A stretch of DNA of 64,000 nucleotides from positions 28,334,001 through 28,398,000 of the forward strand of contig NC_073398.1 of NCBI RefSeq assembly GCF_028641065.1, given 5' to 3'. The stretch is from Leucoraja erinacea. Taxonomy: Eukaryota. The position numbers and the translations under genes were made by a program. Below are positions 1 through 64,000 of this stretch, piece after piece (positions within the stretch are counted from its first letter, which is position 1; every line of letters begins with the position of its first letter). Below the pieces are notes generated by a model that had not been told where the DNA came from, did not search any database, and was given only the letters and a program-made list of their open reading frames with translations.

Positions 1-367
1 AACCTTCTTGCAAGGATATTGGTTCCCTTCAGTTCAAGTACAATCTGTTCCTCTTTTCCTGAAAAAAAAACAAATGGTCCAAAAATCCAAATCTGTGCCA
101 GCTCCTCAGCCACGCAAACTCCTCAGTCACACATTTGTCTTATTTTCCTCTTCCTACCCACATTAGCATAAAGCACCAGGCATAATCCAGAAATTACCAC
201 CCTCAAGGTCCTGCTTTGTAACCTTTTGCCTAATTCCCTATATTCACTCTGCATGACCTCACCCCCTTTTCTACCCATGTCATTTGTGCCAATCTTCTAC
301 AAAGTATCTATGAGATGCAAAACGTAACTTTTTTTTTGCAAGTTGTTTTCATTGTTGATTAACTTAC

Positions 368-487
368 CTGAATATTTGTGAGCTCTGTTGCCATTAAGAG
401 TGCAATTGTGACTCCAAGTGAAAGTCCGACAAGGGCAACCTTGCCTTTGGCAACCTTTGGATGGTTATTCAAGGCAACAAAGGCCTC
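368..487 (-). CDS. ACOT-family coding exon 5 with the catalytic nucleophile; gene continues past the left edge
   Basis: EAFVALNNHPKVAKGKVALVGLSLGVTIALLMATELTNIQ contains GxSxG (GLSLG). 120 nt, phase 0/0, GTAAGT donor. Confidence 0.92.
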
Positions 488-655
488 CTGTATGTCAGTG
501 AATAATATATTGCAGTATCTTGTTATTTAACAGCAACATCACCAAATCCAACAATAGTACACATCAAACACTTAAATTGTTTTGATCCTGGAATCATGAG
601 AGACCAACATGACTTCTGCCATGGTGCATGGACTGCCACGTTTTACCTTCCTTAC

Positions 656-831
656 CTCGAAATAAGAAAGTTTTGGTTCAAAGACTTCCTTTGACGGTGG
701 AACATCTTTATGTCCTGTATAAGCCAAGGCGAGCACTGCATATCCTCTGGATGCAAGTAGAGCTGCTCGGTATTCCATTAGACCTCCTCCACCACCCCAC
801 ATGTCCAGGATTGCAGGAAATGGTCCAGGGC
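656..831 (-). CDS. ACOT-family coding exon 4
   Basis: GPGPFPAILDMWGGGGGLMEYRAALLASRGYAVLALAY, a hallmark ACOT/BAAT segment. 176 nt, phase 1 to 0. Confidence 0.95.
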
Positions 832-992
832 CTAATAAATACATCAGGATATGCAGTTCTGAAATGCAGCCAACAGACTGTTTGAACATAGAACAATATG
901 TACAGCATCTTAATCATGATGTCTGCACTGTGAAAAACATCCATTTATATAGCACCTAAAGACCCATTAAGGTGGAATATATGTGCATATAC

Positions 993-1055
993 TGCATTTC
1001 GTTGTCTCTGTACTGTACACTGACAATGACAATTAAAGTTGAATCTGAATCTGAA
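993..1055 (+). repeat. Short dispersed retroposon tail with (GAATCT)n
   Basis: TGCATTTCGTTGTCTCTGTACTGTACACTGACAATGACAATTAAA is near-identical at 46802-46869 (+) and 21617-21702 (-). Confidence 0.85.
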
Positions 1056-3319
1056 TTAGAGACAGTCTAGGGTAGGTTCTCTGTCAATTAATGGGATGTA
1101 GGGACTGACTGCTGAGGGAAGGTCAAGCAACTTCGGACTATGCTCAAAGAAGTTTAGAAGAAAGAAAGGAAATTTAGATATTGAGAAATTAATTCTCCTG
1201 GTGGTGGCAAAATCTGAAAAGTAGAATGAGAGGCATCCATGCAAGAAAGATGATGGGGAATTTCTTGAGAGTTTTTGAATTTCTTGCACTCTTTTACTGA
1301 TAAATATTGAAGGCCAAGATAGATGTTTGGTTTATAGGGACATCATCAGTTTTCGGAAACAGATAGGAAAATGAAGCCAAGTCCATGAATGTATTGATTG
1401 GCTGAGTATACATGGGCTGTATAAGCCTCCTCCGATCTCTAATTATGTTTAAGTTAAATTATTGTAATATGAAGATTGCTGCAGCCAATTTCCACACAGA
1501 AGCTCTCAATCATCAATTGCTGCATGACAGAATTGTAGTTCATGCTAGTGGGTTTTACTTCCCACGTATTAAAACGGTTACATTTTTTAAAATAAAAATT
1601 GCCAAGTATAGCTAATTTTGTATCTGCAGGTGCTTGTTTTCTATTTTGCTGATATCTGCATTGTTAAAGAATTCTAAGGCTACAGTATGAAGTGATCCAA
1701 ATTCGAAGCAGTTTGATGGCGCAGCTAAGTGACATTGGACTTCCAAATATTTAATAATTGGAGAAAATATCTGCTCATCTGTGACTGGATTTCAGACAAG
1801 CAGATGGGCAATTGAAAGATGATGGGGTTGAGAATGAGGTTGAATCAATGTACTGAAATGTTTTGTTGGTTTTGCAAGCATTTGGAAGGGGCCAGGCATT
1901 AATCCTTGAATGACAAATGGAATTCATAGTGGAGGTAGTTGAAGCAGGTAACATCGCAATGTTTAAGAGACATTTAGACAGGTACATGGATAGGACAGAT
2001 TTAGAGGGATATGGACCAAACGCAGGTCGGTGGGACTAATGTAGATAGGACATGCTGGCCGATGTGCGTAAGTTGGACCGAAAGGCCTGTTTCCACACTA
2101 AGACTTCATGACATCAAAGACACCAAAACAGTGTGGTGTGCGAGCTGGAATAAAAATCAATGCTGGGATTCTCTGATCTTGGGTGCAGTTTCAAATAACA
2201 GAACAACAATAAAAAAAAGATGTAATTAAATCGACCATCGGTGGCGAGTCAAGAAGAATAAAGAGGGATAATCTATTCTTGGCATCATCACATTAATGTC
2301 CTTTGTAACCTTGATAACAGTAATGTTTCAGTGCTGTGGCATGAGAATACATCCAATTACAAGGATTAAACGTGGCATTCAAGAAAAGATGAACATGGAC
2401 ATGGAAGGTAACATCACTAGACTACATCACTAAAACAATGATTGTAATAATTTGTATATTAATATCATTGATCCCGAAAGTAAAGAGCTCAACCTTATAT
2501 CATATCAGAATCAAAAAGAATAAATTAATAGCATATAATCTATGTGAATATTTTGTACATGTCCAGATCGTGCAAATATTACATTACTTGTTCTGGGTTT
2601 TATAACTTTGGAAGGGAATTAAAAATTAAGTTGGAATCTCCAGGATTTATTTTCTCATGTTTTTCCATTAATTGCAATTGTTTTTTTTTAACACATATTT
2701 TTATATCACAAGGCAATTTATAAAGCTATTGAAAACATTAACTTGTCAAGACCAAGAACTGATTTGTAACATTCAAGAAAGTTTGTTGAGCTGAAAAATC
2801 TTCACGCCCAATTTTTGATTACCCAGGGCAGGGGCAGAGGGTCATTGAGATGGCTGTTTCCCAGAGATTCACTTTGGAATATATGAATGACCCTTGTTAG
2901 CCTTGACATCAGAACTATAGGACATTGTTAAGAAACTAAAGAACTTAAACCCATTAAACAATATCATATCAAAGTTGAAAAGAGTAAAACAGCAGACATA
3001 CACATTAAATCATATGGCGTGAAGGCCGAGTCATCAGAGGGAAGGAAGGAAGGAAGGAAGGACTGGAGGTAGGACATGCAGTGTATTGAAGTCTTGGGAA
3101 ATTGACAGTGACGAATGAGGCTTTCTGTAGAGCATTAATTTCAATACATTGGGGATCATGGGATGAAGAATGTGCTGATGGCTCTTTTTGGAGCTTAGAA
3201 ACAACAAGAGGAAATTTCAGAGAACAACACCACAATAAAATATACCATAACAGAGGTCATGATGCCATGAAATCTGTCAGCTCTGAATACTGGGGTAATG
3301 TAACGCATATTCCAGAACA

Positions 3320-3612
3320 AGGGGTCACAAGGATAAGGGGGAAGTCTTTAGGACCAAGATGAGAAAAACATTTTTTACACAGAGAGTGGTGAATCTGTGG
3401 AATTCTCTGCCTCAGAAGGTAGTTGAGGCCAGTTCATTGGCTATATATAAGATGTGGCCCTTGTGGCTAAAGGGGTCAGGGGGTATGGTGAGAAGGCAGG
3501 TACAGGATACTGAGTTGGATGATCAGCCGTGATCATATTGAATGGTGGTGCAGGCTCGAAGGGCCGAATGGCCTACTCCTGCACCTATTTTCTATGTTTC
3601 AATGTTTCTATA
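3320..3612 (+). mobile_element. CR1 LINE 3' end
   Basis: TTTTTTACACAGAGAGTGGTGAATCTGTGGAATTCTCTGCC...GGCCGAATGGCCTACTCCTGC followed by a (TTTCTATG)n tail. Confidence 0.85.
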
Positions 3613-4392
3613 TGAAATTAATTGAATCAAACACACCTTACTAATCCTTCTCCAACCTCCCTTTCCTATTTTAAAGATACATTGGGTATGCAAGCAAATA
3701 ATTTAATTGTGCCTAGTCACATGTGACAATAAAGTATTATATTCCAAGATCGGAATGCTCAGAACAATCTTGCTCGAGGAACAAACTTTTACTGGATTTT
3801 CAATGAAAAGGGTAAAGGGTAAAATGCAAAATAGTCAGTTAGTGCATCAACACTATTTCAGAGGTCAAAAAATTGAGCCAATACACCTGTGTCTCCCTAA
3901 ATAGGTTGAAACTTAAACTTTACTTGCGAGAACAAGTATATCATCTGAATCATTAGTGAGAATAAATTGCATCCTCCAAGATGTTGCCACGTTGAGGGAT
4001 CATTATTTGCCTCTTTCTATGGCAGGGTCTTAGGGTTCGCCAACCTAGATTTTTTGCTAGGCTGCATCATCAACAGAAACATTTTGGGCAAAAAATTCAA
4101 AAATCTGAACACACGATCTTGCTATACAAGAACTGTTTGATGTATTTTCCTAAATATCCTTCAATGTAATTCACTGAATTCAAGCCATATTGGTATACCT
4201 GTACATGAATACATACTAAACTACATAACATCATATTTTTCTGTATTTTCATGGTATGGAATCAGGTAGGGACAAAAAAGAAAATGACATAGTTTGAGAA
4301 TAATTGCAGTAAATTCCAAGAGGAACACGAGGTGAAAGGAAATAAAGACAAAGGATGGAATATTATCACTCTGCAGCATTGCATTCCATTAC

Positions 4393-4583
4393 CTGGTGGA
4401 AAGAATAGTGTTCCAACGACACGGCCCTCTTTGAACTCTAACCTGGTGGCGCCTGGGGCCATATAAAAGCGTTCTAATACAACTGATGCCAGAACTACAG
4501 CCTTGTCAAAATTACTGGAAATCCAACCATAATAAACTGAAACAGTTACTGTAAGTGGGGTGGTCATATTCTTCTTCCTTAAC
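4393..4583 (-). CDS. ACOT-family coding exon 3
   Basis: [18 protein letters not shown]...[29 protein letters not shown]. 191 nt, phase 2 to 1, AG/GT flanks. Confidence 0.93.
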
Positions 4584-5316
4584 CTAAAAGGTAAATTGGC
4601 AAATTTAAGACATAAAAACCTGTATCTGAACATCAAAGGTTTAAAAATGGGAAAAGGGCTAGTGGGGAATTGTATAAACTTATTCTTTTGCCGTTCCTTA
4701 AAGTAGGAACATATCCTGTGGATAAAAAGGAACTAGAGATACTATATAGTATATTTGCATTCGAAGAAGGCATTTGATAATGCATTTGATAATCCAGTTA
4801 TTACAACAACAAAAACTGATGGTCTCGGAGAAAACACATAGGCACAGATAGATGATTCAAGAAAGAACTGCAGATGCTAGATGATTGTTTGGCTCATAGA
4901 AAAAAGAACGCAAGATTAATAGGCCTTTTTCAGATTGGCAAAATGCAACAAATGGGTACAGTTGATAATTTTAAAGGGTCACAACGGGCACATAAGTTGT
5001 GAAGAGTACTCAGGGATGCTGCAAAGATATACAGTGCCCTCCATAATGTTTGGGACAAAGACCCATCATTTATTTATTTGCCTCTGTACTCCACAATTTG
5101 AGATTTGTAATAGAAAAAAAATTACATGTGGTTAAAGTGCACATTGTCAGATTTTATTAAAGGCCATTTTTATACATTTTGGTTTCACCATGTAGAAATT
5201 ACAGCTGTGTTTATACAGGCCCCTCCCATTTCAGGGCACCATAATGTTTGGGACACATGGCTTCATAGGTGTTTGTAATTGCTCAGGTGTGTTTAATTAC
5301 CTCCTTAATGCGGATA

Positions 5317-6150
5317 TTCAATTCAATTCAATTTAATTGTCATTTGGACCCCATGAGGTACAAACGAAATGCCGTTTCTGCAGCCATACATTACAAACAA
5401 ATAGACCCAAGACACAACATAATTTACATAAACATCCATCACATCGCTGTGATGGAAGGCCAAAAAAACTTATCTCTCCACTGCACTCTCCCCCCCCCCG
5501 ATGTCAGAGTCAAAGTCAAAGCCCCCGGCTGGCGATGGTGATTGTCCCACAGCCATTAAAGCCACGCCGGGTGGTGCGAGGTCGCACACCGGGTCTTGGT
5601 GTTAGAGCCCCCGGCGTGCGCTCGCAGAGTCCCGCGGCCATTCCAAGCCGCGCGGGGTGGTGCTGTAGGCCCCGTTCCAAGAGCTCTTCGACCCCGCAAC
5701 TCGGGCGGGAGAAGTCGCCGTTGCAGGAGCCCTGAAAAGCGGTCTCCCTCCAGGGACCCGCGGGCTCCCGGTGCCGCCGTCCGCCAAACCCGCAGTTGCA
5801 GCCTCCGAATCTCTGGAGGTCGGGCCGCAGCAGCAGCAGCGCTCCACCCGCTCCGGACTCGGCCAGCTCCGCGACGAGGTGAGTCGGCACCAGAGTCCCC
5901 GGTCTTCTCCTGTTGGAGGCCGCTCCACATTGCAGCCCCAACAACAACGGAGACCCGACAAAGAAAAGGTCGGGTCTCCCGTGCAGGGAGAGATTTGAAA
6001 GTTACCCCCTCCCTCCCACGCCACCCCCACCCCCCCACACACACCACCCCAACAAAAAATAACAAAAACTACATAAAAACATAGACAAAGATAATAAAAA
6101 CGCGGACGGGCTGCAGAGGCTGCTGCTGACGTGAGTCGCGCCGCCTACGT
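5317..6150 (-). mobile_element. GC-rich non-autonomous retroelement nested in the Tc1
   Basis: Short microsatellite tail at the left end. Its 3' end is shared with 58565-58997 and partly with 8080-8793. Confidence 0.6.
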
Positions 6151-7004
6151 AAGAGAGCTTTCAGCACCTAATCTTTACTCCAGTCTTTCCATCACCTTTG
6201 GAAACTTTCATTGCTGTATATAAACATGAGGACCAAAGTTGTGCCAATGAAAGTCAAATAAACCATTATGAGACTGAGAAACAAGAATAAAACTGTTAAG
6301 AGACATCAGCCAAACCTTAGGCTAACCAAAATCAATTGTTTGGAACATCATTAAAAAGAGAGCACTGGTGAGCTTACTATTCGCAAAGGGACTATTCGCA
6401 AGTAAGACCTCCAATCCCCAAACACCTGTCTGACAGATCAGAAACACTATTCAGGAGTCAGGTGTGGATTTGTCAATTAACAGAATTTCATGAACAGAAA
6501 TACAGAGACTACATTGCAAGATGCAAACCACTGGTTAGCCACAAAATAGGATGGCCAGTCTACAGTTCGCCAAGAGTACTTAAAAGAGCAACCAGAGTTC
6601 TGGAAAAAAGGTCTTGTGGACAGATGAGACGAAGATTAACATATCAGAGTGATGGCAAGAGCAAAGTATGGAGGAGAGAAGTAACTGCCCAGGATCCAAA
6701 GCATACCACCTCATCTGTGAAACACAGTGGTGGGGGCGTTATGGCCTGGACATATATGGCTGCTGAAGGTACTGACTCATTTATCTTCATTGATGATACA
6801 ACAGCTGATGATAGTAGCATAATGAATTCTGAAGTGTATAGACACATCCTATCTGCTCAAGTTCAAACAAATGCCTCAAAACTCATTGGCCGGCGGTTCA
6901 TTCTACACCAAGACAATAATCGCAAACATACTGTTAAAGCAACAAAGGAGTTTTTCAAAGTTAAAAAATGGTCAATTCTTGAGTGGCCAAGTCAATCACC
7001 CGAT

Positions 7005-7268
7005 GAATTAATGAATTAATAAGCTTATTGGCCAAGTATTCACATACAAGGAATTTGCCTTGGTGCTCCACCCGCAAGTGACAACATGACATCCAGTGAC
7101 AGATAAGAATGATACATAAAACATTAAACATTAATAATAAAAACATTATTGATTAAACATGTGAATTAAATAAAATACCAGAACAAAAGGAGGCGACAAA
7201 TTTTTGGTTATTGAGTAGAGTTATTACTCGTGGAAAAAAAGCTGTTTTTATGTCTGGCTATGGCAGAT
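7005..7268 (-). mobile_element. Retroposon 3' fragment inserted in the Tc1 transposase
   Basis: Interrupts the SPD-LNPFEH motif. The TTGGCCAAGTATTCACATACAAGGAATT end recurs in reverse near 36460-36568 and 62525-62620. Confidence 0.6.
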
Positions 7269-8079
7269 TTGAATCCATTTGAGCATGCCTTTTATATGCT
7301 GAAGAGAAAACTGAAGGGAACTAGCCCCCAAAACAAGCATAAGCTAAAGATGGCTGCTCCATACAGGCCTGGCAGAGCATCACCAGAGAAGACATCCAGC
7401 AACTGGTGATGTCCATGAATCGCAGACTTCAAACAGTCAAAGGATATGCAACAAAATACTAAACATGACTACTTTCATTTACATGACATTGCTGTGTCCC
7501 AAATATTATGATGCCCTGAAATGGGGGGGACTATGTATAAACTGCTGTAATTTCCATATGGTGAAACCAAAATGTATAAAAATGGCCTTTATTCAAATCT
7601 GACAATGTGCACTTTAACCACATGTGAATTTTTCTATTACAAATCTCAAATTGTGGAGTAGAGGCAATATAAATAAATGTTGGGTCTTTGTCCCAAACAT
7701 TATGGAGGGTACTGTAGATAGGTTGAGTGGCCAAAGACCTGGTAAATGGAGAATTATGCTGGAGAATGTAAAATTATTCATCTTTAAGAAAAATAAATAA
7801 CATTACCTAAATGCTGAGGTATTACAGAGGTATCAAAGTATTCTTGTACATTATATCAAAAAGCTTTAAGTTTCAGCTCCAGCAAATAATTAGGAAAGTG
7901 ACCAATTATTTTTATTTATTACTAGGAACATTGAATATAATAATTGAGAATTTATGTTTCAAATGTACGGCATAAGAGTATAGTATTTGTCTTATTTATG
8001 GATAGAAATGCACTGGAAGCTGTTCAGAAGTAATTGGATGACCAAGAGCAGTACAAAGAGCAATGCAAATTGCTGAATT

Positions 8080-8793
8080 TATATATTATGCACCATCAGT
8101 TATGGCAGCCTCGCCAACGGTCTGTCTGTCTATTCGTCCTTTTGTTATTTTTTTAGGGTGTTTTAAAAAGTATGTGTTAATGTTCTCTGGTTTGTTTTAT
8201 GTGGGCGGGGGGAGGGGGGGTTCGAGGAAACTTTTTCTCAATCTCTTACCTTGCCGGAGATGCGATTGTTTTTCAGTTCGTATCTCCGGTCGCTCTGCGG
8301 CCTAACATCATGGAGCTGGCCGCCTTGCACGGAACTGACTTTGAGCCCCACCGCGGGGACTTACCATCGGAGCCTTGCCTGGGATCGTCACTCCAACTGC
8401 GGCCTGCGGATTTCAACATTGAGGAGCCTGATGTCGGGAAGTCGCAGAATGTTTGACACACCCCGACCAACCGGCGTGGGGAGCTGAGATCCCCCTGATG
8501 CGGGAGAATGATTGCCCCGATGCAGAGGGCCTAACCTCCGGCTATGGGAGCCAAGATCGTCCCGTCAACGGAAGGCTCAAGGCCCCACACCGTGGGAGAA
8601 TAAAGAAGGGAAGAGATTGAACTTTTTTTTGCCTTCCATCACAATGAGGAATGTGGGGGAGTCACTGTGGTGGATATTTATGTTAAAATGTATTTTGTGT
8701 GTATTGTTGCTTCTTATTGGTATGACTATATGGCAAATCAAATTCCTCATATGTTGCAAAATATACTTGACTAATAAAGTATGATTATTATTA
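8080..8793 (+). mobile_element. GC-rich non-autonomous retroelement
   Basis: Ends in AATAAAG plus an (ATT)n tail. Shares TGCCTTCCATCA...CACTGTGGTGGAT with the copies at 5.3-6.1 kb and 58.6-59.0 kb. Confidence 0.55.
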
Positions 8794-9119
8794 CGATCTA
8801 AAACACACAATCATCCCACCATACACAAGGTGCTTAATTGCACCTTGTAAGGTTTCAATGGGATCTTGCAAACTCATGTGTACTGTCTGGAGGAGGTAGA
8901 AGCTACATGGAAACATCATTAATGACAGCTCCCCTCCATGTCACAAAACAGGCTTATTCATAAATATAAAGATACTTTCGTCATCATTAGAAATCCTGGA
9001 ATTCCCTACCTAATAACACTTTTGGAGTAGCTTCATCACATTAACTGCAACATTCTTTTCAAAAACTTTTGGAACTAGCAATCTCTGTTCTATTAGCTTT
9101 AAAACAGTTATGTATAAAG

Positions 9120-9990
9120 ACATGGCGGGCCCACAACTTAAATTTCTGAATTGGGCCAGGGCCAAGTTTGATGGTATTAAACTGGAACTTGCTGAAGTCT
9201 ATTGGAGTAGGCGGTTTGCTGGCAAAAGAACGTCCAATAAGTAGGATTCTTTTAAAAGTGTGACGTCAAGAGTTCAGGCCATGCATGTTCCTGTTACGAG
9301 TGAAGGGTGAGAGGAATTGAGGCTCTGGTCGGGAAAGGAGGTATGGGACATGTATAGTCAGCTGGAATCAAATGTATCCCTGGAAGTTTCAGAATGATAA
9401 GACATTGGCTAATGTTGTGCCTCTATTTCAGAAGACTTAAAAGAAAAGCCTGGGAACTATAGGTCAGTGAACCTAACATCTGCCATAAGCAAGTAACAGG
9501 AGAGCATGTTGAGCCATAAGATATACGCACTTGAACAGATAGGGGCTGAGACTCGACGACTTGAGCTACAGCGAGAGGTTAGGCAAGCTAAGACTTTATT
9601 CCTGGAGTGCAGGAGGCTGAGGGGTGACCTTAAAGTGGTGTATAAAATCATAAGGGGAATCCATAGGGTGAATGCACAGTCTTTTACCTAGATTAGGGGC
9701 ATCAAGAACCAGAGGACAGGTTTAAGGTGAGAGGAGAAAGATTTAATAAAAACCAGAGCGGCTATTTTTCCACACCAGACGGTGGTGTGTATATGTAACG
9801 AGCTGCCCGAGGAGGTAATATATCAGGTACTATAATAACATTTAAAAAACATTTGGCCAGTACATGAATAGAAAAGTTTTGGTGGGATAAATGGAAAAAC
9901 ACAGGCAGGTGGGACGAATGTAGATGGGGCATCTTGATCGGCATGGGCAAGTTGGGCCAAAAAGGTTCCGTGTTATATGACTCTATAAAT
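9120..9990 (+). mobile_element. CR1 LINE fragments
   Basis: PGNYRSV.LTS and LECRRLRGDL..VYKII motifs, and a CR1 3' UTR like 1880-2100. Confidence 0.85.
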
Positions 9991-10134
9991 GCTCTCCTTG
10001 TCAGAATGTCCCCATTTCATGAGTGGAAGAAAATAAATGCAACAACAGCCACCAAGCCGCAAAAACAAATTAAAAAACAACACAGAAAAATAACTCCATG
10101 TTCCATCCATTTAATCATCATAAAAAAACAATAC

Positions 10135-10234
10135 CTCATTGCTGGACGATTATCAGGTGCAAGCTTCATGCTCCAGATTAAGCCCATTGACTCTTGACCA
10201 ATGTAGGTGCCTCCCAATGATTCATCTTGGCTGA
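10135..10234 (-). CDS. ACOT-family coding exon 2
   Basis: VSQDESLGGTYIGQESMGLIWSMK, the GGSY.G...MGL.WSM motif. 100 nt, phase 1 to 2, AG/GT flanks. Confidence 0.92.
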
Positions 10235-10805
10235 CTATGACATTAAAAATAACATTTTTTTTTAAACTTACCAAAGTTTTACTTACACTTCCATCCAGAT
10301 GAAAATGTTGAACTGTGTGGATCTACATGATTTATTTATTGATGTAACAATGTTTTTTCCCCCAGAGACAAGCCATATTACAAAGTTTAATGTTACAAAG
10401 TTTAATGATAGGGGTAGATGATCATTCTCATATTGACTTGGAAACAGATAAAAATCAAATGAAAAGTTATTTTCTTTCCTCCCCTCATCTTATTTCACCA
10501 TTAAACGCACAAGAACAAGCTACATTGATTGTGTGTAGTGTTTTAGTCTTAGTCACACCAGATTGATCACGAAAACATTTTTCTATTTAGTTGCATAACC
10601 ATTACATAGTATTGCAAAAACAAGAACCATAGATCACAGAAACAGGTTTGTGCCACCTCTGATAAAACCAGAGAGATTTATAAAAACTATTATTTCCTCT
10701 CTATGTTCAAAATATCTGTCAAGCATAACATTGTCCCAAGTATTAGCAATGCAAAACTTCTCAGTAAAAGGCAAAATGTGAATGGTGTAATTTAGCTGTA
10801 CGAAC

Positions 10806-11004
10806 CTCGGACGATCCCCTTCGAATCACTGATGTAGTGGGCATACGCCATCCACCAATCATCATCCTCAGACAGAAGCTGCGAGTGCAGTGTAATCTGC
10901 TGGTTTGGAACTAAATGTGCAATCTCAAGCTTGACTGGTTCATCCACAAGCCCCCTTGTTGGCTCAGCTTTGATTATCGGTGCCACACCGAGACTATTAC
11001 TCAT
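10806..11004 (-). CDS. Acyl-CoA thioesterase (ACOT/BAAT family), first visible coding exon
   Basis: MSNSLGVAPIIKAEPTRGLVDEPVKLEIAHLVPNQQITLHSQLLSEDDDWWMAYAHYISDSKGIV matches the ACOT/BAAT N-terminus. AG acceptor at 11013-11014 (exon starts 11012), ATG at 11004, phase-1 GT donor at 10805. Confidence 0.9.
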
Positions 11005-11538
11005 TGCTATACCTAAATTTAAAGAACAAATATCCATGGGAATATCCATATAATAGCACATAACAATGTTATTTCACTTATTTATGAACAACTAATGATG
11101 AACAGATACCGGTATACCAGAACCAAACACAATCAGTCAATGAAAAAATAATATGTACAAATCCAGAATCACCAATTCACCCCCGGGTAGGCCTCGGGGT
11201 AAATGTACCCCACATTGGGAACCCTTGCGGGACTAACCCATCCATTTATTTCTGCTTTATTTTAAACTGTAGTTCTCCATGCTGTTTAAAAAAATATTGC
11301 AATTATTTTTTGCATCACTTCAATATCTCCTCCAAGAAGAGAAAAGTTTCAGTTTCAGTTCAGTTTAGTTTATTGTCATGTGTACCAAGGTACAGTGAAA
11401 AGCTTTCGATGCATGATAACCAGTCAACGGAAAGACAATACATGATTACAATCAGACCATTCACAGTGTACAGTAGAGAATAACATTTACTGCAAGATAA
11501 ACCCAGCAAGGTCCGATCAAAGATAGTCCGAGGGTCAC

Positions 11539-12401
11539 TGTGGAAGAAAATATTAATATCCTTTCTTACTTAATTTTGAATAGGACTGTAAACTCTGATC
11601 TCACATGGGAGTAATTACTGTTGTGTCTTTTTTTTTTTAATGTAAATACTGGTTCTGTTCTGTTGCTTTGCACAATCCCACAGATCATTGCCACTTTCAT
11701 TTCACTGTACATCTTGTATGTGTATGTGACAAATAAAGTGGACTTGACTTGACTTGATTGGAATTGAACAAGGTAACGAAAGGGTGTTTGGATGTGACAA
11801 TTGGCATCTATCGTTGACCAGGTTTAGAAGAGGTTTGTTGGAATTGGCTAAGTAAGATTAGACGTATTACCTCTTATCTAGGAATGTGTTGAAGGGTGGA
11901 TGGTAAATGTGAACATGAAATAGTAGACGAAGATAAGGAAGCTTGTTTCTCTCAGCAGTGTGTTACAGTAGACCACCCGCGCCCCCTACCGCTAGTTACG
12001 TAGATACATTGCAGTAAATGGGGGGCTTATGATTGGCTCGGACAGGGGATTGTGGCGCCGTCACCTAAAAGGTGAGATAGAATAATGTCAAGATCCCCTA
12101 TTATTGTGTTTGACTTGTATTAAGCATCTGTTGTAGAATAAGATTGACATTAACAACAAGTATGTTATGACTAATGAAATAATTGGTACCCATGTAGTAG
12201 ATAGTAAATTTTCGTATAGTTGTATCTAACAAAAAAACAAAAGTTGTTTACTGCACAGTGTAACTGTCGGCTAATTCTGCTGTGTAGTCAGGGAACTGTT
12301 GAGCATTTAACTGCCGCCATCTCTCCATGATATCATGTAATAAAGTCTCTTGACCTGCGAAGTCTCCGCTTTCATTTTCCTCTAAATTAATTTCTTCCAC
12401 A
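11539..12401 (+). mobile_element. Solo LTR nested in an older retroposon
   Basis: TGTGGAAGAAA...TTTCTTCCACA inverted termini, 5-bp TSD GTCAC on both sides, AATAAA near 12339. Confidence 0.85.
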
Positions 12402-13449
12402 GTCACCAATGAGGAGATAGCAGTTCAGGACTGCTCTCTAGTTGCAGTAAGATGGTTCAGTTGTCTAATTAACAGCTGGGAAGAAACTGTCCCTGAATCT
12501 GGAGGTGTGCGTTGTCACTCGTCTGTACAGTTTGCCCGATTTGAGAGGGGAGAAGAGGGAGAAAAGGGAACTAAAACGAAAATGTAACCTAATGCTCTGT
12601 ATATGTTGAATTGAATTTCAAATAATTTTTTATGAGCTTTTAAAAATCTATTACACTACATCCACATCATTCACTTTCACTATAAACGTTTACAGAACTT
12701 AGTTTACATTATGTGATATTAGGTAAATGAACTGGAAATTATGGCAGTTTAACAGCGTCTTCTCATTCCTTTCAGTGGATTTATTAATTAAAATTGATTA
12801 TGTTGCAAGATATCATTAAATAGCATTAAAAAAATTAAAAAACCATATATCATTTTTCATTAGATCAAAAAGGTGAGGTCCTACCGTACAATACTGTACC
12901 TGAAGTGAGCAGTCTTCTAATAGATGGTTTTATTTTATAGGAATTACTATAATAGCTGCCTCTTAAGAATCGCAGTATCCAAAAATATTTCATTATCTAG
13001 TAAAGGAAAGAATAATGTGACAATGAAAATAGACCAAATAACTTAAACAATGCCACCTAATAAGTATTTCCCATCCCACCTTAAACCTACATCCTCTGGT
13101 TCATGATTCGCCTTCTCTGGATAAAAGACACTGTGCATTCACCCTCTTTAGTCTTCTCATGATTTTACACACCTCTATAAGATCACCTCTCAGCCTCCTG
13201 CACTCCAAGGAATAAAGTCCTAGCACGCCCAACTTCTTCCTATAGCTCCATCTTAATGACATCCTGACTATAGCAGGGTGACCAAAACTGAACACAATAC
13301 TCTAAATGCTGCCTCATCAATGTAACTGTGACATAATAACCCAATACAATGCTATATAACTCTATACAATGCTGGAAAAATCGAAGGTACACAAAAATGC
13401 TGGAGCAATTCAGTGGGTGAGGCCGCATCTATGGAGCGAAGGAATAAGT

Positions 13450-13477
13450 GACGTTTCGGGTCGAGACCCTTCTTCAG
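13450..13477 (-). ncRNA. Minimal hammerhead ribozyme motif (Penelope pLTR)
   Basis: Reverse complement of the same 28-mer, with AGT/ACT short helix-I pairing, next to a Penelope GIY-YIG tail remnant (13570-13625). Confidence 0.6.
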
Positions 13478-14327
13478 ACTGTTGTGGGGGGGGGCAGGAA
13501 GAAGAAAGGAAGAGGCGGAAACAGTGGGCTGTGGGAGAGCTGGGAAGGGAAGAGGAAGGAGGGAGAAAGCAAGGACTACCTGAAATTGGAGAAGTCAATG
13601 TTCATACCGCTGGGGTGCAAACTTGTTAATCATACCTTCTGCATTCCATCCAAATCATTGATTTCAATCACAACAACAATGGGTCCAATACCGATCCCTG
13701 AAACATCCCCACAGCCATAGGCCTCCAGGCCAAAAAAAACAACCATAATTTTCTGCTTCCTTCCATGAAACCAATTCTCTACCCAATCGGCTAGTTTGCC
13801 CCAGCTCATATACGATCTAACCTTCCAGAGCAGCCTACCCTGCAAACCTTATCGAATGCCTTGCTCAAGTCCATATTGGCAACACCCCTACAGCTTTGCC
13901 TTTGACAACCTTTTTGGTTACTTCTTCGAAAAACTCCATTAGGTTCGTAAGGCACCATCACGTTACATGTGACACCATTTTCAGGGAACTAAATACCTGC
14001 ATTCCTAGATCCCACTATACTAAACCAGACTGACTATTCCTAATCACCTATGTTTATCCAAATGCATATACATCTTATTCCTCAGAATCCTCTCGAATAA
14101 CTTGCCCATCACAAATGTTAGATTCACTGATCTATAGTTCCTGGATTTTCATTGCAGCCCTTCTTAAATAGAGAAACAATGTTAGCTACCCTCCAATCTT
14201 CCGGCACCTCATCCACGTCAAATAATGATTCATATATCTCACCCAGGGCGCCTGCAATTTCTTCTCTAGTCTCCCACCGTGTCCACTGATATACCGGATC
14301 AGGCTCAGGAGATTTATCTACTCTCAT

Positions 14328-15350
14328 CATCATCATCATCAGCAGTCACTCAAAACGAGTATGACTGTCCTCTCCTCTCCATAGGGTCGTCTACTTGTGG
14401 ATCTGTAGATGTCTGTAGAGGCTGATCCGCGATCCACACACCTTGGTGCAATGTTTGCAGTGGAGACTGGCGGTGGTTGGTAGTCGTCGAGCCCCCTTCA
14501 CTCTCTCCTTACGGTGCTGTCGCTTTGTCTCTGTGACACGGCGTAGTTCCGTTCCATGACGAGTTGCTCTACAACATTCCAGAGCAAGGAATGTTCAGTG
14601 CAATGTGCTCCCAGTTGCTAGATGCGATGTGAAATTTCTTCAGACTGTTCTTGATGTTGTCCTTGAAACATTTCTTTGGCCCACCGGGGGCTCGCCGACC
14701 TTCCTTCAATTGAGAGAACAGGATCAGTTTAGGAATACGTGTGTTGGACATGCGGATGACATGGCCAGTCTATCGAAGTTGCTGCTGCATTATTGTGGTG
14801 GTGATGCCGGCCATGTTGGCTTCCTCCAAAACGCTGATATTGGTGCGTTTGTCCTCCCAGCTGATCCTCAGAATCTTTCGTAAGGATCTTTGATGGTATT
14901 GTTACAGGGCTCTCAGGTGCCTGCTTTTGGTGGTCCATGAATCGGCTCCATACAACAGGGTGGGGAGGCAACAGTCTGTAGACCAGCAGTTTTGTTTGAG
15001 CCTTTAGGTCAAAGACTCTTTTCCTGAGTCAGGCGTAGGCTCCACTGGCACAACTCAGGCGATGGTTGACCTCAGAGTCAATGTCAGCTTTTGAGGAAAG
15101 AATGCTGTCAATGTAGGGGAAGTGGTCAACGTTTCAAGAGTGGTGTCGTCCACTACCGGCTGGGTAGACAGCTGGTTGGGTGGAGGTTGATGAAGGATCC
15201 CGTGGCAGCTCTTCACCAATGAAGAAGTATGGCAGCAATGAAGACGACAAACAGGGTGAGTGCGATGATGCATCCGTGTTTGACCCCCGTTTCCACAGTG
15301 AAGGGTTTGGACTCAGAGCCGCAGTTGGTGAGCACTGTGACTGACATGCC
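14328..15350 (-). mobile_element. 5'-truncated RTE-clade LINE inserted into CR1
   Basis: RIPKLILFSQLKEGRRAPGGPKKCFKDNIK and GVKHGCIIALTLF motifs, (GAT)n tail, 12-bp TSD ATCTAC(T/C)CTCAT at 14316-14327 and 15351-15362. Confidence 0.85.
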
Positions 15351-17446
15351 ATCTACCCTCATATGTCTCAAGACATCCAGCACCTCCTCAACCATAATAC
15401 AGATAGTCCTCAATACATCTCCCTTAACTGTGCTAGGTTCCCCAATCATGTATTTCTCCACAGTAATGAGAAATACTCATTGACGACCTGACCCAACTCC
15501 TGCTGCTCCACATTGAGATGACCACTATGATTTCCGAGGGGCCCTATTCTCTCTAGTTACCCTCTTTCCATGAACGTACTTACAAAGTCTCTTAGGGTTT
15601 TCATAAGTTAAGGGTTCATAAGACATAGGAACAGAATTAGGCCTTTTGGCCATCTTGTCTACTCAGGCATTCAATCAGGACTGATCCATCTTTCCCTCTC
15701 AACCCCATTCTCCTGGCTCCCCCCCCCATAACCTTTGGCACCCTTACGAGTCAAGAACCTGTCAATCTCTGCTTTAAAAATACCCAAAGCCGGCCTCCAA
15801 TGCCATCGCCAGTAATAGATTCCACAAATTTTCCTTACTATCTGCTAGAGCCATTCCCTACCCCTTTTTTGCCCTCTGATTCCTTCTTACTTATGCTCCT
15901 CGGTTTCCGAAAATCCTCCAAGTACACGTGTGCCCCACTGCCTACAGCTGTCCCAGGCTTTCTTGTTTTTCCTGACCAGAGCATCAATTTCTCTTGACAT
16001 CCAAGCTTGCTTATTCCTGCCTGACTTGACATTTACTTTCACCAAAACATGCATGCTCGAACTCATCATCACACTTTTAAAAACGACCCACTTTTGCCCT
16101 CAAACAAGTTTTGCAAGCTCCTGTCTCATACCTTTAAATTAAAGTTGGTCTTTCCCCAATTCAGTATTTCAATAGACAATAGGTGCAGGAGTAGGCCATT
16201 CGACCCAGCACCGCCATTCAAAGTGATCATGGCTGATCATCCCCAATCAGTAACGCGTTCCTGCCTTCTCCCCATATCCCCTGACTGCTATTTTTAAGAG
16301 CCCTATCTAGCTCTCTCTTGAAAGCATCCAGAGAACCTGCCTCCACCACCCTCCAAGGCAGAGAATTCCACAGACTCACCACTCTCTGTGAGAAAAAGTG
16401 TTTCCTCGTGTCCGTTCTAAATGGCTTACTCCTTATTCTTAAACTGTGGCCCCTGGTTCTGGACTCCCCCATCATCGGGAACATGTTTCCTGCCTCTGGC
16501 GTGTCCAAACCCTTAACAATCTTATATGTGTTAATGAGATCACCTCTCATACTTTTAAACTCCAGAGTGTACAAGCCCAGCTGCTCCATTCTCTCAGCAT
16601 ATGACAGTCCCGCCATCCTGGGAATTAACCTTGTTAACCTACGCTGCACTCCCTCAATAGCAAGAATGTCCTTCCTCAAATTAGGATACCAAAAGCACAC
16701 AATACTCCAGATGTGGCCTCACTGGGGCTCTGTACAATTGCAGAAGGACCTCTTTGCTCCTATATTCGATTCCTCGTTATAAAGGCCAACATGCCATTCG
16801 CTTTCTTCACTGCCCGCTGTACCTGCATGCTTACTTTCATAGACTGAATTTCAACTTGTGGCCTTATTCATAACTATTTTAAAACTAACAGAATGATTGT
16901 CATTGGTCCCAAATGGCTCACCCATGGACACAACAGTCACTTGCCCATACCAATTTCCAAACTATATTGGGAAAATTTAAATCCCCTATGACAATTTGTC
17001 TTATAGCTGCATGTAATATCCAGGCCTATATTTTTTCTTCTAATTCTCACTGCTATTTGAGGACCCATCGTACATTCTCAACAAGGTGATAGTTTCTTTT
17101 ATATTAGGTAGACAAAAATGCTGGAGAAACTCAGCGGGTGAGGCAGCATCTATGGAGCGAAGAAAATAAGCAACGTCTTGGGTCGAGATCCTTCTTCAGA
17201 CTATATGTTGCTTTATATTTCTCAGCTTGGTTTCTTGGTTTCCTGGTCCTCCAAAATATACAAAATGGAATTGGAGGTGGTGGAGGGAGGACTTAAGCCA
17301 GAAAGGGTTCTTGGGAAGAAAGAGCTACCTTAAATTTTATTGCATCTGGTTGGGTAACTATGGTAGGGTGAAGACTATTCCATGTTTTAATTGTGCGGGG
17401 GAAGAATGAATTACTGTACACATCTGCCTTGGTAACTGGTATCTCA

Positions 17447-17672
17447 AATTAGATCGAATGCCCTCGTCTGCTCCTAATTGGTTTGGGTTTGGTGTAGGTT
17501 TTGTAATCTATGTCGAGCTTGCCATTTAGCATTTTGTTAAAACAGGTCAAACGGTGAGCTTCATGTCTGTCTTGGAGAGCGTTCCATCCCAGTGAATTCA
17601 GAAGTTTGGTAACACTCGCTTCTCTCTCATAGGTATAAGTAACAAATCGAGCTGCCTGTCTTTGGACACGTT
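17447..17672 (-). mobile_element. CR1/L2-superfamily LINE fragment
   Basis: RVQRQAARFV...SVTKLLNSLGW..LQDR...RLTCF.KML, a post-RT motif. Confidence 0.75.
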
Positions 17673-18680
17673 TGGTGGAAGAATTTTTTTTATTTGATGA
17701 AAGTTGCGTCTCAGAAAATTTAGGAGACCTGTTGCTTTCACCGTTGCACGAGTCTGACCACCCAAAAAGCCTGATTGATATTGGTACTATCGTCTCAGAC
17801 CACTGCCGTGACATTCTTCTTAATCAATAAAGCTCTTTTACCTCTCCTTCCATTGTACTTGTACCCTGGAACATTAAACTGCCAGTCCTGCCTTAGCTTG
17901 GTTTACATAGCAACTACAACATCCCAGTCACACATACCTATCTAGACCCAGAGTTCATCCACCTTGGCCGTCACGCCTCCTGCATTAAATTACATACAAT
18001 TTAATCCCACTGTGCTCCTTGCCTGTCCAATGAATTTTCTTTAATCACCTTCCATACTAACTTTGAGCCTCTCACCTGCACTGGATCCCACATCCCTGCC
18101 AATCTAGTTTAAACACAACACACAGTAACAACCCTGCCTGTCAGGATATAGGTTCCTCTCCAGTGGATCTTGTGTCACTGTATAATCAACTTCTGACCTG
18201 CTTTGCCAGCCAGTCCAGTTGAATTTCTGGTCAAATCCTGACCACAGGATATTGATGGTGCAGGACTCAGCAAAATTGTCTCAAGAAGTTAGACTCTCTT
18301 ATTTTCCAACACTTTGGCAGCACAAATATCATTTGCCACATGTCAGCCCATTCGTGAATGTTACTGAGGTATTCTGTCATGCAGCTACAATTGTTTCATT
18401 TGCTGCGAAACTGCGAATTGAATTGGGTATTGGTAGTCCGAAGACCAACATTCGATCCCACAGCCAAAATATTGATTCAAAAGCAAACTCGACCTTCTTC
18501 GCTTTAAAGTATGACTCTCGACCAGCCTCACATGAAATACTGTGGATCAGTTCACCTGGAGGCGGAAATGGCCAGCTACTAAAAGCCGTACTACAGGTAG
18601 ACGGTGCTCAGTGGTGATAAGTTATGAAGCTATTAGTAACTGAATGCAATTTTTTTTGGTACAAAATAAATGTGACTGAC

Positions 18681-19140
18681 CTGAACCTCCCCTTGCAGCA
18701 ACTGGCCCCGACCGACTTCAATGATAAAGCCATCTCGATGTGCATGCGCACTCAGTCTCTCGGGGCGGACTGAGTGCGCATATAACACTAGGTTTCCGTG
18801 CTCGTACATACCTGGCACCCTGCCACCTATTCATGTTTCTACCAGCTCGGTGTTCGCCCATGGCCCGCTGCTGCAGGTGGCGCTGGGCGATGGCGGTGGC
18901 GACGACGGCGACGAATGGAGGAAGGAACCGCTGCTTCCAGCAGCCGTCACGTGACGCGCCCGCGCTCTCCAGGCCTAGAGCGCGCGGCCGTCCGTTTAAC
19001 GGTTTCCGACCAACATCGAACGTTGCCGATCCACGTCCTCCAGAGATACGTTCACTCTTTGCACAAGCGACGTTTCGCTCTTCCGGAGATGCCGCCGCGG
19101 TTACTCCAGCGCTCAGTGCTTAGCCAGCTCGGTTCATGGA
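18681..19140 (-). promoter_or_regulatory. CpG-rich island, probable promoter and non-coding first exon of the ACOT gene
   Basis: Locally CpG-dense and not obviously a repeat. Palindromic E-box GTCACGTGAC at 18946-18955, NRF1-like TGTGCATGCGCA at 18739-18750, minus-strand donors AG|GTATGT (18811) and AG|GTCAGT (18680). Confidence 0.55.
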
Positions 19141-19249
19141 AGCTGTGTGCAATCTGCTTGTAGTGGGCGAAATCTTTACTTCAGAACTGGTCACACGTCT
19201 AGCCAGGCTGTTTCAGTACAGACACAATATGGCATTTATTTTACCTAGT

Positions 19250-20530
19250 CATGTGGAAAATCAGACTTCTATTTGTAGACTACAGCTCTGCTTTCAATAC
19301 CTTTGTCCTATTCAAGCTCATCTACAAACTCGTGGATGTTGGAGTCAACTGGCTTCCAACCTCACTTCCAGCCCAACAGACCACAAGCAGGGAGGACAGG
19401 CAGGGGGGTGGGGGCAACAAGTGCCATTTGGCATGGGCCTCAATGCTTCAAAGGAATCCTGATTTGGGGGCCTCTGCTTGATCTTGGTTTGGAGGCCACT
19501 AAAATTGAAACTGGCCTGAGCCTCAGTTCATCTAAGAGAGGGCCTGAGGACAGGTGACAAATCATCCTCGACGATAATCTTCAACACCGATGCCCGGCAA
19601 AGAGGCATCCTCAGCCCCCTTGTTCACTCCATGTACACCCAGACGTGCAGCCAAATGCAAAACCAACAATGTACAAATTTGCAGACAACATCGTAGGGGA
19701 TCAGATACCAAATAATGACGAGACGGAGTACATGAAGGAGATTGACAACCTCGTAACCTAGTGCCAAGACAACAACCTTTCCCTCAATGTCAGCAAGACA
19801 AAGGAGATTGATCAACTTCACCAAGAAAAGCATTACACATAGTATGGGGGGGGACTGCTGTGAGGGGGGTGGAGGGAGAGGAAAACAAAGGAGGACCCGG
19901 CATGGGGGGGGGGCGGGGAGAACAAAGGAGGACCTGGTGCGGGATACTTTGTAACTTTGTCAGTGCCTTTTATGTGGTGACTATTTGCATACCCAAGGCG
20001 TGCAAGCAAAGAATTTCACTGTGACTTGTATTCATTCATTCATATTGATGGTGCTGAAGTAGAGATGGTTGAAAGCTTAAAGTTCTTCGGTGTAAATATC
20101 ACCAACAACTTGTCCTGGGCCAGCCATATCAAAGCAATGGCCACAAAAACACACTAATGTCTCTACTTCCTTCAGAGGCTTAAGAAGTTCGGCATGTCCC
20201 CAACAACTCTCACCAACTTCCACAGATGTGCCATGGAAATCATTTTATCAGGATGCATCACAGCATTCTCCATTCAAGACTGCAAGAAATTGCAGAGAAT
20301 TGTGGAAACAGCCCAGACCATCTTGCAAATCGACCTCACTTCCATTGATCCATCTACACCACGCTGCCTCGTCAAGGCCAGCAGCACAATCAAGGATGAG
20401 TCTCACCCCGATCACTCCCTTCTCCCATCAGGCATGAGGTACAGAAGTGTAAAAACGCATAATTTCAGATTCAAGGACAGTTTCTCCCTAGCTATTATCA
20501 GGCAACTGAACCATCCTATCACCAACTAGA
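19250..20530 (+). mobile_element. Rex1/Babar LINE fragments
   Basis: IRLLFVDYSSAFNT, KFAD and LTNFHRCAMEIILSGCIT motifs. Confidence 0.82.
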
Positions 20531-20564
20531 GAGCGGCCCTGACCGCCCACCTACTACATTGTCT

Positions 20565-20790
20565 CTATCACAGGCGACAGACTATCGACTGATGTCTACT
20601 ACAAACCCACCGACTCCCACAGTAATCTAGACTCCTCCTCCCACCTGCCTCTTACAAAGACACTATGCCCCACTCTCAATTTCTCCATCTCTGGCACATG
20701 TGCTCCCAAGATTAGGCTTTCCATTGTAGGACATCCCAGATGTCCACTTTCTTTAGTAAATGTGTTCTCCCCCTCCTGTCTTAGATGCAC
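20565..20790 (+). mobile_element. Penelope-like element RT fragment
   Basis: STDVYYKPTDSH...SSH...SQFL in the plus frame. The same start recurs at about 39755 and 42315. Confidence 0.7.
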
Positions 20791-22209
20791 CTAGCAAAAT
20801 TGAAGTCAACATTTCAATGATTAGAGTTTTATCTTACCGGGAAGATGGTTGTGGATGCTGGAAATCAATAATCCTAGGATGTCAGTGCAGACGTTCAAGT
20901 CAGTGTCCTAGTCCCATCATCAGCTGCTTCAGCAAATATTTTCCTTCCACGACAAGCTCAGAGGTGATGATGGTCCCTTCTGGTCATACCATTTATAATT
21001 TCATTCACAGCTTCTGGACAAGTGAATTAGTCCATGCCTGCATGCTGCAAATCTGAGCAACATTAGACAAAAACTGATGAGTGGTAAGTAACATTGGGGC
21101 CAAAAGTGCAAGTCCATAGTGTTCTTCAGCACGAGGTTCCAATTATTTACCATTGATATTACCATTGCTGAGTGGCTCACCATCAACATCCTTGGGATCA
21201 CGACCTACCAGTAACTAAAATGGTTTGGTCTTATAAATACTGTGATTACAAGAGCACTACGAAGTTTTTCCACCATCTGAAAGATGTCAGATATATGTGA
21301 TGGAATACTCTCCACTTGTCTTGATGACTGCAGTTCCAACAACACCCAATAATGTTAACACTGCCCACAAAAAGCAGCTCCCTTGATTACTACCCCATCC
21401 AACACCCCAAAAATTAATTGACTCCAGCATTGATAAAGTTGCTGCAGCGTGTGTCATCTACGTAATGTATTTCCGTTGCTCCCCTAGGCTGTCCGTCAGC
21501 ACTTCCCAAACCAGATACCTCTGCTACTGGGAAGGAGAGGAGCATCAAGTGCAAGGGAACATCATTACTTGCATGCTTCACTCCAAGACGTACACCATCC
21601 TGCTCCAGAAATATATTAGATTCAGATTCAGATTCAATTTTCAGATTCAGATTCAATTTTAATTGTCATTGTCAGTGTACAGTACAGAGACAACGAAATG
21701 CATTAATGTTCCTTTGTTGACATTAAATTGAAATGATCCACTCCTCCCCTTCACAACTGTACTGTGGAAATATCTGAACCATTTCAAGTTTGTAAAGCAC
21801 CACTTCACAAGGGGAATTAGTCATACACACAAAGTATTTGTTTAACTCCTTTGCCATATCCTTATACCCCCTCAGAATTTCTTCCAACTCTGTTTCTTCA
21901 AATTCTGGCTCTTGAATTTTTTTTTGTTCAAACATCTACTCCCACAATCAGCCACCTCAGGAAGATTCGGCAATGTATATATGTTAATTCCCTTACTCAT
22001 TAATGTTGGATTCAGTACGTTTCCAAACCTGGAGTTTCAATGTCATTGTTCAGGTTTACAGTTTAACAGAATGTTTTAAAACATAACAGAGGTCACTGTG
22101 CTACCTGATTATCTTGAAATCCTTCATAATGCTAAAATAAGTCACCAGTGAAAACTAGCCCTGATTTATAGAGTGAACGTTTTCTGATGGAATTCAGTGT
22201 AGATATATG

Positions 22210-22728
22210 TACATGATTAATTTGCAGATTAACTTTTGGGAATCCTGCACCAGCACTCTCAAGTCCCTTTGCACCTTTGATTCCTGGATTCTCTCCCCAT
22301 TTAAAAAATAGTCTACGCCTTTATTCCTACTACCAAAATGCACACCTGCACAATTTGCTACACTATATGCCATCTGCCACTTCTCTGCCCACTCTACCAA
22401 CCTGTCCAAGTCTTTCTGCAGAGTCCCTGCTTTCTCCACACTACCTGCCCCTTCACCTATTTTGGTATAATCCGTAAACTTGGCCACAAAGCCTTCAATC
22501 ATCCTAATCATTAATATAGATCATGAAGAGTAACGGCCTCAGCATCGACCCCTGCAGAACTCCACCAGTCACTGGCGGCCAACCAGAAAAAGCCCCCTTT
22601 ATTGCCAGTCTTTGCCTTTTGCCATCCAGCCAACCTGCAGGCAATGCTAGTATCTGCCCTTTGATACCATGGGCTCTCATCTTCCTTAGCAGTTTAACGT
22701 GTGGCACTTTATCAAAAGCTTTCTGAAA
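22210..22728 (-). mobile_element. CR1 LINE RT fragment
   Basis: GVLQGSMLRPLLFMIYIND, KFTDYTKIG, LQKDLDRL.EWA.KWQM. Confidence 0.88.
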
Positions 22729-23082
22729 ATTTAGTTAAGCAACATATACTGATGGTACTAAAGGTGATATGGTTCCTAGGAACTGAGATGTTTGAGGGGC
22801 AGCAGGATGGTGATTGGGTCTTGTCATTGAGACCGGGGAGTAAGATGTTTATGCAGATGGGCAGGATCCCCACTATCATCTTCTGAACATGTGTTTGAGA
22901 GAATGCTCACATTATTTGCACAATAGCAAGTGCCAACAACAGCTAAACGAATCACCACCTACATAAGTTTCCATCAACCTGGCCTCCAAACAGATCATAT
23001 AATTGAAGACCAATTTCTGCTTCACCTATTATATGTCCTCTCGAGGTTATGATGGGATTCCATTCTTAAGAATCTGAGCAAG

Positions 23083-23358
23083 TGCCCACCGAGTCCACAC
23101 CGACCAGCGATCCCCACACATTAACACTATCCTACACACAGTAGGGAAAATTTTACATTTACACCAGACCAATTAATCTACAAACCTGTACGTCTTTGGA
23201 GTACGGGAGGAAACCAAGGATCTCGGAGAAAACCTACGTAGTCATGTGGAGAATGTACAAACTCCATACAGATAGCACCCGTAGTCAAGATCAAACCCAG
23301 GTCTCCGGCTGCAAACGCTGTAAGGCAGCAACTCTACCGCTGCACCACCGTGGCCGCC
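23083..23358 (-). mobile_element. tRNA-derived SINE
   Basis: Reverse complement begins GGCGGCCACGGTGGTGCAGCGGTAGAGTTGCTGCC (A-box-like) and has a CR1-type 3' end. Homologous to 24601-24900. Confidence 0.8.
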
Positions 23359-24600
23359 CATTAAGTGTACATAATGGGCGGCCATATTGTCCACAATTAG
23401 TGATAATTTTGCTTTTGTTTTGTTTAAAAAATGCTGGCATTTTTACAACTTTAAAAGCTAGGTCTGAACCGCATGTAAACTTTCCCCAATCAGCTTCTCT
23501 TTCTACAAAGTTAAAGGTTGTTAACTTTGGTACCTTGTTCCATCACAGATGCATGTAGAATCTCTATAAGATTGAAATTTCCAGGCATTACTAAAGGGGT
23601 AAATTAATTTTGAAGACGAAACCTGATTTTCCAATCATTTAATGCCAATAAACTGCCAAAAAATAAATAAAGCTGAGATTTTAAAGGCCAAATTCAATTG
23701 CTCACATAAACAGATTTAAATTTCTCAGGTGAAGCTGGGGATTCAGGGCTTTATGCCTGCCATTTTGTGGGCTGATTTTACTGCTACCTAATATCAGGCT
23801 GCATCTCTTAAAGTGGAGATATATTTTCATTAGGTGCACAAAGATGCTGGAGAAACTCAGCGGGTGCATTGATTTTCATTCGCGGGCAGTGTTGGCAAAT
23901 ATACGGTGTTGCCTAATATTCAGTGGCCGTACACTTGAGGTTAAGATTTCCAAATACATCTTATCAGCTTCACCACCACCTGCGGCTTCATCATTGTCTA
24001 TGAATCAGGTCACACATTTCAAATTTTGAATTAGGATATAAATACAACATTGAGGCAGGAAATAACAACTGGTCAAAAATCATATATAAAGAAACCTAGA
24101 TTTGAGTTGTAAGCAGACAATGGAGAAGCTAACAGCTCATTCCCATTTTAGGGCAAACAAAGTGAATGTTATAATGCATGAGTTAGATATATGAAAAGTT
24201 GCATTTGTTTTATATGTATCCTTTGCAAAGGATAATAAAGCATCACATTGGAATTAGACTGAACTGACCTGCTTCAGAAAACAAAACTCTGCAAGTCCAG
24301 CAACAAGTGTGAAAAGAGAAACCAGTAAATGGAACTCTTCTGAGGACGATGGTGTTTTGATTGACTGAGTTCTTCCAGCATTTTCATCCACATCAATGCG
24401 ATAAAACTCTCTATGATGTAATTTGAAAGTGCAATCGGTGAGCCACTCAACTATTCTTTTGAGCTATTTCATACCTGATTATACTTCAATTCTCCTTTTT
24501 CCTTTGGAAAGCACTATGGGATTTCTATTACAAAATTAATTCTGCCAACTTTACGCAAAGAATTATCACAACAACTGTTCACCGGTTCATTAGGTGAAGA

Positions 24601-24900
24601 TGGCACAGTGGTGCAGCGAAAGAATCGCCAGAGATCCTGACCTCGGGTACTGTCTTTACAGAGTTTGTATGTTCTCTCTGTGACTGTTTGTACGTTCTCT
24701 CTTTGATTGAAATTTTGATGAAAGTTTCGCAGGTTTCCTCCCACATTCTAAAGATGTGCAGGTTTGTAGCTTAATTGGTTTCTGTAAATTGTCCATAGTG
24801 TGAAGGATTAAACTAGTGTACGAGTGGTTGCTGGCTGGCGTGGATTCGGTGGGTCAAAGGGCCTGTTTCCACACTGTATCTGTAAACTAAATTAAAACTG
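24601..24900 (+). mobile_element. tRNA-derived SINE
   Basis: GGCACAGTGGTGCAGCG start, GGGCCTGTTTCCACACTGTATC end, (TAAAC)n tail. Confidence 0.78.
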
Positions 24901-25134
24901 AACACTAGGAACAAGGGGGAAAAATCTCCAGTGCAAAGTTCATGCAAAGTGCTACTCTAAATATCCGGTGAGATCTTTCTTCAAAATTCTTCCATTGTAC
25001 CTCACAGCTTTTCTATGGAAGCATGATTGAATCAACAGTTACTGGCGTACAAGTTATGTTGGTCTTATGTAAACTTTCAAAGTCTGATTGTCTTTTCTGG
25101 GGGACAATTTGCAACCTTGTCGTCGTCGTCTGTT

Positions 25135-25333
25135 AGGGTCTCCCATGCTGAACAGGTCGAAGGGTAGAGGCGAGACAAAGAGTGATCCACTGGTCCTCCA
25201 GGTTGGAGGTTAAGCACATGGCTAACACCCCTGTCTCGTAAAACAAATGTTACGGAAACAGCAATTGGCAGGAGTGGAGGACCTTTGTTGCTGCCCTACA
25301 TGCCAGGAGGTATAATAGGCAGTAAGTAAGTAA
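25135..25333 (+). mobile_element. Internally deleted RTE-type element
   Basis: GGAGTGGAGGACCTTTGTTGCTGCCCTACATGCCAG 3' end with a (GTAA)n tail. Confidence 0.5.
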
Positions 25334-25819
25334 TTTGGCATGACACCAGTTTAAATCGTATGAGCTTGTCTGAACAAAAAATATTCTGCATGTAAAGATC
25401 AAGCCACAAACTTGTATATGTGAAATTCTGAATCCCCCGCATTAATTGGTATGTTTAAATATTTCATTTTCTATTATGCTGCATTGAAAAATGCAAATAT
25501 TTTTCATGCAACTTTGCTTAAAAAGTTACCAGTTTAGCCACACTAAATGTTTCTTTAGCATACTCAATCTATATTTGTGGTAAAGATCAGAGTCGTGACG
25601 TACAAAAATTATACCAATCACATGTGCCCAATGCCTTTGCATAAAAGCCAAGAGGAATTAGTGGTCTAACAAAACTTGCAACAATTATACTCGGCTGCCT
25701 TCAAACATTGTATCTTTGTATGTAAAGAAACGGATCATCTGATGATTTACAAGAAATAATAGGTTGAGCTGCGTTGTGGTTGCTGAGAGTTTCATGGTCC
25801 AGCTGGTGACTACGGTGAC

Positions 25820-25868
25820 ATGGAGACATCATTTTACATTATCCTACAGCTGTTAATACCTTTTGCAG
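25820..25868 (+). CDS. VJ-C1 inhibitory IgSF receptor, exon 1 (signal peptide)
   Basis: ATG in a good Kozak context (GACATGG), METSFYIILQLLIPFA, phase-1 donor G|GTATGA typical of IgSF leader exons. Confidence 0.75.
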
Positions 25869-27207
25869 GTATGAGACCCAAGTGTAATACTTTATACAGA
25901 ATTTGATTTCACCAAGCAAATGGAGATTGCTGATGTTGGAACCTAGAATTGAAAAAAGAGTACTGAAAGAACTTGGTGATCAAGGCAAAAAGTGTAAGTC
26001 ATTATTTCATGATGAAATTCTAAATCAGTCCTGATCAGGGGCTCGAACCAAAACATTGACCTACACTTTTTCATAGTCATACGGCGTGGAAACAGGCCCT
26101 TTGGCCCAATTTGCTCACGCTGACTGCATTTGTCCCAACTACCTGCATTTGGCCCATATATTCTTCTAAACCTATCCTATTCACGTACCTGTCCAAATGT
26201 TATTTTTTAATATTGTGAAAGTACCATTTTTTTTGCCTTCACAAATGCTGTTTGATCCACTGATTTCTTCCAACGTTGTGTTCTTTAATTTTATCAAATT
26301 TGGATAGGCATTAAGTTCATATTATATGTTGTCAATTGCATGGAATGTAACAGTCAAAGTGAATGATAGCAAAATTGATGTGATTCTACTTTTGTTAGTG
26401 CATTTTGTGTTGAATTTACTTGATGAAATTGAAATGGGTTAGCAACACTGAATGTTTGCTATTACTTTATTTTCAAACCATCTTGAACATTCACAATTGT
26501 GTTTTTTTATTTTCCTAAGTTGAAATGACTAATATATATTGACACTTTTAAATTTCATGATATAGCATGCCACAGCCATTTGAGCTTTTAAACTTAAAGA
26601 GCATTAATTTAAACTTTCCAAAACTTTCATTGTAATTCAGAAATGTGGTATTCCATGTAAGCCTATGATCCCCTGGTGTTGAGACCCTTTGTGCATTTAT
26701 CCTTTGTATACCTCATTGTTCTTATGTTGCTTGTTTTGTTCATTTGTTTCAATCTGGTGATATTTTGTTAAAATACCATAATAGTCTCAGTTCATAAAAT
26801 GGCTACAGCTGGCATTATTTTCCATTCCATGCCTTATTGTGTTGTTACATGGTACCTAATGGATTTATTTTGGGAAGTATTGTTCTTGCAGCAGAGATAG
26901 AATATATCTTGAAAGCAATTCTGTTCTATGGTATTTGAATGTTTAAAATTCCTCTGTTTACATTTTTAAAACATGCAGGAGCAGTGTTAAAATTGTACTC
27001 CAAATACAGCTGCAAATGTACTAATATGAAGTGTTAAGCTATGAAGTTTCTCTACAAACAAAGAAATGTAATGTGTTGACCACTCATATGGCAATCGCAG
27101 AGGAGGTTCAAACAAGCACAGTTACATTTATTACAATTATTACCGCGGGGAAGATTAACTTTGAAATACGGCATTTTAATTACATTTTCTGAATCTCTTT
27201 TTCTCAG

Positions 27208-27567
27208 CTGTACACAAGACAAATAATGATTTACAACAACCTGATACCCTTACCATCGCAAAAGGACATTCGATCTCATTACATTGTTCCTATTCCATGC
27301 ATTATCTATCAAGATTTACAGTAAAGTGGTTTTTATGCAATGATAGCCCATATTCTTCAACGATAATCGCAAACCTATCTACCGATAAACCTTGGGTTTC
27401 TCATTCTCGATATTGCGTAAGGCATAATTCTACATTGAAGGCATTCATCTTAACAATTATCGATGTTCAAGTCAGTGACAATGGAATCTACTGCTGTGAG
27501 GTGATTCGGTTGGCACCACCGCCAACTTTAACAGGCAATGGAAATGGCACCCTACTGAATGTAACTG
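27208..27567 (+). CDS. VJ-C1 receptor, exon 2: VJ-type IgV domain
   Basis: LQQPDTLTIAKGHSISLHCSYS...VKWF...LTIIDVQVSDNGIYCCEVIRLAPPPTLTGNGNGTLLNVT: canonical C, W, DxGxYxC and a J-like GxG G-strand. 360 nt, phase 1/1. Confidence 0.92.
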
Positions 27568-28376
27568 GTAATTATTTTTTTAATTCTTTAAAAAGTGTTT
27601 TGGCAGTTTTACTTGGAACATTAATGCAAACTTTTGCAGCAATTAACTTTGTACAGTTGTGTCAGTTATATGAGAGATGTGTCAGATATGATCATCGCAC
27701 GGCAGTGAGTTAGCTCTAAATCAGCATGCTGGCTGAAGTTCTTAATTTGTCCTTAGTGGTCTGGAATAGGAAGGTTTAGGACACATATTTTTGGCAGGTT
27801 GGACCTGCTTTTGAGATAACAAATAAAAACAGGAAACACTGGATATAATGGAACAGGCAGAGCCTGCAGAAAAGGAAACAGAATAAATATTTCATATCTT
27901 TCTCCTTTTGTCAGAACAAGGAAATATTTGAAATTACTTTTTGTGTCTGTTTGTGTGAAAATTGAAGGTAGCATGATTTATCAATTTCAATGATAACTAT
28001 CTATACTTCCAAATGATATTTATCTTATTAAGGACTTTATTTTATTCATAGCTTTCACTGTTGTGAGAAATAAAGGAAGTTTAACTTAATTTTCATCAAA
28101 AGGCACAAATATAGGACTAACATCAGTCATGCTTGTTCTTACAGCAGTAGAGTGGTCTGAATTAGACATGAGGCCAAATGGACAGTGTAGTTGTGCTTGA
28201 TTTAGATTGACAGTGAGATCATTTCAAGTTAATTTATCAGCAAAGAGAGGAAGCACAGTAGAATCGGGCATAGTCAAGGCTTATAGCCAAATCAGACCAG
28301 AATCCTAATTTATGATGCTGTTATACTAGAGACAGGAATTTAATTGACATAATGAACACATCATGGTTACAAAATA

Positions 28377-28550
28377 GACACAAAAAGCTGGAGTAACTCA
28401 GCAGGACAGGCAGCATCTTTGGCGCGAAGGAATGGGTGATGTTTCGGGACAAGACCCTACTTCTTGACCCGAAATGTCACACATTCCTTCTCTATAGAGA
28501 AACTGCCTGTCCCGCTGAGTTACTCCAGTTTTTTATGTTTATCTTCGGTT
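28377..28550. repeat. Palindromic Penelope-pLTR-derived repeat
   Basis: GCTGGAGTAACTCAGC...GCTGAGTTACTCCAG inverted arms. Similar fold-backs occur at about 40760-40920, 45975-46110 and 62913-63100. Confidence 0.75.
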
Positions 28551-29759
28551 TAAACCAGCATCTGTAGTTCTTTAACAGAATGGTAACAAAATATTTTGCT
28601 TTAAATTTACAGCACAGCGGAGACCTTTTGTCCTTTGTATAAAAGCTATGTTTTATTCGTGCTGTACATTTTGCACATACCATCATGGTTGACAAGTATC
28701 GGATTTTGTTGCATTTTGCTACCGAATGTATAAATTGTGTCAATATTTAATTGGTACTTTATTGTCTCAATTATGGTATGTGCTTAATGGTCAATTCTCT
28801 ACTGCTTATGGATCAGCTTTGAAGAAACAGAAGAGAAAATAGAATCTTTATGAATGTCAATTTTCCTGATTAAGATCTACAAAAATCCAACTGGCTCATT
28901 TATGACAAGAAAAAATGAAAGTAGATTTGCATCTATTGAAGGCTGCAGCAAACACATCTACCTTGAAGATAAACAAATAAGTAACTTTAATTCAGTTCTT
29001 CTCTGATTAACCATTAGAATGGATTGAAAATGATAACTAGACTGTTGTATTAAATGACACTCTTATGTGGAGTGAGGAAGCATTTAGGATTTGGTTGTTG
29101 GTTGTAGTATTGTGTGAGAACATAGTGGTTAACTTCAATTGACATCGATGGAAGAGGAAATTTGAAAAGGCTGATACAACCAAAGCAAGAGGCCAAGAAT
29201 GATCGTGGAACAGCATAGTCAACATGATCAAGACCCACAGTCAGAGAAGGCCAATTAAAATAAGTGAATGAGTAAAACAAAAAAGAAGCACATTACTATA
29301 CACATATGTCTGAAGAAGGGTCTCGACCTGAAACGTCATCCATTCTTTCTCTTCAGAGATGCTGCCTGTCCCGCTGAGTTACTCCAACATTTTGTGTCTA
29401 CATAGTATTCGAGTTAGGTTGGAAATGCGTGAAAGTGGCTAGTTATATGTCTGTCCTTACAGGATTGGAACAATAGTGGGAATAGGATGGTTGGGATGGG
29501 GATGAATGCTTTAGAATGAGGAAATAAGAGCAAAACATTTTGTATAATTATAGAGCTTCATATATATTTGTAGATTAAGCAAACAGAAAATATTCAGGTG
29601 TTCAGTTCTGCATAGAAAAATCATAACTGATTTCAAGAAATGTATATTTATAATTAGTACTGTTTATGTAATTAAATATGAACCTCAGTACCTTTGTAAT
29701 TTGGATACCTTTGAAGAATGATATGCCACTTCAGAATTATACCATTGCTAATCTAACGA

Positions 29760-30360
29760 AAGCATGATCATGTTTCACACCTTTTGGCCTCTCTCCACTG
29801 GCTGCCTATTCAGTATAGGATTCGTTTTAAAATTATTTTATTTACTTTTAAATCCCTAAGTGGTCTTGCCCCGTCCTACCTATCTGAGCTTCTTCACCCT
29901 TATTCGCCCTCCCGCTCTCTCAGGTCAGATGATCAGCTGCTCCTGATTGAGCCAAAGACTAAGCGGAAGCTCAGAGGGGACCGTGCCTTTGCTGTGTCGG
30001 CTCCGAGATTGTGGAATGAATTGCCTCTGCACGTTAAACAGGCCCCTTCTCTAGCTGTTTTTAAGTCACTCCTGAAGACATATCTGTTCTCCATGGCCTT
30101 TGTAGACCAGTGAGGTGTTAAATTGTTTATTAACTTTATTTGCTTGGTTTTGCTGCGTTGTTCGTACTCGTGTTTTATGTTTTTTAATTTATTGTTTGGA
30201 TTTTTGTATGTAATTTATGCGCCTCGTGTTAGTTGTATGTTCTGTTGTTCTGCCTGTTTTATGATGTCTTGCTTGTTTTCTTTTTTCTGTACAGCACTTT
30301 GGTCAGCTTTGGTTGTTTTTAAGGTGCTTAACAAATAAAGTTGTTATTATTATTATTATT
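29760..30360 (+). mobile_element. L2 LINE 3' end in intron 2 of the VJ-C1 receptor
   Basis: LASLHWLPIQYRIRFKI...GLAPSYLSELL...LRS.D...GDRAFAV.APRLWNELP...FKS.LKTYLF, then the 3' UTR TGTACAGCACTTTGG...AATAAAG and a (TTA)n tail. Confidence 0.93.
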
Positions 30361-30384
30361 AATCTATCTTTTTTTTATTACCAG

Positions 30385-30699
30385 CTTGTCCTTCTTTTCG
30401 GCTCATGGAATCTTACGACAAGATTTCTTCTTCACCATCAATTATCATTACATGCTTAGCATATGGGTTTTATCCAAATATTATTACATTTTGGATACAA
30501 CCAACCTGTCTCACCTACAGGCTCATCAGTACAAGCAACTCAACCAATCCCAATGGAACCTATAACTACAATGCAACGTTTAGCATCTCCACAGAAAATT
30601 GCTCCAACTCCACTGAATTCATGTGTGTAGTTCAACATCCAGCATCACAGACCGAGCTAAATGTTACTATCATCATAGATGTTCATACAGTTGCTCAAG
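30385..30699 (+). CDS. VJ-C1 receptor, exon 3: C1-set Ig domain
   Basis: ITCLAYGFYPNIITFW...NPNGTY...FMCVVQHPA shows the C1-set signatures CxxxGFYP, NxxGTY and FxCxVxH. 315 nt, phase 1/1. Confidence 0.92.
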
Positions 30700-32199
30700 G
30701 TAGGATGGTATCATAAAATTAATTCAGCAGGAAGGCCAACAAAGCCCCTGCTGGAATGTGTTGTAAAATAAATGCTTTACTAGATATAAAGAAAGTGTGA
30801 TAGAAATAAAGAAGGCCAAATTTACTTTTTTTAAATCAAATCAAACTCACTTTATAATATTACCTTATTAACAGGCACACCTTATTTTTCTGGCTAGCTA
30901 ATTGTTGTTTCCCACTTGAATTACTTCCTTGACATACAATCTCTGCTCTTCCTGATTTATGACACCCTCAAAGGAGGCACAGTTTTATTTCCTGATATCA
31001 ACAAAATGATATCAAGAAATAATGTTGTGCCTCCTTTGTGGAAATTAACAAAAATGTATAATTATGTGATTGTAATCAGAATAAGAGTTCACACGCTAGA
31101 TTCCTGGTGAAGAACCATGCATACTGGGGAAAGAAATGTTTAAAGCAAAGCCGCCAGACTTCTGGAGTTTAACATTCAATTCTGGAAATTAACAGGTTAA
31201 CATTCCGGCTGCTGCAAGCTGAAGAATTAAGAGAAAGCTTATCAGTGCTCTCTATCCGATGTAGAATTCTTAACCCAAAAACCTTCATTACGATAAACTA
31301 CATGTAAACACTGTGACTGCGAAATACTGCCATGAGTGTCCTTTGTTTAGGTAGGATCTGATGCCCTGTGTGAGCTGCTTTGCCTGTGGCTGCTTAGGGC
31401 TCCATGCCAACAAATTTATACATGTTGGGTTCCTTTCAGGCCAGAGCTGGAAATAGTCATGTTATTTCCTGATTTGCCGTCCACTTTTATTGAAGGGAAG
31501 TCACCGTTGCCTTCCAGCAGATCACATATTTGTTCTTGCTAGAGACAAGCAAGTGGATTGAGCACACACATTTGGAATGGTTGTTGTCTTCTCAATGCTG
31601 CTGAATGTCATTGACGCACCCATGCTGCATTGCAGGATTCACATATCAACACAGGGATGTACCACAACTGGTATAAAATTTATTCCCTTAATAGCCAGTG
31701 CATGCACAAGCATACCCAGTATTCTGGCAGCAGTATAAACACCTATATTCTTTGGTGATGCACTGTGTTTCAGTGCTTGAGCATCAGCAATAAACATAAA
31801 ATTGGCAAGTGGAAACAAGGACATTAAGCTGAACATATGATGCCGCAACACATGGATAGTATGCATATTATGAATATCATGCCGGCATATACAGTCTGAT
31901 GGAAAAGACAGTCATAGCATCACATGGCCACCAATGGATTCGGGGATGACAAGGCCCTTCATTTCTGCCATATAGGTAGCTCCTCACTTACCAGAACCTT
32001 CTCAAATGGCTCAATCATACCATATTAGCAGAATTTTTGTGATAAACTAGATTAAGTGGGACCCGTTGGCTCCCTGTCACACGGATGCAACCGGTTCCCC
32101 AACACAATAGTCCACTCACCCGTTCCCCCAATGCAACCTGTCCCCCCAACTCAATATTGCACCACTCATGCATAGCCCTCAACTGCGCAGGCACGGCTC

Positions 32200-32660
32200 A
32201 TTTCCCCTCATCCCCCAGCACTCCCTCCCCCTCTTCACCCTCCCTCTTCTTTCCTTTCTCCTCCCCAATCCCTCCCTCACCTCTCCCTCCATCTACTTTC
32301 CCCTACCCTCAGTCACTCCCTCCCTCCACAACTCCTCTCCCCTCCCTACCCCCCTCCTATCCCTCTATCCCCCACTCCTCACCTCCCCTATTCCCCCCAC
32401 TATCCTTCCTGACCTCCCCCACTGTCCTCGTCTGCCTCTATTCCCCACTCCCTGCCTCTCCCCCCCCCCTCATCTCCCTCTATTCCCCCCCTCTCCTTAC
32501 CTCCCCCACTTTCCCCCTCTCCCTCACTACCCTTTCCTCTCCCTCAATCCCCCCACTCTCCCTCCTCATCTCCCCAGGATCTTTCCCCTCTCCTCCTCCC
32601 CTCCCCAATCCCTCCCTCTCCTTTCCCTTACCCTCAGTCACTCCCTCGCTCCATCCATAA
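32200..32660 (+). repeat. Polypyrimidine (C/T-rich) low-complexity tract
   Basis: About 460 nt of CCCT/CTCC/CCCA runs. Confidence 0.9.
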
Positions 32661-34049
32661 AGAGCAGCATCTACAGTTCTCTCCTCCACAGGTCATCCAT
32701 TGTTAGATGTGGTTTAGATCCAGTTGACATGACGATTGGACCAGTTTGCATCGTGTGTGTGAGTTACTCAAACTCCGCGCAAACTGCTCAGCCACTCTGC
32801 AACCCGACTCTAGTAGAAGCAATGTGACACACCACTCTGAGAGCTCAGGAAATTTCCTTTCTACTTTCAGCTTAATTCACTTGGCAACATTCTAATTCAA
32901 GTCTGAAGTTTAAACTCCATTAATGGCATATAAACATTATCCCGGAAAACATTCCATCCATACATGATCTGGTGTACATCATGCTGTTGTTTTCCAGACA
33001 TTGTTGAGTATGAATCAGCCACGATATTTACCTTTGTTACAATTCAAGACATTTATTTTAGTTTTTGTTTAGTTTATTATCACATTTACAGAAAAACATT
33101 TGTTGCGTGCTATTCAGTCAGCAGAAAGACAATACATTATTACATTCGAGCCATTTACAGTGTATAGATAGATATATGATAAGAGAATAATGTTTAGTGC
33201 AAGGTAAAGCCACCAATACCCGTTCAAGGATAGTCTGAGAGTCATCGAAGAGGTGTATATCTATATATATATATAGATATACACTTATTCTAATTACGTT
33301 AAACTTTTTTATTAGAAATTTTTTATTAGAAATTTTAATTAGAAATTACATATATATATAGATATAATTTCTAATTAAAAAGTAAAACATGTCATTAGAA
33401 TAAGGATCCAAAAGCTGGGTTTGATTCTAAACTAAATTGAGGAATTACAAAACTTTGTCACTTTACATGACCTAAAAATTGTGCAAACATTTTCCACACA
33501 CATTTCCATTTCCTCTATTCATAAAAAAACATGTTTTGTGGTTTTTGGTGTTGTGCTATTTCTAAAGGTCAGCAAATAGATCTTTTAGTTCAGTTTATGT
33601 ATGACCAGGTCTAATCCAGTCAAATAACTTTGTGCATTGTTATTTTTAAAGAAAATGAAAAGCATAAACCCCGATCTGGAAGGTGAATATACTGATGAAA
33701 TAATTCAAATATGTTAAAGCATTTAAAAATAAATTAACTAAGAATTAGTGAAATCAAATAACTTTATGTAATCAAAATTAAAGATATCACTATAAAATAA
33801 TTTCATAAACTAACAGCAAGAAAGAAAAGGACTTAAATGAACATAACAATTGAAAATAGTTATAGAAAATGGAAAACCTGAGCACAACATTTGAATGGAG
33901 AGGTGGATTGATTTTTAAATGTGGTGGAAGTTATAAATAAAAAGCCTTCAAATGTTTGGTCCCAAGTTCAGATCAGATTAGTTTATTATCATCTCCAAGA
34001 GGGTGGTCCTTGTTTATTGTTCATATGAAGCTCACAGTGTATCAGTAAA

Positions 34050-35010
34050 CATACACTAATGATAAATACAACAATATGACGACGAGAGTAAAACAGCAGA
34101 ATTGTACACGATTGTCATGCAAAATCCATGTAATGTAAAAGAATATTAAAATACAAAAATAGAATAATCAATGAGATAGAGCATCTCTGGAAATGGGGTG
34201 TAAAAGAGATGATTGTTTCAGGAGTCAGTTAGCAATGGGGAAAGTGGCTCTTAATTCTGGACATCTGGGCTTTCACGCTCCTGTATCCTCTCACAGAAGG
34301 TAGAAGGGGGAAAAAGGAATGGCCGGGACAGCAGGTACACTTGACAATACTTCCAGCCTACCTGATGCAATGCACCATGAGGGTGGACTGTATGGAAGGA
34401 AGAGACAAGCCTGTGATGGACTGGAGATACAGGTAAACAAAATAACCATTGCAGGTCAGGGTGAGTGAGTCTGAAGAAGGGTCCCGATCTGAAACAGAGC
34501 CTACCCATCTTCTCCAAAGATGCTGCCTGACCTGCTGAGTTACAGTACTCCAGCATTTTGTGTCCTGTGATGGACTGTTTTGTGTTCAGTACTCTCTGCA
34601 GGTTCAGATGGTCAAGAACAGAGCAGATCCCATACCATTCTGAGATGCACCCTTCACAATGCATCCGGTAGTGCATCTATAGAAGTTTAAGAAAATCCTC
34701 ATGAAAAAGACATGTTGAATCTTCTCAGGCACATAAGAGAGTAAATGTATTGATGAGCTTTCCTGATCACTGCATTAGTGTCAAAGGACCAGGTTAGGTT
34801 GTTGCTGATACAGATACAAAGAAACATTAAGCTGTCGACCGTCTTCACAGCCGCTCAGTTAATGAGGACAGGGTTGGGTTCATCCCCTCGCCAGCCCTAT
34901 TTCCTTAGGTCAACGATCAACTTTGGTAACAGTCCTGGGACTAGATAATGGAATCGCCAAATGAGGAAGAGTTAAGAACCTCTGTGAAGGTTTTGTGTAG
35001 GTGGTGCTCA
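34050..35010 (-). mobile_element. Degraded Rex1-like LINE
   Basis: GCISEWYG.CS..D...LQRV on the minus strand. Confidence 0.6.
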
Positions 35011-36064
35011 TCTCCGCTGCACAACCTCAACCATAAATAGACTTACCCTGAAACTGTAACTTGTCATCAGCGATAGAGATATTTTGGGAGAGCTGTTTTC
35101 AGAAAGATGATTTCCGCAATCTTTCAGAGAACCATTCAGATCCACGTCTTTGTCAGATGGACTTTGCTTTTTACAAAACTGTACGCCCTTGCTTTGCTGA
35201 ATGAGGTAATCTGCTAACCCATTCTTGTTAATGTTATATTATAAAGCAGAAAAGATCAATCATTAACATGCCATCCTGATCATTGCCAGTTGGACCGTGA
35301 AAGCTCAGACATAAGGACTTAATAACAACAACTTTCCCATTGCTATCCAACTCCTGAACTAATCATCTCATTTCACACCCCTTTCCCCAGAGGTGCTGCC
35401 ATGTAATCTTATTCTTAACTCTATCTCACTCGGTTTTCCACTTTTACACTTTTTTGTACTATTTTCTGATTGTACTATAATCTTTACACCATTCTCATGT
35501 TTTGCATTTGCCACTGCATTTATTGTTCATGTATTTATTGTTTACTCTATGAGCTTCATGCAAACTAAGAATTTCAGTGTCCTGCTGGAGTCTATAACAA
35601 TAATCTAATCTGTATTTTCATTATTTTGAACAACAAATGAAGCCTCACTCTTTGAGAACTTTTCCCAGGATCTTCATTGGCTTTTCAGGCCCAATGGGTT
35701 TTTACAAGTTGAAATCAAACTCCAGTTTTTATCAAATTCAAATGGGGTGAAATGGCATTATTAACTGGCCAAGCCAAAATATTCTGATTGATAACTTAAA
35801 TTATATTTGTACAGAACTTTGTACATTTATACAAAAGGAAAACGGCTTTGAGACGACGCAAACTATAAATTATTATTAATACTGCAATTATACTTTGGTA
35901 ATGATTAATTGGAAGAGAAAAGAAAGTGTAAAGTGCAGGGAAATTAATAGTTGTAAAAAGTTTCTATAAATAAAATGATTAAATGTATTGAACTTGAAAT
36001 CGTTCTGGAGAGTTGTTTAAATCGACCATGCATAACGTGATTTAACAATTCCAATTTTCCACAG

Positions 36065-36163
36065 ATCATAAATGGAGTACCTGGATTTCCATTTTACTTT
36101 CCATAAGTGGAGGAACAGCTTGCCTTTTCCCTCTTGTGCTCTTCCTTATAAAATGTGCATGCA
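36065..36163 (+). CDS. VJ-C1 receptor, exon 4: transmembrane
   Basis: DHKWSTWISILLSISGGTACLFPLVLFLIKCAC. 99 nt, phase 1/1, CAG acceptor and GTAAGT donor. Confidence 0.85.
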
Positions 36164-36635
36164 GTAAGTGACTTCACAGCCAACTTTCCCAAAAGCAAAC
36201 AATCCAGTTTTAGGTGTGATCCTGATTCTGTACAGTGATTCTCCCTTCATTAATTCCGTGTTTGCATCTATTGTCCCACTTTTTAAAATTGACATAATAA
36301 TATGAAGTAAATTATTAGATATGTCTACTTTTGAAGCTACATAATATATTCCTAACATGACATAAGATATCTAGTATTATGTTGATTCACATGCTTGATC
36401 AATGGTGTTTTATCATTAATGTTTTATTATTATTGTTTAGTGTTTTTTGAGTCGTTCGTAACTGTCAATGTATGTCATGTTGTTACTTGAGGGCAGAGCA
36501 CGAAGGTAAATTCCTTGTGTGAATACTTGACCAGTAAACCTACTTACTTACTTACTTACTTACTTACTTATAATATAGTTCACTTTACTACAGACTTTAA
36601 AACTAATTATTCCACTTCATTATTATTTCTCATAG

Positions 36636-36706
36636 AAAGGAAAGGAATGCAAGAGCAAACAAGAATTCAAAGTAATCGAACTTTGAACCTTGAATGGAAT
36701 AACATG
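36636..36706 (+). CDS. VJ-C1 receptor, exon 5: cytoplasmic
   Basis: KRKGMQEQTRIQSNRTLNLEWNNM, starting with a basic stop-transfer cluster. Phase 1 to 0. Confidence 0.78.
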
Positions 36707-36799
36707 GTAAATATTTGATTTTTTTTTAAAGATAATGTATATTTAGTCTTCTTTGGTTACTTATTCAACGCAAATGTTGGACTGTCTGTCCCTTCTCAG

Positions 36800-36844
36800 A
36801 ATTCTCTGGGATTTCCACATAAACAGACCAAGAGAAGCAGGCTT
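36800..36844 (+). CDS. VJ-C1 receptor, exon 6: cytoplasmic
   Basis: NSLGFPHKQTKRSRL. 45 nt, phase 0/0, CCTTCTCAG acceptor and GTGAGT donor. Confidence 0.72.
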
Positions 36845-37704
36845 GTGAGTTTGAATGTATGTATGACAATGTTTAATAGCCTGATGTGGACCTTGGATAC
36901 TCCTGCAAAGTTTTAATTGCAATTACAAAATCAAGCAAACAGCTAATTAGAAATAGAAACATAGAAACATAGAAAATCGGTGCAGGAGGAGGCCATTCAG
37001 CCCTTCGAGCCAGCACCGCCATTCATTGTGATCATGGCTGATTGTCCCCAATCAATAACCCGTGCCTGCTACTAGTAGGCTAGTCCTGATACTATGTATC
37101 ACATGGTGAGGAAACAGTAATTAAATGAGTGATCCTATGGATTTTTTGGTAAATAGTGTAACAATAATAAATGAAACAAAACTAGGTGATTCATCAATGG
37201 TAATGCCATTAAATGTCAAGGGTAGGTGGTTACTGTCACACTTGTTGGATATGGTCAGTGCAAATGGTTAATTTCGCTTGAAGTGGCAAACGATTGTTGG
37301 GCATAGCACATTGCCTGGAGGAACCCCTGATGAGATATCTGATGACTGGTATAAGTGATCAGCAGCAAAGTACCATTTTGCTTTCTTTGAAGTATGATTG
37401 CATATTGGAGTGCTTTCTCCTTGATGCCCATTGACTTTTGACTGGCCAAGGATCTAGAATATCGTACCTGGCCATCTGCAAAGTCAATCTTCTCACCTCT
37501 GAAAGGTGATGAGGACAGGAGCTGTGAAAATCTGGCAAAACCTAAACTGGACATCAGTGAACCATTTATTAGAAAGTCAGTGCAGCTTCACTGGCGCTTC
37601 TCAATGCTTTGTTGATGACTGAGACTAAGATGACTGAGAACATGCTGAGTGGTTGGCACATTAAACCATTAGAAGTTAATGCACTGTGTTTTGCTATTTT
37701 GTAG

Positions 37705-37848
37705 AATGAAACCAATGAGGAAGAGATCTGCTATGCCAAACTGCAATGGGCAATGACACGGAGAGCTAGAAAGGAGGAGGAGGAGGAGGAGACTGTGTAC
37801 AGCCCGGTTCTTCAGTGGAAGACTAATGGAGAGGGCAGCTGCAAATAA
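37705..37848 (+). CDS. VJ-C1 receptor, exon 7: ITIM + ITSM, stop
   Basis: NETNEEEICYAKLQW...EEEEEETVYSPVLQW...CK*. ICYAKL fits ITIM and TVYSPV fits ITSM. TAA at 37846-37848. Confidence 0.85.
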   Translation, partial: NETNEEEICYAKLQWAMTRRARKEEEEEETVYSPVLQWKTNGEGSCK

Positions 37849-37865
37849 TGAAACCATTCAATACA

Positions 37866-37885
37866 AATAAACGTGCTTGAATAAA
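37866..37885 (+). terminator. Candidate polyadenylation signals of the VJ-C1 receptor
   Basis: Two AATAAA hexamers (37866, 37880) just after the stop codon, followed by T/GT-rich sequence. Confidence 0.55.
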
Positions 37886-38814
37886 CCTTGGATCAAACCT
37901 TTGCATCCAAATCTTCCTATGTGATCATTCTCAATGTATTTCTCTTAATTCTGTTTACTTTGTTGATTAGATGCAATTCATGTTTGTAGGTTTTCCAACA
38001 TTCCTCTTTGAGCTGTGCTTGGGTGAATATTTTGCCTGTTTTGTATGAGCTGCCTTTGAGCTCCTTTCACCTTTATGGAAGTTCTAGTTTTGTCATCAGT
38101 GGTGTCCCAGTGTCATGTATTATTATGTGCAAGCATACAATCATGTGCATGTAACCTAAAACAATGATTATTTTAGCCACTGTGTAAATATTTTTTTTAA
38201 GAATCTTTAAAACCAAGTATCTAAGTGCTTCAGCTAGAATTAAATATAAATCCTAACAAGGACCAACTTGCTGCGATTATTTCCCTGCCCACTAACGCAC
38301 ACTCTTGGAGTAAATCACAGATGTGAAACTCTTCAGGTCAGCTGATATCAGGTGAACACAGCAAAGGCCAACACAGCCAGAAAGACCTTTGTGTTTGTAA
38401 CGGGCAACTCCACCCACAAAACGACTTTGATAGGCAATTGGACGTGCACAGATTAAGCCCCCAGGAGTCTGCAGCTCTTGTGTGGCCAAACTCAAGAACC
38501 GATGGATTCAGGGGGAGCTCGCTGAGCCAGTTCGTCACAGCCAAACTCAAGACCTGGCAGATCCCCACTTTATGGGTTACATATAAGAACAAAATTGAAC
38601 TGCATCACCATCTAAAAATTTTACTTCTACGTTGAGCCATGTTTTTAAAGATTGCCAAGGCTTACTGACATTCAGTGATCACTCTATTCACATATTGAGC
38701 ATAATCGTCACACCAGCCTACTCTGCCCCAAACCCCACTCCAAATTCCACTTTAAAATTAGTACTGCAGTCAAAAGCGGTTACATTTGTCAGCATCTGAT
38801 CTGCAGTAAATTTC

Positions 38815-39740
38815 TGAATTTTACTTCGGAGTCACATGAGTGACTACTTGAAGAAGGCCGTCCTGGCGCACGCGCGTCATCTCGTCAGACGCATTGCGCT
38901 GCGACCGCGGTAAGAGGACGGACCTCCAAGCGGTGAGTGCAAGAAAACCTGAATGTTAGTATTTTACTTTCATTTCAGGCTGCTTTCCTCCGTGGAGACC
39001 GCGTGCAGAGACACAGGCAAGTCTTATGTATGGAGAAGGGTGGGAGGAAGAATGGTAAGTGCACCGCAGTAAGCACTCAATAAGACAAAGTGTCTGAGAG
39101 TAGCGGGCGCCCGACTAAAAAGTCGATTGTAAAGAAATAACTTTTACACGGGAGAAAAAGTCCCGTTGTAACTCCCACAGGAAACTGGTGAAGGAACAAG
39201 TTGTTTGTACCCGCATACATAATATTGGCGTACGATCCCAGGATGTGGAGGACATGGTTATTCCCACAAGGGGCAAGGTACAAAGAGTGACACCAGCAAA
39301 TCCTGAGGTAGGTGGTTCTGGTTCTGAGACAAACATATCAAATGTGTCCTATTCACAAATTGGGGGAAAATTACAATTCTTCCTAATAGAAGGGCAACAA
39401 ATAACATCTGATGCCTATATACTGTGCCGTATAATGGGGTTTAGAATTGAATTCTACCAAAAAATGAAAATTCCCCTACTCAACATATTCCAAAACGAAT
39501 TCATGTTCTCTAAAGAAGAGATTAGAATTATTCAAGTAGAACTTGACATATTGAGTAAAAAAGGGGTAATTGAGAAAACAACTTATCAAAACCACCAGTG
39601 CATATCTAGTATTTTCTCTATACCTAAAAAAGGATGGTGGCAGTAGAATCATTCAGACCTTACAAGTCTCAACCCTTTTGTACAGTATAAACATTTCAAA
39701 ATGGAGACATTTACTTATGCTTTGCAGTTAAATTCAACAA
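38815..39740 (+). mobile_element. DIRS-type retrotransposon fragment
   Basis: GGKLQFF...ITSD..IL..IMGFRIEF...L.KKGVIE...ISSIFSIPKK, then after frameshifts DLTSLNPFVQYKHFKMET, the DIRS RT N-terminus. Confidence 0.8.
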
Positions 39741-40832
39741 GAGATCTCTCTGTCTCCATCACAGGGGACAGACTACGGACTAACGTCCACTACAAACAAT
39801 TAGGTTAATTAGCCTTTGCAAATCACCCTTCGTGTAGAGAGTTGACGAGGAAGTGGAATAACATTGATCTGGCTTGAATAGGCGGTTAGTGGGATAAAGG
39901 GCCTGTTTCAATCAAATAGTTGTACCATAAACTTTCTGCACTTGCAGAGTTAATGAAAACAAGTATCCAATGTTCTTGTTTGATAATTTATTTAATTCTT
40001 CTATTTGGCTGAAGATGGTGCCTGACCCGGGACGTCGGCTTCACATGTTCTCCAGAAATAGTGTCTGACCCGCTGGGTTACTGAAGCACTTTATGCCTCT
40101 TTTTTGTAAAGTAGTTCCTTGTGGCAACAATTTATCTACATGTAGTTGGGGATCCTTACATATGGGCATTGAAGCCCGTCTGTTCCTCAATACTTACCAT
40201 TTACTGTGTATGGCCTTATCAGTCCTCCTAAAACATAAGACATATCCCCTAACATGGTGAATGCGGATGTGAAACGTCCACATCCTCACGTCGGGCACAC
40301 TGGTCTCGACGGGGCCCTAACTGAAACTGCCCGGACACAATGAACTCTACCGTAATGTGACCGGGTTAACAACTAAGTACACCGTTTTCAGGGCATGGTG
40401 CGGCGTGTGACCCAAGTACCCGGTAAAATGCTACCTCAGCCGTTGCAGAAATTATCCATGAGTTCTATTTTCTTAAATGTGAAAGAGGGTGGATCCGCAG
40501 AACTGCTTCCGTGTTGCCATTGCGCACACAAAATTAGCTATTTATTTATTTTGTACAGCGTTCTGCTGTAAACGAAAAAGTGTTTAACTTTGTGGAGGTG
40601 GCCGAGTTATTTATTTTTCAGGGGGTTTTAGTGTCCGAAAAAAACAAGGGGAGAGGCTCAATTCGATTAAAATAACGTGTGTATTTAGATCATCGTGGAT
40701 AAAAGCTGATAGCTCACTGTGTTGGAAGGAACTGCAGATGCTAATTTAAATCGAAGATAAGACACAAAATGCTGCAGTAACTCAGCGGGACAGACAGCAT
40801 CTCTGGAGAGAAGGAGTGGGTGACCTGACGGT

Positions 40833-40860
40833 CTGAAGAAGGGTCTCGACCCGAAACGTC
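40833..40860 (+). ncRNA. Minimal hammerhead ribozyme motif (Penelope-derived)
   Basis: Same 28-mer as 52719-52746. Confidence 0.55.
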
Positions 40861-41329
40861 TCCCGTTCCTTCTATCCAGAAATGCTACCTGTCCCACTGA
40901 GTTACTCCGGCATTTTGTGCCTCACTGTTGGTCCCGCCTTCACATTCACCGCCTCGACGTTTCAAGTTCAAGGGCGGGGAGGGTTGGCGAGAAATAGGAG
41001 CGGGGCACAAAGGGGGGGGATACGTCCATAGGCTCCAAGAGTTGTACGGGGCGGGCACAAGGGTTGACGAGGAAGAGATGACGGTGCGGGAAGGGAAGGG
41101 CGCAACAGATTTTATCGCGCTTCAGCCTGGTGTTCAGTAACGTGTGTTGTTTACCAGAGTATATGTTTCTCAGCAGAGTGATGCAAGAGGTGGAGACCAA
41201 AGACGGACGGGACCAATAGGATACGTCCATAGGCTCCACATCTAGCTTATAATGTCTCTGTGTGCTTGTGTTTGAAAACAAATTCATTGAAACGCAAAGA
41301 ACTACACACTGTGGCTGACGAAACAGACT

Positions 41330-42340
41330 CAAAGTGCCGGAGAAACTCGGCGAGTCGGGCGATAACTCTGGAGAACGTGGATGAGTGACTTTTTCAGTCA
41401 GGACTCTTCTTCAGGCGGATTGAAATGGGGGTAAAAGAAAGCAGGGAGCGAGGAGACGCTGGACGCAGTGTGGCAGGTGATGGGGAGACTCTGGCGATGG
41501 GGGTTTTTTTTTAAGCGTGGTAGAAAAGGAGGGCTATGGGGTAGGAGGGAGGCGGTGGTTTATAGGGGTTACCTAAAATTGGAGATTTAAATGCGCATAC
41601 AACTGGGTTGCAAGTTATCCAAGCAGAATGTGAGGTGTTGTCCCTTCAGTTTGTATGTGGCCTCGCTCTGGCAATGGTGGAGGTCTAGGAAAGAAAGGTC
41701 AGTGTGGGAATGGGAAGAGGTGAGGGGGAGGGAGGGGTTAAAATCAAAGATCTTAGAGCGAGGGTTAAAATGGTGAGACACCGGGAGATCCAGTAGGCCT
41801 TTGCTGTCCAAGCGCAAGTGTTCGGCAAAATGGTCATCGATTCTGGGCTTGCTCTTGGCAATATGCAGGAGGCCACGTTAGGAACACCAGATGCAGATGA
41901 CGAGGTTAGAGAAGGCGTACGTGAACCACTGTCTTACTTGGAAGCACTGCTGGGTGCCTGGATGGAGACGAGGTTGGATCGCCTGTGAATGTAGGTGCAA
42001 ATACCTGGGAATGGAGTGGATTGGGAGCGAAGGGATGAGTGAAGCATGAGTGAAGGAGATGCGAAGGAAGCGGATCTGTGGAAGGCAAAAAGAAGTGGAG
42101 ATGGGAAGATGTGAGTGATGGGATCATGTTGAAGGTGATGGAAATGTCGGAGAAAGACGTGTTGGATGCAGAGACTGGTGGGGTGGTTGTGAAAATCAGG
42201 GGAACTATCCTCGTGTTGGATTGCAAGAGTTTTAGGGAAGAGGGGTGGAAAAATAGTCTCTGATAACTCTCTGCCCCCAAATTCTATCTCTCCCCATTTC
42301 TTGATCTGTCTTCATAACAGGGGACAGACTATCGACTGAC
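41330..42340 (-). mobile_element. Penelope-like element (GIY-YIG C-terminus plus pLTR)
   Basis: LPVSHHFN...SHSHTDLS...CQSEATYKLKGQHLTFCLDNLQP. A related LEEQHL...LQPNGMNI occurs at 62410-62470. Confidence 0.8.
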
Positions 42341-42345
42341 ATATA

Positions 42346-43220
42346 GGGAGGTTTCACGGCAGTCGGGTCACGACCCATGACCCGTACAGTTGCTACGCTA
42401 CTCCAAATGGATTACACGCGATGTACTGCAGGTAGGCACTTACCATTGTTTCCAGCGTAGCGGGCCCGTTAAAACCCGCTGAAATTGTCAATTTTAGCGC
42501 TGTAAATAATTATGTTAATCGGGATAAGCGTGAGAGACATTTAGCCTACTTCAGAATTCCAAAAGTGAGGCGAAATGACGGTAGATAGAAACAAGAGCTG
42601 AAGGAACAACAACAGCCTGAGTGCTTGGCGAACATTGGCCGTTTGCTCACTGCATTTCATCAACGGTAAGGCATTATTTGTGTTTTTTCTTGATCCCTTT
42701 GGCATCTAAAAAGTTTCAGAAGTGATAAATCTGGCTGTAATTTTTTTTAATCGCCCATGGTTCTCGTGGGTTTTTACATACAAAATGAAAACGCATCTGA
42801 AGAAAAATTTACAGCCAGATTTATCACTTCTGAGAATTTTTAGATACCAAAGGAATCAAGGAAAAACACAAATGATGCCTTACTTGATGAAATGCAGTGA
42901 GCAAACGCGATAATTCCCAATATTTTCAATGTTTACCAAGCACTTTAGCTGCTGTTGTCCCTTCAGTTCTCGCTTCTCTTTACCTTCATTTCACTTCACG
43001 TTTGGAATTCTGAAGTTGGGTGCATGTCTCTCACACTTACCCCGACTCCCACAATTTTTTTCAGCGCAAAAATTCAACATTTTGGCGGTTTTTAACAGGT
43101 AGGAAAGTACTCGTTTCTAGCATTAATAACATATACCGGAAGTGACGGATGTCTTCCAGTTGGATTTAGCGGATCCGTGCGTCGTGCCCTATGACCCTTG
43201 CACCTTTCGTGCAACCTCCC
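42346..43220. mobile_element. Non-autonomous fold-back DNA transposon (MITE)
   Basis: TIRs GGGAGGTTTCACG / CGTGCAACCTCCC flanked by TA. Long internal inverted arms at about 42480-42760 and 42800-43095. Confidence 0.8.
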
Positions 43221-43384
43221 TATTACAATAAGGTTAATGGGGCTCTGTATATTACCCTTCTTGTGTAGGGAGTGGATGAGGAAATGTGACGAGTTAGAAC
43301 TGGTGTGCAATGGGCGATTAATGGTCAGCATGGAGTTGCGACAAAGTACTTGGTGCCGTTTTTTGTTTTCAACGAATCAATCAA

Positions 43385-44290
43385 ATAATTTGGATGATGG
43401 ATTTGATGGCAGTGGCCATGTTTATGGATGATACAAAGATATGTGGAGGAGTAGGCAGTATTGAAGCAAGGCGTTTGCAGAATGACTTAAGACAGGTTGG
43501 AAGAGCGGAAAAAAAGGGGCAGATGGAATACAGTGTAGCAAAGTGTGCGGACACGCACTTTGGTAGTAGGAATGAAGGTGTAGATTACTTTCTAAATGGG
43601 GATTCAGCAATTTGACGTTTAAATGGACTTGGAAGTGCTGGTGCACGATTCCTAAAGGGTTAATTTGCACGTTAAGTTGTTAGTAAAGGAAGGCAAATGC
43701 AATGTTAGCATTTATTTGGAGAGAACTGGAATATAAAAACAAGAATGGTAATGCTGAGGGTTTATAAGGCACTGCTCATACCGCATTTGGAATATTGTGA
43801 GCGGTTTTGGGCCTCGTATTGGCAGAGGGATGTGCTGGCATTGGAGAGGGTCCAGAGGAGGTTTACGAGAATGATCTTGGGGATGAATGGGTTAATATGT
43901 GATGAGCGATTGACGACCCTGGGCCTGTATTTGCTTGAGTTTATAAGGATGAGGGAGGGGCCTAATTGAAACGTACTGAATAGCGAAAAGCAAAGATATG
44001 CCTGCATAGAATGGATGTGGACAGGATATTTCCACTAATGGGGGAGTCTGGAACCAGACCTTAGAATAAAAATAAATATCTTTAGTCAGAGGGTGGTGAA
44101 TCTGGAATTCATTGTTACAGACGACTATGGAGGCTGTCATTGGGTATTTTAAAGCAGAAATTGGCATAAGGGTGTCAACGGTTACAGGGAGAAGGTTGGC
44201 GAATGGAATTGAAAGTGATAGATTAGCCAGCATTGAGTGGCGAAGTAGACTCGATGAGCCAAATGGTCTAATTCTGCTCCTATAATTTAT
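43385..44290 (+). mobile_element. CR1 LINE 3' part
   Basis: DDTKICG, YKAL..PHLEYC..FW and LERVQRRFTRM motifs, then a CR1 3' UTR. Confidence 0.88.
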
Positions 44291-46459
44291 AAACTTACGA
44301 ACTTCTAAATGGTTGTACGGCAACCTTTCTACCCTTGCAAAGCGAATGAAAACTAGTATCCAACGTGCTTGCTGGACAATTTTTCTAGTTATTCGACTTG
44401 AAGAAGGGTCCTGACCAGAGTGTGGTCTTTCCACATTCTCCAGAGATGCTGTCTGAGCCGCGGAATTACTCCAGCACTTTGTGTCACAACGTTTACAGTT
44501 CCTTGTGTCTATAATGTATCTACTTGTGTTGTTACAGTTGGGGATCCTTTATATTGGAAATGGCAAAGTCCACGTTTATGGCTACACACCTGGCTCGATT
44601 GTGCTCCACGGAAACTGCCCGAACAGTGAACTGTCTCAATGAGACCGAGTTAAGAACTTAGTGCACCATTGTCGGGGCAAGGTGCAGCGTGTGATCCGAG
44701 TGCCCGGAAAAAGGCTGCCTCGACCGTTGCAGAAATTGTCTATGAGACGCATTTTATGAAATTTGGCGGATCAGGACTTTTGAAACTCGTCCAAGAAAAA
44801 CAAGTGGGCGTGTCGCATATTTGGCGCTGTGTGCAAAGATCCTATAGCTGTTTGTTTCCTGGTTTCCTTTATTAACTTTGCACCACGTCCCGCTGCGAAA
44901 ATGAATCCTGTAGAGATGACCGCGATTTTTCAATATGAGGGTTTTAGTGTCCTGACAACCCAAAAGGAGAGGGGACAAATGCAACCCGAATAATGAGTGA
45001 GTGTGTTTCGGTTGACGTGGCATGAAACTGGTAGTTCGCTGCAAAGATCTATAAAATCTTTGGTTCGCTATTGGTTTCATATTCACGGCTCGAACATTCA
45101 AGGTTCAAGGGCGAGGAGGGTGAGCGGTGACGGATCAAAGGGGGGAGCGGGGCGAGGGGACGAGGGGCAAGGGTTTGGGGAGGAAGAGTTGCGCGGGACG
45201 GGCGGCAATGGGCAGGGAGGGAAAGGGGACGGGACAGCGGGGACTGTGCATGGAGAGGGGGTGGTACATGGGGAGAAGGACAGAGGGGAGGATGAGGAGC
45301 GAGTGGGGAAAGAGGGACGCGATGAAACTATATAGTAATATGCAACAGATTCCACAGACTGGTGTTTAGCGAGGCCGTGTTGTTTACCAGAACACTTTAC
45401 AAACTGCGCGACCCGATGAGTTGCTCCGGAAGTTTGTGTATTTTGCTTTGTAAAAACAGCATCTGCAGTTCCTTGTGTCAACAACTGTGCTGCTGCCGTT
45501 GGGTGATTGTGAAATGTGACCTCTAGATCCCTTTGTTTCTCAGTATTGGCTGTACCACCATTTACAGCATAGGGCATTGTCTGATACGTCCTCACAAAAC
45601 TTATCAACTAATATGGCGAATACAAATAAACATGTTTAATCCTCTCTTGCGACCTCGGGCTCCACACACGGTTGAGTCCTGCTCTTCCCCGCAACTTTCT
45701 ATAGGCGGGGCAGCAAAATGTCTGACTGTAAACAAGTTGTTTTCTGTCCGGACACAATAAACTTTACCGCAATGAGAGCGAGTTAACGACTTAGTACAGT
45801 GTTCGGGGATTGGTACAGCGTGTGTGACCCAATGATCCGCACTATGATCCGCCGACCACTGCATACATTTGTATACGAGTCGCATTTTATAAAAAAAGTT
45901 TGAGTGTTAGGCCGTTTGAAACTTGTCAGACAAGAAAAGCAAGAAAAGACAAGGAACTGCAGATGCCAGAGAAAGATACACGTAGTTTTGGAGTAACTCA
46001 GCGGGTCATGCAGCATTTCTGGAGAACATGGATAAACGAATCTTAAGAAGGGTCCCGAAACAAAACGTCGACCATCTATGTTCTCCAGAGAAGCTGCCTG
46101 ACCCCAGCCTTTTGTTCATTTATAACACTAATAAACAGGTGGAGTCGTTGAGGGTCTTTCGGTTTCGTTTCCGCACAGCCCCCTGCCGGGAATGACGGAT
46201 GTGGCCGAACTGAAGACGGTACCAGGCTCCGGACAACCCAAAGGGAGAGGATAAATGCGATCCAAATACTTTGTGAGTTTGTGTTTGGATAGTTCGCTGT
46301 TGGGTTCACCTTCGCATTCGCGCCCCGAACATTTCAAGTTCAAGGGCGAGGGAGGGCGGAGGGGGTAAAGCAAGAGAGGGACGTGGACGTGAGTGGGGGG
46401 GGGGGGGGGGGGAGGGAAGTAAAGGAGGTGAGCGGTGGGGGAGGGAGGGGGAAACCCGG

Positions 46460-46493
<34 letters not shown>

Positions 46494-47032
46494 GAAATAA
46501 GGGCTCAGGGAAGTGAATAATAGTCGCAATGAAATGAAACAATCTGGTCGACACAGCGATAGAGTTGCTGCCTCACAGCGCCGGAGACCCTAAAAATAAA
46601 ATAGAAGGCAAAGGATCCCACCGCGGACCAGCCTGGTGTACAGTGAGGTGTCACACAAAATGCTGGGGTTACTCAGCGGGACAGGTAGCATCTCTGGGGA
46701 GAAGGAATGGGTGACATTTGTGGTCGAGACACTTCTTCAGATTGAGAGTCAGGGGAGAGAGAGAGACTAGAGATATGTAGAGTAAAGTGTGAAATGCTAA
46801 ATGCATTTCGTTGTCTCTGTACTGTACACTGACAATGACAATTAAAATTGAATCTGAATCTGAATCTGAAAGCAACTTCCTTGAGGCGTGTTGTTTACCA
46901 GAACCCATTTATATTTCTCGGAAATGTTACTCAATTGGTTAGAGGTGGAGCTAATGGGCTGGACCAATAAGATACCAACCACCTCCTTCCCTCCCCCTCC
47001 CCCCCCCCCCCCCCCCCCCCCCCCCTCTGAGC

Positions 47033-48562
47033 CAAAGATCTTATAGCGGAGCAACATGGGTTACTCTCACGCAAACGTGAGGTCCGCTCATGGGCGGATT
47101 CATGGGTGATTATGATTTGTAGCAACCAGCCCCCGCCATCTTGTTCCGCCCAAAGATTGGATCCGCAGCGGGGGAGGGGAGAGTGGGGGGGGGGGGCAGC
47201 AGGGAGAGGGGGCATAGGAGGGGGGAGACATTGTAGTGTGGGGGCAGGCGAGAGAATGCCGGGGGGGTAAGGCCTAGTGTGTGTGAAGTTGCAGGGAGGT
47301 TTACAATGTTTCTTATTTACAATATTTCTTATTTAATGTCCCTTGTCTAGTCTGAAATAAAGTTCATCATTGAATCAGAAGAAATATAATTATGTGTGTT
47401 ATATGATATATATTTATATAATTTTCATGTATGTATGTTTATAAACATTTTATTCTTTAACAAGAATTAACAGAATTATGAACTAACAGATTATGAATCT
47501 AACCCTTTCTCACACACAAAAAGTCCCCCCCCTGTCAATTACCCTGCGAGTCGGGTCGGTTCCGGTTTGCTACAAAATCAACTCAAACACTGCTTGTGAG
47601 CCATTTAAAAAATAAATGATTTAAAAAAAATTCAAAAAGACAATTACCAGAGTCAAATTTTATTCTTGACAAGAAGTTTGAACTGGCAGATTTATGAATC
47701 TAACCGACACAAACTGTTGCCCCGCAACATTGATTACACTGTGAGTCGGGTCGGGTCAGGTAGGCTCAGGTTACTAAAATGGGCGGCGAAAAATGCCCAA
47801 GATCCTCCTCCATAGCGTACTACACGTCAGCCCATTGCATTTAGCAGGAGTAGCCTATCTTGCTCCGCTATAAGATCTTTGGCCGGGAGAGGGAGTGTGT
47901 AGGGGATTATAGGACTCATTTTAGCAACCAGTCCCCGGATCTTGTTCTGCCATTTTGCTTCTGGCCAGTGTGGGGCCCGGGGATAAAGCCTAGTGTGTGT
48001 GAAGTTGCGGGGAGGTTTACAATGTTTCTTATTTAATGTCCCTTGTCTAGTCTGAAATAAAGTTCATCATTGGATCAGAAGAAATATAATTGTGTGTGTT
48101 ATATGATTGTATACATTTATATCACATTCATGTAGGTGTGTTTATAAACATTTTATTCTTTAACAAGAATTAACAGAATTATGAATCTAACCCTATATCA
48201 CGCACAAAAACTTCCCCCGCAATGCCAATTACCCTGCGAGTCGGGTCGGTTCAGGTTACAAGAAAATCAACTCAAACACTGCTTGTGAGCCATTTAAAAA
48301 GAAATGATTTAAAATATATTAAAAAAGACAATTACCAGTCAAATTTTATTCTTGACAAGAAGTATGAACTGACAGAATGATGAATCTAACCCTATATCAC
48401 ACACACAAACTGTTAATTGATTACACTGCGAGTCGGGTCAGGTAGGCTCCGGTTACTAAAATGGGCGGGGAAAAATGCCCAGGATCCCCTCCGTAGCGTA
48501 CTACATGTCAGCCCATTGTATTTAGCAGGAGTAGCCTATCTTGCTCCGCTATAAGATCTTTG
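47033..48562. mobile_element. Non-autonomous hAT-like transposon with a tandemly duplicated right end
   Basis: TIR CAAAGATCTTATAGCGGAGCAA, with inverted copies ending at 47881 and 48562. Perfect 8-bp TSD CTCTGAGC (47025-47032, 48563-48570). Confidence 0.88.
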
Positions 48563-48959
48563 CTCTGAGCGACAGTGAGCAAGTGACGGCTCTGTGTGCT
48601 TGTGTTTCAAGATCAAGTCGTTGAGACACAAGGAACTGCAGATACTGATTTACAAAAAAAGAGAAAGAGTGATCTTGCATTAATGATCTTGACACAAAGA
48701 TAGATACTTGATTAGTACGGGTGTCAAGGGTTATGGGGAGAAGGCAGGAGATTGAGGTTCAAAGGGAGAGATAGATCAGCCATGGTGGAGTAGACTTAAT
48801 AGGCAGATTGGCCTAATCACATGACCTTATGATGGAGTAATTTAGCAGATTGAGCGCATCTCTGGAGAACATGGGTTAGTCTGAAGAAGGATCCCAACCT
48901 GAAATGTCACCAATGCTGCCTGACCCACTGAGTTACTCTAATACACCAGAATTATAGTC

Positions 48960-50210
48960 ATATGGTGTGCAAATGGGCCCAACCTGCCCATGTCCCAACA
49001 TGTCCCATCTAGATTAGTCTAACTTGCCTGCGTTTGTTTGGCCCATATCCATCTAAACCTGTCCTATCCACATACCAGTCTAATTGCTCCTTAAACATTG
49101 CTATAATCCTTGCCTCTACCATCTCCTCCAGCTGTTTGTTGCATACACCCAGCACCCCTTGCCTGAAAATGTTATCCCTCAGATTCCTATAAAATCTTTT
49201 CCCCTTCACCTTAAAACTATACCCTTTGATTTGCGATTTCCCCCACCCTGGGCTAGAAACTCTGTGTGTCCACCTGATGTATTCCTCTCATGATTTTATA
49301 CACCTCTATAAGATCACTCCTCGTCATCCTGCTCTCCAGGTAATTGAGTCCCTGACTGCTCAATCTCTCCCAACAGCTCAGATTCTCGAGTCCTGGCCAC
49401 ATTCTTGTAAATCTTCTCTGCACCCTTTCCAACTAAACATATTTTCTATAACACGGTGCCCAGGACTGAATGCAATCCTCTAAATGTGGTCTCACTGACA
49501 TCTTGTATAATTGCAATATGATCTCCCAGGTTCTATACTCAATACTCTGACTGATGAAGGCCAATTTTCCAAAAGCCTTTTTGATCACATTGATGCTACT
49601 TTCAAGGAATGATGTACCTGCACATAGATCCCTCTGCTCTACAGCAATTCACAGAGCCCGACCATTCATCCTGTAGGTCTTACCTGTATTAAACTTTCCA
49701 AAATACAACAACTGAATTTTTTTCTGTATTAAATTCCATCAACCATTTCTGAGCCCACCAGGCCAACAGATCAAGATCCTGCTGCAATTATTGACAACCA
49801 TCTTCACTATCTGCAATACCACCCACTTTTGTATCATCTGCAAATGTGTTAATCTTGCCATGTACACAGTGGCAGACTGGCCAGGGTGTCAGCTTGCCCG
49901 ATGGCAAGTGGGCCCCTGATGAAGTGGGCCCCCTATATCAAGTGGGCCCCCTTTGTCTCCTGACAACCAATATTTTTAGACCCAGTCCGCCACTGCATGT
50001 ATATACTCGTGCAAATCATTGAAATAGGTACCAAATAGTAATGGGTCCAGCACCGAACCCTGAAGCACACTACTAGTCACAGACCTCCAGTCCAAGAAGC
50101 AGCCTTCCACCATCACCCTCTGCTCCTTCCAAGAAGCTAATTTTCTATCCATTCAATTATCTCTCCATGGATCCAATGTGATTTAACCTTCCAGAGCAGC
50201 CTACCATGTG
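48960..50210 (-). mobile_element. CR1 LINE fragment
   Basis: Reverse complement of CR1 RT and 3' end (FADD.KV, LQQDLD motifs). Confidence 0.8.
49867..49995. mobile_element. 129-bp hAT-like MITE nested in CR1
   Basis: TIRs CAGTGGC(A/G)GACTGG, 8-bp TSD CATGTACA / CATGTATA. Confidence 0.8.
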
Positions 50211-50520
50211 GTATTGGCTCATGCAAGTCATTGAGTATTGACATGCACTGAAGCACATGAGATCATCGGTCTTAGGATCACAATCCACAGGTCAAGGGTC
50301 CAGTGTTAGCCCAGCCGTGTCAACAGCAGTGCCCTCTGACAATAAAGGTCAACCCTGTGACCCTGGAGGATGTGGACCATTTATTATTTATTTGGAGCCG
50401 TCTTCTGATGAAATTTTGTATCAACTTGGTTTGTTATCCATCGCTCCCGAGGCACTGTTCCTGAAGATTTGGAGAAGATGCTTAAAAAAATAACTTGTTC
50501 TATTTTTAATCTTCAAGGCA

Positions 50521-50575
50521 ATGGATTGTACGTTGAGAAAGATGCTGTTGTCATTGCTGCTGTTCCCTAGCTTGG
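50521..50575 (+). CDS. IgV-TM-NACHT-LRR receptor, signal-peptide exon
   Basis: MDCTLRKMLLSLLLFPSL with phase-1 donor G|GTGAGT. An AG acceptor at 50516-50517 implies an upstream non-coding exon. Confidence 0.8.
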
Positions 50576-51274
50576 GTGAGTGTTCATCTGAATGGAGAGA
50601 TTGTGTACATTTGTCATCCACTAACTGGCTGCTTCTCACAAGTTATGAATCTGATCTTAGAGGCAATTAAGTTTTCTGTTTCATTCATTGCCTAATTTAA
50701 GATTGAAGAGTAAACCCTTTGCTCAACAATATAACAAAGATGCTCACACAATTTTTCTTTCATTGCTTATTTGCCTATTGAGGTGACATTATTCTCCTGC
50801 TTTTACCTTAATTTCAATCCTTTTTCCCTTCATTTCATTTTGTAACTAAAGTAATATCTTGTAAAGTGTGATAGAGTCAGTCGATGTGGAAACATGTCAG
50901 TGGATTGGATTTGTGGCATGCTGATATCTATAGCATACCACAGCCAGAGAGCAGTGCTGAACTACTATCTACCTCTTTGGTGACTCTCAGACTTTCCTTG
51001 TTCGGACTTTGCTGGCTTTACCTTGCACTAAACATTATTCCCTTGTCCAGCACTGTAATACACTGTAAATAAACTGTACACTGCCTGGCTCAATTGTTAT
51101 CATGTATTGTCTTTCTATTGACTGGATAGCACGTAACAAAAGTATTTCACTGTGCCTCGGTGCATGTGTCAATAAACTAAACAACTCTGTTGGAGCACAG
51201 GAAGTTTGGAGGTAGATGACTCCAACTTTATCTGCAAGTTAACGCATGCATTTTCATTTCCTCTATTTTCCCAG

Positions 51275-51622
51275 CTGAAGGATCTTTCTCTCGATCCTTT
51301 GGGATGTTGAATAGAGACATCCTGTTGCCCTGCGCCTTCCATGCTTCATCTAATTTCAATCTGAAAAATCTCATCATCACATGGCAGCGGACAGGCAGTC
51401 TCGCCGTGGTTTACAGTTTCTATTCTGGAACAATCCATCCGGAGCATCAGGACAAAGCATTCCTGGACCGCACTCAACTATTTCTCTCCGAATTCACCAA
51501 AGGGAATGCGAGCCTGAAATTGGAAAGAATGTTGTTATCTGATGTGGGAAACTACAGTTGTTTTGTAACTGTAGATGATGGAATGCCACACATTGAGAAC
51601 GTGGTGGAACTAAAATTAAATG
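51275..51622 (+). CDS. IgV-TM-NACHT-LRR receptor, B7/butyrophilin-family IgV exon
   Basis: DILLPCAF...LIITWQR...VVYSFYSG...QDKAFLDRTQLFLSEFTKGNASLKL...DVGNYSCFV carries B7-H3/B7-H4/HHLA2/BTN-type motifs. 348 nt, phase 1/1. Confidence 0.93.
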
Positions 51623-51689
51623 GTGAGTGCATCTTGTGACAGATAGATCGATGTTTTGTTGTGTACATTTCATAGAATTGTAAAGCACA

Positions 51690-52370
51690 GAAAGGGAATC
51701 TTTTGGCCGTCTCATACCAATGCTATTCTCTGCAAATCCCATTTGTCTGCATTAGACCAGTGTCTTTCCCATCCAAGTACCTTTCCAAATGTCTTTCAAA
51801 CATTGTCATAGTATCACTTTCTACTACTTCCTCTGGAAGCTCATCCCAGATATTGTCATCCTGTGTGAAAACATTCTCATCAGATCTCTTTTAAAAGTCT
51901 CTCCTCTCACCTTGAACCTGGTCTTTGTCTCGACCCGCAATCTTATCTGTCCATTTCCCTCCGTGGATGTCGAGTTTCTCCTGCATTTTTGTATTTTGAT
52001 CAAGATTCCAGCACCTGTCACAACTTGCATCCCCATTAAACCTGTGCCTTCTAGTTCTGGCTCCCTGCGGAAAAAGACTCTGACTATATCCCATTGATAT
52101 CCAATTTAAACTGGTAGAGGCAGAATCCCCGGTTGTCTGGCATTCCAGTGAGTGAAAAACCAGCCTTTCCATTTTCTCATTATAATTACAGTCCACTATT
52201 CTGGGCGACATGTGCTGAATATCTTGTGAATGCTTTTACAATAACACTTCCTGTAACGTGACAACTGGAACGGCACTCAGTATTCCAAATGCAGTGTAAG
52301 CAGTGTTTAGTACAGCTCCAACATGATGTTCCAACTCTTGCAGTCATTGCCCTGGCCTATGAAAGCAAAG
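51690..52370 (-). mobile_element. CR1 LINE 3' fragment in the IgV-TM intron
   Basis: ERL..HSLEC, RTR.HRF and FKVRGE.FKRD motifs on the minus strand. Confidence 0.75.
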
Positions 52371-52718
52371 GGACCATCCGATTTGTGTTTTGCTATCTCT
52401 GGTGATAGGATTGGAAGTGCAAGTGAATAAGTGCCTCATCTAGGAAGTCTGTATCCCTGGACAGTGGGAAGGGAAGAGATGAAAAAGCAGGTTTTGCAAC
52501 TTCTGCGATTGCATGAGAGAGTTTCCCAATCTTGGGAGCGATTGATAATACAGAAGACCGGACCAGGGCAATAGATATAATGTAAAACAGTGCAGCACAG
52601 GAACAGGATATTCGGCCTGCAAGGTCCACGCCAAACATGATGTCAGGTTAAAATAACTGCCCTCTGCCTGCACTCAAACTTTCTTCAAAATGCTGAAAAG
52701 GGAGGAGAGGAAAGTAGT

Positions 52719-52746
52719 CTGAAGAAGGGTCTCGACCCGAAACGTC
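52719..52746 (+). ncRNA. Minimal type-I hammerhead ribozyme motif in a Penelope pLTR-derived repeat
   Basis: CTGAAGA-A-GGGTCTCGACCC-GAAACGTC: CUGANGA core, stem II, GAAA, palindromic ACGU in place of stem III, GUC cleavage triplet. Confidence 0.6.
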
Positions 52747-53613
52747 ACCCATTCATTCTCTCCAGAGATGCTGCCTGTCCTGCTGAGTTACTCCGGCATT
52801 TTGTGTCTACCTTCGATTTAAACCAGCATCTGCAGTTCTTTCCTGCACAGAGGAAAATACATGTTTGGTGGTCAAGTCTTGTTGGAGCTGCTGGAATTGG
52901 CAAAGATGATCCATTGAACAGAGAGACAACTGGGTCCAGGGAACTCTGTTGTGTAGGAAGGAACTGCAGATGCTGGTTTACACCAATGATCGACACAAAA
53001 AGCTGGAGCAACTCAGTAGGTCGGGCAGCATCTCTGGAGAAAAGGAATAGGTGATGTTTCAGATCGAGACCTTTCTGTTCAGACTGCAATATCAATTTGT
53101 CGCTCGCCAATCCCTGAACTGACGACAGAGATCCAGAAGGAGAAGGGGAGTGTCAGATGCTCTAAATTGGAAGCAAAAATGGAAGGTATTTGAGTTGTGC
53201 CTGAGTGCAGGAAGCAGCACTGATATAATCGTCAACGTACTAGAAGATGAGTTGAGGGGTGTGCCAGAGTTGCCCCAAAACAGTGATAGCTTCCTATATC
53301 CCACAAAAAGACCGGCATAGCTTAGCCCATGTGAACTGCACTGTTGATCTGGAGACTATGGTCATGGTCCATTTGTGACAGGTTTGTATCGTGTGAGCAC
53401 TTGTTGCTTATAAAAAGTTGTATTCAAAATAGAAGACTTACACTACTATTACACTTGCAATAAAAAAGGGTCCATCAGATTTTTACAATTCTGTTCCCAA
53501 ATGCAAATTATAAAATTATTTACATTATAATATATCTTGATTTGAAAATGTGGTTTAGCTCAATTCTTAATTGAACACTAACCATTTGTTTTTTTGTGTT
53601 CTGAACATCGTAG

Positions 53614-53763
53614 ATATATCGGAGAATAATACATCCGGTGGCACCGATCCAGCTTCAGAAAGGAAAAAGCTTGTACTCGTACTTCCAGCGCTACTCATTT
53701 TAATTGCAGTTGGAATTTTGCATTGGCAAATGAAAAACAAGAAGAAACCAGATATTGAAGAGA
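53614..53763 (+). CDS. IgV-TM-NACHT-LRR receptor, stalk + transmembrane exon
   Basis: DISENNTSGGTDPASERKK-LVLVLPALLILIAVGILHW-QMKNKKKPDIEE. 150 nt, phase 1/1, A|GTGAGT donor. Confidence 0.88.
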
Positions 53764-53875
53764 GTGAGTAAAATGTTTAGGATTTTGGCCATTAATCACA
53801 CAAACTGAATACCTATTCGAGAATGTGTTCAGAACACTGCATTGGGAATGGATTTCTAGGCACTTTCAGCCATAG

Positions 53876-54088
53876 TGTGGCGGCTCCTAAGGGTCGTCCC
53901 ATTATACTGCCGAACCCCTCGGCACAGGAGTGGTGCAGTCCGGAGGCGGTCCTTAGCCGGAGGGTATAAAAGGCAGGGTTTGGGTGCCATCTTTGCCTGG
54001 TTTCGTCTTCCCCTGAACCGGGAGGAAATAAAGTATAGTGCTTCTCAAACTGCGGACTACTTGTCTCATTTGAGACCCACGCACTACA
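53876..54088 (+). repeat. 5' LTR
   Basis: TGTGG...CTACA, with TATAAA at about 53965 and AATAAA at about 54027. Identical by eye to the 3' LTR. Confidence 0.95.
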
Positions 54089-54089
54089 T

Positions 54090-54104
54090 TGGTGACCCCC
54101 GACG
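54090..54104 (+). promoter_or_regulatory. Primer-binding site, tRNA-Trp type
   Basis: TGGTGACCCCCGACG just after the 5' LTR matches the complement of the tRNA-Trp 3' end (TGGTGACCCCGACG) with one extra C. Confidence 0.85.
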
Positions 54105-54117
54105 CTCCATTGGCATC

Positions 54118-55071
54118 ATGATGGAGACCGAACAAAGCCCTACCTCCTCACACGCCAGCCCGACCCTATCTCTGGACGCGGTCTCCGTGAAACTGCCCAG
54201 CTTCTGGACCACACGGCCGCTCATCTGGTTCCAGCAGGCGGAGGCCCAGTTCAACCTGCGGGGCATCACGGTCGATGCCACCCGCTTCTATTACCTGGTG
54301 GGGGCCCTCGACCAGGATGCGGTGGAAGAAGTATCGGACTTCCTCGCAGCCCCCCCGGACAATGATAAATATCTCGGCCTGAAACAGCTCCTGCTCCAAA
54401 TTTACGGACTAAGTAGGATGGAGCGGGCAGGTAGGATCCTGCATATGGGGGGCCTGGGCGACCGGCGGCCATCTACCCTCCTAAAGGAAATGGTGGCGTT
54501 ATTAGACGGGCACACGCCGTGCCTGTTGTTTGAGTACACTTACCTGCATCTGCTGCCGGCCTACATTCGATTGCAGCTCACCGACGCCTCGTTTGCTGAT
54601 CTTCGGGCCCTCGGGAGGCGCGCCGACGCCATGTGGTTGGCGCGCCCTGATGACGTCAGCGCGCTGGGCGTCAGCAGAGACGAGGTCGCGCTCAGGTCGA
54701 CGCGCCCGGATGACGTCAACGCGCTGGACGTCGGCAGGCACGCCGGTGACGTCAACGCGCTGGCCGTCGGCAGGCACACCGATGACGTCAGCCCAGCAGC
54801 TCCCGATTTCCTCCGGTGGGGCGGGGGAGCTGTGGAAGGAGTGACAGCTCCAGCCCGACGGCCCGCTCGATTACCCCCAGCGGCAGTGAGGGGTACTGCA
54901 CCTGCAGTCCAGCGCCAGCAAGCTGCAGGCACCACCAGCAGGAGCAGGCAAGCTCCAAATAACACAAACAGAAGGTGCTGGTGCTATTTCCATCAGCGCT
55001 GGGGTGCTGCAGCACGACAATGCCGCCAGCCGTGCACGTTTCCGGGAAACGCCTGGGCCGGCTGCCAATAG
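54118..55071 (+). CDS. gag: Gypsy Gag
   Basis: VSVKLPSFW...WFQQAEAQF and a C-terminal CYFHQRWGAAARQCRQPC (Cx2Hx9Cx3C). Slippery GGGAAAC at 55044-55050 before the stop. Confidence 0.9.
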   Translation: MMETEQSPTSSHASPTLSLDAVSVKLPSFWTTRPLIWFQQAEAQFNLRGITVDATRFYYLVGALDQDAVEEVSDFLAAPPDNDKYLGLKQLLLQIYGLSRMERAGRILHMGGLGDRRPSTLLKEMVALLDGHTPCLLFEYTYLHLLPAYIRLQLTDASFADLRALGRRADAMWLARPDDVSALGVSRDEVALRSTRPDDVNALDVGRHAGDVNALAVGRHTDDVSPAAPDFLRWGGGAVEGVTAPARRPARLPPAAVRGTAPAVQRQQAAGTTSRSRQAPNNTNRRCWCYFHQRWGAAARQCRQPCTFPGNAWAGCQ

Positions 55072-58000
55072 TCCCCGCGGTGGCCGGCCAAATTCACCGC
55101 CTTTTCGCTTGGGATCGGCGCTCCGGGACTCGTGGATACAGGTGCGGAGCTCAGCGTCCTGCCCCCTTCGCTGGCCGACATTCGTTCCGGTAAGCGGGGG
55201 CCCGTCCTCACCGCGCCGAACGGCAGCCCCATCCGCACATATGGACTGCGCATGGTTCCCATCGTGCTCGGCTCCTGCCATTTTTCATGGAACTTTACCG
55301 TTGCCGACGTCTCCCAACCATTGCTCGGGGCCGATTTTCTCCGGACGCATTCCCTCATGGTGGACGTCGGGCGTCAGCGTTTGGTCAACGCCACTACAAT
55401 GGAGCCGATCACGTTGCGCTTGGGTCAACCGGTGGGACGGCCACTGGCGTCCGTGGACTCCCGATACGCACAAATCTTGGCTGCGTTCCCGGACATTCTC
55501 ACTCCGCAGTTTCATTCGGCAACCCCCAGCCACGGAGTTGTACATTATATCCCGACTACCGGCCCACCCCTCCATGCACGAGCACGTCGACTGCCACCAG
55601 ATAAACTGCGTCTGGCACGGCGGGAATTCCGCACGATGGAGGCCTTGGGGATCGTCCGCCCTTCGAGCAGCCCTTGGGCGTCCCCACTCCACATGGTCCC
55701 TAAGTCAAGTGGGGGCTGGCGACCTTGTGGGGATTACCGACGGCTGAACGCTGCAACAACAGCGGATCGATACCCCGTACCCCACATCCAGGACTTCACG
55801 GCCCATTTGGCTGGGGCCACATTTTTTTCGAAAGTGGATCTGATGCGGGGTTATAACCAGATCCCGGTTCACCCGGATGACGTACCCAAGACGGCTATCA
55901 TCACGCCATTCGGGCTTTACGAGTTTACTCGGATGCCGTTCGGCCTCAAGAACGCTGCACAGGCCTTTCAGCGCCTCATGGACGGGGTTTGTCGTGACCT
56001 CGAATTCGTATTCGTGTACCTGGACGACATCCTGGTGGCCAGCCGCTCGCAGCAGGAACACTGCGCTCACCTTCGACAGCTCTGTCAGCGGCTCAGCGAG
56101 CATGGTTTGGCCATCAACCTGGACAAGTGCCGTTTTGGGGTCAACGAAATTGACTTTCTCGGCCACCGCGTGACTGCGCAGGGCGCGGTTCCCCTACCTG
56201 ACAGGGTTGACGCCGTCCGTCGGTTTCCCCGCCCACGCACGGTGCGTGGCCTGCAGGAATTTGTCGGCATGGTGGCATTCTACCATCGTTTCGTGCCATC
56301 CGCGGCCCACATCATGCGGCCCCTGTATCAACTTCTGGCGGGTGGGCAGCAGAAGAGCGTTGAGTGGACCCACGAGGCGGAGGCAGCTTTCGACGGCGCG
56401 AAGGAGGCCCTTGCTCGGGCCGTGCTGCTGGTGCACCCGCGGGAAGATGCCCCGACTGCTCTCACTGTGGATGCCTCGGAGTCGGCAGTTGGTGCTGTAC
56501 TGGAGCAGCTGACGGGCGGAGTTTGGCGGCCTCTGGCCTTCTTCAGTCGGCACCTCAACCGCGCGCAGACCAAGTACAGTGCGTTCGATCGTGAGCTCCT
56601 GGCTCTGTACCTGGCTGTGCGCCATTTTCGTTACTTCCTGGAGGGCCGCCCGTTCACCGCCTACACCGACCATAAGCCGCTCACTTTCGCCCTGCAGAAG
56701 GTTTCCGACCCCTGGTCCGCACGTCAGCAGCGGCAGTTGGCTTACATCTCCGAGTACACCACAGCCATCCGCTACGTCAAGGGGAAAGAGAACCGGGTGG
56801 CCGACGCATTGTCCCGCCCTGCTATAAATGCCGTGTTCGAGGTGGCGCCCGGATTGGACTATTCTGCTCTGGCGGCGGCACAGCTCACGGACGACGAGGT
56901 ACCCACCTACCGGACTGCCATCTCCGGACTCCGTCTTGAGGATGTCCCTCTCGGTCCTGGGGGTATGACAATCCTGTGCGATGTGTCGTCCGGTCAGCCG
57001 CGCCCCATCGTCCCTGCCACCTGGCGCCGGAGAGTGTTCGAGGTCATCCACGGACTGGCTCACCCATCAATCCGGGCGACAACGGCACTGGTGGCAGCTC
57101 GCTTCATGTGGCACGGTCTGCGCAAGCAAGTTGCCCATTGGGCTCGCACCTGCATCCCGTGCCAGACAGCAAAGATCCAGCGCCATGTCCGCGCACCTCT
57201 CCAGGAGTTCGGTCTACCTCACCGGCGGTTCGACCATCTCCACGTGGACATTGTGGGGCCCCTTCCACCGTCCCGGGGCATCACCCACCTTTTGACCATG
57301 GTGGACCGCTTCACGCGGTGGCCGGAGGCCATTCCGTTGGCTGACACCTCATCGGCTACGTGTGCTCGTGCGTTGTCCGCGCACTGGATTGCTCGCTTCG
57401 GGGTGCCGGCGCACATCTCCTCCGACCGGGGGCCACAGTTCACCTCCGAGCTGTGGTCAGCCATGGCTCGCTTGCTGGGGGTGCAGCTGCACCACACCAC
57501 GGCTGACCACCCCCGCAGGCTAACGGTCTGGTGGAGAGGTTCCACCGGCAGCTGAAGGCGGCATTGAAGGCACGGCTCACCGGCCCGGACTGGATGGACG
57601 AGTTGCCGTGGGTCATGCTGGGCATCCGGACCGCTCCCAAAGAGGACTTGGCCTCATCATCGGCGGAGCTGGTTTACGGGTCGACACTCACAGTGCCCGG
57701 GGAGTTCGTGCCGTCGGCGCCGGAGCAGCAGGAAACGCCCTCCTCCACCCTTCAACGCCTTCGTGAGCGAGTTGGCAGGCTCGCACCCGTCCCGACATCC
57801 CGCCATGGGTCATTTCGCCCACACGTGCCAATGGCCCTCACGGACTGCCCATACGTCTTCCTGCGCCGTGATGCCCACCGGACGCCACTTCAGAGGCCGT
57901 ACGAGGGCCCGTTCCGGGTGCTGGAACACGGGCAGTCGACTTTTGTCCTGGACATGGGGGGCCGGCCGGAGGCCGTGTCGATTGCCCGTTTAAAGCCGGC

Positions 58001-58200
58001 GCACCTGGACATTGACCAGCCGGTGCTGGTTGCTCAACCTCGGCCCCGAGGGCGTCCCCCCTCACGACTCCCTCCACCTGTCACTCCACCTGTCCCTCCA
58101 CCTACCTACGCCCCCGCAAGCCCCGGGATCTGCTGTCTTCCGCACGCGGGCCGGCCGGGTCGTGCGCCCGCCGGTGCGTTTTGTGCCTCTGGTTCTGGGG
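55044..58200 (+). pseudogene. pol: Gypsy Pol (protease, RT, RNase H, integrase) with frameshifts
   Basis: DTGA protease, YLDD RT, DAS/ELLA/TDH RNase H, HHCC, DDE and GPF integrase motifs. Frame breaks near 55130 and 57510. Confidence 0.9.
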
Positions 58201-58208
58201 GGGGGTCC

Positions 58209-58421
58209 TGTGGCGGCTCCTAAGGGTCGTCCCATTATACTGCCGAACCCCTCGGCACAGGAGTGGTGCAGTCCGGAGGCGGTCCTTAGCCGGAGGGTAT
58301 AAAAGGCAGGGTTTGGGTGCCATCTTTGCCTGGTTTCGTCTTCCCCTGAACCGGGAGGAAATAAAGTATAGTGCTTCTCAAACTGCGGACTACTTGTCTC
58401 ATTTGAGACCCACGCACTACA
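58209..58421 (+). repeat. 3' LTR
   Basis: Copy of 53876-54088, followed by the TSD ATAG. Confidence 0.95.
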
Positions 58422-58487
58422 ATAGTGTATATGACATCCTTTGAGAGGAACATGTTCTAACATGTGGTTTATTCTATTTCTTTTTAG

Positions 58488-58517
58488 TGATTCATTTACT
58501 GGAAGACAATATAAAAG
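58488..58517 (+). CDS. IgV-TM-NACHT-LRR receptor, 30-nt cytoplasmic micro-exon
   Basis: Strong acceptor TTCTATTTCTTTTTAG and donor AAG|GTAAAG. Phase 1/1, encodes MIHLLEDNIK. Confidence 0.7.
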
Positions 58518-58564
58518 GTAAAGAACCAACCTCCGTTGAGATTTTCTTAAGTTATGCAGACTTA

Positions 58565-58997
58565 CCTACGTAGAGCTGGCCGGCTTCGGGGCGTGGAGAG
58601 CGGCGGTGGCACGTTGATGCGACCCGGCTCCGGTGGATGGTAACACCAGGAGCTCGCGGATCCCCGGTGGGAGACTGCTTTGCGGGGCACCGGCAGCGGT
58701 GACTTCTCCAGCCCGAATTGCGGCCTTAATTTGCCCTACAACGCCCGGCGCGGCCTTAATTTGCCGCGGACTAGCGTCCGCCGGGGGCTTTGACCTCGAC
58801 TTCGGGAGGGAAATGGAGTGCAGGGGAGAGACAAGAACTTTGCCTTCCATCATAGTGAGGAGGAGAGCCACTGTGATGGATGTTTATGTGAATAGTGTTG
58901 GTGTGTGTTTTGGTTCTTTTATTGTATTGTATGGCTGCAGAAACTACATTTCGTTTGAACCTCATGTGAGGTTCAAATGACAAATAAAGGTATTGTA
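58565..58997 (+). mobile_element. GC-rich non-autonomous retroelement in an NLR intron
   Basis: Reverse-complement similarity to 5330-5520. Ends in AATAAAGG plus a (TATTG)n tail. Confidence 0.6.
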
Positions 58998-60187
58998 TAT
59001 TGTATATAGTTTCTGCCCACAATAGTAGAAGTGGTCTCCTTGTCCACTACTGGAATCTGCCATGGAATTAATCTTCAGAAGGGTGTGAAATAATTGTTTT
59101 TAGAATGTGGTCGTTGAATGAATAAAATAATTGAATATGAATTTTGAAAGAAAGAACATACAAAATATATATAAAATCCAGACCTGTTTGAGCAAAGTAT
59201 CTTAACAAGAAATTAATTTTATTCTTTTCAGGAAGCCCATCCAGTCTCACAGCTCATTCAGCAGCTTGACCTTTTAAGCCACATCAGGCTAGAATGGCAG
59301 ATAACTGAAATTATTGATGCAGATGGAATTTGACGGCAGTCTTGTCACTTCCTCATCACCTTTACTGAGATTGTTTGAATCTTCAATTCCACAGCTGCTG
59401 TGGTGGGATTTAGGCTGATGTCACTTGATCAATGGTCCAAGCCTGTAGATATTAATCACTATGCCAGCATACTCCACTGCTTGCCCTACTCCTCTCTGTA
59501 CAGCCTCATAGTGAACCTTGACACCATTGGTTCAATCAGTGTCCCTCACCCCTTGGTCTGGTGTAATCATACAGTGACCAACGTAGAGTCCCACCAGTAT
59601 GTCCTGAATGGTACCGTAGTGTTGGGTGCAAGGATAGTCCCTTGTTTCTCACTCCGTTTTGCTGCCCTCCAAATCATGGATCCATTCTACAATGGAGTTG
59701 CATGCTGGAAGATTATAATCTAGCCATTGAGTATTATTTGGCAGGAGCATCGTCATTCTGCATCATCCCCAAGCACCCAGGAATCCAAGGTTCACCTTCA
59801 AACTGTATCAGATTTTATTATGTGAAATATTTTCATAATGTGGATATTTTGAACTGTGTAACAAAGTGCCAACCAAAAGCTGGTGTAGATGATGAATGGA
59901 AAATCTGCAAGATTTTAATACCTGTGTCAGCAGGGCATACTGACCAACAGTTGGCAAATGGAATAGTATAGGTGGTTACTTGATGTTTGGCATGGACAAG
60001 GTGGGCTGAAGGGGCTGTTTCTGTGCTGCATAACTCTGACAACTTAAACCTGAAGCGATGTGGGAATTCTTAAAGGGGATCAGCAACTTGATGGATATCT
60101 GATGCTCACAGTTCTCACATTTTGTTAATCCATGATAATAAAATACTTGCTCGTTCTGAGAAATGTGTTTTTTTTTCTTTTCTTCAG

Positions 60188-61892
60188 ATGCCATTCTGAA
60201 TTATAAAGAGTACATCTTGAAAGATAAAATGCATTTATGTTGTTCATTAACACAACGGCGATTCGAAAACTATCCGCTTGCCAGAACCATCAATATTACC
60301 AACCCGAAGGAACAAGACCTAGATGGTGATCTTATCAGGAGCGATGACTCAAATATTGCACAAGAAGTACAAATTTCACAACTGCTGTCATTGCTTCGGG
60401 AAGAAAACTTCTCAAAGCGAGTCCTGCTGGTAGGTGATGCAGGAGTAGGGAAGAGTTGGACTGTTGTCAGCATGGAGCAAGAGTGGGCATCTCAACCAAC
60501 CCACCCCTTGAGGTGCGTCTTTGTTCTCAGATTCCGTGACTTGAATGAGGTTAAAGGAAAGACATCTCTCCGGGATCTGCTGAAGAAGCATTGCACACCT
60601 TTGTCATCAGTCCTAACAGAACTCCTCTCGAACCCTCAAGATGTGTTGATCATTTTGGACGGGCTGGATGAATTCGCCCATCAGTTGCAATGGAATCCAT
60701 CAGGTTGTGATTTCAACCTGGATAGTGAGGCTGAAGTAGGTGTTCTTGTTTCCAAACTAATATCCAAGAACCTCCTTCGAGAAGCCCAGGTGTTGGTTAC
60801 CTCCCGGTGGAATACCAAGCAGATAGAATTTAACAAGAAGTACTTTGATCAGCTTTTTGTTATCTCTGGCTTTACCAATGATCAGCTGAAAAGATATTGC
60901 GAGGTGTTTTGTGGAGAGAAGCAAAAGGCGGAAGAAATGTTTCAACGCATTACAGAGAATGCAACCATCAAATGTCTGGCTTCCAATCCCCTCAACAGCT
61001 TCATTCTGTGCAATATTTTGGACAAGTGTACCAGCTCTCAAGCAAATGTACCAGTGACAAATAGCAAAGTGTTTACATTGTTGCTGTACAGTCTGTGTAA
61101 CTGCAGCACGAGTAAAGAAACAGACGCTGAGAATAAGAGTGAAGAGGAGAAGCAATTGTTTAAAGACACCATCCTGAAACTGGGAGAACTATCCTTCAAC
61201 TCTCTGCTATCAGGGAAACTTAAAATAAATGTGACTGATCTGAAGACCTATGGAATAGATCCAGACATCCTTTCAAAATATCTCTCAAATCTTGTGCTGG
61301 ACTGTAAATGCCAAGGAGTCTTTGAGTTCCACCATGCAGTGCTGAAGGAACAATTTGCAGCTTTGTATTGTGCTACTTTACTCAACAATGAAGCTGAAGA
61401 GTTGGTCAAGTGTCTGGATCTGTGGTGCTTTGGGAAAATGCCACTAAATCAAATGAGCCAATTTTATTTGCAATCTTTTCAACCTGACCACACAGAGAAA
61501 CTGTACAATTTTCTGAGGTTTCTCACTGGCTTCTTAACCGCAGGAAGAGATGGCAAGTTGTGGAACTATACAACTCCTCTCCCTCCTTCTACAGCCATAG
61601 CTCTCACAACATGGTTCAAAAACAGCTTTCAGCGAGACATTAAGAAGGCAGAATTGCTGAATTTGATGCACTGTCTCTTTGAACTGAATGATGCCACTGT
61701 AACGGCAGAAGTATCTCCTTGCATCCGAGATGTGGGTTTTCACAACGTTTCTCTGAGCCCGCTCGATCTGCGTGCTTTGTGCTACTGTCTCAATCATTCC
61801 ACCGTGGAGGAGATGGATTTGAGGCACTGTAGCATTGGTGATAAAGGAATAAAGCAGCTCCAAGAAATACTAGTCAAGTGCAGAACTCTTTT
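60188..61892 (+). CDS. NLR (NLRC3-like) NACHT exon with HD1/WH/HD2 and first LRRs
   Basis: Walker A GDAGVGKS (60433-60456), Walker B LIILDGLDE (60646-60672), sensor-1 VLVTSR, FEFHHAVLKEQFAALY, FLRFLTG, LNLMHCLFEL, then MDLRHCSIGDKGIKQL. Acceptor TTTTCTTCAG (phase 1), donor TT|GTGAGT (phase 2). Confidence 0.96.
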
Positions 61893-63795
61893 GTGAGTAA
61901 TGATTTTCAAAAGAATATTAAGCTCCAGTTGCACTAATCTACCTTCTTGCATGCACAATGTTTGTTGACATGTTTTATACTTTTGTCACATTTTATGCCC
62001 TACATGTCCTGATTTATTCTAGCCCAGCTAATATTTGTGCCTGAAAGTTGTAATGAAATATATACAAATGGAGATACTACTCTTCAAGACTAGAATGGAA
62101 ACAATGTGTGCAATTATCTCCCTCAACTACATTGTTCTATGGTAACCCCACCCTCCTCCAATGTTGCCCTGTGGAGCTGCGATGAATCACAGAGCTGCAT
62201 TGTAATAACCACAAGGGCAGAGATTTAATTCTATGCATTCATTCTAGTTGTTGCTCTTATGAACACACTTGCATTGATCACTATAAAAAGACTTGGGGGC
62301 GGTTTGCTTTATCTGCAAATACACCTGTTGGGGGTTTGACCTTTCTGTAAATCTTGCCCCACCCCATTTCCAACGCAGCAGTGTCAATGGACAGGTATTC
62401 ATAAATCTAGAGGAACAGCATCTCCTATCTCACCTGGGTGGTCTACAACCTAATGGTATGAACATCAAATTCATGTAACCCCTCTGTCTATTTGTTGTCT
62501 CATGATACACCTAGATTATCTGTATGTCACTGTATGTCATGTTGTTACTTGTGGGTGGAGCACCTAGGCTAATTCCTTGTATGTGAATACTTGGCCAATA
62601 AACTTACTAACTTACTTACTTGTCTCATATGCCCCTTCTTTTCAAACCCAACCCCTCTTTCAGTTTCTGTAATCACCCTACCCCATCCCAAATGATTCCA
62701 TCTGTGTATCACTTGCACATTACACCCACTTGATTTCCCAATTCCCTCCACTGTTCCCCTTTTGCCCACTATCCCACCCTAATGTGGTTCCACTCACCAT
62801 TATCCTTTCTTATCAGATTCTATAATCTACCCATGTACCCATGTACCCATTATCACCTCCTCAGCTTCAGGTTCATCTCAGCATTCCTCATCTGGGCCCA
62901 CCTATTACTTAAGGACACAAAGTGCTGGGGCAACTCAGCGGGTCAGGCATCATCTTTGGAGAACACGGATCACTGACGTTTCAGTTCGGGACCCCACTAC
63001 AGACTGATCATTAGTTTGAAGAAGAATCCTGATATGAAACATAATCTATTACGTTCTCCAGAGATGCTGCCTGGCCTGCTGAGTTACTACAGCATTTTGT
63101 GTTCTTTTGTGTAAATCGGCATCTACAGTTCCTTGTTTCCTCTTTTACTGTACCACTCTACTGCTTTTTTTTAAATTGCTGCTTTTTTCCCTTTTTCCTT
63201 CCGCCCACAATATCTAAAAGAATATGTGATTCTGTTCCATTCTGTTTGTAGTTTGTTTGTTTGTTTGTCTTTTTGCACAAAGTCCGCGAGCATTGCCACT
63301 TTCCATTTCACTGCACATCTCGTATGTGTATGTGACGAATAAACTTGACTTGACTTGACTTTATGCTCTAAATCCTCGACCGCAAACATCGACTGTCTGT
63401 CTGCCGCCACCGATGCTGCTTAACCCGCTGAGTTCCTCCACTAGTTCGTTTTTGCTCCAGATTCCTGCGTTTGCTGTCTCTTGTATATCCAAATATCCAA
63501 ACATTGATTATTATCAACAAGGTTGAATTGATTTTGTGTATTAGAAAGTGCTCAAGCAGAAACAAAGGATCTCTTAAACTATGTAATTACCTGAAGTCAT
63601 TTTAAGCCCCATTTGCACTATCGTTCAAAAATCATTGCCCAGACACATGTGTTAGACCAAGGTTAGACTCTGCTCTCCCAGCAGTGCCACAATTGTTTAT
63701 TTTGCAGCTACCTTTGCAGGCAGCAGTTTGTGAGGATTGTGTTCTGTCCCCAGGCACTCGGGTCTCTAATTGTTTTCAACGTCTTGTGTTTCCAG

Positions 63796-63882
63796 GGTAA
63801 GCTCCAACAAACTGACTGTAAAGTCAGCAAAGAGTTTGAATGCCGTCCTTGAAGACCCAAAGTGCAGGATTGAGACATTATC
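63796..63882 (+). CDS. NLR single-repeat LRR exon
   Basis: 87 nt, phase 2/2, (L)VSSNKLTVKSAKSLNAVLEDPKCRIETL, a ribonuclease-inhibitor-type LRR. Confidence 0.88.
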
Positions 63883-63977
63883 GTGAGATTTTTCATCACA
63901 TAAATCCTCTTGTAAAATTCTCCAAGTTTCTATAGAGCTTCTAATCGCTGACATTTGCCATTTGGTTCCGTTTTCAG

Positions 63978-64000
63978 GTGTGGTACAAACTCTTTTGGTT
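63978..64000 (+). CDS. Start of the next LRR exon, truncated by the window
   Basis: TTTTCAG acceptor after a 95-nt intron. Phase 2 gives (S)CGTNSFG, fitting the LRR xxxNxxG register. Confidence 0.7.

What the first reader, a model, noticed from the sequence alone, without database searches (positions are those of the whole stretch)
25820..64000. Possible linked receptor-ligand pair: PPP-loop inhibitory receptor next to a B7-like IgV-NLR
Seen: the two immune genes are adjacent, co-oriented and about 12.7 kb apart, with only repeats recognisable between them. Established: PPP-loop V domains of the CD28 family bind B7-family IgV domains. Inference: the pair could form a bidirectional checkpoint or guard module. 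One partner would deliver SHP-mediated inhibition while the B7-like partner signals in reverse through its NACHT-LRR, or the B7-like domain could be an integrated decoy for pathogen proteins that target B7 molecules. This rests only on adjacency and family membership.
Basis: inference. Interest (0 to 1): 0.72.

Follow-up and report, generated by a model that had tools for sequence, protein, structure and literature searches.

The report
Checkpoint receptor beside membrane NLR ligand
In a skate, and apparently in other rays and sharks, a gene for a receptor with inhibitory signalling motifs sits next to a gene whose protein joins a B7-type 'checkpoint' domain, predicted to lie outside the cell, to an NLR sensor inside it; the two outer domains are predicted to bind, so this sensor likely doubles as a checkpoint ligand.

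Summary
Both genes are real, intact, co-oriented and single-copy, and a pattern scan finds no other Ig exon in 363 kb. Gene 1 is leader-V(PPP)-C1-TM with two inhibitory tyrosine motifs. Gene 2 is leader-IgV-TM-NACHT-LRR (982 aa), matched by a spliced-transcript protein. Orthologues share one sequence record in 10 of 10 other informative elasmobranchs (accessions within 13 in 7), and in coelacanth and newt. A complex model passes (0.68, best control 0.01) with the PPP loop central, but like complexes are solved, so this may be memory. A second PPP-V-C1/B7 neighbourhood lies on C13. Corrections: gene 1 fails the single-IgV CD28 definition; its ITSM is mostly an ITIM elsewhere; the IgV is B7-H3/H4-like; the gap is 8.4 kb; gene 2 duplicates alone; no CARD/PYD supports reverse signalling. 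Best reading (0.45): a linked trans checkpoint pair in which the NLR likely controls ligand display. No flanking-gene synteny control was run. The scan had not noted this elsewhere.

The parts
25820..25868 (+). Gene 1 exon 1, leader
   Evidence: GT donor, phase 1; same leader in ray and shark orthologues P0048, P0050, P0065
27208..27567 (+). Gene 1 exon 2, VJ-type V domain with PPP loop and GxG
   Evidence: Pfam V-set E 9.6e-15; fold nearest TCR V domains; PPP in 20 of 21 family members that have the loop
30385..30699 (+). Gene 1 exon 3, C1 domain lacking the usual C-strand Trp and with an extra Cys pair (family signature)
   Evidence: Pfam C1-set E 4e-7; signature in 17 of 17 orthologues tested and 14 of 150 search hits
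36065..36163 (+). Gene 1 exon 4, transmembrane segment
   Evidence: Hydropathy peak 2.17 at residue 251
36636..36706 (+). Gene 1 exon 5, cytoplasmic
   Evidence: AG/GT ends, in frame; aligned in orthologues
37705..37848 (+). Gene 1 exon 6, ITIM (ICYAKL) and ITSM/ITIM (TVYSPV), stop
   Evidence: two motifs in 14 of 22 family members listed, distal motif an ITSM in 3 of those 14
46255..46272 (+). Gene 2 exon 1 (coding part), in a CpG-rich stretch 44500-46500
   Evidence: Encodes the first six residues of P0001/P0061, GT donor; CpG o/e 0.75-0.92
50518..50575 (+). Gene 2 exon 2, leader
51275..51622 (+). Gene 2 exon 3, B7-like IgV
   Evidence: Best solved relatives B7-H3 and B7-H4, E 2e-14 to 3e-14 for single domains; exon covered by contigs of runs X1, X2
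53614..53763 (+). Gene 2 exon 4, stalk, transmembrane helix, basic stop-transfer stretch
   Evidence: Hydropathy 2.64; helix 165-181 in the model
53875..58421 (+). Gypsy LTR retrotransposon in intron 4 of gene 2 (not part of the protein)
   Evidence: RT, RNase H, integrase Pfam hits; 213-bp identical terminal repeats
58488..58517 (+). Gene 2 exon 5, 30-nt micro-exon
   Evidence: Present in P0001 and aligned in orthologues
60188..61892 (+). Gene 2 exon 6, NACHT-HD1-WHD-HD2 and first LRRs, Walker A and B intact
   Evidence: Pfam NACHT E 1.2e-26; GKS in 19 of 19, DGLD[ED] in 18 of 19 orthologues
63796..63882 (+). Gene 2 exon 7, LRR
   Evidence: Joint 61892-63796 in runs X24, X1, X2
63978..64000 (+). 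Gene 2 exon 8, LRR (runs on to 64145; last exon at 65157-65541, beyond the window, in L009)
   Evidence: Joint 63882-63978 in X24, X1, X2; model

Best explanation
The two genes are an old, linked pair, likely receptor and ligand: the PPP loop of gene 1's V domain is predicted to bind the B7-like IgV of gene 2 on a facing cell, and gene 1's two tyrosine motifs would then recruit SHP phosphatases and damp the leukocyte, while the NACHT-LRR likely acts inside-out, controlling how much IgV is clustered or kept at the surface. Shown: gene structures, the IgV-TM-NACHT-LRR transcript protein, conserved PPP and tyrosine motifs, intact Walker motifs. Shown by proxy: linkage in other species. Predicted: binding and interface. 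Inferred: trans geometry, SHP recruitment (from ITIM biology), and inside-out control (IgV+TM fills the N-terminal effector slot that NLR oligomerisation normally clusters).
For: Only Ig exons found in 363 kb are these genes' three. Same record length in 10 of 10 other informative elasmobranchs, accessions within 13 in 7 of 10, and same record length in coelacanth and newt. Complex score 0.68, best of 3 controls 0.01, 51-53 contacts, runs agree in at least 96% of contacts, partner pLDDT 87; on eukaryotes the mark was reached by 39 of 65 solved and 2 of 126 unrelated pairs. Predicted gene 2 interface is more conserved than other surface positions, 0.58 vs 0.38, permutation p 0.004, and shares only 3-5 of 19 residues with six other skate B7-like domains. 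PPP kept in 20 of 21. A second PPP-V-C1 plus B7 V-C-V neighbourhood, twice over, on C13. Gene 2 clearly transcribed in 3 of 4 runs, gene 1 exons in 0 of 4, which fits a broad ligand and a restricted receptor.
Against: A like complex is solved (PD-1/PD-L1 entry 4zqk is hit by both domains), so the pass may be memory; no family-matched decoy was run; 7 of 44 blind neighbours and 10 of 12 close cousins also passed in the tool's tests. No flanking-gene control for synteny; elasmobranch gene order is slow to change (own knowledge). Accessions are 368 and 488 apart in two sharks and 21,627 apart in the newt. Gene 2 duplicates without gene 1, and its IgV lost the B-strand Cys in 4 of 19 proteins, including all three Amblyraja copies. 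Gene 1's interface is not clearly over-conserved (0.33 vs 0.21, p 0.057). Gene 1 relatives occur in gar, turtles and frogs, where no gene 2 was seen in a non-exhaustive search. In the skate the published CD28-family genes lie elsewhere.
Confidence: 0.45

Rival explanations
1. Passive neighbours. Gene 2 is a stand-alone membrane pattern or adhesion receptor working outside-in, like sea cucumber AjNLRC4; gene 1 binds some other B7 molecule; the linkage is ordinary conserved gene order.
For: AjNLRC4 binds microbes through its Ig domain and signals to actin through NACHT (PMC8699970, abstract and passages). Independent duplication and IgV Cys loss in gene 2. The skate has 32 other B7-like V hits. 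No co-expression in 4 runs.
Against: Does not explain why the only two Ig genes in 363 kb are of complementary families, nor the repeat of that layout on C13, nor the conserved orthologue-specific face.
Confidence: 0.33
2. True pair, but bidirectional: receptor binding clusters gene 2 and switches on its NACHT, giving a reverse signal in the ligand-bearing cell.
For: Same binding evidence; Walker motifs intact; AjNLRC4 oligomerises and internalises on ligand contact (PMC8699970 passages); a helical C-terminal domain follows the LRRs and could dock an adaptor.
Against: No CARD or PYD hit; the effector slot is taken by IgV+TM; no output pathway is evident.
Confidence: 0.14
3. Integrated decoy or guard: the IgV baits pathogen proteins that target B7 molecules and the NLR reports the attack; gene 1 is incidental or the guarded partner.
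For: IgV is the most variable domain among close skates (90% vs 95-99% for NACHT parts against Amblyraja; 3 of 115 vs 4 of 599 differences against P0001).
Against: At depth the IgV is as conserved as the NBD (40% vs 39-40% to amphibians); single copy here; no pathogen ligand known; selection was not tested.
Confidence: 0.08

Closest known systems
CD28/CTLA-4/ICOS/PD-1/CD28H receptors and B7 ligands (Quiniou 2024, PMC11599192)
   Same: PPP loop followed by GxG in a V domain (fits the CD28X pattern YxCx6PPPx5GxG); two-motif inhibitory tail as in PD-1 and CD28HL3; partner is a B7-type IgV.
   Different: Gene 1 has a C1 domain; it is not among the listed members or their skate accessions; the ligand is fused to an NLR; the genes are linked, whereas human CD28-family receptors and their ligands are on different chromosomes (recalled).
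AjNLRC4 of Apostichopus japonicus (PMC8699970); echinoderm V-set+NACHT clusters
   Same: Ig domain outside, TM, NACHT inside.
   Different: AjNLRC4 has two Ig domains, two TM segments and no LRR; gene 2 has one B7-like IgV, one TM, LRRs, and a NACHT in a vertebrate clade sister to CARD-type NLRs. Homology of the fusions was not tested.
Non-rearranging VJ-C1 receptors (PRARP, UrIg, NKp30 group) and SIRPalpha-CD47
   Same: Germline-joined VJ plus C1; top solved relatives of the family profile are UrIg2 and SIRPalpha; ITIM pair; a broadly expressed single-IgV partner would parallel CD47.
   Different: Distinct C1 signature and PPP loop. The PRARP and VJC1 papers were not held, so identity with PRARP is untested.
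Genetically linked receptor-ligand pairs (NKR-P1/Clr; CD200/CD200R)
   Same: Receptor and ligand genes side by side.
   Different: Other folds or families; none has an NLR ligand. NKR-P1/Clr seen only as a reference title; CD200 recalled.

Membership tests
CD28 family (Quiniou 2024) | Single extracellular IgV, V-TM-tail | tested here: not met
   Gene 1 has V plus C1, kept in orthologues
CD28 family (Quiniou 2024) | CDR3 proline motif with or without GxG | tested here: met
   PPP then GNG; PPP in 20 of 21
CD28 family (Quiniou 2024) | Cytoplasmic tyrosine motifs | tested here: met
   ITIM plus ITSM/ITIM
CD28 family (Quiniou 2024) | Synteny of one of the nine members | tested here: not met
   Neighbours are an acyl-CoA thioesterase gene and, by recalled sequence likeness, TSPAN33 and SMO; 'tspan33' and gene 1's accession are absent from the paper's supplements
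CD28 family (Quiniou 2024) | V domain groups with CD28-family V domains | tested here: inconclusive
   CTLA-4 best by sequence at E 2e-6, TCR V about equal; fold nearest TCR V, CTLA-4 and PD-1 within the pack; tree unresolved
CD28 family (Quiniou 2024) | Binds a B7 molecule | not testable with these tools
   Model support only
B7 family | B7-type IgV | tested here: met
   B7-H3, B7-H4, then butyrophilin, MOG, PD-L1
B7 family | IgV-IgC ectodomain and short tail | tested here: not met
   No IgC; about 800-aa NACHT-LRR tail
NLR family | NACHT with Walker A/B, HD1-WHD-HD2, LRR | tested here: met
   (nearest NOD2)
NLR family | Cytosolic, N-terminal death-fold, BIR or similar effector | tested here: not met
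   Leader-IgV-TM instead
Co-evolving linked receptor-ligand pair | Linkage kept across species | tested here: met
   By proxy: 10 of 10 same record, 7 of 10 near accessions
Co-evolving linked receptor-ligand pair | Linkage above background synteny | not tested
   No flanking-gene accessions fetched; look-up caps spent
Co-evolving linked receptor-ligand pair | Co-duplication | tested here: not met
   Three gene 2 models vs one gene 1 in Amblyraja, two vs one found in Pristiophorus
PRARP / VJC1 non-rearranging receptors | Orthology by sequence and synteny | not testable with these tools
   Source papers not held

The most novel reading that the evidence does not exclude
Jawed vertebrates ancestrally had a checkpoint wired to an NLR: a membrane NLR displays a B7-type 'healthy self' flag that silences lymphocytes through its own linked PPP-loop receptor, and withdraws or reclusters the flag when its NACHT-LRR senses cytosolic infection. 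It would be a relic receptor-ligand cassette, with a sister cassette on C13, kept from sharks to amphibians.
Probability: 0.25. Interest if true: 0.92.

Novelty: new variant of a known kind. Interest (0 to 1): 0.74.

Why it matters
It would join two systems treated as separate: cytosolic NLR sensing and B7/CD28-type checkpoint control. It gives a named, testable partner for an orphan B7-type domain, shows a transmembrane NLR in vertebrates (found in print here only for echinoderms and other invertebrates), and supports the idea that B7 ligands and non-rearranging VJ-C1 receptors began as linked cassettes.

Tried and rejected
V-domain tree of gene 1 relatives: unresolved (2 of 18 branches starred), two rows picked up C1 domains by mistake and one row dropped; not used. 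IFT57 as a marker for the human HHLA2 site lies on C2, so the C13 V-C-V genes are HHLA2-like by architecture only. A possible short, NACHT-less splice form through an acceptor at 59232 is open on paper but no listed joint supports it (71 joints not shown). The leader MLEPRIEK of P0044/P0040 was rejected as the main start: the 25820 exon matches orthologue leaders. No run was on record as an RNA holder; X1 and X2 were chosen for holding gene 2, so the 0-of-4 result for gene 1 is weak; X22 was read at about 1%. No chimaera record of either gene appeared; these searches were not exhaustive. The 'PRARP' paper search was off target. Five papers were not held. Earlier scan notes held nothing on this pair.
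Full report
Setting. The window is G000:C22:28334001-28398000 of a 2.19-Gb genome; its proteins fall in 90% clusters with skate records. I built both gene models from the sequence.

Gene 1. Six exons, 25820-37848, give 345 aa: leader, V, C1, TM, and a tail with ICYAKL and TVYSPV. Pfam gives V-set and C1-set. The V domain ends in YxCx6-PPP-x5-GxG and folds like a TCR V domain (pLDDT 91.7). It is single-copy; the next hit in the genome is 33% identical. Orthologues were found in skates, rays and sharks, and relatives in gar, coelacanth, newt, axolotl, frogs and sea turtles. They share a C1 signature (no C-strand Trp, an extra Cys pair) seen in 17 of 17 orthologues tested and 14 of 150 search hits. 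PPP is kept in 20 of the 21 listed members that have the loop. Two tyrosine motifs are present in 14 of 22, the rest being mostly truncated models; the distal one is an ITSM in only 3 of those 14. A spliced V-C1-TM protein on 1,354-nt Logan contigs shows transcription (P0040). By Quiniou 2024 (PMC11599192; parts 1-5 of 6 read, supplements searched) CD28-family members have a single IgV, and gene 1's accession and loop are not in the supplements. It works like a CD28-family inhibitory receptor but is better filed with non-rearranging VJ-C1 receptors (UrIg2 and SIRPalpha top the profile search; group described in passages of PMC10751288 and PMC12227049).

Gene 2. Nine exons, 46255 to 65541, give 982 aa, identical to P0061 and 9 residues from P0001, which lies on a 3,341-nt contig. 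Order: leader, IgV, TM, NACHT-HD1-WHD-HD2, LRRs, helical end; fold nearest NOD2. The IgV is closest to B7-H3 and B7-H4. Both IgV and NACHT are single-copy here (next hits 37-41% and 32-34%). The same architecture occurs in rays, sharks, a newt and a caecilian. These NACHTs form one clade with coelacanth fragments (SH-aLRT 100, quick tree with long-branch warnings), sister to NLRs with a CARD-like N-terminus. Walker A is intact in 19 of 19 and Walker B in 18 of 19. The closest described protein is sea cucumber AjNLRC4 (PMC8699970, abstract and passages; PMC13133943, passages). Searches found no vertebrate case; the whale shark passages shown do not mention one. Subscription papers are not covered.

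Linkage. Leucoraja records may be this genome and are left out. In 10 of 10 other elasmobranchs with both genes on placed sequences, the two orthologues lie on records of the same length. RefSeq numbers are 1, 1, 2, 2, 5, 6 and 13 apart in Amblyraja, Mobula hypostoma, Hypanus, Chiloscyllium plagiosum, Hemitrygon, Mustelus and Mobula birostris; 368 and 488 apart in Heterodontus and Scyliorhinus canicula; in different series in Stegostoma. Rhincodon and Pristiophorus have both genes but are uninformative. Coelacanth and newt also share record length (160,164,119 and 2,146,314,909), though the newt accessions are 21,627 apart and the coelacanth gene 2 model lacks the IgV. That RefSeq numbers follow gene order is my own knowledge; these are proxies, not coordinates, and no flanking-gene control was run. 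Locally the pair is isolated: a pattern scan of 363 kb found only its three Ig exons.

Second neighbourhood. At G000:C13:5.47-5.58 Mb two V-C-V-TM B7-type genes alternate with two V-C1-TM genes bearing EIPPP; one set has the receptor 5' of the B7 gene, co-oriented, about 25 kb apart, as in the window. Of 7 other gene-1-like V hits, these 2 lie within 35 kb of a B7-like V hit; uniform chance is about 0.9% for one of six clusters, an overstatement of significance because Ig genes cluster. EIP is the CD28H motif, and human CD28H binds B7-H7/HHLA2 (PMC11599192).

Model of the complex. The two V domains scored 0.68, 0.67 and 0.68 against a best control of 0.01, with 51-53 contacts, at least 96% agreement between runs and partner pLDDT 87; alignments were not used. 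P98-P100 sit on T35, Q37, V44, S47, H54 and H57 of the IgV. The mark was reached by 51 of 78 solved and 2 of 108 mismatched microbial pairs, and by 39 of 65 and 2 of 126 in eukaryotes. Like complexes are solved (4zqk), so the pass may reflect likeness. The predicted face of gene 2 is more conserved than other surface positions (0.58 vs 0.38, p 0.004; 18 rows, the three Amblyraja copies not included, core positions listed by hand, rows related); gene 1's is borderline (p 0.057).

Expression. Gene 2 exons and LRR joints appear in X24, X1 and X2, barely in X22; gene 1's V and last exons have zero depth in 4 of 4 runs. This fits a broad ligand with a CpG-rich promoter and a restricted receptor, but two runs were picked on gene 2.

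Against the pair. Gene 2 has three models in Amblyraja (one on another chromosome) and two in Pristiophorus against one gene 1 each; 4 of 19 IgVs lost the B-strand Cys. Gene 1 relatives in gar, frogs and turtles had no gene 2 counterpart among 39 hits from a truncated candidate list.

Verdict. I put binding at a little over even odds, and the inside-out checkpoint reading at 0.45, passive neighbours at 0.33, reverse signalling at 0.14 and decoy at 0.08. The direction of signalling is inferred from domain position only. Searches found no report of this pair.

Noticed in passing
G000:C13:5479500-5577600 (L029-L040): Two V-C-V-TM B7-type genes (HHLA2-like architecture) alternating with two V-C1-TM genes bearing an EIPPP loop; a second candidate linked receptor-ligand cassette.
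   Followed up: partly
G000:C25:23000506-23000835 (L042): Closest skate relative of gene 1's V domain, with an SPP loop and GxG; not in the CD28-family paper's supplements by motif search. Could be an undescribed family member; tail and synteny not examined.
   Followed up: no
window 53875-58421: Young Gypsy LTR retrotransposon in intron 4 of gene 2, with 213-bp identical terminal repeats and what reads as a 4-bp target duplication.
   Followed up: partly
window 575-11073, minus strand: Exons of an acyl-CoA thioesterase/BAAT-type gene upstream of gene 1.
   Followed up: partly
window 44950-45120 and 46230-46360: The first-exon region of gene 2 has a diverged tandem copy about 1.3 kb upstream (75-79% identity), possibly an alternative first exon.
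   Followed up: no
P0058, P0060, P0063, P0215 (orthologues of window 51275-51622): All three Amblyraja copies and one Pristiophorus paralogue of gene 2 lost the first canonical Cys of the IgV.
   Followed up: partly
window 53694: A 3-base insertion in the TM exon of gene 2 in three of four RNA runs, a likely length polymorphism.
   Followed up: no
window-equivalent 100500-140000 (L012-L016): Exons resembling TSPAN33 and SMO downstream (names recalled from sequence likeness).
   Followed up: no
P0042, P0217/P0013, P0214/P0009: Database isoforms that skip C1+TM of gene 1, or the TM exon or last LRR exons of gene 2, hinting at soluble or truncated forms; RNA support not checked.
   Followed up: no

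What the first reader, a model, noticed from the sequence alone, without database searches (positions are those of the whole stretch)
25820..37848. Non-rearranging VJ-C1 receptor with a CD28/CTLA-4-like PPP loop and a PD-1-like ITIM+ITSM tail
Seen: a complete 360-aa model. The V exon ends YCCEVIRLAPPPTLTGNGNGTLLNVT, followed by a true C1-set exon, an uncharged TM, ICYAKL (ITIM) and TVYSPV (ITSM). Established: CD28/CTLA-4 bind B7 through a MYPPPY FG loop followed by (G)NGT but have a single V domain. C1 domains are mostly limited to Ig/TCR, MHC, tapasin, SIRP and some B7/BTN members. ITIM followed by ITSM recruits SHP-1/2, as in PD-1. Inference: a mosaic inhibitory receptor resembling the proposed pre-RAG germline-joined VJ-C1 ancestor of antigen receptors, with no obvious mammalian orthologue.
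Basis: partly seen in the sequence, partly recalled or inferred. Interest (0 to 1): 0.8.

Follow-up and report, generated by a model that had tools for sequence, protein, structure and literature searches.

The report
Skate VJ-C1 inhibitory immune receptor gene
The little skate carries an intact six-exon gene for a cell-surface receptor built like one antibody or T-cell-receptor chain with its V and J parts already joined, ending in two inhibitory tyrosine motifs; it belongs to an old, unnamed family kept from sharks to crocodilians and not seen in birds or mammals.

Summary
On the + strand at 25820-37848 there are six exons with canonical splice sites: signal peptide, single-exon V(J) domain, C1-set domain, uncharged transmembrane segment, and two cytoplasmic exons carrying ICYAKL and TVYSPV.

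Contigs of a probable RNA run from a related species cover only the V and C1 exons and stop matching exactly at both splice donors.

The gene is not skate-specific. Relatives occur in sharks, rays, a chimaera, gar, axolotl, turtles and alligator, and their tree mirrors the species tree. RefSeq names them automatically "SIRP-alpha-like", "Ig kappa-like" or "uncharacterized". None appears in the 2024 CD28-family census, whose members all have a single V domain.

The V domain carries the census's CTLA-4-type signature (YxCx6PPPx5GxG). Overall it is as close to TCR V-alpha/delta and SIRP-alpha as to CTLA-4. Only the skate and one shark have a canonical ITSM; the conserved feature is two tyrosine motifs 19-23 residues apart.

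Most likely it is an SHP-1/2-recruiting inhibitory receptor with an unknown ligand. A B7-H3/B7-H4-like V exon of a membrane NLR gene lies about 13 kb downstream. The scan found sister V-C1 receptors beside B7-like genes elsewhere in this genome.

The parts
25820..25868 (+). Exon 1: start codon and signal peptide (aa 1-17), donor G|gtatga, phase 1
   Evidence: Sequence read; aligns with the N-terminus of the Narcine orthologue P0153; frame check
27208..27567 (+). Exon 2: complete V(J) domain in one exon (aa 17-137), phase 1 at both ends. It holds YCC at 27489, the APPPT FG loop at 27513-27527 and the J-like GNGNGTLLNV starting at 27534
   Evidence: Pfam V-set E 9.6e-15. Best PDB sequence match is CTLA-4, E 2e-6. 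AF2 model pLDDT 90. Foldseek finds TCR V-alpha/delta and CTLA-4 at TM 0.77-0.81. A contig of run X1 stops matching at 27567. No RSS heptamer
30385..30699 (+). Exon 3: C1-set Ig domain (aa 137-242) with a family-specific second cysteine pair (QPTC and ENC) in addition to the canonical pair
   Evidence: Pfam C1-set E 4e-7, above cut-off. PDB matches: IgM C domains, UrIg2, CD276 IgC. Seven-strand domain in the AF2 model of the orthologue. The four cysteine columns are invariant or nearly so in 13 species. A contig of run X1 stops matching at 30699
36065..36163 (+). Exon 4: short stalk and uncharged transmembrane segment, followed by a KCAC membrane-proximal cysteine motif (aa 242-275)
   Evidence: 75% identical to Narcine P0153 by tblastn; sequence and splice sites
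36636..36706 (+). Exon 5: cytoplasmic spacer (aa 275-298)
   Evidence: Best-scoring candidate exon of the right phase; aligns to Narcine, Hemitrygon and catshark tails
37705..37848 (+). Exon 6: cytoplasmic end with ITIM ICYAKL (37726-37743), ITSM TVYSPV (37792-37809) and stop (37846-37848). AATAAA signals follow at 37866-37871 and 37880-37885
   Evidence: Motif search; sequence; both tyrosines are invariant and 19-23 residues apart in 12 species
51304..51639 (+). Context, not part of the gene: B7-H3/B7-H4-like IgV exon of the downstream IgV-TM-NACHT-LRR gene, same strand, about 13 kb beyond the stop codon
   Evidence: PDB phmmer: CD276 E 9e-29 and VTCN1 E 1.3e-13; Pfam V-set, and NACHT at 60163-61896; earlier finding s1-878062

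Best explanation
This is an intact gene for a type I membrane receptor of the immunoglobulin superfamily. Its parts, in order, are: signal peptide, germline-joined VJ domain, one C1-set domain, an uncharged transmembrane helix, and a tail with two tyrosine motifs about 20 residues apart (ITIM ICYAKL, ITSM/ITIM TVYSPV). It is the skate orthologue of an old, unnamed gnathostome gene family found in sharks, rays, a chimaera, gar, salamander, turtles and crocodilians. The proposed mechanism is inferred, not shown. The V domain binds a still unknown surface ligand through its CDR-like face, including the conserved xPPPx FG loop and the GxG bulge. After Src-kinase phosphorylation the paired tyrosines recruit the tandem SH2 domains of SHP-1/SHP-2 and dampen activation of the cell that carries it, as in PD-1 and SIRP-alpha.
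For: - Gene structure and open frame.
- Domain identities.
- Confident AF2 models of both Ig domains.
- Exon-only coverage in run X1 from a related species, with contigs that stop matching exactly at the two donors and run on for 9 and 119 letters unlike the introns.
- Orthologues with the same V-C1-TM-YxxL...YSxV layout in 12 or more species.
- A family clade with 97/94 support whose branching follows the species tree.
- Invariant tyrosines with 19-23 residue spacing, and an uncharged membrane segment.
- SHP recruitment by ITIM/ITSM pairs is established knowledge for PD-1 and SIRP-alpha; PD-1's ITIM/ITSM is summarised in PMC11599192.
Against: - No RNA run of the little skate itself holds the V exon.
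- The membrane and tail exons have no read evidence.
- No ligand, expressing cell type or phosphatase binding is known for any member.
- Most orthologues lack the T of a canonical ITSM.
- Predicted isoforms in other species skip the C1 and/or TM exon (P0056, P0002, P0152).
- The PPP loop lacks the tyrosines needed for B7-1/2 binding by CTLA-4.
Confidence: 0.7

Rival explanations
1. It is simply the cartilaginous-fish member of the SIRP family (SIRP-alpha-like), with one C1 domain instead of two and CD47 or a CD47-like protein as ligand.
For: - RefSeq names several members 'tyrosine-protein phosphatase non-receptor type substrate 1-like'.
- The family profile scores SIRP-alpha second among solved structures. 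Its V domain scores 50 bits, with a similar V-to-C1 junction, and its third (C1-set) domain scores 45 bits.
- SIRP-alpha also has VJ-C1 domains and ITIM pairs about 24 residues apart (my own knowledge).
Against: - With the skate V exon alone, no SIRP chain is among the 60 best PDB matches, while CTLA-4, TCR and PD-1 are.
- Fab and TCR chains score as well as SIRP over V-C1.
- The family has one C1 with an extra conserved cysteine pair, two rather than four tail tyrosines, and a conserved PPP loop that SIRP lacks.
- No bird or mammal member was found, although SIRPs exist there.
Confidence: 0.15
2. It is a tenth, two-domain member of the CD28/CTLA-4 family, an ancestral V-C1 form that other members reduced to V only. 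It binds a B7-family ligand.
For: - Exact match to the census signature YxCx6PPPx4/5GxG (PMC11599192; sequence).
- CTLA-4 is the best PDB sequence match for the V exon.
- The protein-language-model search gives a PD-1 family cluster as nearest neighbour.
- A B7-H3-like V exon lies next door.
- The scan found sister V-C1 genes beside B7-like genes in this genome.
Against: - The census defines the family by a single V domain, and none of this family's accessions occur in its text or supplements.
- There is no YxxxxT motif in the membrane segment and no stalk cysteine.
- The CTLA-4 margin over TCR-delta is 1 bit, and Foldseek ranks 48 TCR chains before CTLA-4.
- No CD28-locus marker gene is in the window.
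Confidence: 0.25
3. [quoted passage not shown] 2019, J Immunol 202:1992), non-rearranging VJ genes described from chicken.
For: PRARP is listed with SIRP, NKp30, CD8 and others as a joined-VJ gene (PMC11599192) and as a VJ gene in the MHC (PMC10751288). This family reaches turtles and crocodilians.
Against: - PMC10751288 contrasts the 'VJ genes' NKp30 and PRARP with UrIg as a novel VJ-C1 gene. I take this to mean, as my inference, that PRARP has no C1.
- A search from the alligator member found a tortoise relative but no bird protein.
Confidence: 0.07

Closest known systems
CTLA-4 / CD28 family (nine members in Quiniou et al. 2024, PMC11599192), especially CD28X and CTLA-4 for the V signature, and PD-1 and CD28HL3 for the tail
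   Same: VJ-type V domain with YxCx6PPPx5GxG and an NGT site in the G strand. CTLA-4 is the best solved sequence match for the V exon. The tail has ITIM followed by an ITSM-like motif, as in PD-1 and CD28HL3. Phase-1 exon borders.
   Different: It has an extra C1-set domain between V and membrane. It lacks MYPPPY-type flanking tyrosines, a stalk cysteine and a YxxxxT membrane motif. The genomic neighbours differ. It is absent from the published census.
SIRP-alpha (SHPS-1)
   Same: Non-rearranging VJ domain followed by C1-set domain(s), an uncharged membrane segment, and paired ITIM-type tyrosines that recruit SHP-1/2. It is the source of RefSeq's automatic name for several members.
   Different: SIRP-alpha has two C1 domains and four tyrosines, no PPP loop and no extra C1 cysteine pair. 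SIRPs are present in mammals and birds, where this family was not found.
UrIg / UrIg2 (Flajnik et al. 2023, 2025; PMC12227049)
   Same: Non-rearranging single-exon VJ followed by C1 in cartilaginous fish. UrIg2 is the top solved match of the family profile.
   Different: UrIg and UrIg2 have a VJ domain followed by three C domains. UrIg is described as secreted only, and both are reported as restricted to elasmobranchs. This gene has one C1, a membrane anchor and an inhibitory tail, and reaches bony vertebrates.
Ig light chain / TCR chains
   Same: V-C1 two-domain fold. Foldseek's best matches are Fab and TCR chains for V-C1 and TCR V-alpha/delta for V. It has a J-like GxGTxLxV strand.
   Different: V and J are one germline exon with no recombination signal. 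There is one gene, not an array, and its tail carries tyrosine signalling motifs that Ig light chains and TCR chains lack.
CD28H-like V-C1 receptors found earlier by this scan in the same genome (s1-877461, s1-877457, s1-876305)
   Same: PPP-loop VJ domain on a C1 domain plus a membrane anchor, lying next to a B7-type gene.
   Different: It is a different gene on other DNA. The likely counterparts in my hit list (P0063, P0136) fall outside this family's clade, have a canonical C1 without the extra cysteine pair, and have a different tail.

Membership tests
CD28/CTLA-4 family (as defined in PMC11599192) | Single extracellular IgSF V domain | tested here: not met
   A C1-set exon lies between the V and TM exons, and this layout is conserved in the orthologues
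CD28/CTLA-4 family (as defined in PMC11599192) | FG-loop signature YxCx6PPPx4/5GxG (CTLA-4/CD28X type) | tested here: met
   The skate has YCC-EVIRLA-PPP-TLTGN-GNG. The same pattern occurs in all family members, and P120/P122 are invariant
CD28/CTLA-4 family (as defined in PMC11599192) | Conserved synteny (CD28/CTLA4/ICOS cluster or the marker sets given for the other members) | tested here: not met
   Within the 64 kb window, the only other genes recognised are an ACOT/BAAT-like gene (0.5-6 kb, minus strand) and an IgV-TM-NACHT gene. The window is short, so this is weak evidence
CD28/CTLA-4 family (as defined in PMC11599192) | YxxxxT dimerisation motif in the TM / stalk cysteine | tested here: not met
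   The TM has no tyrosine, and no stalk cysteine is conserved across species
SIRP family | V domain followed by two C1-set domains | tested here: not met
   Only one C1 exon is present
SIRP family | Closest sequence relatives are SIRPs | tested here: inconclusive
   SIRP-alpha ranks second for the family profile but is absent from the 60 best matches of the skate V exon. No tree with SIRP references could be built
PD-1-type inhibitory tail | ITIM (I/V/L/S)xYxx(L/V/I) followed by ITSM TxYxx(V/I) | tested here: met
   The skate has ICYAKL and TVYSPV, 22 residues apart. In orthologues the second motif is mostly [IV]VYSxV
PD-1-type inhibitory tail | Phosphotyrosine-dependent SHP-1/SHP-2 binding | not testable with these tools
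   Needs peptide pull-down or cell assays
Rearranging antigen receptors (Ig/TCR) | Separate V and J segments with recombination signal sequences | tested here: not met
   One uninterrupted exon runs from the A strand to the G strand, and there is no CACAGTG/CACTGTG within it or its flanks
UrIg/UrIg2 | VJ followed by three C domains; elasmobranch-only | tested here: not met
   It has one C1, a TM and a signalling tail, and has orthologues in gar, axolotl, turtles and alligator
PRARP | Orthology to chicken PRARP1/2 | not tested
   Paper and sequences are not held. No bird relative was found from the alligator member
C1-set Ig domain | Passes the Pfam C1-set threshold; seven-strand ABED/CFG topology | tested here: met
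   30.7 bits against a cut-off of 21, and 6 of the 7 scanned relatives also pass (gar P0052 scores 20.8, just under 21). The AF2 model of the orthologue has seven strands

The most novel reading that the evidence does not exclude
The receptor and the gene 13 kb downstream form a co-inherited receptor-ligand pair. The PPP-loop VJ-C1 inhibitory receptor would recognise the B7-H3/B7-H4-like IgV ectodomain of the membrane-anchored NLR. The lead is suggestive only. Both genes are reported from the same unusual set of lineages (sharks, gar, amphibians, alligators). The scan has met CD28-like V(-C1) genes beside B7-like genes at three other places in this genome.
Probability: 0.1. Interest if true: 0.85.

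Novelty: new variant of a known kind. Interest (0 to 1): 0.6.

Why it matters
Comparative immunologists look for non-rearranging VJ-C1 genes as living relatives of the gene that the RAG transposon split. The published candidates, UrIg and UrIg2, are described as confined to elasmobranchs.

Here is a membrane-bound VJ-C1 gene with an inhibitory tail that has been kept for over 400 million years in cartilaginous and bony vertebrates up to crocodilians. It carries the FG-loop signature used to define the CD28/CTLA-4 family, whose recent census assumes a single V domain.

If the family is confirmed, three things follow:
- It widens the set of checkpoint-like receptors in non-mammals.
- It offers a possible intermediate between antigen-receptor chains and CD28-type co-receptors.
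- It corrects misleading automatic names ('Ig kappa light chain-like', 'SIRP-alpha-like', 'CEACAM1-like').

Tried and rejected
rejected. A 113-nt version of exon 5 fits the phase, but the orthologues support only 36636-36706.
- **My own first exon ends:** they were off by one base at four borders and gave internal stops. This was corrected and agrees with the contig ends at 27567 and 30699.
- **Pseudogene:** rejected. The frame is open, all splice sites are canonical, and a probable RNA run covers the exons only.
- **UrIg/UrIg2 membership:** rejected on architecture and taxon range.
- **NITR, MDIR and teleost families:** considered from memory and not pursued, because the family has no teleost member among the hits.
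- **Word-index protein searches:** these found only close relatives.
- **Literature:** no paper in the held library names the family's accessions or a VJ-C1 ITIM receptor of this kind. The searches for PRARP and for SIRP evolution gave nothing usable.
- **Reference tree:** a tree against named CD28, SIRP, PRARP and Ig/TCR sequences could not be built, because no such sequences were available by id and I did not type any from memory.
- **Whole V-C1 Foldseek search:** saturated with Fab chains and does not discriminate.

Full report
**What is in the sequence**

The genome is the little skate, according to the scan's own index. The V exon is one open frame from a polypyrimidine/AG acceptor at 27207 to a donor after 27567. 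It encodes the whole domain, from the A strand to the J-like G strand GNGNGTLLNV.

Pfam calls this exon V-set (E 9.6e-15). It calls the next exon C1-set (E 4e-7, 30.7 bits against a 21-bit cut-off). The CD80-like C2-set_2 model falls just below its own cut-off. No recombination-signal heptamer lies in or around the V exon.

**Gene model**

RefSeq models of relatives from the electric ray Narcine bancroftii (P0153, 331 aa) and the catshark Scyliorhinus canicula (P0151, 344 aa) were laid on the window by tblastn. They find six exons in order, at 54-75% (Narcine) and 44-52% (catshark) identity.

My first coordinates were off by one base at four borders. After correction, the exons are 25820-25868, 27208-27567, 30385-30699, 36065-36163, 36636-36706 and 37705-37848. 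Every border is AG/GT. The sum is 1038 nt with a single terminal stop, giving 345 aa.

The membrane segment has no charged residue, and two AATAAA signals follow the stop.

The joined model was assembled only inside scripts, for the frame check and the tree. Searches and folds used single exons by reference or database proteins by id.

**Transcription**

No run on record as RNA holds the V exon.
- Run X2 is DNA of the same species, with even depth over the introns.
- Run X1, guessed to be RNA and from a related species, covers only the V and C1 exons apart from repeats.
- One X1 contig matches 27321-27567 and runs on for 9 letters that do not match the intron. Another matches 30467-30699 and runs on for 119 letters unlike the intron.
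- Both break points are the predicted donors, which is what spliced mRNA looks like.
- The letters beyond the breaks were not shown. The V-to-C1 and C1-to-TM joins are therefore implied, not read, and the membrane and tail exons have no read evidence.

**Relatives**

An exhaustive HMMER search with the V exon against 1.84 billion representative proteins, followed by cluster look-ups and word searches, gave the following.

| Lineage | Species with relatives |
|---|---|
| Sharks (full-length) | Scyliorhinus canicula and S. torazame, Rhincodon, Chiloscyllium, Heterodontus, Pristiophorus, Heptranchias; shorter models: Stegostoma, Mustelus |
| Rays | Narcine (full-length); Hemitrygon (isoform without C1 and TM) |
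| Chimaera | Callorhinchus (V-domain model only) |
| Ray-finned fish | spotted gar, XP_015207742 |
| Amphibian | axolotl, XP_069483861 |
| Turtles | Gopherus, Pelusios |
| Crocodilian | alligator, XP_059581528 |

Six of the seven relatives scanned pass Pfam's V-set and C1-set cut-offs; the gar C1 scores 20.8 bits, just under the 21-bit cut-off. RefSeq's automatic names are 'SIRP-alpha-like', 'immunoglobulin kappa light chain-like', 'CEACAM1-like' or 'uncharacterized'.

Residues shared by all 13 aligned species are:
- the canonical V cysteines and tryptophan;
- the two outer prolines of the PPP loop, with the middle one nearly invariant;
- T-L-V of the J-like strand;
- FYP in the C1 domain;
- four C1 cysteine columns, invariant or nearly so: the canonical pair plus a second pair (QPTC and ENC in the skate).

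The second pair suggests an extra disulfide, but this was not verified in coordinates.

A maximum-likelihood tree gives the family 97/94 support against three outgroup sets from the same hit list: a CD28H-like V-C1 pair, V-V proteins and an NKp30-like protein. Inside the clade the order follows the species tree. Batoids, sharks and the chimaera are on one side; gar, then axolotl, then alligator plus tortoise are on the other.

This is the pattern of one old orthologous gene. No teleost, frog, bird or mammal member appeared among the 150 best hits, and a search from the alligator protein found no bird protein. That is consistent with loss but does not prove it.

**What the domains resemble**

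- By sequence, the skate V exon's best solved match is CTLA-4 (31.1 bits, E 2e-6). The alignment runs through the PPP loop and the GNGT strand. TCR-delta (30.1 bits), antibody light chains and PD-1 follow closely.
- The AF2 model of the skate V exon is confident (pLDDT 90). Foldseek ranks TCR V-alpha/delta chains first (TM 0.77-0.81). CTLA-4 comes at rank 49 with TM 0.77 and the same 24% identity.
- A protein-language-model search gives a PD-1 family cluster as the nearest neighbour. This is a lead only.
- The C1 exon matches IgM constant domains, UrIg2 and the IgC of CD276.
- The family profile over V-C1 scores UrIg2, SIRP-alpha and Fab/TCR chains in the same range.
- The AF2 model of the Narcine orthologue has two confident Ig domains, and its C domain has seven strands. 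It superposes on Fab and gamma-delta TCR chains.

The ectodomain is therefore a generic antigen-receptor-like VJ-C1 unit. Its one specific CD28/CTLA-4 trait is the FG-loop signature YxCx6PPPx5GxG, the motif Quiniou et al. use for CTLA-4 and CD28X (PMC11599192). The tyrosines flanking PPP in MYPPPY are absent.

**The tail**

The skate has ICYAKL and TVYSPV, 22 residues apart. In the 12 members with tails, both tyrosines are invariant and the spacing is 19-23 residues.

The first motif is always an ITIM. The second is T-x-Y only in the skate and the bamboo shark, and is otherwise mostly [IV]VYSxV; gar has VLYSTV and axolotl TEYSVL.

This is an ITIM plus ITIM/ITSM pair, as in PD-1 and SIRP-alpha, combined with an uncharged membrane segment. 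Recruitment of SHP-1/SHP-2 is the natural inference, but it is not shown.

**Comparison with the literature**

- The 2024 census of the CD28 family lists nine members, each with a single V domain. It does not contain this family's accessions in its text or supplements.
- UrIg and UrIg2 are non-rearranging VJ genes followed by three C domains. UrIg is described as secreted only, and both are reported only from elasmobranchs (PMC12227049).
- PRARP (Fu et al. 2019) is cited as a joined-VJ gene. The paper is not held, so PRARP membership stays untested. The wording of PMC10751288 contrasts it with the VJ-C1 gene UrIg, which I read as meaning that PRARP lacks a C1.
- No held paper names these proteins.

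**Surroundings**

An ACOT/BAAT-like gene lies on the minus strand at about 0.5-6 kb (recognised by eye, no Pfam hit). About 13 kb downstream, on the same strand, a gene begins whose IgV exon (51304-51639) matches CD276/B7-H3 (E 9e-29) and VTCN1/B7-H4 (E 1.3e-13). A NACHT exon follows it.

An earlier finding of this scan describes that gene as a membrane-anchored NLR conserved in sharks, gar, lungfish, amphibians and alligators. That range is strikingly like the range I find for the receptor. The scan has also noted CD28-like V(-C1) genes beside B7-like genes elsewhere in this genome.

A linked receptor-ligand pair is therefore a reading worth testing.

**Verdict**

The gene is a non-rearranging VJ-C1 inhibitory receptor without a visible mammalian counterpart. 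It is one member of a widespread, automatically annotated but undescribed family.
- Its CD28/CTLA-4 likeness rests mainly on one loop motif.
- Its relation to the antigen-receptor ancestor is architectural only.

Noticed in passing
window 29755-30371: A repeat insertion in intron 2 (the tail of a retroelement ORF at 29784-30113 plus an AT-rich microsatellite). It is absent from a related species: one DNA contig of run X6 joins 29754 to 30372 directly (record 22). The insertion is therefore young and specific to this lineage.
   Followed up: partly
window 51304-51639 and 60163-61896: The downstream gene's IgV exon is clearly B7-H3/B7-H4-like (CD276 E 9e-29, VTCN1 E 1.3e-13) and is followed by a NACHT exon. 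It shares strand and neighbourhood with the receptor.
   Followed up: partly
window 572-889 and 4262-4636, minus strand; CpG-rich 5.3-6.1 kb: Two ORF pieces look like an acyl-CoA thioesterase / BAAT-type gene, with a GC-rich putative promoter. They were recognised by eye only; Pfam gave no hit for the first piece.
   Followed up: no
axolotl proteins P0016 (XP_069483859) and P0064 (XP_069483861): The axolotl has a second family member with a duplicated V-C1-V-C1 ectodomain, an arginine at the start of its membrane segment and no tyrosine motifs. Its accession number is two away from that of the inhibitory form. This may be an activating or decoy partner.
   Followed up: no
catshark P0152, Hemitrygon P0002, axolotl P0056: Predicted isoforms skip the TM exon (catshark), both the C1 and TM exons (stingray), or the C1 exon (axolotl). 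If real, soluble forms and V-only forms of the receptor exist beside the full-length one.
   Followed up: no
window 32085-32830: A C/T-rich low-complexity block with 43-bp tandem units lies in intron 3. It gives long spurious proline/serine-rich ORFs and a strong negative GC skew.
   Followed up: no

Follow-up and report, generated by a model that had tools for sequence, protein, structure and literature searches.

A skate gene of an old gnathostome family encodes a predicted membrane-anchored NOD-like receptor with a B7-type IgV domain

Does a vertebrate gene join a B7-type ectodomain to a NOD-like receptor within one membrane protein? In the textbook view, vertebrate NLRs are sensors in the cytosol that recruit effectors through N-terminal death-fold domains. 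The question was raised by a stretch of 64,000 nucleotides from Leucoraja erinacea (the window), in which the initial annotation had joined seven stop-free exons, with GT-AG sites and intron phases 1,1,1,1,2,2, into a chain of signal peptide, B7 IgV domain, transmembrane (TM) helix, NACHT and LRR. In this study, we found that the skate gene at 46.1-64.0 kb is the 5' four-fifths of a RefSeq 'protein NLRC3-like' of 982 aa. The full spliced product is represented by two database proteins, XP_055509288.1 (P0125) and P0001, with which the window exons were compared one by one. The exons translated open, and XP_055509288.1 (L. erinacea, 982 aa) showed 100% identity to each window exon translation, in order. 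Its split codons were A, D, M, D, L and S, matching the prediction from the window exons. The acceptors at every boundary are polypyrimidine-AG, and the donors read GTGAGT, GTAAAG or GTGAGA. The features of the locus are as follows.

46119 to 46272, plus strand: first exon, 5' UTR and in-frame ATG at 46255 (MRSKYF at 46255-46272; donor GTGAGT at 46273)
50518 to 50575, plus strand: signal-peptide exon (acceptor AG at 50516-50517; internal ATG at 50521; phase-1 donor; residues 8-25 of XP_055509288.1)
51275 to 51622, plus strand: IgV exon of B7-H3/B7-H4 type (Pfam V-set, PDB sequence matches, AF2)
53614 to 53763, plus strand: exon for stalk, TM helix and polybasic stretch (NNTS sequon, LVLVLPALLILIAVGILHW, KNKKKP stop-transfer stretch)
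53876 to 58427, plus strand: LTR retrotransposon, 4.55 kb, sense, in intron 3 and outside the protein (paired LTRs and pol ORF)
58488 to 58517, plus strand: 30-nt mini-exon, (M)IHLLEDNIK (RNA splice to 60188)
60188 to 61892, plus strand: large exon for pre-NACHT linker, NACHT, winged helix, HD2 and first LRR (Pfam, Foldseek, RNA contigs)
63796 to 63882, plus strand: LRR exon, 87 nt, phase 2 (RNA joint 61892>63796)
63978 to 64000, plus strand: next LRR exon, start only, as the window ends (RNA joint 63882>63978)

The exon that had been placed at 50521-50575 kept its donor end, but its start was revised: it begins at 50518, and a further exon on its 5' side has its end at 46272. MRSKYF occurs in the window only at 46255. 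The upstream ATG adds MRSKYFA to the protein, and the N-termini of XP_055509288.1 and P0001 both begin MRSKYFAMDC. The 5' limit of the first exon, near 46119, was estimated from an RNA contig reaching 738 nt upstream of 60186, assuming no further intron. The exon region carries an ISRE-like motif at 46157-46171. Residues 807-982 of the 982-aa protein (176 residues; further LRRs and the helical tail) are encoded beyond window position 64000. A tblastn search with XP_055509288.1 over the window returned this gene's exons alone and no paralogue.

Public contigs and RNA reads agree with this chain. An intron-free public contig of 3,341 nt encodes P0001 (982 aa), with the same exon chain and 99% identity. 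The splices 58517>60188, 61892>63796 and 63882>63978 were seen in RNA contigs from three studies and in raw RNA reads, and spliced joints were found across RNA runs from four studies. RNA reads were mapped on 58230-64000, where raw-read depth was about 1, a low expression. The joint 58517>60188, which the initial annotation had proposed to check by RNA, was spanned by one raw read and by one contig in each of three runs. The joint 61892>63796 was spanned by 6 raw reads and 3 contigs. The joint 53763>58488, between exons 3 and 4 as counted from the signal-peptide exon, lies outside the mapped region; its support comes from P0001, from the RefSeq model and from the lengths of contigs.

These data bear on whether two adjacent genes, one for a B7-like IgV-TM protein and one for an NLR, were wrongly merged in the gene models, or whether the chain is a rare read-through transcript. 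Such a reading would suit the exon 3 > 4 joint being left uncovered by mapped reads, the low expression, and the read-through stop at 53769-53771, which would yield a short IgV-TM protein. However, the in-frame chain is present in the intron-free contig, and three RNA contigs pass through the mini-exon and reach 402-738 nt past the NACHT exon on its 5' side. The chain is also modelled in more than 30 species of five vertebrate classes, with a homologous linker in all. At this low depth, RNA showed no joint into the 60188 acceptor besides 58517>60188, no first exon in 58518-60187 and no use of the candidate terminal exon 59232-59269. The separate IgV-TM and NACHT transcripts that had been considered at the outset, with that terminal exon and a first exon of the NACHT part's own, thus gained no support, and we regard merging or read-through as extremely improbable. 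One gene is expressed, and one transcript encodes the signal peptide, B7-type IgV, TM, NACHT and LRR.

Intron 3 is long because it contains the LTR retrotransposon. The two LTRs (53876-54094 and 58209-58427; 219 nt) are 99% identical, and a pol ORF is open at 55132-57555. These features, and the position of the insertion with the TM exon on one side and the mini-exon on the other, might suggest that a young, sense-oriented element is inactivating the skate copy. This is very unlikely: no exon is damaged and the splicing of the mRNA is correct, in RNA from animals that may or may not carry the insertion.

The predicted cytoplasmic part is a NACHT-LRR module. Exon 60188-61892 matched the Pfam families NACHT (1.2e-26), NLRC4_HD2 (1.3e-14) and NOD2_WH (3e-4), together with a first LRR. 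In an alignment of 22 sequences, G284, G289, K290 and S291 of Walker A (GDAGVGKS) and D359 and D362 of Walker B (LIILDGLDE) were invariant, and R408 of sensor-1 (LVTSR) and H584 of the winged helix (FEFHH) were at least 90% conserved. The three ATPase motifs that had been described as preserved are intact, along with the winged-helix His. The top Foldseek match was ADP-bound rabbit NOD2 (5irm, E 5e-30). The LRRs matched Pfam LRR_6, and AF2 showed repeated strand-helix units at residues 716-882, about six of ribonuclease-inhibitor type, of which about the first two are encoded inside the window. A conserved three-helix tail follows them and matched no Pfam family. Pfam gave no match to CARD, PYD, BIR or B30.2 (SPRY/PRY) on XP_055509288.1, and no known effector domain is present.

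The predicted ectodomain is of B7 type. The IgV exon matched Pfam V-set at 4.8e-6, with 27.2 bits against a gathering score of 26, and carries the Cys pair, the WQ, GRT.LF, GNASL.L and SD.G.Y.C motifs, and the sequons NAS and NYS. In a PDB sequence search, the best matches were VTCN1 (1.7e-14) and CD276 (domain E-value 2e-12, with some 40% identity), followed by BTN3A (1e-6), MOG and PD-L1. AF2 predicted a beta-sandwich at residues 28-140, with pLDDT of about 80-88. No second Ig exon was found, Pfam gave no match to a membrane-proximal IgC, and a glycosylatable stalk of about 20 residues alone separates the IgV from the TM helix.

The signal peptide and the TM segment were assigned by hydropathy and by the -3/-1 rule, together with the AF2 helix. 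The N-terminus reads MDCTLRKMLLSLLLFPSLA followed by EG, with a putative cleavage site between them. A single hydrophobic segment, with a Kyte-Doolittle score of 2.64 (19-residue window) at residues 161-179 and an AF2 helix at 164-182, is followed by KNKKKP, and orthologues have a TM segment in the equivalent position. The protein is very probably a type I membrane protein, with the IgV outside the cell or in the endosome/phagosome lumen and the NACHT-LRR in the cytosol. The end of exon 3 and the mini-exon together form an acidic dileucine motif, EMIHLL, of the type [DE]xxxL[LI], which is present in 17 of the 22 family members. This motif could direct adaptor-dependent endocytic cycling.

The initial annotation had taken Ig- or TM-bearing NLRs to be known only from invertebrates. 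The architecture is not confined to them, as matching gene models were found in sharks and rays (at least 12 elasmobranch species), in gar and lungfish, in many amphibians (frogs and salamanders) and in alligator. Coelacanth and turtle models are N-truncated, and predicted isoforms of sawfish, caecilian and axolotl (P0010, P0015, P0136) lack the IgV and retain the TM. Homology in the family alignment spans the IgV through the C-terminal tail. One clade (SH-aLRT 100) united the elasmobranch, coelacanth and amphibian members that were sampled for the tree, with branching that mirrors the species tree. Because these members fall in one clade, the fusion is, on sequence grounds, older than the split of cartilaginous and bony vertebrates. 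The view that exon shuffling made the receptor therefore fails for a skate or chondrichthyan invention; given this clade and the spread of the architecture from elasmobranchs to alligator, any shuffling is placed before the gnathostome radiation. The family was not seen in teleosts, birds or mammals among the matches examined. A bichir/reedfish match (P0266) was rejected as a member, as it is a CARD-type NLR.

The nearest outside relatives, on a tree built without true mammalian NLRC3 sequences, were CARD-type 'NLRC3-like' genes of teleosts and Xenopus, which were sister to the family at about 32% identity. The RefSeq name 'NLRC3-like' looks automatic, since orthologues carry varied names (NLRP1, NLRP5, NOD1, NLRC5-like and others). 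The architecture is present in RefSeq under generic protein names and was apparently never described in papers. No description of an Ig/TM NLR in vertebrates was found in the full-text literature, with subscription journals outside its coverage. Elasmobranchs have 1-2 copies each, and the amphibians Discoglossus, Pelobates and Pleurodeles have several. Identity between skate and amphibian proteins was 30-39% in the IgV and 24-42% in the NACHT NBD. The conservation of the IgV on a par with the NACHT NBD, together with the low elasmobranch copy number, argues for a partner that has itself been conserved, and against an arms race. In the alligator copy the P-loop is degenerate, and ATPase-driven switching is therefore not universal in the family.

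The adjoining upstream gene, with its last exon some 8 kb before the first exon of the IgV-TM-NLR gene, encodes a CD28/CTLA-4-like receptor. It has a V exon with a CTLA-4-like APPP loop and a tail exon with an ITIM and an ITSM. Nine other long upstream ORFs had no Pfam match. A complex model of the skate IgV with the neighbouring V domain scored 0.62 (runs 0.62, 0.64 and 0.61), compared with 0.01 for the best control. Of 78 solved complexes, 51 attained the 0.62 mark, as against 2 of 108 mismatched pairs; among eukaryotes, 39 of 65 solved pairs did so, as against 2 of 126 unrelated pairs. Between runs, at least 87% of contacts agreed, with partner pLDDT of at least 83. In the modelled interface, I99 and L101-L107 of the partner (the LAPPPTL loop) lie on the C-C'-C''-F-G face of the IgV. 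The predicted interface residues were no more conserved than other IgV residues (0.54 vs 0.58, p=0.66). The model supports binding of the IgV to the neighbouring receptor, with the proviso that it may be recall of B7:CTLA-4 or PD-1:PD-L1 complexes and cannot tell which family member binds.

It is doubtful that the IgV is the physiological ligand of this PPP-loop ITIM+ITSM receptor, the two forming a primordial checkpoint pair that sharks through reptiles retained and mammals lost. If they did, cytosolic NOD-like sensing would be hard-wired to display toward an inhibitory lymphocyte receptor. To our knowledge, mammalian B7-H3 and B7-H4 are still orphans, and such a pair would point to the type of receptor to seek for them.

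Taken as a whole, the locus is probably best explained as an expressed skate gene for a membrane-anchored B7-IgV NLR of an old gnathostome family, with the topology and mechanism proposed here. The mechanism by itself is tentative, at somewhat under an even chance: the protein would act as a ligand of the B7 family, with a NOD-like switch for a cytoplasmic tail. On the cytosolic face the NACHT-LRR would oligomerise in a nucleotide-dependent way, and the single TM helix would couple this to clustering of the IgV. The front sheet of the IgV would contact an Ig-superfamily partner, for which the PPP-loop ITIM/ITSM receptor encoded upstream is the best candidate. Coupling could run inside-out, with cytosolic sensing altering ectodomain display, as in butyrophilin BTN3A1 with its B30.2 domain. 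We rate this direction slightly above outside-in or reverse signalling.

In an outside-in arrangement, the protein would be a pattern-recognition receptor: a microbial or damage ligand, met at the cell surface or within the phagosome lumen, would bind to the IgV and so trigger oligomerisation of the cytosolic NACHT. An echinoderm analogue exists in sea-cucumber AjNLRC4, which has an extracellular Ig, a TM helix and an intracellular NACHT, is membrane-localised and functions in Vibrio phagocytosis (PMC8699970, PMC13133943). The conserved dileucine motif would suit endosomal or phagosomal traffic, and the multiple amphibian copies are what diversifying sensors would show. However, the skate protein has a single IgV, conserved like the NACHT over about 450 million years, and elasmobranchs have few copies. 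B7-type IgV domains are generally known as ligands of host receptors, and no clear route leads from one TM helix to the release of an LRR-autoinhibited NACHT. We consider an outside-in receptor rather unlikely.

Lipidation recruits NOD1/2 to membranes, and the signal peptide, IgV and TM might likewise only station an ordinary NLRC3/NOD-like sensor or regulator on the plasma or endosomal membrane, the IgV having no signalling partner. The complete, NOD2-like NACHT-LRR and the predicted IgV-less, TM-keeping isoforms are compatible with this. A TM helix alone would suffice for such a tether, however, and all lineages show strong conservation of the B7 signature in the IgV, which makes a pure tether distinctly improbable.

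The proposed B7-type ligand with a NOD-like tail would create a physical link between NOD-like sensing and B7/CD28-type co-signalling, each of them a pillar of immunity. The family is predicted to replace the effector N-terminus of an NLR with an extracellular B7-type domain and a membrane anchor. It has been kept for about 450 million years and is retained in cartilaginous fish, non-teleost ray-finned fish, lungfish, amphibians and crocodilians. As a vertebrate counterpart that is open to testing, the family can be set beside both butyrophilin inside-out signalling and the echinoderm Ig-TM-NLR. Pleurodeles, axolotl and gar are tractable carriers, the candidate partner gene adjoins, and the Walker A lysine, the dileucine motif and the front face of the IgV are clear targets for mutation.

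The skate protein resembles NOD2 and NLRC3-type cytosolic NLRs in its NACHT with Walker A/B, sensor-1 Arg and winged-helix His, its HD2 and its ribonuclease-inhibitor-type LRRs. Unlike them, it has a signal peptide, IgV, TM and dileucine motif in place of CARD/PYD, is a predicted integral membrane protein and has a conserved helical tail past the LRRs. With B7-H3 (CD276) and B7-H4 (VTCN1) it shares the IgV signature motifs, the phase-1 exon structure and the predicted type I layout, but it has a stalk of about 20 residues and no IgC, and an NLR of about 800 residues replaces the short cytoplasmic tail.

BTN3A1 signals inside-out once its B30.2 domain binds phosphoantigen. Like the skate protein, butyrophilins (BTN3A1: IgV-IgC-TM-B30.2) combine a B7-type ectodomain, one TM helix and an intracellular innate-immune sensor domain, whereas in the skate protein a NACHT-LRR replaces B30.2, IgC is absent and inside-out signalling is a hypothesis. 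TM-containing NLR models have been reported in sponges (PMC12909245). Cnidarians, too, have predicted NLRs with a TM segment. AjNLRC4, whose architecture was compared from papers only, has the same Ig-TM-NACHT order. It is reported without LRRs, whereas the vertebrate family has LRRs, a B7-type IgV and conservation across gnathostomes. As the vertebrate IgV is of B7 type, AjNLRC4 and the vertebrate family are likely to be of independent origin.

The seven exon intervals proposed for the IgV-TM-NLR gene in the initial annotation were stop-free in the proposed phases, with a pyrimidine tract and AG at the acceptors and GT(G/A)A(G/A) at the donors. Exon translations were found, exact and in the same order, in XP_055509288.1 (P0125, 'protein NLRC3-like', Leucoraja erinacea, 982 aa), and the split codons at the exon joins (A, D, M, D, L, S) were those of P0125, which identifies the window as DNA of the little skate. 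The spliced product was represented by database proteins only, and the exons were compared one by one. The ATG exon with which the gene had been thought to start was confirmed, but it begins at 50518 behind an AG acceptor and a further 5' exon lies upstream. The gene also extends past the window end, with 176 more residues (LRRs and helical tail) beyond 64000. Intron 3 owes its length to a young LTR retrotransposon, which has 219-nt LTRs that are 99% identical and an open pol ORF (protease-RT-RNaseH-integrase).

Ends 46272, + strand: 5' exon of the IgV-TM-NLR gene; an in-frame ATG at 46255 adds MRSKYFA
53876-58427, sense: LTR retrotransposon of 4.55 kb in intron 3 of the IgV-TM-NLR gene

An ISRE/IRF-type triple GAAA motif, TTTCGGTTTCGTTTC (46157-46171, + strand), precedes the ATG at 46255 by 84-98 nt and is the sole match in 64 kb (0.01 expected). 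RNA contig extents suggest that it belongs to the 5' UTR exon and does not lie ahead of the start site. The stretch 40000-48000, which contains the first exon of the gene, is GC-richer (0.43-0.49). Its GC skew is strongly positive, and its minus strand holds many ORFs of 115-180 aa, of which the two checked had no Pfam match.

The N-terminus of the encoded protein reads MDCTLRKMLLSLLLFPSLA and then EG, and resembles a cleavable signal peptide. Exon 2 encodes a V-set Ig domain, as had been proposed (Pfam 4.8e-6, above the gathering score), whose best solved relatives were CD276/B7-H3 (domain E 2e-12) and VTCN1/B7-H4 (1.7e-14), then BTN3A, MOG and PD-L1. Next comes a stalk of some 20 residues that carries an NNTS sequon, no IgC domain being present between the IgV and the TM helix; then follow a single helix of strong hydrophobicity (Kyte-Doolittle 2.64; AF2 helix 164-182) and KNKKKP. 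The 30-nt mini-exon completes an acidic dileucine motif, EMIHLL, which a linker of about 75 residues separates from the NACHT. Exon 5 carried the expected NACHT (1.2e-26), together with a NOD2-type winged helix, NLRC4_HD2 (1.3e-14) and the first LRR in Pfam. The STAND ATPase motifs of NACHT-WH-HD2 are intact; in the family alignment Walker A and B were invariant, and the sensor-1 Arg and the winged-helix His were invariant or nearly so. About six strand-helix LRRs and a conserved three-helix tail (AF2, residues 889-956) follow. The AF2 model (mean pLDDT 76, pTM 0.67) had ADP-bound NOD2 as its closest structure (5irm, E 5e-30). The claimed lack of a death-fold N-terminus also held, with no CARD, PYD, BIR or B30.2 in Pfam.

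We then asked for RNA evidence that these exons form one transcript. Among database proteins the nearest is P0001 (982 aa, 99% identical). It derives from a public contig of 3,341 nt, which must be spliced cDNA because the genomic span exceeds 17.7 kb. P0001 runs through all proposed junctions, including ...PDIEE-M-IHLLEDNIK-D-AILNYKEY.... RNA reads and contigs were mapped on 58230-64000, where raw-read depth was low (about 1). The junction 58517>60188, singled out in the initial annotation as a check, was found as a GT..AG joint in four studies (a single raw oligo-dT RNA read, and three further runs with one contig apiece). Six raw reads carried the 61892>63796 joint, as did three contigs; all four runs had 63882>63978. 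Three contigs entering the NACHT exon reached 402, 616 and 738 nt further 5', matching the size expected for exons 4-3-2-1 and 5' UTR. At this depth of about 1, no other joint into the 60188 acceptor was seen in the mapped region, and none used the alternative terminal exon 59232-59269, through which the IgV-TM part could have ended on its own. A wrong merger of two genes is very improbable, and inactivation of the skate gene by the intron-3 retrotransposon is also unlikely, if slightly less so.

Short stretches of very high depth (to about 1,600 in contigs) were present at 62476-63440 of intron 5 in all RNA runs, and loose ends and strand-switch joints were numerous there. The signal probably comes from a transcribed, abundant interspersed repeat and not from the IgV-TM-NLR gene.

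With the NACHT exon as query, models with V-set and NACHT were found in 11 sharks and rays. Rhinoraja makes one more: its IgV-TM is present by sequence, and its V-set is missing from the precomputed Pfam list. The N-terminal 205 residues returned only V-set+NACHT-type proteins and added Heptranchias. A caecilian match carries a homologous TM-KKKP-...LL-...Y..Y segment and, used as query, gave SP-IgV-TM-NACHT proteins in frogs and salamanders. A 22-member profile, run against 1.84 billion representatives with subsequent name look-ups, added spotted gar, alligator gar, African lungfish, both alligators, many more frogs, Pleurodeles and axolotl, as well as N-truncated coelacanth and snapping-turtle fragments. 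Among the matches examined, none came from a teleost, bird or mammal. In the family alignment, homology spans the IgV to the C-terminal tail, and [DE]xxxL[LI] occurs in 17 of 22 members. Skate and amphibian members were equally conserved in IgV (30-39% identity) and NACHT NBD (24-42%). In a maximum-likelihood tree of 47 sequences (quick search, SH-aLRT only; elasmobranch, coelacanth and amphibian members, without gar, lungfish and alligator), elasmobranch and (coelacanth + amphibian) members formed one clade with support 100, its shape following the species tree and its sister being CARD-type 'NLRC3-like' genes of teleosts and Xenopus. Since elasmobranch and bony-vertebrate members share one homologous clade, the fusion is, on sequence comparison, older than the cartilaginous/bony vertebrate split. 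The architecture is no skate invention and belongs to an old family across elasmobranchs, gar, lungfish, amphibians and alligators; nor are Ig- or TM-bearing NLRs confined to invertebrates, as had been supposed, because the chondrichthyan and wider vertebrate searches gave models in several vertebrate lineages. These results indicate that the IgV-TM-NLR is real, expressed and deeply conserved.

Several members vary in form. P0308 (Alligator mississippiensis, 975 aa) keeps IgV, TM helix, LRRs and tail, with a P-loop, LLVGNTAKIISRT, lacking GK[ST]; in crocodilians the protein may serve as a scaffold with no ATPase activity. GAGTGKS is retained in the snapping-turtle fragment. Among the predicted isoforms or paralogues P0010 (Pristis), P0015 (Rhinatrema), P0136 (Ambystoma) and P0012 (Stegostoma), some lack the IgV and retain the TM helix, and one skips the TM exon. 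Two IgVs stand in tandem in Pleurodeles P0134, a second locus (P0124, P0127) is present in Amblyraja, and in several frogs and newts the gene occurs as multiple linked copies. Thirteen proteins of 600-2,100 aa (P0182, P0186, P0190, P0194, P0197, P0219, P0226, P0230, P0239, P0244, P0250, P0263 and P0283) gave 4-15 separate profile matches each, the top-scoring match falling in the B7-like IgV part; either tandem arrays of related IgVs or merged gene models could explain this.

The protein is predicted, with high probability, to be of type I, its IgV facing the cell exterior or a lumen and its NACHT-LRR the cytosol, and to undergo endocytic cycling via the dileucine signal. A CD28/CTLA-4-like receptor gene lies directly upstream on the same strand and ends about 8 kb before the first exon of the IgV-TM-NLR gene.

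27208-27567, + strand: V exon; Pfam V-set 1.8e-8, CTLA-4 best PDB match (8e-5)
~30405-30716, + strand: C1-like exon; C1-set-like pattern C.AYGFYP...W...F.C.V.H
37705-37845, + strand: tail exon; ITIM ICYAKL and ITSM TVYSPV

In its V domain the FG loop reads APPP, as in the CD28/CTLA-4 type, and a GNGT J-like strand is present. Modelled as a complex, the NLR IgV and this V exon scored 0.62 (runs 0.62, 0.64 and 0.61; best control 0.01), a mark calibrated at 51/78 solved complexes against 2/108 mismatched pairs and, for eukaryotes, 39/65 solved against 2/126 unrelated pairs. The runs shared at least 87% of contacts, with partner pLDDT of at least 83, and the predicted interface places the partner LAPPPTL loop on the IgV C-C'-C''-F-G face, the canonical B7:CTLA-4 mode. 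The prediction supports, but does not prove, binding between the two domains; as B7:CTLA-4-type complexes are already solved, the score may reflect recall of solved family complexes rather than evidence for this pair. Predicted interface residues were no more conserved than the remaining IgV.

B7 IgVs are ligands of host receptors. Elasmobranchs keep one or two copies only, and an ectodomain evolving no faster than the ATPase together with so few copies would fit a conserved endogenous partner. For these reasons, and because of the receptor gene upstream, we tentatively favor a B7-family ligand with a NOD-like switch as its tail: the NACHT would oligomerise on the cytosolic face, this would couple to clustering or display of the IgV, and the displayed IgV would engage an Ig-superfamily receptor. 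An outside-in microbial sensor, like sea-cucumber AjNLRC4, is a less likely reading, and a role of the IgV-TM as a membrane tether and no more is less likely again.

Echinoderm Ig-TM-NACHT proteins have been described (PMC8699970, PMC13133943) and are the only ones described in the literature covered; TM-bearing NLR models were noted in sponges (PMC12909245). The IgV-TM-NACHT architecture is unmentioned in a whale-shark NLR survey, a zebrafish NLR paper and a vertebrate inflammasome survey, and full-text searching outside subscription journals gave no paper recognising a transmembrane or Ig-bearing vertebrate NLR. The gene models are already in public databases (for gar since 2015), where they bear automatic names (NLRC3-like, NLRP1 homolog, NOD1-like, 'uncharacterized'). 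By its NACHT-LRR core the skate protein is an NLR and would work like one, although it has no N-terminal death-fold domain. Its IgV is B7-type, but the B7 IgV-IgC layout is not present. Butyrophilins follow the same logic of a B7 ectodomain, a TM and an intracellular innate sensor, whereas the skate protein lacks B30.2.
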